DNA from: Chiloscyllium plagiosum
Taxonomy: Eukaryota
Assembly: GCF_004010195.1 (NCBI RefSeq)
Contig: NC_057718.1
Span: forward strand, 92,977,569 to 93,041,568
Reading direction: 5' to 3'
Length of the DNA: 64,000 bases
This document shows, in pieces, positions 1 to 64,000 of this stretch (its first letter is position 1; the number at the start of each line of letters is the position of its first letter). The translations under genes and the position numbers were made by a program. The notes beneath the pieces were generated by a model. The model worked only from the letters and a program-made list of their open reading frames with translations. It was not told where the DNA came from and ran no database searches.

Positions 1-910
1 CAAATTTGCTGGTGATACTAAGCTGGGTGGCAGGGTGAAATATGGGGGGTGACCTGGACAGGTTAGGTGAGTGGTCAGATGCATGGCAGATGCAGTTTAA
101 TGTGGATAAATGTATGGTTATCTACTTTGGTGGCAAGAACAGGAAGGCAGATAACTACCTAAATGGAATCAATTTAGGTAAAGGGGCAGTACAAAGACTT
201 CTGGGTGTTCTTGTACACCAGTCAATGAAGGTAAGCATGCAGGTACAGCAGGTAGTGAAGAAGGCTAATAGCATGCTGGCCTTCATAACAAGAGGGATTG
301 AGTATAGAAGCAAAGAGGTTCTTCTGCAGCTGTACAGGGCCCTGGTGAGACCACACCTGGAGTATTGTGTGCAGTTCTGGTCTCCAAATTTGAGGAAAGA
401 CATTCTGGCTATTGAGGGAGTGCATCATAGGTTCACGAGGTCAATTCCTGGAATGGTGGGACTACCTTATGCTGAAAGACTGGAGCGACTAGGCTTGTAT
501 ACCCTTGAGTTTAAAAGACTGAGAAGGGATCTGATTGAGACATTTAAGATTATTAAAGGATTGGACACTCTGGAGGGAGGAAACATATTTCCGCTGATGG
601 GTGAGTGACAAACCAGAGGACACAGCTTAAAAATACGGGGTAGACCATTTCGGGCAAAGATGAGGAGAAACTTCTTCACCCAGAGAGTGGTGGCTGTGTG
701 GAGTGCTCTGCCCCAGAGGGCAGTGGAGGCCCAGTCTCGGGATTCAGTTCAGAAAGATTTGGATAGAGCTCTCAAGGATAGTGGAATCAAGGGTTATGGA
801 GATAAGGCAGGAACAGGATACTAATTAAGAATGATCAGCCATGATCATATTGAATGGTGGTGCAGGCTCGAAGGGTAGAATGGCCTACTCCTGCACCTAT
901 TGTCTATTGT
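1..910 (+). mobile_element. CR1-clade (HER-like) LINE, 3' part of ORF2 RT plus 3' UTR, decayed
   Basis: Begins KFAGDTKLGG (FADD catalytic motif mutated). ORF 42-608 has WQMQFNVDKC and LYRALVRPHLEYCVQFWSP, typical of the CR1 RT C-terminus, followed by a CR1-type 3' tail. Confidence 0.9.
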
Positions 911-3900
911 CTGTGTGGGTTGCCCCCACATTCCAGAGATATGAAGGTTAGGTGGGCTGACGACTGTAAACACCCCATGCAGAGCAGGGGAGAGTGGAAT
1001 GCTCTTTAGAGAGTTAGTGCAGAGTTGATGGCTGAATAGCCTCTTTCTGCACTGTATGTAAAACACCAGGAGGATGCCACTATTAAAAAAAATGAAAATT
1101 CAGTCCAATTTGTTGAAAACTTCAAGATATGAAGTCGTCAGTTATTTGTGGAGGAAATATTATGTTCTTTATACTGTGATGCCATTAATAAGAAACATCT
1201 CAATTTTTTTCCATGAAAATCATTTTGTTTTCTGCAACGTCGTATCTGTGAATAAATGATTTTTACATAGCATTCTGAAAATATAACTAAAATACTATCA
1301 TAACAGTTATAGGCTGTTTTCCACACTCAAACAGATCAGATTAATTTTAAAAAGAATAACAGCTAATTAAATTCAACTCTTTTGAAATGATTGTGGCAGG
1401 GTGCAACATTACCGAGCTATGTGACCCACAACCTAGGCTGCGGTGCACTTATTCTCCAAGTCTTGCTGAAATTTAAACTGGGTGGCTCAGTGGGACAGCC
1501 ATGCTTTTCAAAGCTGCTGTCAGCTGCTGTGTCTCCGACTGTGCTTGCTGTACAAGTGGCGTCAGATAAGGTGCCGCGGGAGAAGTTACCATGTTATTGT
1601 GGAGGGCCCTTGCCCTCGAAATATGTAAAATGTGAAGAGGCCAATTGGGTGAAGTGGAAAGCTGCTGGGTTAAAGAGCTAACCTCGTATTCCGTGCTCAG
1701 AAAGCGAAAGGAAACCTCTCAACTGCTCGCCGCTTCTAATGAGATGTCATGTACTTAATAATCGCTGTAGACTTTATTATATTTCCCCTTGAACAAACGC
1801 CAGGCACGCGGGGGCATGCTCATATCATCGGATTGAGGAAGATCATGGGAATTAATATTCAGCAAACAAAACGGGACGGCCAACCATACTAACGTTCGCC
1901 AAATCCAAAGAAAGGCCCGCATTTCACTTGCAGATGCACTGCTTGAAGGGATTTAAAGCCACTGTTTGGAGATCTCTTTCTTTCCACGGCTTAGGAAAGC
2001 GAAGTTCAGTGGAACCATGCATACATGCTCACCTATTAATGGCATGTCTAAATCTGCATTCATTCTAAACCGTTTTCTAACGCGGATTTACCCCAGAACA
2101 AAACAGAGAATGAAATAATCAACATTGCCTGGAAAAAGAAACACTGAGACGACACAGTAACGAGTTAAACAAACATCAATTCTGTTCAAAATACAATTGC
2201 CAGAAAGCAGAAGGTGCATACAGTCAGTTATTGTATCACTCGCTTCCATAATTTTATAAAGACCGGTTTTATTTTTACCCCATGTTGCTTCTTGGTCTGA
2301 CTATTGCACGCAATCTGGACCAAGTCTAATATTTTCCATACTGGGCAATGAGATCACAAACTGACACAGTAAATCAAAACCGGCGGCTCGGCCTTCTTTT
2401 CTACTCTCTTTCTCACAAAAGAAACACGGCAGAAGCAGTTTATGCAGAGGGAGCGTGAAAGGAAAATGAAAACCATATATGTCAGAAAATACTATTCTGT
2501 ACACAGGAGAATCGAACCATCGCCGAGCCAAATGGTTCGTGTGACTGTACAAGCATTATCCCCATCCGAGTCTGAGATAACGAAGCGATACTGTTGTTGC
2601 TGGACAGCTGCTTGGATAATCTGCAAGCGGTGAAGGAAGTGATTAGACGTGGAGACGGATCCGTGAGGTAGTACTTTAGGGGGGCTTTTAAGGATAGCTA
2701 TTTATCCTAATCTGGGCAAGCCTATACAACCAATCCCTGCAACTACAATAGTCACTCAAGATGCAGCCGAGTGGGCAAATAGCTTTTACTGCAATCCAGC
2801 TATAGTTTCAACCATTCCTCCGACTCATGCCAAGCATAATGTGAAGCATATAATCGAAGTCATTTAAAGTGGCAGACCCGGTGATTGCAAATTATTTTGA
2901 AGTTGTGTTTTGAAATTGTTAAGAGTGGGTCTGGAATCAAGTGGAAAGGATTCCAGTAACAGCGAGCATCATTGAAAATACTGGAACAGCCACATCACAT
3001 TATTACTTTGCACAATATTAAATAGAAGTTCCCCAAAATTCACAGCTGACATCAAAATTCGAGGCGTGTGTTTCAGATTTTGTCTTACTTTACATCTTTT
3101 TTTTCAAAAAAAATCTGCATCTCATTTTAGATTCTTTCTAAAGAACTGCCAATCCTGCTGGGGAAATTATTGCAAGAGATTATCTTAAACGTGTTTCGAG
3201 ACACGCATCCACTGTTTTCAATCTATGAAAAAAAATATAGCTGCTGAAGAAATCTGGCTGAGGGAAATGGTTCTTGTGGAAATGCTCCGAAAGACCCGTG
3301 TCCATTCTTGGTCAACCGAGAGACAATGAGAATTCAGATTTATCGTGTCTGAAAGGCCTATTTTGTGACATTGGTTTTGCTGGTTACAGATTTCCTCCGG
3401 CAGCACGGCGTTGGGATAAGGGGAGAGTGAATTAAATTCAAACACACTTGCGGATAGGGTAAAAGACGAATTTCTAAATCCGCCTTTGCGAATTTAAATA
3501 GGCTGACTGCAGTTTGATACGGTCAGTCGCTGCTTGCGCTAGTCTGCCCGGAGAACCGAGGGCACAACAAGCCATCTCGACTCAGCCTTGTCGGGTGATT
3601 GATGCAGTCCCGGCTGCAGTTTATGTACTCAATGTGTCCCTGTGCTGAAACTAATCCCGGGGTGCATTAATCACTGGTTAACATACACGTCCCAACGCCC
3701 TTTCATGACAGTTCCTAATGCAGACACGGTGAAGACAGAAATTAACACTTGCCATCAGCGGGGGGGGGGGGGGTGACAAAAGCCTTCACAATCGCAATCC
3801 CCATCTCAGCGTGCAATGATTTAGTTCCTTTAATGAGCATAATTGTGTATTTTCCAACTGCCTGGGAACTAACTCGTTTACAAATGTCAGAAGGTGTAGA

Positions 3901-4845
3901 AGTATTTTCTGCTCAACGCTCCCAGAAACACGTTTTTTTTTAAAAAGTTACTGGACATTTTCTGGGGGAAATTAAATCACATTGTTCCCATTTAAAATGT
4001 ATTTGTCAATATTCTGGTCCTTTCTGGACTCTCTAAACCAAAATGAGAGTTTTGGTTTAAGATATGAAATCCAAAATATTACTGCCCTAAAACATTTCTG
4101 ACAATTAACAGAAATCGTGTGAATCATGCATTTTCAAAATGCGTTTTCTTTTTCTTGTTTTAAAGCGCGTTGGGATAGCTAGAAGCTGCAGACAATTTGT
4201 TCCGCAGTAATATTTAATGATATTAATGGCTTTATTTTTAAATGTGCCCATTCAGTTATATTCGTTTACACCTCCGAAGCACGACACGAGCCCTTTTTAA
4301 TGGCATTACTATAACCCAGCGAATTGTTTGCTTTAGTCGATTAAAAGGGAAACAAGCTTCAGAAATATACACGCATTAGCCGTTCGTTAATCCAAAATGG
4401 TCTCTTTAAATAAGCATTATGGGACCCATAAAAAAACCCATGCATTATCCACTGAAAGAAATTGGATCCTGTTTGCAAGTGCGTTTTGCAAGAAATAAGT
4501 TCGAAAGGAGGGTCAGTGGACCCGAAACGTTAACTCTGCTTACTCTCTACTGAGAGTTTCCCCAGCAATTTCTGTTCGTGACAATCAATTTCTAACTCAC
4601 AATCTCACTCAAACTGCAATGAGAAACGCGGCCCATCTCAGTGAAAATTGCTTTAAAGTAATCCTGACATCGACGACATTCATTGCCATGCGCGAGTTAT
4701 TTTGGTTTCACTCCTTCGACCGCGAAGAGGAGATCACGTCAGTTTCAGGATGGAATTTAATGGGGGAGGGAATCAATAAAGTAAGTCGGTCAATTTTGGT
4801 TCAGATTTGTAATTTCGCCTCTCGATGTCTCAATACCGGGGTATA

Positions 4846-5046
4846 ATTCCTGATGAAAGACTCTTGCCCGAAACTTCGCTTCTGCTGCTTTTCGGATGCT
4901 TCCTGACCTGCTGTGCTTTTCCAGCACCACACTCTCGACTAAGTTACTATGTTTAGGTCAGAGAGGTGCTGGAAAAGCACAGCAAGCCAGGCAGCATCCG
5001 AGGAGCAGGAAAATCGACGTTTCGTGCGAAAGCCCTTCATTAGGAA
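4846..5046. mobile_element. Inverted pair of short Penelope-like non-autonomous elements (family A) with degenerate hammerhead cores
   Basis: + copy cctgatgaaagactcttgcccgaaac...ttttccagcaccac is followed by a reverse-complement copy gtgctggaaaagcac...cgacgtttcgtgcgaaagcccttcattagg. Confidence 0.7.
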
Positions 5047-6134
5047 GAAGTTATGATGTTACAGACTGCAATTCAAGGCAAGCCATGCACAGTGTAGTTC
5101 TGACACATACAATATACAGCAAAAGCTGAACACTAGCGCCCGCCGGTTCCATACAGTTGGGTTGTTTTTAATCCCCTCGCATGCAACGTCTACACCAACA
5201 GTGACCTTGCTCGATACATCTCTTGTAGTCAATACAAAAAGAAATGACGGTTTATGTTATAGTAAGGCATTCAGTCCTTGCACTTTTAAAAACACAGCCA
5301 ATGCTTTGCACTGATTTATTTAACAACAACTTTGCAGACTTGATGCTGTTTTTCACGAGCTACAGTGAGCTCGCTTCCTTGCAGCACGTCGAATGCTGCT
5401 CCGACAGCTTTAAAGAAAATACAACTACCACGAAATGTAAAACTGAACTTTTTTTTTAAACTTCTGAATGCGTTGCAACTTGTAGCCAAGAGTAGAAGCA
5501 TTCGGAGGTTTTGTTCTGCACTCAGTCACGGCACGTTCGTGTTTTCTGAACTGATCCGTACAGAGACGCGGCAACCTTACCTTGATTGGAAAGCTGTTTC
5601 CTCTCACTCAGGGAAGCCCGTGGGTCGGTGGCATTTTTGCAAAACGGGGCTTATTTTTTTTTTTGCAGTGCAGACTCCCCCCTCAGCAATGCATTTGTCA
5701 TCGAACAGCCAGCGTTACTTGAGACCTCGCCGCTCATTCCCAGCCCTCGACAATAACTGCGCCCCCCCGAAACACACCCCCATCCAAACACCACCCTGCC
5801 CGCGATCTCCACCAGGGGGAGACACCCTTCTATTCAAACTCAAGACATCCTCTCACAATGAGATACGGGCACTCGCGGGGTCAGACAGAGTTTGGGATTT
5901 TCACTTGAATTGCATTTTCTTTATAATACGCTGTCTCCAGGCTGCATAGCTGATTTTTGGGTGCTTCTGTTGTTTTCATTTTCTGATTGAGTGTTATCTA
6001 GAAATTCGATTTTTGAACAATTATCCTTGTTTCCAAATTCCATTACAAACTCGACCCTCCCCATCTGCGTGACCTCCTCCTGGTCTGTAGTGTCCTGTGA
6101 TTGCTGCAAACTTCCACTCCTAGTCTCCATAAAC

Positions 6135-6535
6135 AATTGGAACAATTGGAGTAGGACGTTCGGCTCCTTGAGCCTACTCCACCATTCAACAGGATCATGA
6201 CCGATTCAGCATTCCATTTTCCTGCCCTTTTCCCAGCACCATTGAGTCCCCTCTTGATCAAGAATCGATCTCTCTCAGCCTTCAATATATACATGGACTC
6301 TGCCCCCGCAGCTCCCTGTAGCAATGAGTTCCAAAGACTGACAACCCTTGGAGAGAAGAAATTCCTCCTCATCTCAGTCTTAAATTAGCGCTCCTTTATT
6401 CTGAGACTATGCCCTCTGGTCCCGGACTCTCCCATGGGGACAGCATCCTCTCAACATTGATCCAATCAGGCCCTTTAAGCATCCTGTATGTTTCAATTAA
6501 ATCGCCTCTCATTCCTCTAACCTCCAATGGGTGGA
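6135..6535 (-). mobile_element. CR1 LINE 3' fragment
   Basis: Minus ORFs MRRNFFSPRVVSLWNSL and RGDLIETYRMLKG; same tail family as 1-910. Confidence 0.85.
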
Positions 6536-6894
6536 ATGTCAACCCGTTTACCCTTTTAGTCTCCAGTGTGTCTAAACCTAACGCCATTCCCTACAGCTTT
6601 CTCCCTGTCATAACTTGTTTTTAGGATTCACTCTCTAAACTCCACAACCTTTGTGCTTCAGAAGAAAGATTAACAGAAACAAGGGAGGGCCATTCAGTGC
6701 CCTCCACCCTGGTTCAGATAGTGCATATCCACTTATTCGCTCCCGGCTTATTAAAATACTCGACCTATCTGCACAGCATAGTAAAGACTTTAAAATGTCC
6801 CCTTAAAACCTTTACACCGGTTACTTTCCAGTCACAGAGCTCCAGATAGAATTCGCAGTCCTGGGCTGAAGCAGAGAAATATTATGATCGACCG

Positions 6895-7530
6895 TCCAGT
6901 GCAGTACTTGAGGTAGATCGGATTGAAGATGGGGAGCGCTGCAATATCGGATGTGCCCTGTTTCGGGTGAAATATTGAACCAAATAGGGCATTACGGTGG
7001 CTCAGTGGCTAGCCTCACATCGCCAGGGACCACGGGTTTAATTCCACCCTCGGGCAACTATTTGTGTGGAGTTTGCACAGTCCCCCCTTGCCTGCGTGAG
7101 TTTCCTCTGGGTGCCCCGGTTTCCTCTGACAGTCCAAAGATGCGCAGGTTAGAGTGCAACAGATCATGCAACATTACCCATAGTGTCCAGGGGTGTGCAG
7201 GCTAGGTGGATTCGTCATGGGAAATGCAGGGTTGCGGGGGGGGGGGGGGGGGGGGCGCTGGATCTGGGTGGGATGCTCTTTGTAGGGTCAGTGTGGACTC
7301 AGTTGGGGCGAATAACCTGCTTCCACACTGCAGGGAGTCGAAGTTTTAACTGTCTGTTCCTGTGGGTGTAAAAGCTGAAGAGGAGGGGAGTTATCCCGAG
7401 AGTGCTGGTCAATACTTACCCCTGAATCAACCACCCTCTCCATACACAATATCAGAATATTGATGTCTTCCGGGTTTTGTCTTTTGGCAACAATAACTGC
7501 ACTTCACAAACAGGGGCTCAGGTGCTACAC
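6895..7530 (+). mobile_element. DeuSINE (SacSINE1/AmnSINE1-like Deu domain) relic, interrupted by an HE1 SINE
   Basis: gcagtacttgagg...gagcgctgcaatatcggatgtgcc...tttcgggtgaaatattgaacc before the SINE and gaagaggaggggagttatcccgagagtgctggtcaatacttacccc after it resemble the Deu domain as recalled. Confidence 0.55.
6987..7335 (+). mobile_element. HE1-type tRNA-derived V-SINE
   Basis: tggctcagtgg A-box, ggtttaattcc B-box, tgtgtggagtttgcac V-domain, tttccacactg tail. Confidence 0.85.
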
Positions 7531-8539
7531 AAAGGCAAGTTTTGTTTTATTTCGATGTCACCTTTTGTGGGTCACCTTCCAGTGAACCATTTTGCGATCC
7601 TGCAGTTTTTGATGTGTCAGCATTTTCTTAGCTCATGAAAAATTGCAAAAATCCGTGAAACCTGCTGAGCTCAACCCGGGCTAGCACATCACTTCCTCCT
7701 TTTTTTTTATACAAAAACATCTACCTTTTCCAACTCCTTAAAAAAAAGAAACGTGGAATTTATTCCAAAAGAAAGAGCAGTTGAGGTTGGATCAATTGGA
7801 ATTTTGAACACCACCTTGGAGAGATTAGTTAGGAAAGGTAGCTGTTGGTTATAGGACTGCACTGGGTCAACATAGATTAGGTACAGTGCACCCAGAATCT
7901 AATTGATAGAACCCAGGGTAGAGGGGAGGTTTGCCCACGTTCCTTTCTGGTACTCTTTATTCTTCTCGATTTAAGGTTGACTAAGAAATTGTACCGGATA
8001 CGGGCGGTTGAGGACTGTACCTCATTTTTGTTTTGGCCTGTTCACACGCCTATGCATTTTTGCTTTAACACAACAGTTCCCGAGAAGTGAGCAGACATCA
8101 AATAGAGCTCTGATTTATTTTGACTCTTCAAACGAGTCTGACGGTTCCTGTTAATAAAACAAAGCCCCAGCAATCCACATACACAGCGGACAAAATATAT
8201 GCGTGCGATTTTACTGAACTGGACAGCAGCCAATACATAATACCCCAAAATATATCCCTGTTGCAAGCTTTTCGGGTACCAATCTTTGGAAGGCTGTTTG
8301 CAATTTGGGAACGAAGGGGTGACTTTTTCCCCCAATATTTATTCAAGGCTTCGATCCACGTTCATTGAATTAATCTTAGCCGCTAATTTTAATTTGTATT
8401 CAGACACTAAAACGAATTCCTGCGGCAAATATACTAGGTGTGATTTTCTCACTGAGAAAAGGCAAGTGTGTCACCTTGGAATGGATCACAAATCGATTGA
8501 CCCGTTGCTAATAAATAAGCGGCTTTCATTCTAATTTAA

Positions 8540-8627
8540 AAATCACAAAACATCAGGTTATAGTCCAACAGGTTTAATTGGAAGCTCCTTCATCAGGTGG
8601 TAGTCCAACACCGGCATCTCCAAATCA
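8540..8627. mobile_element. Short Penelope-like element (family B), internally deleted
   Basis: Perfect 15-bp TSD ttcattctaatttaa at 8525-8539 and 8628-8642; caggttatagtccaacagg core shared with other copies. Confidence 0.75.
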
Positions 8628-9410
8628 TTCATTCTAATTTAACAGCCCGATGTCATTTCAACTCATTTAAAGGGGGAGGTGGTGTGCTGTCACTGTTTAG
8701 TGTTGTTGAGTGATCTTTAGTGATCCACTAACACAGACTGTCCCGAATCATTTGGGACAGTCAAACGATTAAACTCTGCGCTTGCTGTCCGAGCGATTTC
8801 TGACCCTTGGTGTTAGCAATGGAGATGTTAATATTCAAATCGATTTACATGTGTTATTTAACTGGAGGGCGGAGTGAGGATGGAGGGAGAAGGTGTTAAT
8901 CCCTCTTGTTCAAAGCTATGAGATTTCAAATGGGAGCCGGGGCTGTCTAATTGTTGCTAAATTTTGTTATTTTTCCCAAAAACTCCACTACCCCATGGTT
9001 TCCCTGCACCCCATCACCAGCACTCCCCTGTCTCTTCTTATTTATCTGGTCACTTCCCACCCTCTCCCCTGCCCCCAATTCCTCCAAACTTCTTTGATTA
9101 GGAAAGGGGCTTGTTTGGTTGGGGGAGGTTGCAAGTTTGACCCGAGCTGATCTCTCACATGTGTGTTCTCTACAGGAGAAACAAGGGGAGGCACGCCCTG
9201 AAGTCATAAACTGTAGCTTCCAAGGAGCACTGACAGTTTTCGTGTGACCTGTGGGACAACGAATATATTATTATTTCAACTGTGTAAAGGATGAGCAGAT
9301 TAACGAGGTGCGCCCCCCAGGCAGACATACGGTCGGCAGATTGCGCTTTGCTGCCGATATCGTTATCACTTAAAAAACGTTGCCCTCAAAAAGGGCTTTC
9401 AGTGATTAGG

Positions 9411-9510
9411 ATAGAGAGAGGAGAGAGAGAGATAGAGTGTGTGTGTGTGAGAGAGAGAGAGAGGAGGGAAGAGAGAGAGAGAGGAGGAGAAGAGAGAGAG
9501 AGAGAGAGAC
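9411..9510. repeat. (GA)n/(GT)n compound microsatellite
   Basis: Direct reading. Confidence 0.95.
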
Positions 9511-10420
9511 AGAAAGCTCTTTGCACCCGGAATACTTTGAAAGCTGGTGAAAATCCTTGTAAGATTTTCAGTGTGAAACTTTCGATCAGACCCTTACTGT
9601 AATTCTCCATTGATGACAGTGTATACGAGGAAGGAAGGTAGAGACAACCTGCACCAATCCATTCCCCCTCTATGAAACTATACCATGGATAGTCCACCCC
9701 CACCATTCCCCAGCCGGTTGTTGTAAGAATAGTGATTGTAAAATAGTTAACATGCAGATGGATGTAATCTGAAGAATATTACATTGTTTGTAACCTGATT
9801 ATATCGTAATTGCAACCATGCAATGGGATCGGTCTCACCTTGTAACCTCCAAAAATCTTCCAGCTTTTCTTTTTGGGAAAAGCAATGCATTGGTGACTGA
9901 AGCATTGATTTGTATAGACGCGGTTGAAATTATTTCATTACTGCCGGGCAGTTGATCTTCTGGTTAATTTCCACAGTTAATTTCGGGTAATTTCACAGAC
10001 TCCCTCGTTTCACAGACGCCTTACGAAGCCTGATTGCCATGTTACAGGAAGCTTAGGAGCGGGGCCAGTGGTGGTGACAATGCACATCTCGGCCAATATT
10101 GTTTAAATGTTCCATTTTGTCCCTGAATAGAAAGCTTGGACTGTTTGTTCTCCCTAAAGCCCATTAATGTCGTGCTTTGGGGGAAACAGTGCTCTGATCA
10201 ATATATACATTTCTCAAAGTAGTTAGAAGAAAAAAAGAGGATCACCATGGAAGTTTTTGTTTTAAATTTGAAGTAAAATGCGATCATTCATTTTATTATA
10301 AATAGATGCATTCCGCAAAGTGGAGATCTTCGAAATCCAACTTTGATTATACTGATTTTTTTTCTCGTCCTGCAAAATAATATTGAACTGATTCTGCCTC
10401 TTTTCAGAGCCATGAACAAA

Positions 10421-11600
10421 CACAGAGTCATACAGCACAGAAACAGACCTTTCGGTTCAACCTTTCCAAACTAGACTCGTCCCACCTGCCTGTACTTGGC
10501 CCCTATCCCTCCAAACCTTCTTCTATTGTGAATTTATATAAATGTCTTTTAAACGTTGCAACTGTACCTGCATCCACCACTTCCGCTGACAGTTTATCCC
10601 ACACACGAATCACGGTCCGTACCAAAATGTTGGCCCTCATGTCCTTTTTAAATCTTTCCCGATCACCTCAAAAATATGCCCCCTTAGTTTTGCACTCCTA
10701 CACCCGAGGGAAAAGACTCTTATCATTCACCTTATCTATACACTTCATTATTTTATAAACCTCAAAAATGTCACCTCTCAGCCTCTTACGCTCCAGCGGA
10801 AAACAGTCCCAGACTTTCCAGTTATTTTAATATCTCAAAACATCCACCCCCGTCAACATCATGCTAAATCTTTTCTGAACTCTCCTTAGTTTAATAATAG
10901 CTGAAAATGTGTTGCTGGAAAAGCGCAGCACGTCAGGCAGCATCCAAGGAGCAGGAGAATCGACGTTTCGGGCATGAGCCCTTCTTCAGGAATGAGGAAA
11001 GTGTGCCAAGCAGGCTAAGATTCTCCTGCTCCTTGGATGCTGCCTGACCTGCTGCGCTTTTCCAGCAACACATTTTCAGCTCTGATCTCCAGCATCTGCA
11101 GTCCTCACTTTCTCCTTAGTTTAATAATACCCTTCCTACATCAGGGTGGCCAGGATTGCACACAGTACTCCCGAAGTGTCCTCAGCAACGTCCTGTATAA
11201 TCACAACATGATGTCCCAACTTCTGTACTCAAAGGTCTGAGCAATGAAGGCAAGCATGCTAAATGCCTTCTTAACCCTCCTGTCTACTTGTAATGCAAAT
11301 TTCAAAGAATTACGTACCTGAACCCCTAGTGTTCTACAACCACTACCCAGGGCCCTATCATTAAAGTCATGTTCTTGTTTGTGTTATCAAAATGCAATAT
11401 CTCCCTTTTACCCAAATTAAACTTCAGCTGCTACTCCTCAGCCCATTGGCCCAATTGATCAAGAACTCTTTGTAATCTTCTTCGCTGTCCACTGTACCAT
11501 TAAATTTGGTGCCATCTACAAACGTACTTACCATGCCCTCCTACAAATTCTCATCCAAATTATTTATATAAATGACAGGCAAAAGTGGACCCAGGACCAG
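10421..11600 (-). mobile_element. CR1 LINE 3' fragment (RT and tail), interrupted at 10900-11110
   Basis: HER-type tail catacagcacagaaacagacc; reverse-complement RT segments similar to LEYCVQSW and FVDGTK. Confidence 0.85.
10900..11110. mobile_element. Fold-back Penelope-like element (family A) with hammerhead core on the - strand (about 10957-10993)
   Basis: Inverted arms gctgaaaatgtgttgctggaaaagcgcagca / tgctgcgcttttccagcaacacattttcagc. Direct repeat tctccttagtttaataata at 10881-10899 and 11111-11129. Confidence 0.8.
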
Positions 11601-11849
11601 CGAAGCAATCGTACAGTTCAATGCTACTTTCACAAGTGGTAGCTCACGGTTTAATTGATGGATAAGTACTTCAATCATATAATGCCAACTCTAGCATCCG
11701 ACAGCCAAAGCAGACTGATTACCATGATACGTATTTCCATATTTGTGTAATTATACAGCTTTCATACTTTGTTTAAGTATTACATAATTAAAAAGTCGCT
11801 GAACGTTCCTGCTAACTTCAGGGTTTATAATGTGTAACTTTCCAACGTT

Positions 11850-12421
11850 CAGACTAAATTTTCGATGGGAGTAGAGTGGACTCTATCGAAGTGAGGTGAG
11901 TGTTTCGGGAGGATGGGGGAACTTTTGCGTGTACTTAAACAAAAGCCTGTATTAGCCGGCAAAAATGTTATTTCATAAAACGGGGTGGTGACTGGGGGCT
12001 GTGCTACTGTCAGCATCGACTTACCCGGGCGTTTTATGCTTTCGCGAATTGCAATCGCAATTTCTAGCAATGCAGTAACTGCTGCCCTCCCTCCTGACAT
12101 TGAGGAGTTGCCAAAAAGGCGGAAAGTCTGGGAGCGGAATGAATCATTTCTGCTACAGGCCAGCCAATGGGGAGAGGAGAAAGCCAGCGACAGACTAATG
12201 AGAACTGCGCAGCGTGACCATCCAGACTGACGTGGAAAAACGCGTAAAATTGATCTGGACTAACTACAGCCTCTAGGATATACAAATTTGCCCTAATCGG
12301 GTGAAGATCACCTTGTGTCTAGCTTGCAGCCCCGTCTGAATATTGTTCCCTCTCCACTCGACTGCTCCAGTGGCGGAAAAGCATTGTGTGTGTGTTTTGT
12401 ATGTGTTTGTGTCTATCCGTC

Positions 12422-12453
<32 letters not shown>

Positions 12454-12638
12454 CACGGCTACAGCCTCTTAGCTCAACTCCATTTCCCAGGTCAGACGAT
12501 ACCAAGAAAAGGGGAAAAAAGCTATCAGCCATTGCAAAAGGAGGATTGTTATTTTCTCTCTCTGTGTCACCCCTCTTTCCCCTCCCCCTGCAAACTCAAA
12601 AAAGAAAGATTGCGGAATACTTCTCGCTTCGTTGGGCG
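11850..12638 (+). promoter_or_regulatory. Probable PAX1 promoter and 5' UTR
   Basis: Transposon-free, CpG-retaining region directly upstream of the start codon, with gccaatgg (~12163), tgacgtgg (~12228) and a (TG)n(GA)n tract at 12422-12453. The TSS cannot be determined from sequence. Confidence 0.5.
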
Positions 12639-12642
12639 ATGG
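12639..12642 (+). CDS. PAX1: Paired box protein Pax-1, coding exon 1 (ATG G)
   Basis: gcgATGG|gtaagc has a good Kozak context and a consensus donor. The phase-1 join to exon 2 gives [10 protein letters not shown], matching the Pax1 N-terminus [10 protein letters not shown]. Confidence 0.85.
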
Positions 12643-13216
12643 GTAAGCAGCGAACTACTATTCGCATGGTTCAGTGGCGTGGGTTTGATAACAGAGCAGG
12701 GAACTTGCTCTGTACACGCGAAGGATCAGAACTGGGGCGAGAGAATTCTCGCCGCTGAATGATTAGACTTCGAGGGACGTTTTTACAATTGGGAAGTGGG
12801 GAGAAAGGGCAAAGCTAGCCCGTTTATTTGATTACAAAGGTTGCGATGTTGGCTAAATATTGAAGGGGGGGGGGGATGGGGAGAGCTGAGATTAATGGCA
12901 ACAGTCAGAATTACAAACGGATAGGACCTGTTTCTGAGAAATAAGGTAGTGTCTGTGTTTTGCAGCGTTATAAATGCTCATGGTAAGGGAAGAGGGGAAA
13001 TCTAACATAATTGGAGGGGTGTTGATAATATGGAAATACTAGAGCCCAAAATGCACCACTTTATAGTTAATTATAAGCCCCCACCCGCGTGGACTTGCGT
13101 CGCAAGCTGGAGTTTTTCATTTGCCTCAAAACTTGCCGGAGGAGCCCTCCGCCGCAGGCCGTTTAGTTAAATATTACTTTATTGTCTCTTCCCGTTCCTA
13201 CCTTCCTGCCCCGCAG

Positions 13217-13846
13217 ATCAGACGTACGGAGAGGTCAACCAGCTGGGGGGCGTCTTCGTGAACGGGAGACCTCTGCCCAACGCCATCCGCCTGCGGATAG
13301 TGGAACTGGCTCAGTTGGGCATTCGGCCGTGTGATATCAGCCGCCAGTTGCGGGTCTCCCACGGCTGCGTGAGCAAGATCTTGGCCCGGTACAACGAGAC
13401 GGGCTCCATCCTGCCGGGAGCTATAGGAGGCAGCAAGCCCAGGGTCACCACCCCGACCGTGGTGAAGTACATCAGGGAATACAAACAGGGAGACCCGGGC
13501 ATCTTCGCCTGGGAGATCCGGGACCGGCTGCTGGCGGACGCGGTCTGTGACAAGTACAACGTGCCCTCGGTCAGTTCCATCAGCAGGATCCTTCGCAACA
13601 AGATCGGCAACCTGTCCTCCACCTCCGGTCACTACGAAGCCCACAAGCAACTGACCCCCCAGGCCGCTCTGCCTTACAACCCTCTCTATCAGTACTCCTA
13701 CCCCGGGCACATGTCCCCGGCCGCTACCAAGGTGGGCAGCTCCGCCGGCGTCCCGGTGCCCGGCCACGTTGGCATCCACAGGACCTGGCCGTCCGCTCAC
13801 TCCGTCACCAACATCCTCGGGCTCAGAAGCATCGTCGAGCAGACAG
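13217..13846 (+). CDS. PAX1: Pax-1 exon 2: paired domain and octapeptide
   Basis: Pyrimidine tract then ccgcag| acceptor. Encodes [76 protein letters not shown]...[18 protein letters not shown] and the octapeptide HSVTNILG; donor ACAG|gtgagt. QTYGE, KQGDP and ...EQT are Pax1-type rather than Pax9-type. Confidence 0.97.
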
Positions 13847-15054
13847 GTGAGTGCTGCTTCCAACACCCCTCTCTTGGTTTCCAACGGCCTGAAACGGGGC
13901 AGAAGCAAAGAAAGATTGGGGCCGCATTGTGTTTAAAAAAATTACAAATGGACACACACACACACAAAACGTAAACATTTTGATAGCATATCCGGGATTG
14001 ATTTGTGATCCTGCTTCTCTTTAGTCATTCGAAAATACGCCTGTCACCAATAAACCTACAATTGTAATAAAAAGCAGCGAATGACAGATCTATGATTACA
14101 GCAGATATTTGCCAAAGCACATTAATGGATGTAATATGCATGGGTCTTGTCATCACTGGACGACTGGCCAAGAGGAACAGGCCACAACACAGCATCTAAT
14201 ATTTGTTCTCAGTAATTCCATCCTCTAGGCCTCTCCTGTAACCTGTCAATAGCTTAAAATTAAATTGAGCCACTTCTCCGAGTATAGTAGTGGGTGACAT
14301 TCCTCCGACTAACATTAAACAACAAAGCTTTCCCCCTCTGTTTCCTCATCTGTCCCTCTCTGTGTAGGAAGCGCCCTTGCGGCCTATACTTCCCACTTTA
14401 TCAGAACCCCGTGTCCCTGCCTCAATGAACCTTTCTCCTTACCTGCAGGCTTTTCACAAACAAAAACAACAACCAATTTTTTTTCAAACTGAAGTTTAAA
14501 TTCAATGCAATCCATTGTTAGTGTTTTTTTTTCTCTCTCCCGTGGAAGACGAGAAAAAGTGCATTAAAATAAAAGTCTAGAAGCAACGTTGAATGTTGAT
14601 AGATTGTGGAACTCGCCCGAGACAATACTCTTCAATGTTAACAGTGTGCTGCAGAGCCAGCCCTGTACAGTATTTGCTGTTTTGTTTTGGCCGAGCGGAG
14701 TGATATATAATAGGCCTGCCTTCATTTCTACCAGCCCACTGCATTTGAACGGCTTCTGACAATCTAAACAACACAAGTCGTACAGATAAATTGTCTTTTT
14801 AAAAAAAAAATACATGAACATGCATGCATGATATGAATAGTGCTATTAAAGACTCTGCCTGGGAGAGAGGAAGATTGTGGTTAAAATGCATTTGGAGAGA
14901 AATCCAATTCAATGTTCCAGCGACATTTCCACTGCACCAAGGAATGAAAATACAACTCGGATCTGTCTGTTACAGGGTACGCGAAATGTGACAGCGGTGT
15001 TCACGCGCAATGATAATTTTTTTTTGTTCTTGTTTTTTTTAACACGCATTTTAG

Positions 15055-15197
15055 CCGTTCACGGTGGAACGGAGACTTCCGTCTATCAGACCAAAATGGA
15101 AGACTGGAACAACGTCAATCGGGCTGCTTTCTCATCAACTCAAAGTGTCAACGGGATTGAGAAGCAGGCGATAGACCCGGATCTCAAATACCCTCAG
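15055..15197 (+). CDS. PAX1: Pax-1 exon 3
   Basis: ttttag| acceptor and CAG|gtactg donor. AVHGGTETSVYQTKMEDWNNVNRAAFSSTQSVNGIEKQAIDPDLKYPQ aligns with Pax1 KMEDWAGVNRTAF...VNGLEK...DIKYTQ; splice phases are consistent. Confidence 0.93.
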
Positions 15198-15344
15198 GTA
15201 CTGACCTACACCCACCCCTACTCCCCTCCCCACATGTTTTCACATAATGAGTGATGCCTTCCTATTCTCTCTGTCTCTCTGTGTGCCTCTCGCTCTGATA
15301 GCAACTAAACAGTAAAAACAAACTCCGTGTTTGTTGTATTCCAG

Positions 15345-15585
15345 CCTCCGTCTGGCTTGCCAGCTGTGAGCAGCTTTGTTCCTGCATGCGCCGTGGGCCC
15401 TTACCCCTCGTCCAACCAAGTGCCGGGTTATGGAGTATACAGTGGCCCTGGAGCCGGCTACATGAGTGGACATCACTGGCAGTCCCAGAGCAGCGGCCTC
15501 TCCCAGTCGGCAGGGCCCGGGATTACCATGCACGGAGGAGACATTCACGCACCAATGCCCTTCAAACACCTCTCAGCCAGAGAAG
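15345..15585 (+). CDS. PAX1: Pax-1 exon 4
   Basis: ttccag| acceptor and GAAG|gtaaat donor. PPSGLPAVSSFVPACAVGPYPSSNQ...HGGDIHAPMPFKHLSARE matches the Pax1/9 C-terminal region. Confidence 0.93.
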
Positions 15586-16507
15586 GTAAATGGCTTTGCT
15601 CGTTAACACGGGGCCACGGTCCATTTCCTCTAAAACAAACCGAAATAATGCTGAGTCGGACCGATCGAAAGCAAAAATGAGGGTGTTTTCATGACATCTG
15701 GAATGAAACAAAAGTAGCTGATTGAAAAAAAAAGGGCAAATTTCTTAGTGCATCTTTCCAGGTAAGAATTGTTAAATCGAAGTTAAAAAAAAGTGATACG
15801 GTTTCCTTTTGATACCAGGGCCCATTCGCGTAATGCAGAGCAATAGAATGAAATAGCTGTTTGTCAGAGCACCATGTAAGTGACAGGAAAGTGAAGTTAT
15901 GGAGTTTCAGCGGGTCTCAAAGTACATTTTCCATGTAGGAAGCAGCCATTCCCCCTCTTTGAAGTTGTTCAATGTGCCCTTTTCAGTCAAGGGACCGCGT
16001 TTCTGTGGCGGCGGCTTTGCTGCAAAATGCGTTTGCTTTCATTCGACTCTGGGAATGTTGCTTATTGCTCTTGGAACAGTTACAATCTAAAGGCAATTAT
16101 ATTTTCCAAAAGCTGCTTTTGTTTCATTCTAGAGACCCACCAATCTATACATACGGTGCGCAGAGGCAGCCTATAAGGAGCTGTGTTACTGTGGGTTGAT
16201 GTTGGATTCTCACGTAGTATTTCAGCTGAAAATGACAAGGTGTGCATTATTGATTCATAAGTTTTTGTGCTTTTATTTGTACCCTATTATCAGTCAGATG
16301 TTGCTCAGCGGCTACTGCTAGTTAAGAATCAGTCTTTAATCAATTCGAGACCCTTGAATAGAGTTGAGCTTTCATTCCAAACTCTTATTGTGCACTTAAA
16401 TTTCATGACCCATCTTCTATGGAGGCAGCTGAAAGCTAAAATGGTAACGATAAAGCAACGCCACTCATGTACTCTCAAATCTCCCAGCAGGACTGACCAG
16501 TTCAATG

Positions 16508-16624
16508 TAGGAGCAAATTATTGCAGATGCTGGAATCTGAAAAAATGCTGGAGATCACAGCTTGATTTCTCTCCAAGGGTGCTGCTTGACCCGCTGTGAT
16601 CTCCAGCATTTTTTTTGTTTTCTA
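16508..16624. mobile_element. Short fold-back Penelope-like element in PAX1 intron 4
   Basis: Arms aaaaaatgctggagatcacagc / gctgtgatctccagcatttttt; TSD-like accagttc(a/c)atg at 16496-16507 and 16625-16636. Confidence 0.65.
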
Positions 16625-16790
16625 ACCAGTTCCATGCTTGTCCGGACAGGTTCCATGCCGAGTGTAACCGTCCTAACTAAAGATGGCGTTCACTTATTTT
16701 GTGATAATTCGGCTAATGAGAATATGAAGTGGATAACACGGTCATCTGACGCAGAGCGTTCCAGTTATTAAAGTGCTCCTTATCCAAGTA

Positions 16791-16983
16791 CACAACACCA
16801 GGTTATAGTCCAACAGGTTTAATTGGAAGCACACTAGCTTTCGGAGCGACACTCCATCAGGTGATTGATCAGGAGCGTCGCTCCGAAAGCTAGAGTGCTT
16901 CCAATTAAACCTGTTGGACTATAACCTGGTGTTGTGTGATTTTTAACTTTGTATACCCCAGTCCAACACCGGCACCTCCGAAT
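16791..16983. mobile_element. Fold-back Penelope-like element (family B) in PAX1 intron 4
   Basis: Inverted arms of about 60 bp (cacaacaccaggttatagtccaacaggtttaattggaagcac and its reverse complement). Perfect TSD cttatccaagta at 16779-16790 and 16984-16995. Confidence 0.85.
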
Positions 16984-18981
16984 CTTATCCAAGTAATTCG
17001 CTATGTTTTGAAAGCACTCCTCGCTACCCATGTAAGGCAGTGTCCAGTTGCAGTTTACCCCAGACCTTTCTGCTCTCACTGTTAGTGCAGATTATCTACA
17101 TGTCTTGTTACCAATTAATATCCTGAACTGTCTTGACACCAATTAATACTGAGCCGTCTTATTTCAAACTATATGCCCAATAGTGTATTTTATTTACCTC
17201 ATCTGACAAACCATTTCCCAACATGTTCAACATGTCCCAAAATCAATGTTCAATTTTCCAGCACTACTGACAAAGAACAAAAGCTCTCGCCCAAAATTCC
17301 AATTCTTTTCCAACCATTTGCAATATATTGTCTACAGTACTTCGCGTTTGCAGCGGTAGCGTCTAGACGTGAGAACCTGCTTGAATTAGTTGAAACCAAT
17401 TGGCTCTATTTATCCGGCACTATTTTTATTCCCACACTCCAGAAGAAAAAAAAAATCTGCTAGTTAGACCTTGAGCTCTAATATTAAAAGGATTGCACTA
17501 TGGTAGTTAAAAGCACGTATGTGACAAGCTGTCACAGTTGTCTGTACTGTGAATATTTAGAATTTTCCTGTGTGTATTGCAAATAGATGCTAATTGAGCT
17601 AACTGAGGTGGCAACCATTAAAACAAAATGTGATTTCAAGTTATGAAGTCCACTATTTCCTTTACTTTGTTTTCTCTTTGACCAGCGTTAGATTTAGGGG
17701 CTACTGTTAATGATTGAAACTAGCCCATTCACCAACTGACGACCTTTACTGGCCAAAGCCAATCCCTGCATTAACAGTGGGTGTCGGAGCTGCCTTTGAT
17801 TTCTGTGGTCAAATCAACGCAGCGTTCGTTAAAAAAAAAACATCTGGTCATATTGAATGTGACAATTCGCAAATGCAAAAATAAAATGCATGTTAGATTA
17901 AAAAAAAATCAGTGGTGTTAGGATTTACAGACAGAGGAAGTATTGAAGTTCAAACAAATGAAGCAACGGTTTGAATTTGAAACTTTTGAGCAAGTGAACT
18001 GTTTTTGTATTCGCAAGCACCACGTAATTGGGTGGGTAAGGCAGCAACTTTAACACTCCCACGCTACAAAAGTACATGTTTCCAAATGTTTAAATGTAGT
18101 GCTGGGTTCAATTTGCTTTTACTTGTTGCTTCTGAATACCTTGGCCCAATGCGTTCAAGGAAAATGTGTGAATATGAACAACAATGGAAAGGAGCCTCGA
18201 GCTCGGGCCCAGCAGCTAGTATTTAGTTTCCGTTCAGCATCCTAACCTTTAGATGATTACATTCTCCTTAAACTGCATGTGAGTTTTTTGTTGGTTGGGG
18301 TTGGGGGGCGTTTGGGATTCATAATCGAGGAAACTAGGATACATTTTGCAGTAGTAATTTAATATTTGCACATACGAAAGCAAAAATGTCAGCGAGTCCT
18401 TATAATCCAGAGGGCGCCTACTTCATTTGCAAAGCATTTAGAGCCAATTCAGATAGATGCATTCCCGCGAGAGACTCGATTTGGATGCCTCGGGTACTGA
18501 TAACTCTCTTAAAAAAACACACACAATTTATCCCAACTGTGTGGAATCAGAGTTTTGCTCTGATCTAAAGCAAACGCATCAACGATGTTGGATCTCACTG
18601 CCAATTGTCGAGTGATTTCAGGGCACGAAATTGTGGGGAGATGGGCTGACAGATATCGGGCTGCTAATCTCGAATTGCGCATCTGTGCAAGAATCGATTT
18701 TCTAAGCAAATCTGGTGAACACACCGGAAGTGTGGAAGGTACATTATGACAGTGCAAGGTGAGAGTGCAGAGGGATGGCTGTTTCAGACGATGCCACCTT
18801 GTTTTTGCCAGTTACCTGAATTTATGTCATTAAAATTATTTTAAAAACCAGATTCGTTTGCTCTGACAATTACAATGTCCTTCCCTTCGCCTATCTGTCG
18901 TAAATTAATACTATGGCGTAATTCCCCAGCATGCAACCCCAGGTAGCAGAGACAGACCGTCTCTCTTCAGATTAATAACGA

Positions 18982-19121
18982 TGTGGAGGAGCCGGTGTTG
19001 GACTGGAGTGGACAAAGTTAAAAATCACACAACACCAGGTTATAGCCCAACAGGTTTATTTGGAAGCACTAGCTTTTGGAGCGCTGCTCCTTCATCAGCT
19101 GATGATTTTTAACTACACAGT
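18982..19121 (-). mobile_element. Penelope-like element (family B) in PAX1 intron 4
   Basis: ccggtgttggactgg...cacacaacaccaggttatag...gctccttcatcag; TSD-like atta(a/g)taacga at 18971-18981 and 19122-19132. Confidence 0.8.
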
Positions 19122-19576
19122 ATTAGTAACGAAATGGGGCTACTTGACACATATATGCCATTAGGTGCCGAGTTGAACCGAATCTGGAATCACCTTCGCT
19201 GTGTCATGTTGGCGAACTTGCCATGGCCACAGGGTCCACAGGAACTGGAGTTCGACTCTTGCGCTGTGCAGAGGTGGCCAATTCTGAATTTTCCCCTTCC
19301 ACATCTCAGTGTTTCACTTTCCAACCACAAACCAATGCTGTCCTTTCGATCCTCACGAGGCGAGAGATATTTTTGATATTGTTTCATTTTCCTGAAAACA
19401 ACGTGTAGGCGTCGTTTTGCCTCCATTAAACAAATCGACTCGTTTTCCTAAAATAGGTTAACACCAGAATAAACGTGAAACACCGTGTGTTAGTTGATAC
19501 TAGAAACAGTTAAATGAAAAGCGGCAGAAACACGAAAATGCTGGAACTGCACAGCAAGACAGTTAATATCCACCAG

Positions 19577-19679
19577 AGTTCAAAATCACACAACACCAGG
19601 TTATAGTCCGGGCTATAACCTGGTGTTGTGTGATTTTTAACTTTGTATACCCCAGTCCAACACCGGCATCTCCCAATCA
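19577..19679. mobile_element. Hairpin family-B element nested in an older related short element
   Basis: Near-perfect palindrome at 19582-19637; perfect TSD taatatccaccag at 19564-19576 and 19680-19692. Confidence 0.85.
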
Positions 19680-20298
19680 TAATATCCACCAGGTTAACGT
19701 TCCCATAGAGATGCTGACTCTCTTGTTTGATACTAAATGCGAATATCAGTCTCAGTGCAGACTCAGATCTGGGCATTTCACGCAGATGCAGCTGTTTTAA
19801 AATCAGATACCAAACAAAAAAAGTGCCGCAGCAAAGGGCTCTTTCGATTATTAAGAAAACATTTGCAACCACATTGGGGATTAACCTATAAATTCAATTT
19901 TAGCTTTGAGATCCAGTTTCCATATTTGCTGAATAGTTACATTTTATTGAGGAAAGGGATACTGTGTGTTCTAATCATCGCATTACTGACCGTATTTCCA
20001 ATTCTAATAAGTTACCATTCTGAACACGCGAAATGTACAGCTTTTGGGGCAAAGTAATTTGAATAATATCAAGATATTTGTTGGCGCATGAATATGTCTG
20101 GGCTTGAAAGGAATCTTAATGAATTCTCCTTATTAAGTCCTTTGGTCATCCTTGCCTCGTTCAGTTCAAGTTTGAGATAATTTGATGTATTGTTAACTAA
20201 GAGCTAAAATAAAACAAAGCTGCTTTGTCTGAGTGAGCAACTCGCAGGTCTGAATTGTCAAGGCTTTTTATTCCGCTCTCTCCCTGCTTTTCTTTCAG

Positions 20299-20390
20299 CG
20301 TCAGAGAGAAAACCCGTGAGCCCTGTTAACAAACCCCCTGAAACTCTTAGCAGTGCGCACGGCCTCTCAATCCCAGCCTCCAGCACGTAA
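20299..20390 (+). CDS. PAX1: Pax-1 exon 5 (terminal coding exon)
   Basis: Long pyrimidine tract then tttcag| acceptor, phase 1. ASERKPVSPVNKPPETLSSAHGLSIPASST* resembles the Pax1 C-terminus [29 protein letters not shown]. Not present in the supplied ORF track. Confidence 0.92.
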
Positions 20391-21071
20391 AAGACAGCCC
20401 CCCCTCCCACCACACACTTAACTCCGAGCGTAACACCAACGATGGTGCCCTCTTTCAAGAAACAAACGGAGTTCCACAGGAGATCGAATGAACGATAAAA
20501 GCTTCCTCCCAGGAACTTTGGGTCTGCTGTTTTATGTCATTTCGGTTTTAAGGAACTGTTGGGAATAATCAAAGATATTTCGAAGACTTCGTGCTTGGAT
20601 CCGCTAAAGGCATTTCTGTCCCCTTGCCGCCAGTGAATTACAATTCCTCAAGTTCAGACGCGGTGTTGGTGACGGGGAGGCCGATCTGTTTTGATCTCGT
20701 TTCATATATTTGTGAAATGTCGAGAAATCATATTTGTATTGTAGCTGATAGGAATATAAGCCATAATATAACCAAAAAAAGAAACCCGATTTTACTGTTC
20801 ATTAATGCAGGCTTCGCCCACAAATACAATACCACCCGTTCCCATACAGGCAATGGGAGACTTCCTCAGTAATGTATAGTGTGTTTGAATATAGCTTTAT
20901 GAACCCAGACCCTTGGCTAACGCATACAGATATTGGTTGGCGCCACAGACCATGTGAACAAGTTGTGAACATTTTGATGTATATCCGAGACTGTAAATGT
21001 ACAAATATTTTTGCCCCCCGCGGTCCATTTTATATTTTTATATTTTGAATTTAAAAATGCATTTATGTTGA

Positions 21072-21077
21072 AATAAA
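21072..21077 (+). terminator. Probable PAX1 polyadenylation signal AATAAA
   Basis: About 680 nt after the stop codon, at the end of an AU-rich 3' UTR and followed by a GT-rich tract. Confidence 0.65.
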
Positions 21078-21113
21078 ACAACCATCAAACCAGACGAGAA
21101 ATGCATCATACCT

Positions 21114-21150
21114 CTGTGTGTGTGTGTGTGTGTATGTGTGTGTATATGTA
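21114..21150. repeat. (TG)n microsatellite
   Basis: Direct reading. Confidence 0.95.
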
Positions 21151-21459
21151 TGGGGCGACTGTTGCTTGCCATTTGCAACATTATTTGTTTCATTATTGAA
21201 TTGCCAATAACAAAAAAAAACCTTTTTCTTCAAGGGTCAACAGTGAATGAGACAGAGAGAAAAAACAACCCACTTTCTTGGTGCACAGAACTCCTCACAA
21301 AAATCGTCCTATTTGGTTGTTTTTTTCTCCCCCTCATTCACTTTATTCCGGACATCCGTTAGCCCAGGACTTAATTCCAGTTGCCATGCCATACGACCAC
21401 CTGCTATATTGACAGAATCAGCACAGCAATTACATAACATGACATTCAGAAAATAAATA

Positions 21460-21666
21460 CGACGTGGAGGTGCCGGTGTTGGACTGGGGTGGATATGGTC
21501 AGAAGTTACAGGATACCAGGCTCTAGTATAACAGGTTTATTTGAAATCGTGAGCTTTCGGAGCAGTACTCCGAAATAACCCGATTTATTTGAAATCACGA
21601 GCTTTTGGAGCAGCACTCAGAAATAAACTTGGTGGACTATAACCTGGTGTCGTGGGATTTGTGACC
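21460..21666. mobile_element. Fold-back Penelope-like element (family B variant) with internal duplication
   Basis: Perfect TSD cagaaaataaata at 21447-21459 and 21667-21679; inverted accagg..tag.. / ..ctataacctggt arms. Confidence 0.75.
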
Positions 21667-23019
21667 CAGAAAATAAATATGTAGCACTTCAGATTTCACA
21701 TTATTTAGTTTCAGCCAGACACTTACTATTTAAAAAAAAACTTTTGTTTACTTTTGATTTCTAAAGACCGTGCACCTCCATGTATTTTGACTAACTTCTT
21801 TGTTATTTCGCAAATGTATAGCCAATCAGACGAGAGGTTAGTGACAGATTTTTGCGAAATGCTAACAATTTTCAGAGAGTGTGATGAGAATCGTTGTAAC
21901 TTCACAGATGGGAATCTGTATCTTTCTCATGAAGCGCCCCTTTGCTTTTCTTAAAAGTTGGAAGGATGACGATAAGGCTCAGACCCGGGCTGTTTTACTA
22001 CTGCCCTGGATTGCCCCACACAACATGTAACCACACTAACAGCCAAAAGTGCTACCAAGAGTTATAATTTGTATATCGCGGTCCGTGCGCCTGTTTGAAT
22101 TCATTGTTTTACATCTGTTTTATCTTCCAATGACTAAATTTCAGCGAAGCAAAGTACATAATCGCAACTAGAAGAATTAAAACAGCTCTGATAGTTTGTA
22201 TTGTTTGTGATCACCCCTATCATTCCAATATCGTACTTGTCGGGAGACGTGGCCTTAAACAGTTTGTGTTTATCACTCTGGGTACAGACCTCTGGTTTAT
22301 ACGATATCTGTGCTATCGAAAGCTCCCACTAGCAATTAGTAGGTTTTAGCATTCTGTGATTATATGAAAAGCATCTGCATTGATGATATGAAAATTTTGG
22401 TTTAATTTATGAATGTCCACAATAAAAAAATCCTCCAGTGTACATCTGCTGCATTTCACTTGACAGAAGTTGTACAAACCTTCCTGCGTACAGATTCAGA
22501 TTGTGCTACCTCTTTCGTCTGGTGTGTTAATCACAATTCGTATAATCCAACATTCTTCCATTAACGACCAATATAAATTACGATTGACGCTTCTTAATAA
22601 TGCTTGTTCTCATACTTGCTAAGTGTTGATGTACCATCAGAAAACCCATTCTTAAAATTGACAGATATCCAAATCGTTTCAGATTTTAGGAGAAAATTAG
22701 AGTTAGATTTTTTTCTTTTTGACAGCATCATTTACATAATCTCACAGTAACGCTATGCTGTGAGAATTTCTGACAGATTCGACCAGGGAACGGGGTAAGC
22801 TGAAATGTGCCCTTCCGACAACAAGTATTAGTAGTGTTCTGCATGGAGGCATGTCCTAGCGGGGTAGCACTGCTATTAATGTTTAGTAACATAAGAAATG
22901 AAACGTTTCCACAACAGACATGACAATTTGCCGCATGTTAAAATACGTGCATACTGTCTGAATAGTAACTGTGCTAACCTTGTTTAAAATAGGAGTACTG
23001 TTAAATAAAATAGAATATA

Positions 23020-23335
23020 GCTATAGCTGGGTGGGGAGTCCAGAACTAGAGGATTTAAGGTGAGAGGGGAAAGATATAAAAGGGACCTAAGGGGCAACCT
23101 TTTCACGCAGAAGGCGGAACGCGTATGGAATGAGCTGCCAGAGGAAGTGGTAGAGGCTGGTACAATTACAGCATTTAAAAGGCATTTGGATGGGTAGATG
23201 AATAGGAAGTGTTAAGAGGGATATAGGCCAAGTGCTGGCAAATGGGACTAGATTAGATTCGGATAACTGGTCGGCCTGGACGAGTTGGACCGAAGGGTCT
23301 GTTTTCGTGCTGTACATCTCTATGTCTCCATGACT
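23020..23335 (+). mobile_element. HER1/CR1 LINE 3' end
   Basis: ggaatgagctgccagaggaagtggtagaggctggtacaatt...gttggaccgaagggtctgtttt...ctctatg tail, recurring at 29345-29645 (-) and 38905-39080 (+). Confidence 0.85.
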
Positions 23336-23699
23336 ATCATTGGCAACAGACGAATCATGATGACATCTGGCGTTGCTTGAGGTGAGAACTAATCAAAAGC
23401 AATGACAACCTTTCTTTTCCTGAAGTTGTTAACCTTCATTTAAAGAGCTATGTGAGTTGGAAACAGGCGTTGCAGGAAGCTCAGGCACATATAATCATTT
23501 CTGGGCTAACTTACAAATCCACCAGACGTAAGCATGCCTGGCTGGATATTGTTTTTCAGATTCTTTAAGCTGAAGGTATAAAGAAGTTTGCAGCTGGGAA
23601 GTTAGAAGGATGGCTCATTTAAGTTGACGTCCAGTGAGGCTGTCAGAACAAGATTTGGGAAGGTCTGCTCTGCCCAAATCTTGTTGTAAAATGTTGTAT

Positions 23700-24070
23700 T
23701 CAAGCGAATAATCCTTGGTTTAAAATAAATCCTTGTTTGCAAAATCCTCCATGCCTCAGCCCTCTCTATCTTTATAATGTATTCCAACTCCACATATCTT
23801 CAATATATCATGACACTTCAATTCAGACCTTTTGAACATCGCTGATTTTAAATATTGGTGGTGTACCTACAGTTACCTGGGACCTGAAGTCTGGAATACC
23901 CTCCCTACACCTTTTTACCGTTCTCCTCCTTAAAACCCATCTTTTTGATAAAGCTTTTGGGCACATGCTGTCTCATTGCGTGGCATGGCATCATATTTTG
24001 TTTTATAGTGCTCCTGTGAAATGCCTAGGGACATATTCTTATCAGAGATGCTGTATAAATGTAAGTTGTT
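23700..24070 (+). mobile_element. L2-like LINE 3' end, old
   Basis: ccttaaaacccatctttttga...gctcctgtgaaatgcctagggac...gctgtataaatgtaagttgttg resembles an L2 tail. Confidence 0.55.
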
Positions 24071-25748
24071 GGTTTGTGAAAATTTATGTTCCCCCACTGC
24101 AGTGTGCCTATAATAACTTTGTTAGCTGGGGTTAAGTCTCCTACTGTTATGCATGCAGCATTTAATATTACCTTGAGCTCCATAGATTATGCTATTCACA
24201 TTGTACAGAAAATTCTGGCCACACGATAAAAAAACACTATAATTATTTTGAAGTATTTGCCAAATATTCAATATTATATGCTTTTCTCTCTACCGAAAAT
24301 ACTTCATTATTTTCCGGTGCTTAGCATAATAAACCATAGCTGTATTTTAGGATTTAAATAATGTCAGCTAGGAAGAAGACGTGAAACTGTTTCTTTTATA
24401 CTTAGTTACAATGTTTGATTAATCTTCAATCAATTTGAACAGGAATGAGCCCACAACCTACTACTGTTGCAATACTCCTCTGGTCGGTTGATGGGATTGA
24501 AGCACAATGCTGAGAGATGGTAGCATTTAATTGCATGTTGCTTTGACTGCATCTGATTTAGAAGTTCTTGGCTATGGTACAGGCTTTGCAAAATGTCAAT
24601 TTCCAAGTCGATAAATCCCTTAATTTAAGCTCAAAATTCGCCAAAATGTATATTTGAAAAATCAAACAATAATAATGGGGAAAACTTCGTGTGAACTAAA
24701 TATGGGCAATAATAAAGCTTCTATCTTTCATAAGATTAATTCAGGTCAATAGAAATGTTGAAGTGTTTTAAAACATGTGGTCTAACATTTCATTCCTAAC
24801 ATTTGCTATTTTAAATACTGCGCTCCTACGCATGCCATATAACACTTAATTGATGAAAAATGATGCCACAATTCATAATTTATAGCATTTTACACATTCT
24901 CTTAATTATTTTTGCAAAATAATTTACTTATTTTAGTTTTGCCTTTAAGTTACATTGACGATTGCTTTCTCTTTCAGCCTGTGGACCATAGTTACACTGT
25001 CTTATATTTCTGATTAGGGAAGCAGGCATTCTATCATATCAGCACATTGGTGAGAGTGAGAGGACAGAATATTATTCACGTTGAACAGTCCGATCATATA
25101 TGGTCCTTGTGTCTGTCAATATAATATATTTGCATAGACCCCATAAATATTTCAATCATCTCACTGACATTTTTATTACTTCTCCATTAACCATCACGGC
25201 ATTCGCCTCTGTCATACAACATGAAAATGTATTAAAAATCAAAAGCATTGGGTTAACCTATTTGAATGTTTCCTGGGACAGCAGAAATACACAAAACATA
25301 CGTATTAATTGAATGTAAATGAAAACTTTGGAATTCAACAATTAAACTCGATTGTTCTCCTACACTGGAAAATGTAGCAAATATTATTTCTCGTTGTGAA
25401 AGTTATCATTCAGTTCACCATTTTCAATTATTGTCACTTATTGATTTATATTGTTTAGAACATGGGAATGTGAGGATTATGCACTGAGAATTGTTACACA
25501 TATGAGGTTTAAGATCTGAAGAAGTCTTATTACTTGTTAAATGTTAACTGTTTCACTCTCCACAGATACTGCTAGACCTGGTGAGTTCCTCCAACACTTT
25601 CTGTTATTATTGCAGGGTTTATAAGATTGTTGTGTTTCAGTCCTCTCCCCTTAATTTGGGGTACGAAGGACGGATGAATGGGGTCATGTGACCTGTTAAG
25701 AATTCTGGTCCATAACAAGTTTGTGTGGCTTCATTGCTCAAGAGCCGT

Positions 25749-26062
25749 GGGCGGCACGGTGGCACAGTGGTTAGCACTGCTGCCTCACAGCGCCAGAGAC
25801 CCGGGTTCAATTCCCGCCTCAGGCGACTGACTGTGTGGAGTTTGCACGTTCTCCCCGTGTCTGCGTGGGTTTCCTCCGGGTGCTCCGGTTTCCTCCCACA
25901 GTCCAAAGATGTGCAGGGTCAGGTGAATTGGCCATACTAAATTGCCCGTAGTGTTAGATAAGAGGTAAATGTAGGGGTATGGGTGGGTTTCGCTTCGGCG
26001 GGTCGGTGTGGACTTGTTGGCCCGAAGGGCCAGTTTCCACACTGTAATCTAAGCTAATCTAA
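25749..26062 (+). mobile_element. HE1-type tRNA-derived V-SINE, young full-length copy
   Basis: A-box TGGCACAGTGG, B-box GGTTCAATTCC, V-domain tgtgtggagtttgcacgttctccccgtgtctgcgtgggtttcc, LINE-like tail ending in taatc repeats; CpGs intact. Confidence 0.92.
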
Positions 26063-29000
26063 TTATAGCGGAAGGCCAGGTTTTCTGACTGTGAAGAAAG
26101 TACAAGATATTCACATTTGTAAGCACTGACCAGATGGGTCGTGCTGATGTGGATAGACAGCTGTTTTTCAGTTCCGAGGAGGCACTAGAATTGTTAGATT
26201 TTGTAAATGGTTGCAATTTACCCAAAAAGAGTTGAGGTGTGCATGTGAAAACTACCTAACATTAATACCTGGATATAAGGCGCATGCGATTGGAATTGGT
26301 TCCCCAAATACACCAAAGTTCACAGACAAGGTCAATTTGTACGAATCAGAGACAGAGCAAGAGAAAGACAGAGGCAATATGTTTCTGTCATCCACCAGAC
26401 AAAATGTGCGAAGGAGCTTTAACTGGGCTTCAAGAGATCCCACTCACAGACGTTTAAACGAAGCTGGCAAATTCAAATACCTTGAGGTAGAGCGAGGGAT
26501 CCCCAGACCATACAGGAAAATCAGTTTAGGAATAAAAGCTACTAAGCTCGATCAAGAAAAAAAGTAAGAATTAGTTTGGATCAGTTCCCGAGGAATGAAG
26601 CGGTACTTAATGGAAGACGTAGAAAGCAATTTGTATGTTAATTAGGGAATCTTTTCGACTGTTTAGCATACAACTTGCCTGCTGAAATAATGCCCTGTCG
26701 ATGTTGCATTTAGTGTTGCGTGATTTTTAACTTTGTGCATTTAGTTTGCGTATTGTAGGTAAAGGTCTTGATATTTTACATCAAGTTAGGAGATCCTTTC
26801 AGCTACTCAGCGAAAGTTTCAATTTCCTTTAAGCAGTTATCAGTCTCTCTGGGGATTGTAACAGAATCCAAAGTGTGCTTTGTACAAATGCAGTCTCTGA
26901 AAATTGGAACATCTGAACGGGAATGTTCTGCTCAACGCAATGCTAAAATACTACAACAATATTTTTTCTTTTGATAATATTTTCCGTGAAGCAGTCAAAC
27001 ATTTACGTGCTATTTCACAACTTAGTATCTCTCCTAATACTTTACATCTTTAAATTGAGTAATGATTCAGTACAACAGTGCAGTATTGTCTGTTTAGGCA
27101 CTAAGCCATTATGGCACAGCAGGATGCTATGAATGTTACTTTTCGTACTGTTTAACCATATACTGCCCCAGAAGAACATCCCGCCACGATATTAAAACAT
27201 TTCAATATTGGGCCAGTCACTTTGTGTCCCCTGCCTGTGGCAAAGTTAAATCATTTCCTCCTGATCTTCAGGCTTTCCGATTGCCAGATTTTATTGCCTT
27301 CTTATCTACCCACATTGTCGATGGATAAATGTTTGCATGCATGTGATATTACAATGAAAGAAAGGAACAAGTCAAGTCATATGTCACGTTCATTTGCTTG
27401 CAAATGCATAGAATACATTTCCAAGAAAATGCAATTGAAATTTGCTATTTTTTTATAGCTTTGGAAACATAATCAAAATAGAGTGGTCAAGTTACAAAAC
27501 AAAATCAAAATTTAGAGTATCCCTGTTATAAGGCAGTTAATGCAATTTATATTTTGAGAAGTAAACACTCCATAGTTTCATTAGTTAGAATCATATTTGT
27601 TATTGGTTGATCAAACATTTTTGGCTATCTCTGATACACAAGCACGTCAAACGAAATCCATTTAAAGTGGCTAGTGTGGAGTTATATACTGAACACATTG
27701 ACACTGCTTCTCAGTCAGGGATTCTGCATCAGAGAATTTCAAATGTAACACCGAACCATCTCTGCTCATCAGCCTGAAATTGACAGAGACCTTTTTTTAA
27801 AAAAAGATCGTTAATCGCACTTTAAGGTAGTTGATCTTGAAACATTTCAAACTTGGCTATCAGATAGGAATACCGTCAAGGTAAGTCAGTGGAAAGCGTC
27901 ACATTCCTTCCATTTACAGGGCGTTTTTTTTTGTCTCTGTGTAGGTGGATGCAGGAACAGAAATGTAGTTCAGGAGTGAAGAGGTAATCTGACTTGGAAA
28001 GGCCAGGAGGCGAAAAATGACAGAAATCCCCCATTGGACTTTGCGTGGGTGTCGGACACTGGCAGTGCGGTGCAAAGTCCGATTTCATCAGATCATCAGA
28101 ATAAAGCAAACAGTTCAGCCCATACTTCCTCCAATATTTAAACTGACCTAGTTGTGGAGAAAAGTTCTGCACCAAGCTCCCACAGCCTGGAGTGTCAGTT
28201 GCAAAATTCTCTTTTTCCAAAAGGTTTGTTGCCCTGCGCAGTTGCTTGTCTGAGACCATTACGGCCATGTTACAGTGCCCTTCATAAGACAGAGCTCGCA
28301 AGGTGTATTATGAGTTTGACAGTCATGCACATCTGAAACCACTTTGCATCAACACAAAAGCCAGAAATGTAATGGCAGAGTAAGTGGATCATTCCCGCGC
28401 TGTTGCCACCCATCAATACTTTGACACCAAAGCAGACAGATGGGTCGAAGGAAATTTGCCTCCTCCAGTCAAGGGGGAAAAAAAAATCAGCATCCAGTTG
28501 GAACGTTGGAAAAGTATTGCACCTTAGCTTGCAACTCAAATTCCCAAAAAGAAAATTAACCTTTAATTCCAGGAAAGTAATTCACAATAAAATGCTCCAT
28601 GACAATTTTGTATCTTAATAGCTCTTATTATGCACTTGCGAATTACGCATTTGTGACATGTTTTCTTGCTGGCTTTTTTTTTTGTAATTTGAGGGACTAC
28701 ACAAGAAGGCTGTACTTTATACAGGAGGATTTATAAACTGACCAATGCAGCACCTCTGGTTCAGAGTGGCTAAAGTGAAGAAAACAAAAATTAAAATCAG
28801 AACCTGCATATTTGATCGACATAATGTTTGAACAGAAATAAGAAACATTCCCACATTAAATAATTGCATATTTGCTATATTTTTGTTGTATTTATTACAT
28901 GCTGAATCTAGAGTCAGTAATCAGCTTCTTAAAACTGAGCTTTTCTAAATAAGATGTTCCCTTATGGTAATGCAATAAGTAATGGTTCTAAAATAATTTT

Positions 29001-29344
29001 CCGCCAGAATTTTATTGCTAAAATAATTAATAATCCAAGCGTTTCAAACATGTAAAAGTTGTCTTGTCTATTCCTCTCTCAGCTTTAAAAACTCAATTTC
29101 CAATGAAACAAAAAGACTTGCATTTATGTAGCACTTTTCATGACCAGTATTCAAAATATTTTATTGCCAATGAAATTCCTTTGAAATGTAATCATTATTA
29201 TTGTCGAAAATCTAGCAGCCAATTTGTACTCAATAAGCTTTGTCAAATGACAATGTGATGGCAACGAGACGATATTTGAAACCTTTCCCCCTCAGTCAGA
29301 AGAAACGAACATTTCTGTTTGCAAGTTCAAAGGCCAATCGCATA

Positions 29345-29645
29345 CAGTTATAGAGTCATAGAGATGTACAGCATGGAAACAGACCCTTCGGTCCAACCCG
29401 TCCATGCCGACCAGATATCCCAACCCAATCTAGTCCCACCTGCCAGCACCCGGCCCATATCCCTCCAAACTCTTCCTATTCATATACCCATCCAAATGCC
29501 TCTTAAATGTTGCAATTGTACCAGCCTCCACCACTTCCTCTGGCAGCTCATTCCGTATCCGTACCACCCTCTGTGTGAAAAAGTTGCCCCTTAGGTGTCT
29601 TTTATATCTTTCCCCTCTCACCTTAAGCTATGCCCTCTAGTTCTC
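29345..29645 (-). mobile_element. HER1/CR1 LINE 3' end
   Basis: Minus ORF RGNFFTQRVVRIRNELPEEVVEAGTIATFKRHLDGYM; (ctatgact)-type tail. Confidence 0.9.
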
Positions 29646-29809
29646 AAGAATGGAGTGCCTCTGACAGATTTTGACACGACATTTTCTATGAGCTACCGTG
29701 TTGGTAAGTTCCCGCTTTTGTAAGACTCAGCTTAGATCCAATAAACAAAATCTCTCTATGACCATCGCTCGCAATGCAAATGCTGCAAACGCTGAGCAGC
29801 ACTGCGGCT

Positions 29810-30110
29810 GTGCACTGGTCTCATGTGGTGTGGATAAAGAGATATTATCCACCTCAATAAGTTGTTTTTGCGATGTTGACTGAGGGGCAAGTACTGCCTA
29901 TGATGCTGGTGGTAACCCCCCTGCTCTTGTTTGAAATAGTGCCTGGGGGATCTTTCCCTTCCACTCCAGAAGGCGAATGTAGCTTTGGCTGAACATCTCA
30001 TCTGAAAGGCATCACCTCTGACAGTGCAATATTCCATCTGTAATACATTGGAGCATCAGTTTTGATTTGTGTATTCAAGACTTGGAGAGGGACATGAATC
30101 AGGAATCTCA
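29810..30110 (-). mobile_element. DeuSINE-like relic
   Basis: Reverse complement gcactgtcagaggtgatgcctttcagatgagatgttcagcc...gatcccccaggcactatttcaaacaagagcagggg resembles the Deu domain. Similar relics lie at 32640-33010 (+) and 62200-63012 (-). Confidence 0.6.
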
Positions 30111-30242
30111 TGATGCAAATGCCAAACGAGCCACAAATGAACTGAAAGAAGACTCTTCATTTGTTGACAGATAATAAGACCCACATGTTTTTTTATTTTG
30201 GCCTGATGATGGTATCCTTTTAAAATGAACAAGTAAGTTTTG

Positions 30243-30374
30243 TAGGAGAAAGTGAGGACTGCAGATGCTGGAGATCAGAGTCTAGAGTGTGGTGCTGGAA
30301 AGACACAGCAGGTCAGGCAGCATCTGAGAAGCAGGAGAATCGACGTTTCGGGCATTAGCCCTTCATCAGGAATC
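30243..30374 (-). mobile_element. Family A short Penelope-like element with intact hammerhead core
   Basis: Minus strand reads CTGATGA A GGGC TAAT GCCC GAAAC GTC (about 30337-30374). Confidence 0.8.
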
Positions 30375-31346
30375 GGTTTTATGTATTAATATTAGTATTT
30401 AATATTTAGTATTTAATATTACCTCCAAAAATGATCCACTTTACAAATGGTTGTTCTGCAGATATTGTCGTTAGTGTCTAATTCTCTTCTCAAAATAAAA
30501 TGTAACATTTTTCTACCATGAACGCATTGTGAGAAATCTTATAATTCAACAGTCTTTAGCATATGACTTCTGACAGAGGGTGCCATCCACACGACTGAAT
30601 ATATGACATTGAGCTATCCATAATATATTCAAAGCTTATCAACACTCTTCAACATAAATTCTTTTAACAACATCCATAAAGAAACTTGCCTGCATTGAGG
30701 TACCACAATGTAATTACACACTTCTATTCGTGGTGGTGCTGTGGCACCTCAATTTTGAATTTCTGGGTTCCTCAAACTGCACTGCATAGAAAACCATACT
30801 CTGCCACTAATTTAATTCCTCTGTTTAACAAACTGGCATAAGTTTGTAAAAGTATCACACAGCATTAAAGACAGAATGTACATGTTTAAAATAGGGAAAG
30901 GTTTCTCCCTGGATAATCTGAACAAACTATTCCGTACCTTCTATATTTCTCCCTCAACGTACATTTGTTCTTCACTGTTAGAAAAGTTTTGAGATCTGCA
31001 TTTCACTCAACCAAAGTATCTTTCATCTGGAAGTCTGACCAAGTCGAATTTCCCAGCAACCAATCAAGCTTTGTCTTCTGCTGGCTATGCATATTTTAAA
31101 GAAAATTTCCTCCAGCGCTATGCACACTTTTGCTGAGCAGCATTTCCTCCAAACCACAGAAGACCATTGGAGATTAACCAATATGAACCAGAAGCCGGAA
31201 AAATTGGGAATAGACAGTAGGTTAAATACTATCTGTCGCAATGAGATAATATGATGTTTCGGCGATGCAGCGGATATGAACATCTCTGGAACCATTCTGT
31301 TTCTATTTAAAAAAAAACCCAAAAAATCTGTGGATGTTGTGCATCC

Positions 31347-31445
31347 GAGTTCTGAGGAAGGGTCATCCGATCTGAAACGTTAGCTCTGATTTCTCTCCAC
31401 AGATGCTACAAGACCTCCTGAGTTTTTCCAGCAATTTCTGTTTCT
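31347..31445 (+). mobile_element. Family C short Penelope-like element with hammerhead motif at 31347-31386
   Basis: GAGTT CTGAGGA A GGGTC ATCC GATCT GAAAC GTT AGCTC, then ctctccacagatgct...ccagcaatttctg. Confidence 0.7.
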
Positions 31446-33065
31446 GGTTCTATTTTAATTGCTTGTTTTTCTGTTCAATCAATGTGCTTTTTGAGAAGCT
31501 GATATGCGTCATAAATAGTGAAAATAAATTGATACACGTTCTTGCATTTGTAAAAACATAATGTCGGAGGTTAGTTTAGACTTCTCACATTCCTGTCTGC
31601 AACCAAACTGCTCAGCTGAGTGAAGCAACGGGAGGGATTTGATAACTGTGATGACAGTCTTGTCCAGTGATTGGAGAAACGATCCGAGAAAGGGTTGGAA
31701 GTGAGCACAGAGGGGTGGTTTTCAGTTGACACCCCTCTTCCCGATGCTGGGTGCTTCGATTTGGCATAGAGGCGCAATGATGGCCCATTCCCCACCGAGA
31801 GACTGCTGGCAGTTCGCTAAGTGGCCTCTATAGGGGGCAAATTCCCCGCCTGTCACTGGATTAATACTAAAATGGTAGATTGAGGCCCTGAAGTGGTACT
31901 TCATGACCTCAACTGGCATCCAGGCATCCGCCACCATGCCCACCTTGAGCTTTGTTTAGGGGGTAGTTAGGAAGTTGGTATGATCTCCACACTAAAACCG
32001 CTTGCTTGCCCAAAAGACCTCGTTTGCCCTGGGAATGGGTGGGGCATTCAATCCTGTGTGTGCCATGTCCCAAACGGTGCTCAAAATTGGGCTGGGAAAA
32101 TACAGTTATAATTTTGAAAGTAGACACTGCTTACCCTGTGCCATGTGATCATGAGATCATCAAATGTGTGCCACATAATTAGCTCCATATTTCCGCCCTG
32201 CAGTACCTCCTTTCGAAATCAAAGAACTGCCATTCCGCTTGCAGATTTCTTTTGAATATTTTCGCTTTAATGTAAATGGTGATGGCATCTCTTGGGAACT
32301 GGGCTTGGCAGAGTCACTGCTCTGAGCCAGCACTATGTACTTACATGGCTGGAGTACAATTGTTACAAAGCATTGAGTTAATTATTTTCTTGTATTAAAG
32401 CTCTCATCACGCTGCTGTCGTCAGTAAATAGTGGTGCCAGCAGCAGCCGTCATTTAAAGGGAAGTGGTTAAAAAAAATCACTTAAACAAACAGATGTGTA
32501 ACAATTGATCAAATCTCACTGCAGATGTCTGATGGAGGGGAAGAAACCTTCTGCTTTCAGATAATGAAGCACAATTGATTTCTCCTGGTTGCATTGCTCC
32601 AAGCATTTGTATATTCATGGGATTGCAGGGCAGCCTAGCTTGGCAGTGCTGCTGGCTTCTGAATCAGGAGGCTGTGAGTTCAAGTGCCACTCCAAGATTT
32701 AAACAGAATATCAACATTGGTACAGCATTGAAAGTGCACCATTGGCAGAGGCCCTGGATTTTAGATGAAGTGTTAAACTGAGGCCCCTCTCAAGTGGAAA
32801 TGAAAGTTCCTTGCATTTTTGAAAGAGCAGCAGAATTATCCTGAACTGATTGTTACCATTCAATCAACATGATAAAAAATAATTTATTATGCTGCTTCTC
32901 ATTGCTATTTGTTGGAATTTGCTGCACACAAATGATTGTTTTTTCCCCTAAGTTAAAGCAGTGATATCATTCTGAAGTACCTTATTGCCTTTGGAATGTC
33001 TGGTGGTCATGTATATAATTGCAATGCTTCCTTTAACATAATGATCAGGATTCCTATATTAATAA

Positions 33066-33702
33066 TGTGATGATGCTGTGGCTTTAAGAGGTATGTTTTG
33101 TCCTGAGTTCTTTTAGAAAGAGATTGGGAGACAGGTGCTGATCAGACAATGAGAAGATAAACAACTTTTGAATCTTCAGGCATTTTTTAAAAAGTTGGAA
33201 CAACAGAAGCAGCCTGACTGTGTGTGGTCAACCTCCCACCCACAAAACCAGGGATCTTAGGTTTAGCTTTCAGCAGTCACTGCTGGGGTCTTGAAGAAGT
33301 GGAAGACATCTTTCCCTCTCTTGATTACAGCCAATAGCTGGGGGTTCCCTTCCCGGGCTGTTGGATTCCATGCAAGACAAATCTGTGTTCTGGATTAGGC
33401 TTTTGCCAATGGTGTGTTTATGGGCTGTTACTGCATTGGAACAGTCAATTCATAATAGTTACTGCATCTCTTATTCTGTTAAAGTATTCCAATAGATTGA
33501 AGTTATTCCAAATTCTTCTTTCTTTTGCTGCATTTTAACTACAGAGTTCGAATAAATTGTGTTTCCCTTAACGTCGAGTAGTTTGACCAATCAAATTGCA
33601 ACTGAAACACAGCACTTGACATTTACCTTTCAAATAAGAAAAAGTTAGGGAAGAGGTTACCTTCTTCATATATTTTGAGGAAATCTGGTCTGATCTATAG
33701 CA
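33066..33702 (+). mobile_element. Probable solo LTR
   Basis: TG...CA termini, internal AATAAA, 4-bp flanks ataa/gtaa; both ends resemble the element at 49865-50512. Confidence 0.6.
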
Positions 33703-35637
33703 GTAATGAATGTGAAGGATGTTTGGAATTTTAATTTCAATAGAATTTGGTATTGGCTAAAGTACATGGATGTTCAGCATACCTGTATTCCAAACATATG
33801 TTGTTATGTTTCTGATTGCAATATTATCCAGGAAAAATAAGTACAAGGCAGAAAATTGAAGATGTAGGTCTGGTATGCAATTCTTGCCAATATGCTAAAC
33901 ATGAATCTAGACCTATCATGGGTGCAAATCAAAGTTGCATGGTAGCATATATGCTAAGCTAAAATATAACAGATCTGAGAAACAATTCTATTTGATGACT
34001 TCAACATATAGCTGTTATGTATCAAGCTGAAAAATATACCAGAAGACATAAAATGATTGACATTAAACATCTATTATCTTTATAAGCAGGCAGGATATGA
34101 AACAGAAGTTGGTTAAAAAGGCACTTCAGAAATGTAAGAGCCGGAGGAGTTCAAACAGTTGCAAAACTGCAGATTTACCCGAATGCATTTTTTAGGATCA
34201 AACCATGACAAAAGATGCATCACAAATACATAATTTTGGCAGGAAACATTGCGTGTCTAACATGCATTTAAGAATCACTGTAAATTAGAGAACACCAATG
34301 TTTTGAAATAAATAAACTTCATCAGTTTCCATGAAATTTGAATGCACGTACTAAGTACAATTCTTTCTTCCCTTGAACAAAGAGATGCAGTTGAGAATTT
34401 TCTCATATATATTATATTATTCACTTTGTATCAACTTATTAAGTGCTTTGTACTTTATTACAGTAGTGAAACTTCAAATGTGGCCCATCCTGAGACAAAC
34501 TTTAATTCACACTGGCTGTTCAGTTGCCTTTATAAATTATTTTATAGGTTTAACTTTTAAGTCCCATGTTCCCAATAATTGTATTCTGGTGGTTTTCACA
34601 TTGGGGTAAATTTTTTAGTTCTGGCAATTGGACTGTGGGTCTGGGTGCACTGTAAACATTAGAGTTGCACATCTTGCCAACATATATTATCCATGGCCAT
34701 AGGGTGGATATCCAAATTGCAACTTGCAACTGAAATATTTACCAGATTTTAAAATGCTTCACATAGTCACTGGAAGGGCTTAACTGCATTAACTGATAAA
34801 CTGAAGGATGACACTTGGATATCTCCGTTTATGTGCTCAAAACTTACAAGATCCTTTATAATGTCTTTTAAATTCAGATCTGCTGTAGATATTTTCTCAA
34901 TTTCAGTGGCATTTGTGTTTTCTGAAAGAAATTTCTCTGGTTCACCTTTATTTGCATTGTCCTCCATCCACTTATCTGGTAACAGGGTCTGGGAGGTTTA
35001 TCTTTATTCTATCAAGGAACGTGGGTGCCATTGGCAATACCAGCATTTGTTGCCCTCCAATAATTGCTCTACAACTGAATGGTTAACTGTATTGCTCTGC
35101 GTCTGGACTCACCTGAAAGCCAGACTAGATAAGGATAGCCAGTTTCCTTCTCCACACGTCATATGGTGAGTCTGATAGATGTTTGCAAGAAATGATGACA
35201 ATTGTCATGGTCAATGTTATTAAGATTACCTTTCATTTCATTAATGGAATTTAAATTTGACCAGTTTCTGTGGTGGAATTTATACACACATCCCCAGAGT
35301 TTTAACTCAGCTTTCAGATTGCTGGTCCAACAACATTACCAATACACCACTATCAACTCAACTTAACTTCACTCTCTGATACAGGTGTAATTCTTGAATC
35401 CTTTGCATAGGGAATAGGTGAACATGAGTAGTGCCAAAGTTTGGTTCCATTTGTAAACTAAATTATTAGACAAAAAGTTGAAATTCACAGAGTGACAGCT
35501 AGGAATTGTGCCATTTAATTGGAATCTAGGTTTGTGCAATGATGTAAACTGAAGAACATGCATTGATATTCCATTGTAGTACGTTATTTTACTTCAATAT
35601 TGTAACCTCTCTCCAATCTGTTTTAAAGTTTCAGAAT

Positions 35638-35955
35638 GTGGCACGGTGGCTCAGTAGTTAGCACAGCTGCCTCACAGCATCCTGGGTTTCATTCCCGCCT
35701 GTCTGTGTGGAGTTTGCACATTCTCCCCATGTCTGCATGGGTTTCCTTCGGGTGCTCCGGTTTCCTCCCACAATCCAAAGATGTGCAGGTCAGTGAATTG
35801 GCCATGCTAAATTGCCCACAGTGTTAGGTGCATTAGTCAGGGGTAAATATAGGGTAGGGGAATGGGTCTGGGTGGGTTTCTCTTCGGAGGGGCGGTGTGG
35901 ACTTGTTGGGCTGAAGGGCCTGTTTCCACACTGTAGAGAATCTAATCTAATCTAA
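35638..35955 (+). mobile_element. HE1-type SINE
   Basis: Same head, V-domain and (tctaa)n tail as 25749-26062. Confidence 0.9.
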
Positions 35956-36199
35956 ACTGTACTATTCTCCCTTCACAGCACTGTTCTACCTGACTACCTG
36001 CATGAATGCCTCATCTCCAAAAGCATGACTGTATTTATTGGTGTTTCTGTTCTCTTTTACTTTTGACTGTAGACAACAGGGAAGCACTCAAACAGTCCAG
36101 ATACACTGGCCTGATATTCGTGGGAGGCCACCTGTAAGACCAATGTGCCAGGTAAAGCTGAGGATCTGAATGAACAAATGTCTTTTTTTAGTGTGATGC

Positions 36200-36430
36200 A
36201 TAAAACCACGAGGAAAGAAATAAAAACCGAAGAAGGCCATTTGGCCCTTCGAGCCTGCTCTGTCAATCAATAGAATCATTTCTGATCCGACACTCCTCAT
36301 ATCCACTTTTCTGCCTTTTTCCATCACTCTTAAATCCCCTAATGATCAATAATCTTTCTTTCTCAACCTGAAGTATATACAAATACTCTGGCCCTTCAGC
36401 TCCCTGTGGCAAAGTGTTCCAAAGACTCAC
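36200..36430 (-). mobile_element. CR1 LINE 3' tail fragment
   Basis: ggccatttggcccttcgagcctgctc...gtgttccaaagactcac is similar to 6135-6400. Confidence 0.7.
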
Positions 36431-37249
36431 TCGTCAACACTCCCTCAGGGTCCAGCTTTCTTGTGACCACATGCACCAATTCCTGCAGGTATGCACCCAC
36501 TGTCCTGGGAGCTGCCATGATGCTTACATTCTGCTGGGTTCCTCAAATGTTTGGCATGTCCCATCATCCCCAGGGCTGCCTTGTGGATGACAAGGAATTT
36601 TGTCAGAATGCATGGTTAATGAGCTTAATGTGAGACTCTAAGGTTGAAGCCAAATAACATGATAATGTGGCCCACTATCATGGTACAGACAACTGAGGTT
36701 CTGGAGATGTGCATCCATTGCCTGCACGAACCAGGAGCAACACTGAGCTATCCGTGGACAGAGTCTTATGAGGAGTGCCTATTTGCTGTACCGTCTTACA
36801 ATCTAGTTCCATGATGGGATGACTTCTTAGCAGAGGAGATGGACATGTATCCTTGGATGAAAAGTCAGGGCAGTGAGATGGAAATGAAGACGGAGCTAAT
36901 GCTGCTCCTGGGGAAGTTAGGGCAGTAATAAATCAAGGTGGACAAGCCTGCAAGAACTGAACAATTGTTGACTTTGAGAACTAATGACTTTGCATGGGTA
37001 ATTGCGGGAACTCAGAAGTAATAGCCAGTTTGATGCAAAAGCCTTGCAGCTCCTAAGGGAGTGTTTCTTTTATAATTGTGAAACCTTACATTGCTTGGTT
37101 TGTCATATATTGTAATTTCTTTATTTCCTTTGCACTATTAAGCTCTTGTTCAGTTTGATGGCCAGGCTATCAGCATGGAGCTCTATGGGTTTAATTGGGG
37201 GCCATGTTTGTAACACACAGATCTTTGTGTGCAAGGGACATTGTCTATT

Positions 37250-37640
37250 TGTTTTGATTTATTGCTGTCACATGTACCTAGGTACAATACAAATAGCTCA
37301 TACCAAACAAAGATGATGGGGTGACTGAACAGAGGGAGGAATACAAAGTTACGGCTATAGAGAAGCTGCACAAAAAGCAAAATTAACATGAGATTTGAAA
37401 TTTGAGAAGTCCATTCACAAATGTAATAGCAGTGGGGAAGATGTTCTTGAATCTGTTGGTATGTGTATTTAAGCTTTTGTATGTTTTGCCTGATGGCAGA
37501 GGTCAGAAGAGATTATAAGCGGGGTGGGAGGGGTTTGCGATGAAGTTGACTGCCTTTCTGAGACAGTGAGCAGTATAGATGGAGTCAATTGTTGGAAGGT
37601 TGGCTTGCGTGATAGACTGAGCTGTGTTCACAACTCTCCA
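37250..37640 (-). mobile_element. Rex1/Babar-like LINE 3' fragment
   Basis: Reverse complement resembles 48390-48780 (gtgaacacagctcagtctatcacgcaagccaaccttcca...gtgacagcaataaa). Confidence 0.6.
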
Positions 37641-37847
37641 TCACAGAGTTATAGAGGGGCTACTCCATGCTGATTGACAGATGCAACACGACCATGTGGC
37701 TTATATTCTCTATAGATGGAGTCAATTGTTGGAAGGTTGGCTTGCGTGATAGACTGAGCTGTGTTCACAACTCTCCATCGCAGAGTTATAGAGCGGCTAC
37801 TCCATGCTGATTGACAGATGCAACACAACCATGTGGCTTATATTCTC
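37574..37847. repeat. Tandem duplication, 2 x 137 bp
   Basis: 37574-37710 and 37711-37847 differ at 3 positions. Confidence 0.95.
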
Positions 37848-37938
37848 ACTTCCCAGAAAGTTTGGTCCGCCCAGATGAGACCTGTGCAGGAAAGCATCTT
37901 TGCTACACTATACCGGAAGCGCAGGTGCCCATCCTGAT

Positions 37939-38066
37939 GAGTTCTGATGAAGAGTCATTGGACCTGAAACATTAACTCAGCTTTCTCTCCACAGATCCTG
38001 CCAGACCTGCTGAGTTTTGCCAGCAATTTCTGCTTTTGCTTCAGATTTCCAGCAAATGCAGTTCTT
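37939..38066 (+). mobile_element. Family C short Penelope-like element with hammerhead motif at 37939-37978
   Basis: GAGTT CTGATGA A GAGTC ATTG GACCT GAAAC ATT AACTC, with a perfect 5-bp stem I. Confidence 0.7.
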
Positions 38067-39789
38067 AATTTTATTTTAGTGTCTATATCCAGCATACTTA
38101 TTTCCCCTTAAAGTTTTCCAGAAGGGAATGCAAAACGTTACAAGTATAAAGAGATTGCAGAAGACCACAGGTATGCAGGAAATTATAGGGCATCTATTTA
38201 CATTTTAATGCTCTGCCAAAGGTTGACACTCAAGCATTCAAAGTGACTTCAGCACTCTTTCATCCTTCTCTTCCGACCACTACATCTGGGTCCTGCTTTG
38301 ACAGCTGCAGCTGAGCCGGCAGAAACCTGTTGATTGTTTTCCCTCCTTGCCATTTGGCAGGTGTCCTCTGGTGGCAGTGGATCTTGATGGCTCTGGCACA
38401 ATGGGCATATCCTGCACAATTCTGGGCGCAACCACATCCACATTTGGATTCCTAGTGGAGGAGAGTTGTTGTGACAACTCTGGAGCTTTCTGAGAGGCCA
38501 ATTCCTGGTTGCCTGCCTTTTGCTCCTCATGTCTAGCTGTGTATATTTGCACCTCCTTTGCCTCTTGAGGCAGCTTGAGTGAGGTCAAGACCTGCTGGCC
38601 TCTGTCACTGAGCTATTGAGTGAACACATCTGTGGCTTGAGGGATTGAATAAAGATGCAGGCACATACCCTCCAGATACTGACTATTTTGCTGGACCTGG
38701 CTCCCCATGCTTACTGCCACTCACTGGAGGCAGCCATATGCCTGCTTACTGCAGCCATGACATCAGACAGAACTTGGGCAGATGCCTTGGCTTTTCACTC
38801 AAGCTTGTGCATGAACTTTGGCACCTTTGCTACATGTTGCAAGTCCCCGCACCTCTGTCAGCTCCTGGATAACTGAGTCCAGGGTCTCATCACCTGTTTC
38901 AGAATCAGCTAGTACAACTGCAGCATTTAAAAGGAATCTGAATAGGTATATGAATAGGAAGGGTTTGTGGGGATATGGGCTGGGTGCTGGCAGGTGAGAC
39001 TAGATTGGGTTGGGATAGCTGGTCGGCATGGACAGGTTGGACCGGGGGGTCTGTTTCCGTGCTGTACATCTCTATGACTAATGCTATGACAGGGGTTGTT
39101 CTCCAGCAGTCGTCCGAGTGTCAGAGTCTTCGGTTGTTACTTGCTCCTCTACATGCCGTTTTGTGTCAGGGCTGTGGTTATCAGAATGTGACCCTGCCCA
39201 GTCTACCCTCGACACATTATGCCCAGCGGTGGCAGTCTCTGCAGTGGCGGAGGGTGGGGAGGACAGTCTTTATTCTGTTTTCTTTGAGGTTCTTGCTGTT
39301 CATCTCAGGCACGTTCTTTGGGAGAGATGGGCCTGGCTGTTGGGGTTTTTTCATTGCCTGACCCTGGATTGTGAGTGGGATCCAGAGTTTCAGAGGAAAA
39401 ACAAAAAGCTTTCTTGGTCCCTAGATGCAGAAGCCTCACTTGAGGTTTATTGGTGTTTGATGTGTGGTTGGAATGATTTGCAGGATTTCTCATAGATGGC
39501 TGCAGGTATCCAAACTGCTCTTCCACACATGCACACTCACCTTGGTCTCCTGCCAAGTTGGCCTACTCCTGAATTTTTGCGAGCATCCTGATTTCAGATC
39601 CACAGCCCCATATGGTGACCCACACTCACACTGGTTCTGCACAATCTTCTCCCGCAGAAGGACAGAGGCATGAAAAGACATTAACCTGGGATTATGAGCA
39701 GCAATAGAAGCAGATAGAGTTGTGAATCCCTATTAATGTGACTGACCCTGTGTGAATCTGGCATGATGGATGTGGTACGGGAAGTTGTG

Positions 39790-40245
39790 AATTCCACCAA
39801 ATTGATTCCTGGGATGGCAGGACCGATGTGTGAGGAGAGATTGAGCCAGCTAGGATTGTATTCTCCGGACTTTAGAAGAATGAGGGGGAGAGATCTCATA
39901 GAAACCTCTGAAGCTTCATCAGGATTAGACAGGTCAGATACAGGAAGGATGCTCCCAATGATGAGGGATTCCAGAGCCAGGGGTCACAGTTTAAGGATTA
40001 GGGGTAAACTCTTTAGAGCTAAGATGAGGAGAAATGTCTTCAGCCTGTGGAATTCTCTGCGACAGAATGTGGCTGAGGCCAAAATATTCTGTGTTTTCAA
40101 GAAAAGGTAGGTATAACCCTTGTGACTAAAGGGATAAGGAATATGGGGGAGTGACTAGCGTTCTGAGCTCGATGATACAGCCATGATCAGATTGAATGAC
40201 TTAAGAGGCTGAATAGCCTACTCCTGCTCCATGTTTCTATGTTTT
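39790..40245 (+). mobile_element. CR1 LINE 3' fragment
   Basis: ORF 39763-40110 contains TKLIPGMAG..EERLSQLGLYS..RGHSLRIRGK. Confidence 0.85.
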
Positions 40246-40989
40246 TACAAGTGACAGGCTCTGAATGGAAGATGGTTGATTTGGGGAAAGAGTTGGCTCT
40301 CGTGGCAACCCAATAAAACTTTATGTGATGTGTGCATCTGAAATTTGTGTGAGAAGATCCAGTTATTTAAGATTTGGCCTGTAATTCCACTTTATTTATG
40401 AGCCCAGCGATTAAAAAGAATATTTAAGTATATGATCAGTATAGAGATAAAGGCCATTGCATGATAGCATTTGTTTAGATCATTGGTCTGATCAGGCTGG
40501 AGAAAGCTGCAGCAGCGAACTTTAATTTCTGCTATAATTTGTACTAGAGCAGCATTTTGTTGACTGTGCTTTTTCCCAAAGCCTGCTTTTGTGTTGGTGT
40601 TGGGGGCCCTAGTACGCCTTTGGTGAGAAACTCTATGATATCTAGGTTCTCTGAGTTGTGATGCAATGTCAATGAGCTGATGGAACGTGAATTGTTAAGT
40701 GTTGTAAGTAACATACCCTCTAATATTATCTGACCTCCAAGGTCTGTGTGTGGCAGTGACTTCCAGAGGACAATGCGTCTGCTGGCCACTCCATGTGCGT
40801 GGACCCTCTGGCTGGTTGTCCAGCCATGCAGCTCAGATGGAAACGTTGATCTATGAAAGATAGAAGAGAGGCAGCTGCACAGTGCTGTGAGTTAGATAAC
40901 ATAGGTCGGTGCATTGAAGTGACAGAGATTGATTGCAAATGGGGCATGCATTGGAAATGTCCAGTGCAATGGCTGCAACTGGCATTTAT

Positions 40990-41232
40990 AAGGGCATGGT
41001 GGATCGAATAGCTCTTGCCCTATCCGTGCACAAGAGATCTATCATTTTCTAGTGGGACTACTTAGTCACACCTCCAGGTGTCATAGGCACTGACTGGCAA
41101 AGCCACCACCATCTGGGCTGGCTCAGTGACTTGGGCCAGACTCATCTCTTGGAAAGAGGATCTTCCTTCGTTTGACAGCTTCTTCCGGCCTTGTTCTTCG
41201 GGAGGGGTCGCTGAAACACGGCACTGGTTTTC
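40990..41232 (-). mobile_element. Possible PIF/Harbinger relic (decayed Myb/SANT-like ORF)
   Basis: Manual minus-strand translation gives PCFSD...EEAVKRRKILFPRD...VVALPVSA...KMIDLL, with stops and frameshifts. Confidence 0.4.
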
Positions 41233-41999
41233 ACCAGATCTCTTGACATGTTGAAGGGCAAGTGGGGTTAATAAATGGACCGCATGCTTCCAAATTGCAG
41301 GGAAATGGAAAAACAGGGGCTGTGATCATCAGAATGTGACCCCAATCTACATTAGATACATTACCCACGATGATGGACGTTTCTGCACTGGTGGAGCGTG
41401 ACTGTGGAAATGCTTTTAAAAATATGGTGTCTGGAGGTCTGAGTACAAAAGGTCCAGGGACAGGTAGAACATTCCATTGACCTGCCACTGAAACTCGGCG
41501 TACACTCCAGACATGCACTTGTAATGAGCTTAAAAGAACCTAATTTGGCAATCCACCCCTCAGAGGAAGTTGCTCTTGTTGTTTGGAACCGCCTCTACAC
41601 TTAGCCTCAGGACATACTACTATGGACAAAGGACCTGCTTTCAGACAGGCAGCACATGGTGGAGATGATGATGATGATGATGAGAAAATGTTAACTTCAT
41701 ACCAAGTACCAGGATGACACTATTTTACGTCTTTAGTGCTATGTTGGAAAAGCTACATTTAAAAGATTGAAAATCAAGATGGGTTCCAAGACTTACCAGA
41801 TGTCTCTTGTGGATTAAAAAACTATCTTACTGTCACAGAAGGCAAAGAGGACATATCTCATTGTAGGTCAGACACCTTGACACCTTCATTAAAATGGCAA
41901 TGATTTTCCTTTCAAACAAAAGACTTGTGACTGAAAATACAGGGAGGAGAAACCAACTCAACCAGTTTATTGGATTAGCACAACACCTTATTTGGTCAA

Positions 42000-42181
42000 G
42001 ATTTGAAGATGCCGGTGTTGGACTGGGGTGTACAAAGTTAAAAATCACACAACACCAGGTTATAATCCAACAGGTTTAATTGGAAGCACTAGCTTTCGGA
42101 GTGCACAACCACCTGATGAAGGAACGGTGCTCCGAAAGCTAGTGCTTCCAATTAAACCTGTTTGACTATAAAAAACTGGTG
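42000..42181. mobile_element. Fold-back family B element with hammerhead motif at 42110-42144 (+)
   Basis: CAC CTGATGA A GGAAC GGT GCTCC GAAA GCTA GTG; TSD ttatttgg(t/a)caa at 41988-41999 and 42182-42193. Confidence 0.85.
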
Positions 42182-44979
42182 TTATTTGGACAATGTCGTG
42201 ACACTTCATGAACAGTCACATGATGAGGTGGCTGTTGTTGCTTCCTGCTAAAAGTATATTAGCACAATTCCAACGGGCTTTCAGGACAATTCTATCAAAC
42301 TGAGAAAGTAGAGCAAGCAAAACCATTAGATCACCACTGTCGCTGAAGCAGCCAAAGTATCTAACTGCAATATCTTGAAAAAGATGGACTCTCATCTGAT
42401 TTGTGTCAATTTTCAGTTCACTGGAGAACAACTACAGGAATGTTTACAGCTGCTAATTCCAAAAATGTGCAGAACAGGTGGCCCCTCCATACTAAATTGC
42501 CCATAGCGTCCATGGATGCACAGGCTAGGTGGATTAGCCATGGGAAATGCAGGGTCAGGAGATAGGGTAGGATTGTGGGTTGGTTAGCTTGCTTTTCAGA
42601 GGGTTGGTATGGACTTTGTGGACTGAATGGTATGTTTCCATGATTCTATGATTCTAAGTAATTTTTTCTTTCTCAAAACCTTCAGAATAGTCAAAACATC
42701 AATTCAACTAAACACAGTTATCTAGACTTGAAATGTTATCTTGCTCTCTCTCCATGGATGCTGCCTGACCCGCTGTGATTTCCAGCAATTTTTTATTTCC
42801 AGTAGATTCCAGCATCTGCAGTAATTAGCTCCTACTAAAAAGCATCAGACCCGAAATAAAATTAAGACACTGAGTTAAATTCAATTTTTATATTAACTGT
42901 TTTTATCTCAGTTTGTTTGTGTGTGTGTGTGTGTGTTGCGACAAGATGTGGGATGCCAAATTTTCATTGAGCTGTGAGGCAAATATGTAGAAATAAAACA
43001 AATTTTAAAAGCACAAAAGCTTGCTGCTGGGCTATTAAAACTCCAAGGGTAAGAAAATATACATTTACAAAGATAAATATAATAATTACATGCAACTAAA
43101 AAGAAGGACCTAAAATTTGTCCATGATGTCAAGAAGAACAAAAGAGGTGATTTGTTTTAAGTTGGTGACTGAGATTTTTAAAACCTAGGAGTAGTTAAAT
43201 GATTCCTTTTGTCGAAGATCATAACTGTTAGATAACCAGAAATAAAACTGCATTTCCTAATTTTCAGTAGTGACTATAATTCTAAACAACAGAGCTGTTT
43301 ATAGGCTTTAACAAGGTTTGAAATGTGACATTGTGGAAGGAGTTTTATGAATGAAAGTCCTCTTCAACTCCAATAGGGAATTCAGGAATATCATCTTTAC
43401 TCTGAGATTGGTTAAAATATGGAATTTGCTACATAGCGCAAGGAGTGGTTCAGACAAATAGTATTTAAGGAAAAGCCAGATTAATGGATGAAGTGGAAAG
43501 AAATGGCTGGATGAGATGAAATGTTGTGGGATGGGAAAAGGCATGTTTTGACATAGACCAGTTCTGCTGAAAGGGCTGTTTCTGTTTGGTGAATTCCATG
43601 CGACATAACATGTCATATTGTCAGTGGCAATATTCTGTTAAAATTGGTCATAGAATGAAGATTTGTTTCAACACTAGTGTGGCAAATATGCTTGTTGTAA
43701 TGCTTCCCTTAATGAACAATGTAAAAATGGAAATACTTTGGCACACTAACCGAGCAGTTCTATCGGAGGAAACAAAATTGAATGCAAATGGGATTATTAA
43801 TCAGAGTGAAAAACTAAGATATAGCTTCGAAATGACAAAGTACTGCAACATACACTGTAGCAAAGATTTCAACATTTTCACCAAATCTGTTAGGAAGACA
43901 AACTAATTTGGCAGTCCTTTCTGTATTCCCTCAAAATAAATATTACTGGGATTTTAGAATTCTCATTGACTACTGTTGCAGCCAGATTTCAAAAGTGTAA
44001 ACATATATAATATCAATGTTAGATCATAATAGTAATCTTTTCCCATGATTGCATAATTACAAAGTCAAGTACAAAGGTGTTTGATCTTTCATTTGTGCAA
44101 AGACGTAAAAACCAACAAAAATGGCAATGAGGTGGGAGATAAAATAGAGCTATGTAGCTGCGCTGACTGACTTTTGATTCATTTGAAAACAACATCTGCA
44201 GTTCATTACATCAAAGCCAGGTTGCTCTTTAACAAAACATTCTGTCAGATAATAGGTTGATAGGAGAGGGAAGCTGCGTGATAAATATCATTTTCAATTG
44301 CACAAAATCAATAGAGTTCTGTACGAAAATAAAAACCTAGTTCCTGAATGAACTCTGAAAAAAAAATAGTGGTGTTCCAATCTTGAAAAGTAGAAGATGA
44401 AATATAAAACTTACTGCTGTGAGAAGAACCAGCATATTTAATATTAGGCCAAAATTTCCACTTAACTTATGAGCTCAGTGATTGAAAAAGAGTATTTGAA
44501 GATATGTTCAGTATAGAGATGAGGGTCCTAGCATGACAGCCTTTATTTAATTCATTGGTCTGATCAGGCTAGAGAAAGTTACTGTAGTGAACTTTCATTG
44601 CTGCTACAATTTTTACAGAGACTGGAGAAGTATTTTGATGACTGAAGAAATAGTAAGGCGTGTTTCAGATAAATATCTTGCTTTTGTTGAGAAAAGACAC
44701 AGCACTTAACTTGCACCATACTGATAGAATTATAAATAAGACAATTCAATCAGTTAACATACGATGTGGGTGCTCATTGGGAGTGACCAAAAGAAAAAGC
44801 CAAGGTAGAAGGAAATGCAAAATTCATGAGGTAGCTGCAATACAAGTGTGTAATGGCCTGAAAGGGTTTGTACTGAGTCAGGGAAGCAAAGGGCAGAATA
44901 TTACTTTGTCAGCTGTGTGAATTACATTGAATGTTTTGGCGGCATTTCACCACAAAGAATATTAGGATTTCTTGAATTT

Positions 44980-45510
44980 CTTAATTCACTTGCGGGATGT
45001 GGGCATCACTGACTGGACCACCGCTTACTGCCCATCCCTAATTGCCCTTGAGAAGGTAGTGGTGAGCTGCCTTCTTCAACCGCTACAGTCCATGTGCTTT
45101 GGGTTGATCCACTTAGGGAGCGAATCGCAGGATTTGACCCAACGACAGTGAAGGAACGTCAATATATTGCCAAGTCAAGATAGTGAGTGGCTTGGACAGA
45201 ACTTGCAGGTGGTGGTGTCTCTTGTCCTTCTAGATGGTAGAGGAAGGTGGGTTGGGAAGGTGCTGTCTGAGGATCTTTGGTGAATTTCTGCAGTGCATCC
45301 TGTAGAAAGTACACACTGCTGCAACTGTGTGTGATGGAGGGAGTGGATGCTTGTGGATGCAATACCAATCAAGCAGGCTGCTTTGTCCTGGATGGAGTCA
45401 AGCTTCTTGAGTGTAAATGGAACCGTACTCATTCAGGCAAGTGGGGAATAATGTGCTTTGTAAATGATGGACTTGTCTTGGGGAGTCAGGAGGTGGGTTA
45501 CTTGCTGCAC
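44980..45510 (-). mobile_element. CR1/L2-group LINE 3' fragment, a different family from HER
   Basis: Minus ORF TLKKLDSIQDKAACLIG..SIHSLHH; a related tail piece lies at about 35010-35350. Confidence 0.65.
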
Positions 45511-46249
45511 ATCATTTCAAATTCCCCTCGTTAGCGACCAACTCTGCCCATATGGTGTATCTCTTATCTAATTCTGGCTCCATCTTACCCTGTACCATTC
45601 CTAGAACGGTTCTCCATTCACTGGATATCCACCAAAACCAGCATCCCTGGCACCTATGCCATGTTTAAAAGGCCTCTGTGCAACCAGACAAGCATTGGCA
45701 TTCCAAACCTGCCCATTTTTCTCATGAATTTTCATGACAGGGACAATGCTGCCACTATTCTCTGTCAGGGACCTGGAGATCCTGCTGGACAAGGGGTTGC
45801 AAAAAAGTGGCATTCTATTTCTGGAGGACCAATAGAGGAGGCCATGATACCAGATCCTGGCAGTCTGGTCTGAGGTCACTACCTGGGAGAGCCTCAAGGG
45901 TGTGGAAGAATGGCTAGCAGAACCACAAGGTAGTCAATGCCCTTCTTTGCTTCACCAGGGTAAGTGGCACATTGTTCACTCCTCACTTCATGCTTACTCT
46001 GTCTTGGCTAGTCCACCACCTCCCCACCAAGGCTCATGCTCTCCCAGTCTGATTATTGCTTGTACCATTATCCCTCACCATCTCTCATCCCACCTAGAAC
46101 TTCTTCATCCCTGATCCTGCGTAGCCTTGGGTGGTTCCTTACTTCAGTATATTGGAACACCTCATCACTTCTCTCTATCCGCACCAGCAGTAACAGCCAT
46201 GTCTGCTTCTGTTCTCTTAATCCTTCCCTTTATTTAATTGTAGGAGAAG

Positions 46250-48800
46250 ACATCATCCCTGTGCCTAAGAAGGCTCATGCAGCATGTCTCAATGACTACT
46301 GCCCAGTGGCCCTAACTTTGGTGGTCATGAAGTGCTTTGAAAGGCTGGTCATGGTGTTAATCAACTCCAGCCTCCCCACTACTCTTGACCCACTCCGATT
46401 TGCCTATTAGACCAACAGATCCACATCAGATGCCATATCACTTGACCTTCACTCCTCCCTAGAACGTCTTGACACCAAGAACAGCTACATAAGAATCCTA
46501 CTCATTGACTACGGTTCAGCCTTCAACACTATTGTTGCCTTGAGACTGATTACTAAATTGAGTTTTGAGAAGATTTATAGCTGAAAGATTCATTTCCAGA
46601 CGTTTCTTCAACATATTAGGTAACATCTTCAGTGGGCCTCCGCGGGCAGCACTGCTGCTGATTCTTACTCTCTATTTATATGTTTGGGTTTCTTTGGGTT
46701 GGTGATGTCATTTACTGGGGTGATGTCATTTCCTGTTCTTTTTCTCAGGGGGTTGGTAGATGGGGTCTAACTCAATGTGTTTGTTGATAGAGTTCTGGTT
46801 GGAATGCCATGCTTCTAAGAATTCTCATGTGTGTCTCTGTTTGGCTTGCCCTAGGATGGATGTGTTGTCCCAATCAAAGTGGTGTCCTTCCTTATCCATA
46901 TGTAAGGATACTAGTGAGAGAGGGTCATGTCGTTTTATGGCTAGTTGATGTTCATGTATTCTGCTGGCTAGTTTTCTGCCTGTTTGTCCAATGTAGTGTT
47001 TGTTACAGTCCTTACTCGGTATTTTGTAAATGGCATCAGTTTTGCTTGTTGTCTTGTATACGGGCTTTCAAGTTCATTAGCTGCTGAGTAGTCTGGCAGT
47101 CACCCTAACCACTGTCCCCGACATCAAAGACCTCTTGGAAATGACTGCCAGACTACTCAGACCCTTTGGCATCATGGTAACCCACAAACCCACCAACACA
47201 CTAAAACAGCAGCTGGTGAACTTGAAAGACCCTATAAGACAACAAGTAAAACTAATGTCATTTACAAAATACCGTGCAAGGACTGTAACAAGCACTACAA
47301 TGCACAAACAGGCAGAAAAATAGCCACCAGAATACATGAATATCAACTAGCCACAAAACAAAATGACCCTCTCTCACTAGTATCCTTACATACAGATAAG
47401 GAAGGACACCACTTCGACTAGGACAACACATTCATTCTAGGACAAGCCAAACAGAGACACACACGAGAATTCCTAGAAGCATGGCATTCCAACCGGAACT
47501 CTATCAACAAACACATCAAGTTAGACCCCATCTACCACACCCCCTGAGAAAAAGAACAGGACATGACAGCACCACAGGAAATGACATCACTGACCCAAAG
47601 AAACCCAAACATATAAACAGAAAGCAAGAATCAGCAGCAGTGCTTTGACCGGAGGCCCACTGAAGATGTTACCTAGTAAGGTGATGAAAAGTCTAGAAAT
47701 GAAATATCCAGCTCAGCGAGCAAACCTACATCCAGAACTGATTATTAAACTTAATGATCTCGGACTAAGCCCCACTCTCTGCAATTGGATCTTCAGTTTC
47801 CTGACCCACAGGCCACAGTCAGTGAAGATTGAGGACAATATTCCAACCTCACTAACACTCAACACTGGAGCACCCCAGGGGTACATACTCAGCTCCCTAC
47901 TGTACTCACTGTATACCTATGACTGCGTCACCTCATACCAGATTAATGCCATTTACAAGTTCACTAATGACACCACCATAGTCGGTCAAATCTCAGAAGG
48001 TGATGAAACAGACTACAGATGGGAGGTGGAAGACCTGGAAAAATGGTGGTCTGAGAACAACCTAACTCTCAATGCCGGCAAAATCAAGAAACTCATTATT
48101 GACTTTCAACGGGATGTTACTCATGCCCCCCTACACATTAACAGCACAGAGGTGGAACGAGTGGAGAGTGTCAAGCTCCTGGGAGTGGTCATCCACAACA
48201 AGCTTCCTTGGACTCTTCATGCGGACACACTGGTTACAAAGGCCCAACAACATCTCTTCTTTCTCAGGCAGCTGAAGAAATTTGGCATGATGGCAAATAC
48301 CCTTGCCAATTTTTAAAGGTGCGCCATCAAAAGCATTCTGTCTGGATATATCACTACCTGGTATGGCAACTGAAAATCAAAGTCAGAGATGGTTACAGAG
48401 AGTGGTGAACTCAGCCCGGACAATCACAAAGGCTAACCTCCCATCTATAGAATCCATTTACCAGGCCCGCTGTCAAGGAAAGGCCGCCAGCATTCTCAAA
48501 GATCCATCCCACTCTGGCAATGTTTTTCTGGAACCTCTACCATCAGGAAGAAGGTACAGAAACCTGAACACACGCACCAGTCGGTTTTGAAACAGTTTCT
48601 ACCCTACTGTTGTGAGAATACAGAATGGACTCACAAACTCTTGATATTCGCCTGCACCTGTGTTTTTGTTTTTGTTGCTGATAACCTATTATTTACTATC
48701 CATGCTCCTTAACTCTGTGATCTGCCTGTATTGCTCACAAGACAAAGCTTTTCACTGTGCTCGATACACGTGACAATAAATTCAATTCAATTCAATTCAA
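46250..48800 (+). mobile_element. Rex1/Babar-clade LINE, 5'-truncated, split by a Penelope insertion
   Basis: [37 protein letters not shown] and LGLSPTLCNWIFSFLTHRPQSV..LNTGAPQGYILSSLLYSLYT..KFTNDTT; tail gtgacaataaa(ttcaa)n. Confidence 0.9.
46558..47736. mobile_element. Penelope-like element, fold-back of two inverted 3' halves with GIY-YIG remnant and hammerhead motifs
   Basis: Right arm encodes NVIYKIPCKDCNKHY..QTGRK..TRIHE (GIY-YIG) and the left arm is its reverse complement. TSD actgatta(c/t)taaa at 46545-46557 and 47737-47749. Confidence 0.9.
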
Positions 48801-49079
48801 AAATTGTCTAGGTGGGTGCAATGGTGCCTTGTACATTAGCAGCAAAGAGAATCTTATATCCAACAGGAGAAGACTGACACTGCTCCTGCTGGGATGCTGA
48901 TACATCTATGTCCTGCCCCCTGAATAAATGTCACTCTTCAATCCACTGAAATTCTCACAGTAATTGCACCATCAGTGTCATTCAATGCACACCATTGCTA
49001 ACTACTAGCCGTGAAGCCTTCTCTCTACTTTGTTATTAGTGAGTCTCCACAGGGAAATAATTGGCTTACTGAGACACCA

Positions 49080-49685
49080 TAAGTTCATAAGTTCATAAGG
49101 TGCAGTAGCAGAGTTAGGCCATTCGGCCCAGTGAGTCTGCTCCACCATTTAATCATGTCTGATAAGCTCCTCACCCCCATTTTCCTGCCTTCTCCCATAA
49201 CCCTTCAACCCATTATCAATTAAAAATCTGTCTCACTCCTCCTTAAATTTACTCACTGCCCCAGCATCCATTGCACGTTGAGGCAGTGAATTCCACTGAT
49301 TCATAACCCTATGGGGGGGGATGTAGTTTCTCCTCAACTCTGTTTTAAATATGCTACCCTTTACCCTAAGATATGACTTCTTGTCTTAGAATGCCCCACA
49401 AGAGGAAGCCTTTGCTCCACGTCTATACTTTTTGCCATCTTGAATACCTCAATTTAATCTCCCCTCATGTTTCTGAATGCCAGAGAGGAGAGGCCAAAAC
49501 CGTTCAAACTCTCTTCCTACGACAAACCCCTTATCTCCAGGATCAACCTAATGAACCTCCTCTGAACTACCTCCAATGCCACTACATCTTTCCTCAAATA
49601 AGGGGACCAAAACTGTGCACAATACACCAGGTGCGGTCTTACCAATGCTTTGTATAGTTGCAACAATACTTCCTTACCTTTATAT
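49080..49685 (-). mobile_element. CR1 LINE 3' fragment
   Basis: (cataagtt)n tail; reverse complement of VRPHLVYCAQFWSP. Confidence 0.85.
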
Positions 49686-49864
49686 TTTGTTCATTTCCTC
49701 AAAATCTGAGGATGAGAGTATGGAGACCTCAGAGGGAACATTGACCAGATTGCCTCTTGTGCTGCCCTCCACCTACTCAGAGACTGACCCTGTGGTGAGA
49801 TGGTCACATCTAGAAGTTTTGGGAGTACTGCTGGTGAGCACTTCAGTGCAACAGCTCTGCAGCT

Positions 49865-50512
49865 TATTATGGACCAGGCCAGAAACCCTGCAAACATTTC
49901 AAGAAGGTAGCCCGGACCCTAACTTTGCTAGTTGCTTTAAGCAGCTGTAAAATGGATATTCCAGGAATGATGCAGTTGGCCCAACCACTTAATTTTAAAT
50001 AAAACAGAACTTATTTGCAAGATTATCGAATAAAACACAAATAAAAGAGAACTGAATATAGAATAACTTAACCTATCCGCAAACCCAACAGACTATCCCA
50101 ACTTAATTATGCTGTTTCAAATACTTGCAACAATCCCCACAAACACCCTTTGGCTCAAAAAAGGAAAAATCAAACACAGGGTCTTGCAGGAAAGATGTCA
50201 AAGAGAGGGAGGATCAGCGTGGACCTGCTTCTTTGGATCCAGCAGCTTCACAACTGACTGACTCCTTTCAGTGAACAGCCAAACCAAACCAAAGTAAAGG
50301 TGAGCTGGGAGAACTGACCACTCCTGTTTCATTGTATAAGTGATTATTTAAAAAAAAACTTGAAAGCCTTTTGTCTGAGGCAGTATCTGTTAGCTGTTAT
50401 CAAATTAGCCCAAAAAACTTTCAACGCTAGACCTTTCAGAATCGCTTTTACGACCTCTCTTAAAAAAAAGCCAAGAACAGCATTACCTTGTTAAAGGAGC
50501 AGCATCGTCACA
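49865..50512 (-). mobile_element. Probable solo LTR related to 33066-33702
   Basis: Minus strand starts tgtgacgatgctgctcctttaacaaggta and ends ctggcctggtccataata; 4-bp flanks agct/aact. Confidence 0.6.
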
Positions 50513-50533
50513 AACTAACCCATGAAGAAATAT

Positions 50534-50692
50534 GTGTTGAAAAATGTGGTGCTGGAAAAACACATTTTGAACGTAGATTTCTCCAGCTTCCTCATTTCTC
50601 CTGCTCCTCGGATGCTGCCTGGCCTGCTGCATTTTTCCAGCACCACATTTTTCAACTCTGGTCTCCAGCATCTGCAGTCCTCACTTTCTCCT
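50534..50692. mobile_element. Family A fold-back element
   Basis: Arms gttgaaaaatgtggtgctggaaaaa / tttttccagcaccacatttttcaac; TSD ccatgaagaaa(t/c)at at 50520-50533 and 50693-50706. Confidence 0.75.
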
Positions 50693-50724
50693 CCATGAAG
50701 AAACATCCCAAGTCATTGGCATTT

Positions 50725-51410
50725 GGAAGCCTTGGAGTGTGGGTTCATTGTTCCTTGAAAGTGGAGTGGCAGGGAGACTGGGTGGTGAATAAGGCATTAG
50801 GTATGCTTGTCTTTATTGGACAGAGCATTGAGTAGATGAGTTGGGAGGTCATGTTATGGTTGCACAGGACATTAGTTTGGATTTGTTTGGAGTGTTGTGT
50901 GCAATTCTGGTCTCCCTCTTATAAGAAGGATGCTGCGAAACTTGAAAGGGTTCAGAAAATATTTACAAGAATGTTGCCAGAACCAGAGGGTTTGAGCTAT
51001 AGGGAAAGGCTGAATGGGCGGGGGCTATTTTCCCTGGAACATCGGAGACTGAATGGTGACCTTACGGAGGTGTGATTAGGCAAGGTCTTTTACCATAGGT
51101 GGGGGAATCCAAAACTGTAGTTTCAGATCAGAGGGGTAAGATATATAAGGAACCAAAAGGGGCAACATTTTCACGCTGAGGGTGGTGCGTGTATGGAATA
51201 GGCTGTCAGAGGAAGTGGTGGAGGTTGGTACAATTATAACATTCAAAAAGCACCTGGATAGGTAAATGAATGGGAAAGTTAAGAAGGATATGGGCTAAAT
51301 GCTGGAAAATGGGGCTAGATTTAAATAGGATATCTGGTGAACATGGACAAGTTGGACCAAAAGTGTATGTTTCCATGCTGTTTTTCTGTATGACTGTATG
51401 AATCTATGAC
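50725..51410 (+). mobile_element. HER1/CR1 LINE 3' fragment
   Basis: ORF 50836-51075 contains LECCVQFWSPSYKKD..LERVQKIFTRMLP; HER tail. Confidence 0.88.
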
Positions 51411-53419
51411 TGCTGGGGACAAGATACCTGCTCAACTGGAGAGGACTCATTGGTGTCAGTTCAGCAAATTTGCTCACATGCACAGGATGGAGCAACCAAT
51501 GGATTTGTGGGACACAATGGCCTCATTACCCAGAAACTGCAGCAATGCAGCAATTCATGCAATTGTCCAGCTGCCTCCATGAGAAGTTTGACAGTGGCTA
51601 TGGAGAGCCAGGTCCAGTACACTTGTGATCTGCTTGAGAAGCACATTTATCTGACTTACCCACATCTTCCTTCTCTATTATGAATCCAGGCAATGCCAGG
51701 GCTGCGTATAGGTTCCACCTGGAGTCTGTTTCCAAGTCAGTTTTTTTACAAGTCGGAGCATAATGTTGGACAGTGTAAAGCACAAACGTTTGTAACTCAG
51801 ACGCTTGTATGCTGGGGAGCTCCCCTCCCCCATACAGATTTAAAACTCTCCTGTGTCATCTGGCACCACACACAGGTTGCCACTTTGGTCCCTAACAGTT
51901 GTACTCTTTCTCTGGATATCCTCATCTCTCTAATATGCTTAAAAAATGCCATTTCATTTCCTGTAACTTCATATGCCAGTATCATTTCATTCCTGCTCTT
52001 CAATTTTCTAATTTATTTTCTTGAAACAAACCCCTGCCCTTTCTAGGCTGTTTGGTGTTTTGAGCTCTCAGTATCCACCATAGGCTTGCCCTTGAATCCT
52101 GATCCACTCTTGTACATTTATTGACATCCAGGGCCCTCTGCACTTCTTGTGGGGACATGTTGGCTCTGTACTCTCACCATTTCCTTTATGAAAGACTCCA
52201 CTGCTCTTGATGTAGATCTTCCCATAGGTAGTTCTCCAATTTGAGCAGACATGGAGCCCCCTTAAACACTGTCCACTATGATGGTGTCCAATGGACCTGG
52301 TGGAAGACCAGCTTAGAATCTTGAAGGCACAAGAACTACCAAGATCTACTATTCATGGGTGGCACAGTGGCTTAGAGGTTAACATGGCTGCTTTGCAGCA
52401 CAATGGGCCTGGGTTTGATTCCAGCCTCATGGTGACTGTGTGGAGTTTGCATGTTCTCCCTGTGTCTGTGGGGGTTTAGGATTGTTGGGCTTAATGGTGT
52501 TTTTCCACACTGTAAGGATTCAATGATTCAGGTCTTCCTTATGGTGTCCATAACCATGCCTCCGATATCTGTGTAACTTGTACCTAATTATTGTCATGCA
52601 ATTCATTCCACCTTGTTTAAGACAAGGGTCTCCTCATAAAAATCTTCGGCCTCCCACCTGGTGAGCAATTGTGCACACATCCCCATACAACTAAACAGTC
52701 AGCAGTGAGCATTACTCATATCACTCATATCAAACAATAACCCTTAATTAACTAATTGGCAGGAAATAATGGCTAGTTACTCAACCTACTTGGACATATT
52801 ATGATACACCTCTTCAAGTGGGACTTGAACCTGGACCTTTTGCCTCAGATAGTGCTGCTGCCCCACAAATCCCTCTAAATTAAGAGTATGAAGTAAACCA
52901 CAATGACAATTATCAATGGAAAGAAAAAGAGCTGTAATTTTATTACATTTTTGCCCAGCAAGTTTTGATTGACTTCTTCTTCTGTCATCCTTCTGCTTTC
53001 TGATTGAGAAATCTACAGTAAGAATGAAGGCTCTCCTGTTCCACCACACCAGCATTGACACATTTTCTTCAGCCACCCATGGTCTGCAGTTCCCTCCCAA
53101 TACAATTCCATTTCTCCTCTTTCCTCTCCTTCATTTCCACTTTCACTAAAACCATGCTCTCAGAGCAAACTTTGTTCACTTCCTCTTCATATCCCCTCCC
53201 TTGCTTCAGCATCCACTTTTCAATTATGCCTCTGTGGTAAAAGAACTTGTGGTACAATGGCTAGTGTTCCTGTCTCTGATCCAGAAGCTCTGGGTTAAAG
53301 TCCATGCCAGGACTTGATGAGCAAGCAAGGTGACCAAACTGAGTATCAATTTGCCAACAGGAAGTGGTATAGGAAAAATTGGGGGCTTCTATTGTCACTA
53401 TTTGTATCTCCAGGTCATG

Positions 53420-53750
53420 GAATCACTACAGTGTGGGAACAGACTATTTAGCCAATCGAGTCCACACTGACCCTCTGAAAAGCATCCCACCCAGACCCAC
53501 TCCTGTAACTCTGCATTTACTACAGCTAGTCCACCTAACCTGCATATCCCTGGACAATATGGGCAATTTAGAATGGCCAATCCGCCTAGCCTGCACAGCT
53601 TTGGACAGCAGGAGGAAACTAGAGTACCCAAAGGAAATCCACACAGAACTAGGGAAAAGTTGCAATCGCCAAGCAGGCAGTCAGCCAAGGCTGGAATTGA
53701 GCGCTGGTCTCTGGCACCATGAGGCAGCAGTGCTAACCACTGAGCCACCA
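53420..53750 (-). mobile_element. HE1-type SINE
   Basis: Reverse complement of the ggtggctcagtggttagcactgctgcctca head and V-domain. Confidence 0.8.
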
Positions 53751-54249
53751 ACAATATGCATGCAAACGTCATGCTTCTAAACTACTTGGATTCTGGGGCT
53801 TCATCGCAGTAAAAAGTAAGGATGTAACATTAGCTGCTGCGATCAGTTGATTTGAGAAGGGGCTGTTTGTTGTAAAGGTTCCTGAAAAATAGTTTTTCTG
53901 CATCCCCTAAAAGATACCTACTTCAAGGGACGAGATAAATTACTCAATGTGTTTTTGAATGTAGAACATACCTGCTTTCATTATTCTACCAGTCATCAGA
54001 CTAACAGGAAAATGAAGCAAAGGTCACCATGGTGCCAGAGGACCATAGGCTACTCCCTCATTAGACAGTGATAATTGGTGGTGAGATTAACACGAAGGTC
54101 GCCATGCTTCAGACGAGGGACAAGGCTAAGAGTACAAAACCTTCATGGTGACCTCAGCTAGTACAGGAATTGAACCTATGCTGTTGATGTTATTTCTTAT
54201 CTTAAACCAGTTGTCCAAGCAAATTGATGGCCAAATAACAAGACCTCAA

Positions 54250-56176
54250 GACAATAAGGTGTAGGAGCAGGATTAAGCCAATTGACACATTGAGTTGGCT
54301 CCACCATTCGATCATGGCTGATATGTTTCTCAAGCACATTCTCCTGCCTTCTCCCCATAACCCTTCATCGTCTTCTCAGTCAAGAATCTACCTATCTCTG
54401 CCTTAAATACATCTAATGACTTGTCCTCCACAATCTTCTGCAGCAATGTGTTCCACAGATACACCATCTTCTAGTTGAATAGCTTCCTCTTCATCTCAAA
54501 TCTAAGCCTCATTCCTTCACTATGAGGCTGTGCCCTTGGGTCCTTGTCTCTCCTACTCGTGGGAACATTTTCTCCACGTCCACACTACCCTCTCAGTATT
54601 CTGTAAATTTGAATCAGATGCCCCCCTGATCCTTCTAAACTCCATTGAATACAGACCCAGCGTCCTCAACTGCTCCTCACATGATCCTCATATGATAAGC
54701 CCTTCATTCCTGGGATAATTCCTGCCAACCTCATCTGAACTCCTTCTAAAGGTAACACATTTATCCTTAGATGCAGGGCCAAAAACTGCTCACAATATTC
54801 CAAATGTAGTCTGACCAGAACCCTACTCAGCCTCAACAGTAAATCCCTGCTGTTGTATTCTAGCCCTCTTGAAATGAGTGTTAACATTGCATTTGCCTTC
54901 CTAACTGGCAACTGACCTGCATGTTAACTTTAAGAGAATCCTGAACTGGGACTCCTAAGTCTCTTTGTGTTTCATATTTCAGAAGCCTTCCCCTGTTTAG
55001 AAAATGGTCTATGCCTCTGTTCTTCTTACCAAAATGTATAAACTCATACTCTGCCACATTGTAGTCCAGCTGTCACTTCTTTGTCCACTCTCCTAGCCTA
55101 TCCAAGTCCTTCTGCAGCTTCCCTTCTTCCTCACTACCTGTCCCTCCACCTTTCTCTATATCAAATGCGAACTTAGCACCAAAGCCCTCAGTTCCTTTGT
55201 CTAGATCACTTCTGTATAACAGGAATATTATCCCAATACGGACTCCTGCAGAATTTCATTAGTCACCAGCTGCCATCCTGAAAAGGACCCGTTTATGCCA
55301 CTCTCTGCCTTCTGCCAGTCAGCCAATCCTCTATCCATCAAGTAACTGGCCTATAATACCATGAACTCTTATTTTATTTTGCAGCCTCCTTGTCAAGGAC
55401 CTTTTGGAAATTGAAATAGATCACTTCTACTGGACCTCCTTATTTAACTTGTTTGTTACATCCTCAAAGAATTCTCACAATTTGTCAGGCATGACAATCT
55501 CTTGACAAAGCTGTGCTGAATCAGCCTTATTTTACCAGGCACTTCCAAGCACAAGTAGATAACCCTTTATCTGAAATCCTGAAATCCGAAAAGCTCCGAA
55601 ATCTGAAGGTTTTCTTGTGAAGTTTTTTTTCTCATTAACAAGGTTGTTTGGCACGCAAACAGTTAACCCAACTCCATATCCACTCGATTTGTCTCACACA
55701 GAAGTGTGAGGGTGTGTGGTCCAGCACTGGCAGGTCTCAATTCTGTTTCAGAGTCTGTTTTACTCACAGTACGTCAGCTGTTTGGTAAGATTTTTGAAAA
55801 TTTCACCATCAAACTGTCAATTATTCTGAAATTCGAAAAATTCTGAATTCCGAAAACCAGCTGGTCCCGAGCATTTCGGATAAAGGTCTGTGCATCTGTA
55901 CTCTGCAATCTTATTCCTAACAATGGACTCTAAAGTTGAACCAAAGACCAAGGGCAAGTTAACCGGTCTATAGTTTTCTGTCTTCTGCCTCCTGCATTTT
56001 TTTTAAATAGAGGTGTTACATTAGCCATTTTTCCATCCTCTGGTACTCTCCCTGACTTCAGTGATTCCTCTCAATCTTCTTCAAATCTCTGTGATGTAAT
56101 CTATTTGGTGCCGGTGATGTATCCAACCTCAGATTTTTCAGCTTTCCCAGCACCTCTCCCTCAGCGATAGCCACTG
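54250..56176 (-). mobile_element. CR1 LINE (about 1.6 kb of RT region), interrupted by a MITE
   Basis: Minus ORF KANAMLTLISRGLEYNSRDLLLRL..LEYCEQF; continuous decayed RT similarity across the span. Confidence 0.85.
55552..55898. mobile_element. Tc1/mariner Tigger4(Zombi)-like non-autonomous DNA transposon
   Basis: Imperfect TIRs ca..tagataaccctttatctgaaat / atttcggataaaggtctgtgcatctg, CA/TA flanks, and subterminal ccgaaa repeats. Confidence 0.65.
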
Positions 56177-56384
56177 CACTCACCACTGAGTCCAACGATC
56201 AGTGGTTATCGCTGCACAGGAGGTGCTGGGGGAACTGAAAGCTCTGAAAGTGGATACATCACCAGCACCAGATGGATTGCATCCCAAAGGTCTGAGGGAG
56301 ATAGCTGAAGAGATTGGATAGGAATCACTGAAGTCATGGAGGTACCAAAGGACTGAAAAAGGCAAGTACTTATACATTTTATGG

Positions 56385-57115
56385 TAAAGTCCTGGGGAGT
56401 GTTGCTGAACAAACAGACCTTGGAGTTCAGGTTCATATTTCCTTGAAAGTGGAGTCGCAGGTAAATAGGATAGCAAAGAAGGCGTTTGGTATGCTTTCCT
56501 TTATTGGTCAGAGCATTGCGTATAGGAGTTAGGAGGTCATGTTGTAGCTGTACAGGACATGGGTTTGGCCACTTTTGAAATATGGTATGCAATTTTGGAC
56601 TCCCTCCTATAGGAATGATGTCATGAAACTTGGAAGGTTTCAGAAAAGATTTACAAGGATGTTGCCAGGATTGGTGGGTTTAACCTATCAGGAGAGGCTG
56701 AATAGGCTGGGGCTGTTTTCCTTGGAGTGTTGGAGGCTGAGGGCTGACCTTATAGAGGTTTAGAAAATCATGAGGATCATGGATAGGGTAAATAGCCAAG
56801 GTCTTTTCCCTGGGGTGGGGGAGTCCAGACTAGGGGGCATAGGTTTAAGGTGAGAGAGGAAAGATATAAAAGGAACCTAAGGCCATGTTTTCATGCAAAG
56901 GGTATTGCATGTATGGACTGAGCTGCAGAGAAAGTGGTGAAGGCTGGTACAATTGCAGTATTTAAAAAGGCATCTGGATGGGTATATGAGTATGAAGGGT
57001 TTAGAGGGATATGAGCCAAGGGACATGGCAAATGAGACTAGATTGGGTTAGGATATCTGGTCGGCATGGACGAGTTGGACAGATGGGTCGGTTTCCATGC
57101 TGTACATCTCTATGA
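56385..57115 (+). mobile_element. HER1/CR1 LINE 3' fragment
   Basis: ORF 56575-56763 contains QFWTPSYRNDVMKLGRFQKRFTRMLPGL; HER tail. Confidence 0.88.
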
Positions 57116-57124
57116 CATTATAAC

Positions 57125-57330
57125 TGTATAACTGCCTCCTGAAACACAGTGTCCAGGTAACTCTCCCCCTCTCTCCCCCTCTCTGTTGCAGTGTTCGAAG
57201 TTCAGACTCCAGCTCATCAACCCTGAACCAGAGTTCCTTAGCAACCAACACTGGCTATTAGTGTCACTATTAATCCACAGTGGGGTCCACCAGCTTCCAT
57301 GCGATGCAGTTACAACAACTCGCCTGGCCT
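57125..57330 (-). mobile_element. CR1 ORF1 fragment
   Basis: LVAKELWFRVDELESELRTLQ resembles the CR1 ORF1 coiled-coil segment. Confidence 0.55.
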
Positions 57331-57645
57331 TGCATCTCTATTTTAATTACTTATTTCTTAGTTTGATTTTTAAAATTTCGTGCAAGTCTTTTAGTTTGTA
57401 ATGGATAAATATTTCCCCTATTTAAATTAACCTATAATACATAGTCAAATTAGTAGCTATCTCCAATCAATTAACTTATGGCTTATCTGTGATGTTACTC
57501 TTTTGGTTTGGGCCCCTGATCCTGGTCTTCAATTTATGCTGTCTCAAGGAAAACCTTATAAACTATCAGCCAAAAAGAGCAAACAAAAAGCACTCTTCCC
57601 CTCTGCATCGATTTCGCATGTTGACTCCAAATTTCCCGAACAACA

Positions 57646-57834
57646 GGAGTAAATCATTGCAGATGCTGGAATCTGAACAGAAAACAACAAATGCTGAAGG
57701 TCACAGCAGGTCAGGCAGCATCCATGGAGAGAAAGCAAGCTAACGATTCGAGTCGAGATGACTTAAAACATTAGCTTGCTCTCTCTCCATGGATGCTGTC
57801 TGACCCACTGTTATCACCAGCATTTGTTGTTCTC
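57646..57834. mobile_element. Fold-back short Penelope-like element
   Basis: Arms aacaacaaatgctg..cagcatccatggagagaaagcaagctaa / ttagcttgctctctctccatggatgctg..cagcatttgttgtt; flanks cccgaacaaca / cccgaataata. A related copy lies at 42715-42835. Confidence 0.75.
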
Positions 57835-60116
57835 CCCGAATAATATAGTCATTCAGGCTGTGTCTCATTCTGGATGTGGTCTCTTCTTTCTGGCCACGTG
57901 AAGCTGAGTACAAGTACATTTCCAGATACAGTGCATTGTACAAGCGCCTTCGCTGTTATATCATTATATGATAAGGACAAGTAGCAGTTAAAATATTCTT
58001 CATTTTACTTCAGATACTGATTTTCAGAGTAATCTGTGTAGTAATAGGATTACATGATAAATCATGAAATTTTATTTGTAGATTTTGTCTCGACTGTTTA
58101 TGGCAACATTTGAAGGCTGCAGAGATAGACTCATTTATCTTTTATTATGGACTATTGCTGTAAAGATATCATGCATTCTACACTGTGTTAATGGTGGATT
58201 CACAGACAGGTTATGCACAGGAACAGACAAGAATGACAAGTTGTGAAAATACTTTGTGGTGATTGAAGGCATCAGTCAGTCAATTGCTCCCATGCACGAT
58301 TTATCAAAGAATATTTTTTGTGAGCTTTGAATTGTGATTTTTATCATTGGAAGATAAATTCATTCACTGTTGTGGTACTTTCAGTGACAATTATACTAGT
58401 GGCATGAAGTTCGGCAAAGAGACAAAGATACAAATTTGTTTGCCATGTTGTTTGATGGTTGATATGCAAGTATATCATACTTAATACCTGTCCACAACAT
58501 GAGTGAATATGAGTTTGCAATATGATTCACCTTGTGATTATTGGTTGACTGTGTGTTACTCCTTATTCTGAAGAGCAGAATGTTGGTGACTGAAACAGAA
58601 TTCTAATATGGAGTTGTTTTATTATCGTTAAGAAAAGACAAAGTTTATTTTTATTCTTGCTGATTTGTAGTTTTTGTGTGCAATCTGTCTGCTTGTACAA
58701 TTTGTGTGTTGTGTAGGGATAGTGGTCAATGTTAAAATTTGATTTGCACTTTTTGAAATGCTGAGGCCCATTTACTACCCAATATTTTTGAAAGGCTATT
58801 TCTGATGCTGCAGTGAAATAAGGTGCAGTTTAATTTGACTGCAGTGCTTTTTCACTTCCGCTCTGAGAAACTTTTGGTCCAGATCTTCTGGTCAATGGCA
58901 AGTAAAAGCTATTAGTTCTATGTTATACATACATTTGCCCAAAGTCTTGCTTTGTACTTTTATGTGCACTGGAACCTCTCAGTTCATAGAAATTGAAGAG
59001 TGTGACATTCTTTTCAGAGGATTCTGGGACTTGAATGGGGTAAGCAATATGTTTGTCCTTAACCAAACAGATTGAAGAATCCTCATGAAGACATGCAGGA
59101 CAGAATCAAACAGCCACACAAACTTGGCTTTGGAGGTAGGTGGTGGGATGGAAGAATTTGTGAAAATCAGAGGGGTGATCCATCTACTCGATATGCTCAT
59201 GTCATCAAGCAATCGTGCGGGATATTAGTTCAAAATAGCAATGGATACCTTCCCAGCAATGTAGAGCCTTATTCAGAGCAGAATGATTACACCATCAAAA
59301 TCTTCCCAATGGAAGAGAACTTCCCTTGCTGAGGCCTAAGTTCAGGAGGTAGCTAGAGGTGGTCCAGTGAAGCCTCCTTGAAATATGTCCGTCTTGCGTC
59401 CGATATTGAATGATGAATTAATCAGGAATAATAAGGTGAATTCATCATCACCTACAATATGAGAGCCCAGTCTTTGGCCGACCGAGAAACAGAGTATTTA
59501 AGGAAAAAGTTCTCAACTTTGGAGCCAAGGTTGTCATTATCTGATAAATTACATTAATTTGTTACGTTTATTCATGTCCTTATTTAATGAAAGGAAGAAA
59601 CAATTGGTAGACATTAATCATTTTAGTATATATATGTAGGGGATGAGGGGATCTCTCTTGTGGGACAGTGATAATGTCCCTACTTCTGGGCAAGGAGGCC
59701 GAGGTTCTAGTCTCACTTGCTCTCGAGGTGTGTGATAGCATCTCAGTACAGTTTGATCAGGCAAAATCTATAATTAAAAATGTTGAGAGAGCAACATAAC
59801 TGATAAAGAATCATGTTTGTAGGAAAGATCCTGAACATGTCTTCTTATATATATAGGGGCAAGGGTTTTTGTCACACAATGGTACTGTCCCTACCTTTGA
59901 TCCAGGAGGTTCGGGTTCAAGTCTACATTCTCTGGAAGTTTGTAAAACATCTCTGAACAGGCTGATTTAAAGATAGCCTGTATTTAGGGAGCTTCTATAA
60001 CACTCAGATGGGAAGTAAGCTGTGACTGCACAGTCAATAAATTCTATCCACAGGGAAAACATGTCTTGCAGACAATTTCATCTGTTTCAGCTTAAATTTG
60101 TGTTGGCAAAAGTAAT

Positions 60117-60420
60117 TTTAGATTAGATTCCCTACAGCTCAGAAACAGGCCCTTTGGCCCAAAAGTCCACACTGACCCTCCAAAGAGTAACCCACCCAGA
60201 CCCATTTCCCTCTGACTAATGCACCTAATACTATGGGCAACTTAGAATGGCCAATTCACCTGACCTGCGGGATGAAACCAGAGCATCCAGAAGAAACACA
60301 CACAGACACAGGGAGGATGTGCAAACTTCACACAGTCACCTGAGGCAGGAATTGAACTTGGCTCCCTGGTGCTGCACGGCAGCAGTGCTAACCACTGAGC
60401 TACCTTGCCACCGTGCCACC
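60117..60420 (-). mobile_element. HE1-type SINE
   Basis: Reverse complement of the 35638-35955 type, including the ttagattaga tail. Confidence 0.88.
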
Positions 60421-62394
60421 CTAGTTTTGGCTGATGGTTAACTATGCAGTAATGATCCCTCCATTCCTATATGCTTTGGAGCCCTGGACAAATGACAGCT
60501 GACATTTCAAAGTTCTGGAGAATTTCCGCCAACAGTGCCTTCACTGCATCCTCTGACTCCAGTGGCAAGATCGTTGACCAAAGCAGCATTCCCTTAGAAG
60601 CCAATCTACCCAGTGTCAAGGCACTGACAACTTCACTGGGCTAGTGATAGCTTCACTCGTGCATGGTCTGATTTGCCAGAAATCCCATTAACTAAACCAA
60701 TATTGTGTTCATCTCAATTCAAACCTTCCATTTAAATGAACGAGGAATAAAAAATTTAGGACAGATTTCTTTAAACGCATGCACTCTGACCTACCTGATC
60801 TCCTGGCACTCTGGTGATCTAATGGTAATCTAATGAACATTTTTCCTCAGCTTTAATTTGGTTTCTTGGTGAGCTGCAAGGCTGAAACAACTTTCAAAGA
60901 ATATCAAAATTTATCCTATAATTTAAAAAAAATGTAGTGATGGAACCAAATGGATCTTATTGACTATGAAATTCTCGGTTGATGTTGATTATCTGAGCCA
61001 ATTAGGGAGCCGAAACCAACAGATGCAAACAGGGGGTTCAGAGAGTCTCCTAACTTCAAGGGTCAACTCTGAGCTGGTTGGCCACAGCCAGTGTACTGTG
61101 CACATGCAAGTAAAGGGTGACTTCGGGATGGAATACCTGCCTCTGTGCAGTTATTGAAATAAATGATTCAGTTATGAATTGTGATCAGAAACTTTGATCA
61201 ACAAGGGCATTAGCTGAAGTGGCAGTTGTAATCTCGCGTTAATTCATAAGGGGGAATATCAAACGATATTGATAATATGGAAAATCCAGGAGTAGGAATA
61301 GACTATCTCATCCCTCAAGCCTGTTCGATCAGTCAATGAGCTCATTGCTAATCTGTCATGTATCTCCATATACCTGCCTTCGTCTAATGTCCCTTAGCAC
61401 ATTTGGATAATAAAAACACCTATGAATCCCTTATTTCAAATGTGCAGACTATCTAGCATCAATTGCCCATTGTTGAATAAACTTGCAAATTTTTCCCATC
61501 CTTTGCCTGCAGAAGTGTTTTTAATTTCACTGCTGAAAAGTGTGACTGATCTTAAGATGACTAGACTAACCCTAGACTCTCTAAGCAGTGGAAATAGTTT
61601 CTCTTTTAGTAACGTATTCCTTTGAAGGTCTTGAAATCTTCAATCAGATAACCCCTGAATCTCCTAAATAGCCAAGGAAACAACCCCAGATTGTGTCATC
61701 TCTCACAATTTAACTTTGGCAACCAGCGATCACAGGGACAAATCTAAATACGAAATGAAAAGTGAAGTTTTGATAGCTCCCTTAAGGCCCTTGTGGGAAT
61801 GTTGATGAATAATTGTTAACGATCAGCATTTTTCTGAGGGATGAGAATAACAATTTTTAACAGCTTTATGGCATTATTCTGCTCGCAATCATTTCTGGTT
61901 ATTTACTACAGATGTGATCAGGCCTGCTTGCATTTAAACTTTATATGTTCAGCGACTTTGAAGTTTACAAAGTTTCACCTGATTATGATGTATAGTTGTG
62001 ATATTAGTTTACAAGACCATACAAGAGAAAGGTTTCCTGTTATCACTGACACATGTGACATAATGCAGCAGTAGTACACAAATCATGGCTTTAGATCTTT
62101 TGTTAGGATCTACTGTGCATTTTGTGCCCCATCCAATTACTGCCAGTAGTAACGACTGTTCTCTTGTACTTACACAGTGAACCTTAATGTTCATGACCTC
62201 AGGATATCTCAAAGCACTTTACAGCTGATGAAGTGTAATTTTTAAAATAAAAGTCCCTGTTGTATTGGAGGATGTTTGCACACAGAATAATCTCACAAAC
62301 ATCAAAGAGATAATGACCAGATAATCAGCTTTTTAGTGAATTTCGTAGCAGGATAAATGTTGGCAGGATGCCAGGGAGTACTTCATTTCTCTCT

Positions 62395-62905
62395 TGAGAA
62401 AGGATGTACTGGTACTGGAGGGGGTGCAGAGGAGGTTCACTCAGTTGATTCTGGAGTTAAGAGAGTTGGCTTATGAGGACAGATTGAATAGACTGGCACG
62501 GTACTCATTGGAATTTAGAAGAATGAGGGCGGATCTTATAGAAACACATAAAACTACGAGGGGAGTAGATAAAATGGAAGCAGGAGGTTGTTTCTACTTG
62601 GGGGTGACACGAGAACTAAGGGGCATAGTCTCAAAATAAAGGAAAGCAGATTTAGGACTGAGCTGAGGAGACACTTCTTCACCCAAAGGATTGTGAATCT
62701 GTGGAATTCCCTGCCCAGGGAAGCAGTTGAGGCTACTGCATTAAGGCAAAGATGCATGGATGTTTGAACAGTAAAGCAATTAAGGATTATGATGAGCGGG
62801 CGGGTAAGTGGAGCTGAGTCTATGAAGAAGATCAGCCATGATCTTAATAAATGGTGGCTCGAGGGCTCAGATGTCCTACTCCTGCTCCTTGTTCTTCTGT
62901 TCTTC
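62395..62905 (+). mobile_element. CR1 LINE 3' fragment inserted in a DeuSINE relic
   Basis: ORF RKDVLVLEGVQRRFTQLI; Deu-like sequence continues on both sides (62200-62393 and 62906-63012, minus strand). Confidence 0.85.
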
Positions 62906-63657
62906 TGTTCTCTGAAATAACAACATGAGATATGTATTGTCTGCCTATGAGGATAGATGGGGCCTAGATTTAGTGTCTCATCTGAAAGGCAGCACTTTTG
63001 ACAGTGCAGCACTTTTTGAAGATATCAGTCATAGGTTCACCTTTCATTCACTTTCACTGGAATGTTTGTGGGATATTGCTGATGTACAGTAACTTCTGGA
63101 ACTACATCTTCCAACGCGTGCATTCTTGTATATTGGCAAACTCTGATGGGCATTAGTAGAGGAACAAGTGCTAAATTGAAAAGGAATAAATGAGAAACAT
63201 AAATACAACACTGTCAATGTGCATTTATGTAGCACCTCTAACATAGTCAAATAACACAAAGGTGCTTCACTGGAATGTTTTCATTTTAATATCAATCCTG
63301 TTAGGATGGGACTGAGTGCAATTAGAAACTACAGCACCATTTTTTGTAGAAGCTGTGACATTATTTGAGTGGCATTTGAAAAAATAATTGAAAGCTCATG
63401 GCATTTCGAAAGGTGACTAAGGTAGTGGGCAGGTGACTGTCTATAGTTCTTATTTATACGGCTTTCCAGAAAACATTTGAAAAATTCCCAGTTGAATTGC
63501 ATGGAATTGAAGAAAAATTATTCATCCATTCAGATGTTGGCTGAGTGGCAGCAGACTTAGAAAAAGAATAATGGAGTTGATACTCTAGTTAATCAGGAGG
63601 TGTCTGGTATTGCTTGCAAGGTTCAGTTGTTGGGAACTCAACTATTTTGTGTTGATT

Positions 63658-63747
63658 CCTGAAGAAGGGCTCATGCCCGAAACGTTGATTCTCCTGCTCC
63701 TTGGATGCTGCCTGACCTGCAGCGCTTTTCCAGCAACACATTTTCAG
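63658..63747 (+). mobile_element. Family A element of 90 bp that begins at the hammerhead core
   Basis: CTGAAGA A GGGC TCAT GCCC GAAAC GTT; TSD ctat(t/c)ttgtgttgatt at 63642-63657 and 63748-63763. Confidence 0.85.
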
Positions 63748-63769
63748 CTATCTTGTGTTGATTGTCAAC

Positions 63770-64000
63770 TTAGTTAATGTGGTTCTGTTCGCCAAGCTGG
63801 AAATTTGTGTTGCAGACATTTCATCCCCTGTCTAGGTGACATCCTCAGTACTTGGGAGCCTCCTGTGAAGCGCTTCTGTGATATTTCCTCTGGCATTTGT
63901 AGCGGTTTGAATCTGCCGCTTCCGGTTGTCAGTTCCAGCTGTCCGCTGCAATAGTCGGTATATTGGGTCCAGGTCGATGTGCTTATTAATTGAATCTGTG
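63770..64000 (-). mobile_element. Penelope-like element 3' end, running off the window
   Basis: Minus translation TDSINKHIDLDPIY matches NSINKHIKLDPIY at about 47497-47537; hammerhead-like motif at 63812-63851. Confidence 0.8.

Follow-up and report, generated by a model that had tools for sequence, protein, structure and literature searches.

Minimal hammerhead ribozymes of the kind carried by Penelope-like elements (PLEs) have been known since 2014, so their detection in another genome is not in itself new. They have been described from Neptune, Poseidon, and Xena elements of fish, with several families in one genome, and most of them are solitary, dispersed motifs attributed to PLE truncation. 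EN+ PLEs (Arkhipova, 2013, PMC3846280; Craig, 2021, PMC8557442) possess a pLTR, a tail of 30–40 bp at one end only, an inverted 5'-truncated neighbour copy, and a target-site duplication (TSD); the pLTR and tail overlap the start of the element, and an Inr-like motif lies in the pLTR. For the Poseidon element PAc of the anole, in vitro work revealed two internal start sites of reverse transcription that bound the tail, extension on both target strands, and a protein-assisted hammerhead; uncleaved RNA was the main substrate and no RNA-seq ends were located at the cut (Frangieh, 2024, PMC11167929). Non-LTR retrozymes (Cervera and De la Pena, 2020, PMC7229834; 10.64898/2026.07.22.740005) also have a type I hammerhead, a small size, and a relationship to PLEs, but consist of tandem units with a complete ribozyme each and form circular RNA. 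The junctions described here bear on the role of the PLE hammerhead and on the way in which PLEs insert.

The repeats of Chiloscyllium plagiosum share most of these features of EN+ PLEs. Unlike the latter, their insertions mostly measure 95–135 nt per arm and have 5' ends clustered at one site. In comparison with PAc, the evidence is genomic, concerns lineages that are presumably of Neptune type, and includes an additional G at a defined 5' stop. An analysis of 5' ends was not found in the accessible parts of the earlier PLE-hammerhead description. With a probability of about 0.7, we consider families A, B, and C to be PLE terminal repeats whose short copies are dead-end cDNAs, primed internally and run off the 5' end of an uncut and probably capped RNA.

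All nine hammerhead motifs cited in an earlier note on the analysed stretch of DNA (64 kb; the window) are present at the coordinates assigned to them, with the family C motifs (31347–31386 and 37939–37978) on the + strand. Four of them (10989–, 30369–, 31352+, and 63659+) pass a strict descriptor that requires CUGANGA, a bulge, at least 4 bp in stem II, GAAA-NN-UH, and at least 2 bp in stem I; dinucleotide shuffling of the window (100 replicates) gave 0.01 passes on average. The other five are decayed copies: those at 42110 and 37939 have an A–C mismatch in stem II, and in those at 46596, 47657, and 63812 stem II, III, or I is broken. Arms of families A, B, and C number 24 in the window, which corrects the previous count of six (Table 1).

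Table 1. Hammerhead-related copies in the window
Positions	Strand	Feature
4498..4576	+	End-piece of family C with decayed core
4846..5049		Old pair of family A arms, tail-to-tail (4846–4940 +, 4962–5049 –); starts –32 and –34 from predicted cut
8533..8626		Family B fragment, hammerhead lost by internal deletion
10899..11116		Family A insertion, arms head-to-head; hammerhead 10957–10993 intact in the untailed – arm; tailed + arm from +1; TSD ~20 nt
16563..16620	+	Family C-related arm without core
16790..16987		Family B head-to-head insertion, untailed and tailed arm; TSD 12 nt
18980..19103	-	Family B single tailed arm from –34
19574..19681		Family B head-to-head insertion without hammerhead; TSD 13 nt
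21465..21660		Older family B head-to-head insertion; TSD 15 nt
25539..25611	+	Family C arm without CUGA core
30244..30376	-	Family A single tailed arm, intact hammerhead 30337–30374; G before –32 A
31347..31457	+	Family C arm, descriptor-passing hammerhead
37939..38075	+	Family C tailed arm, decayed hammerhead
42000..42183		Family B head-to-head insertion; hammerhead 42110–42144 in + arm; TSD 12 nt
42722..42798	+	Family C-related arm without core
46558..47737		Remnant of a Poseidon-type PLE; both of its head-to-head arms have a GIY-YIG end and a decayed hammerhead (46596–46635 –, 47657–47696 +)
50594..50692	+	Family A tailed arm without hammerhead, from +2
57656..57810		Head-to-head pair related to family C
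63652..63749	+	Family A single untailed arm, hammerhead 63659–63690; TSD 16 nt
63777..64000	-	Second Poseidon-type family: GIY-YIG end and decayed hammerhead 63812–63851; mirror arm outside the window

In 381 kb of arbitrarily placed genome stretches, the strict descriptor gave 19 matches, as compared to none in 15 shuffles. This corresponds to ~177,000 (107,000–277,000) descriptor-passing motifs genome-wide; the earlier description gives ~4,000 for coelacanth and ~9,000 for Xenopus. The genome-wide total of A/B/C arms was estimated as ~0.6–1.0 million. Exact patterns matched 62,715 times for A, 15,205 for B, and 1,404 for C (reversed controls, 0 each); these patterns are of unequal stringency, so the A:B:C ratio is rough. 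A scan with Rfam covariance models yielded no hammerhead match even at E ≤ 10; the sub-threshold matches were all microRNA-type hairpins, which result from the head-to-head arrangement of arms. Minimum-energy folding and cofolding returned neither the active hammerhead fold nor a helix III dimer; with a motif of this size, such predictions are not informative.

The proposed covariation of the stems was confirmed: 31 of 32 stem cells are paired across four lineages versus 18.5 after shuffling, and none of 100,000 shuffles reached 31. Pairs were scored by position in a script, since MAFFT set family B out of register, and the lineage templates were seeded by the analyst from copies. The suggested exchange of ACGU for AGCU at 15.2–16.2 was also borne out. 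The core and stems I and II are intact in the family majorities, and the bulge after A9, the G10.1–C11.1 pair, and the palindromic 15.2–16.2 positions of the known PLE motifs are all present. Position 11.1, a CpG site, is mostly T in lineages C and P, where G–U pairing would still be possible. Stem II comprises 4–5 bp in families A–C, in which they differ from the PLE motifs described earlier. Stem I, said to pair in all families, does so weakly in family A (2 bp, a U–U mismatch, then 1 bp). By their sequences, the A, B, and C motifs belong to the minimal type I hammerheads known from PLEs, with a predicted palindromic helix III.

The three families had been described as non-coding; their longer copies, however, run upstream into GIY-YIG coding sequence, which ends 120–250 nt (A), 460–660 nt (B), or 350–550 nt (C) before the motif. 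The GIY-YIG domain (PF01541) scored above the cutoff at locus L036 and below it at locus L129. A CX2-5CxxC linker, shared by Neptune and Nematis, precedes GIY-YIG in family A (locus L038), is degenerate in C (locus L100), and was not captured in B. At 11 of 12 loci encoding reverse transcriptase (RT; PF00078), a family A2 end lies 1–2 kb downstream on the same strand. The pLTR and tail of A2 also read on into a 5' UTR and the start of an ORF (locus L163; 657 exact copies). RT linkage and 5' read-through are thus features demonstrated in family A, while B and C are represented by GIY-YIG ends. No intact full-length element was recovered among the 12 RT loci and 24 N-terminal loci, which are affected by assembly gaps and 5' truncation. 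As far as these coding contexts indicate, families A, B, and C are pLTR/tail pieces of protein-coding PLEs. The view of the short repeats as non-autonomous Penelope derivatives of retrozyme type rather than Pol III SINEs therefore stands with regard to Penelope origin and to Pol III: the pair of consensus A box and B box is absent from all five reference units on either strand, as had been noted. Its retrozyme part was not supported; tandem arrays are rare.

Retrozymes would spread by self-cleavage of tandem arrays, circularisation, and reinsertion. A small subset does resemble retrozymes: a second direct unit was located within 450 nt in 25 of 40 sampled read-through copies, which have internal deletions, and both cores were intact in three of the 40. 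According to a preprint (10.64898/2026.07.22.740005), animal retrozymes descend from pLTRs, and a chondrichthyan is among the species listed with arrays of this sort. The read-through class, however, is small (657 exact copies versus >60,000), the copies extend across the cut site in both directions, and their motifs are of the minimal rather than the canonical form. In contrast to retrozymes, the units occur singly or head-to-head, in continuity with coding elements. Among 107 arms, those within 1 kb of each other formed 25 head-to-head versus 5 same-strand pairs (the latter not viewed singly); with close pairs mostly head-to-head, a transcript would not hold two sense ribozymes. Together with the lack of excess ends at +1, this makes a retrozyme nature of the families very improbable.

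The head-to-head pairs follow a strict rule. All 55 pairs with a TSD (A 29, B 22, C 4) combine one tailed and one untailed arm, while 13 pairs of like arms were all without TSD. The 3' ends fall at two sites ~35 nt apart, and each head-to-head pair uses one of each.

The 5' ends were counted in 149 unascertained copies (A 84, B 36, C 29). They cluster at a motif resembling an initiator, 1–10 nt before the core. The interval –38 to –29 from the predicted cut (–36 to –29 in C) contains 32 of 84 ends in A, 15 of 36 in B, and 10 of 29 in C, against 6.7, 2.9, and 1.9 under a uniform null. Only two ends, both in A, map exactly to +1 (B 0, C 0), and neither these copies nor genome-wide counts revealed an excess of copy ends at the cleavage site. 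Purine-preceded starts in family A amounted to 418 at +1, ~450 of 942 at +4 (a control to which subfamily A4 contributes about half of the matches; by eye, 52 of 100), and ~4,700 at –32. Poly(A) single-cell reads (2% of one run) covered both strands with no start or end peak.

The pile-up is ~10 nt wide, with many copies reaching 1–6 nt past –32, and the long copies show continuous 5' truncation. Both are expected if the short copies stem from ordinary 5' truncation of cDNA primed at the 3' end, with RT pausing or jumping at microhomologies or where the hammerhead fold has its 5' edge. Inverted junctions do often recur at short microhomologies near this edge. On the other hand, a structure should stall RT on entry, at its 3' side, and pausing explains neither the match to an initiator in three unrelated upstream sequences nor the excess of one base at one position. 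Among the first 100 A1 matches listed, the base before A(–32) was by eye G in 23 and A in 6, versus G 32 and A 68 in a control two bases further in (Fisher p = 1e-5; 3e-4 without inverted-arm cases); the first 100 A4 matches listed contained 28 G and 17 A, also by eye. Of 40 fetched copies, 18 were inverted or lacked a usable TSD. In those anchored by a TSD, G lay outside the duplication in 8 of 12 and A in 0 of 10 (by eye; p = 0.002); in the 12 G copies, G was inside the duplication in four and at the end of a filler in four. The extra G is weak in family B (5 clear G versus 3 A; p = 0.12) and absent in the family C sample (1 G, 3 A, and 1 T before AG; 24 loci). A jump onto the cleaved product was dismissed because the different junction expected for A4 was seen once, versus 14 clear G junctions. 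Truncation by pausing or jumping is a doubtful source of the short copies.

Full-length L1/SVA 5' junctions, formed by the L1 machinery, likewise have one G inserted between the TSD and the base at which transcription starts; this untemplated G was ascribed to the cap (PMC3287187). The literature searched contained no report of a cap-derived G for Penelope elements. Two other sources of the edge were considered: another hammerhead cut, at –32, was dismissed on theoretical grounds, as stems I and III cannot form there, and a splice acceptor was dismissed, as A and B have no AG at this site and the upstream flanks differ.

True non-autonomous elements, which keep an internal Pol II promoter and are transcribed and re-mobilised in trans by a PLE protein without circles, would equally account for TSD-flanked units of 95–135 nt whose start is fixed at an initiator-like motif. 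The Penelope promoter of D. virilis lies inside the pLTR (PMC2377424), pLTRs are able to mobilise sequence in trans (PMC3846280), and a master-like upstream sequence of A4 occurs, by eye, in only ~8 of 100 copies listed. However, upstream flanks of the short copies are all different, and each of the tested A and B subgroups includes both long and edge-starting copies, except B4 with long copies and none starting at the edge. The short copies also stop at the tail, while the anole PLE needs ~55 nt of RNA past the tail end (PMC11167929), which, if it holds beyond that clade, would argue against mobilisation of such units. Elements of this kind appear improbable.

Under the preferred run-off reading, Pol II would start at the initiator 4–8 nt upstream of C3, that is, at –32 (A), –37 (B), or –34 (C). 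The PLE protein would nick both target strands and prime at two internal sites; priming in the 5' repeat would give the run-off copies of 95–135 nt, priming in the 3' repeat the long 5'-truncated ones, and the extra G would be the copied m7G cap. The ribozyme may be maintained by selection on autonomous parents, in which it would cleave slowly, either in dimeric form or assisted by protein; RNA that has been cut would seldom serve as insertion template. For the full version, in which a capped mRNA begins 4–8 nt before the hammerhead, a protein dimer primes both strands, and cap-bearing run-off copies are mass-produced, the chances seem about even. If true, the genome holds an in vivo record of a ribozyme almost never cut in the inserting RNA, and several hundred thousand SINE-like repeats arise without any SINE master. 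Hundreds of thousands of junctions in C. plagiosum suggest a defined start site, uncleaved templates, and a strict rule of one tail per insertion. Such repeats should not be annotated as SINEs or retrozymes.

The Poseidon-type ends in the window belong to two families: the motif at 63812, grouped by the earlier note with those at 46596 and 47657, is a member of a different one. Its mirror arm, just beyond the window (locus L223), has an intact core and intact stems I and III. The CX2-5CxxC linker is absent from the element at 46.6–47.7 kb. The latter is flanked by a TSD of ~13 nt and is embedded in another RT-coding repeat.

The hammerhead-bearing repeats are a genuine feature of the Chiloscyllium plagiosum genome, very abundant here and of an already known kind. 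All nine hammerhead motifs cited in the earlier note were located in the window. A strict descriptor (CUGANGA, bulge, stem II of at least 4 bp, GAAA-NN-UH, stem I of at least 2 bp) was satisfied by four of the nine, versus 0.01 per shuffle. Forty arbitrarily placed genome stretches (381 kb in total) contained 19 descriptor passes versus 0 in 15 shuffles, which extrapolates to ~177,000 (107,000-277,000) in the 3.56-Gb genome. Exact-pattern matches genome-wide numbered 62,715 (family A), 15,205 (family B) and 1,404 (family C); the reversed control patterns gave 0 matches each. Counting all arms, that is, repeat copies with longer (tailed) or shorter (untailed) 3' ends, 83 in the genome sample correspond to 0.62-0.96 million genome-wide. 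As previously proposed, the stems differ but still pair: 31 of 32 stem cells were paired versus 18.5 with 3' letters shuffled among lineages, based on author-seeded templates and majority sequences of only four lineages (subgroup A1, B, C and a Poseidon-type family). The Rfam search suggested as a hammerhead check left the motif undetected.

Families A, B and C were earlier considered non-coding, which does not hold, since the longer copies of each reach a GIY-YIG coding end upstream. This end lies 120-250 nt upstream in family A, is followed by a 460-660-nt 3' UTR with (CA)n in family B (loci L042, L044, and L055), and is separated from the unit by 350-550 nt in family C (L100, L121, L129, and L130). 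Eleven of 12 RT-selected loci carried an A2 end downstream on the same strand. In databases, the family A RT came closest to a sequence labelled Chiloscyllium punctatum (95% identical). The cysteine linker that PMC8557442 gives as a criterion for the Neptune/Nematis type occurs in family A and, in degenerate form, in family C; the Poseidon-like element at 46.6-47.7 kb is without it. At locus L163, an A2 unit extends beyond its tail, first into a 5' UTR, then into an open frame joining the RT-bearing ORF, and the tail-to-5' UTR junction of this type occurs in 657 exact copies. The unit thus forms the element's end and also the beginning of the element's RNA, as reported for pLTRs, the terminal repeats of Penelope-like elements (PLEs).

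Families A and C share a common sequence at +20 to +55 downstream of the predicted cut despite their differing hammerheads; this sharing suggests a putative protein-binding or priming signal that is conserved. PLE ends often directly abut the 3' side of a further PLE end, sometimes one of a different family (L042, L043, L129, and one site in the window).

The 5' ends lay within 8-10 nt just upstream of core residue C3 in 32 of 84 copies of family A, 15 of 36 of family B and 10 of 29 of family C, and exactly at +1, the first base past the predicted cut, in 2, 0 and 0 of the same copies; these were not core-selected, with 29 copies starting above -100 excluded and gap-adjacent copies dropped. 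The 5' edge fits the initiator consensus YYANWYY, with its A at -32 in family A and -34 in family C; that of family B fits the initiator consensus BBCABW, with A at -37. Among the first 100 of 16,314 A1 matches, read by eye, A(-32) was preceded by the parent base C in 66, G in 23, A in 6 and T in 5; a control two bases further in gave G in 32 and A in 68 (Fisher p=1e-5 for the G excess at -32; 3e-4 without six ambiguous junctions). The preceding base in subgroup A4 was G in 28, A in 17, T in 3 and C in 39, with 13 rows having another base at -31 set aside. Inspection of 28 G-preceded and 12 A-preceded copies, counting readable duplications only, placed G outside the target duplication in 8 of 12 (four as a single base, four at a filler end) and A in 0 of 10. 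Family B showed a weak G excess and family C none (24 loci). Purine-preceded starts genome-wide numbered 418 at +1. They were not commoner there than at the +4 position (about 450 of 942), and at -32 they were approximately tenfold more frequent. For L1 and SVA, PMC3287187 describes an untemplated G in this location as a cap signature. Our literature search, mostly outside subscription papers and supplements, found no report of a cap G in Penelope, of a solo pLTR with an initiator, or from sharks.

Palindromic junctions recur in A1 and A4. In some, the two arms each begin at -32 and are separated by one G-C pair; in others, the arms overlap by GA microhomology. Both forms are compatible with a cDNA whose end carries an additional C.

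The 3' ends in A and B fall at two places, one at roughly +55 to +70 and the other at roughly +92 to +98, in agreement with the two RT start sites in PMC11167929. Target duplications flanked 55 of 78 head-to-head pairs (two arms in inverted orientation) examined. In all 55, a tailed arm was joined to an untailed one (two family B rows share an arm), while pairs without target duplication comprised 10 mixed and all 13 like pairs. This agrees with the tail rule in PMC3846280 and PMC8557442.

The earlier inference that the repeats are retrozyme-like is generally not supported: among 107 arms, 25 head-to-head versus 5 same-strand pairs occurred within 1 kb. The only retrozyme-like forms seen belong to a rare read-through class, in which 25 of 40 copies had another unit in direct orientation no more than 450 nt away and 3 of 40 kept both cores; these direct two-unit copies are internally deleted PLE copies. 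At loci L183-L222, A2 elements with internal deletions carry a pair of direct units spaced by 180-450 nt. Certain deletion junctions occur more than once (L195 = L215; L185 = L207), which may stem from template jumps that happened repeatedly or from derivatives that were copied. In L205 and L213, the tail is immediately followed by tandem arrays of a 34-bp unit derived from the A2 5' UTR/ORF start, a PLE-born satellite. Locus L077 contains three ends of the second Poseidon-type family in a span of 900 nt; two are in direct orientation, the cores are intact, and the site is a candidate natural dimer.

The most likely explanation is an insertion pathway whose start site, cap and dimer we infer. 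Pol II would initiate at the initiator, and the PLE protein would bind near the 5' end and nick both target strands. Two internal sites would be primed, with synthesis running off the cap to yield one or two short arms; priming within the 3' repeat instead would give long truncated copies. The conservation and covariation of the hammerhead fold imply that the parent elements need it; PLE hammerhead cleavage is low and dimer- or protein-dependent in PMC4209133 and PMC11167929. Dispersed copies, single or head-to-head, are likely inert, since they decay and provide no second ribozyme in sense orientation in cis. The analysis thereby makes one testable mechanistic addition to a known kind of element. 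One raw single-cell run yielded 1,425 reads, which lie on both strands and form no peak of begins or ends; a second run gave 0 reads. Neither a start site nor cleavage is evident from these data.

The paired-box exon of the window resembles Pax1 rather than Pax9. A family C arm is preceded, at a distance of ~90 nt, by two 137-bp tandem copies that are 98% alike.

Coordinates of features in the window and at locus L077
Feature	Position	Strand	Evidence
Paired-box exon (PF00292)	13171-13971	+	profile match
137-bp tandem copies	37574-37847		
Poseidon-like element	46.6-47.7 kb		
Adjoining PLE ends	63652-63790		
Candidate natural dimer	L077:2154-3017
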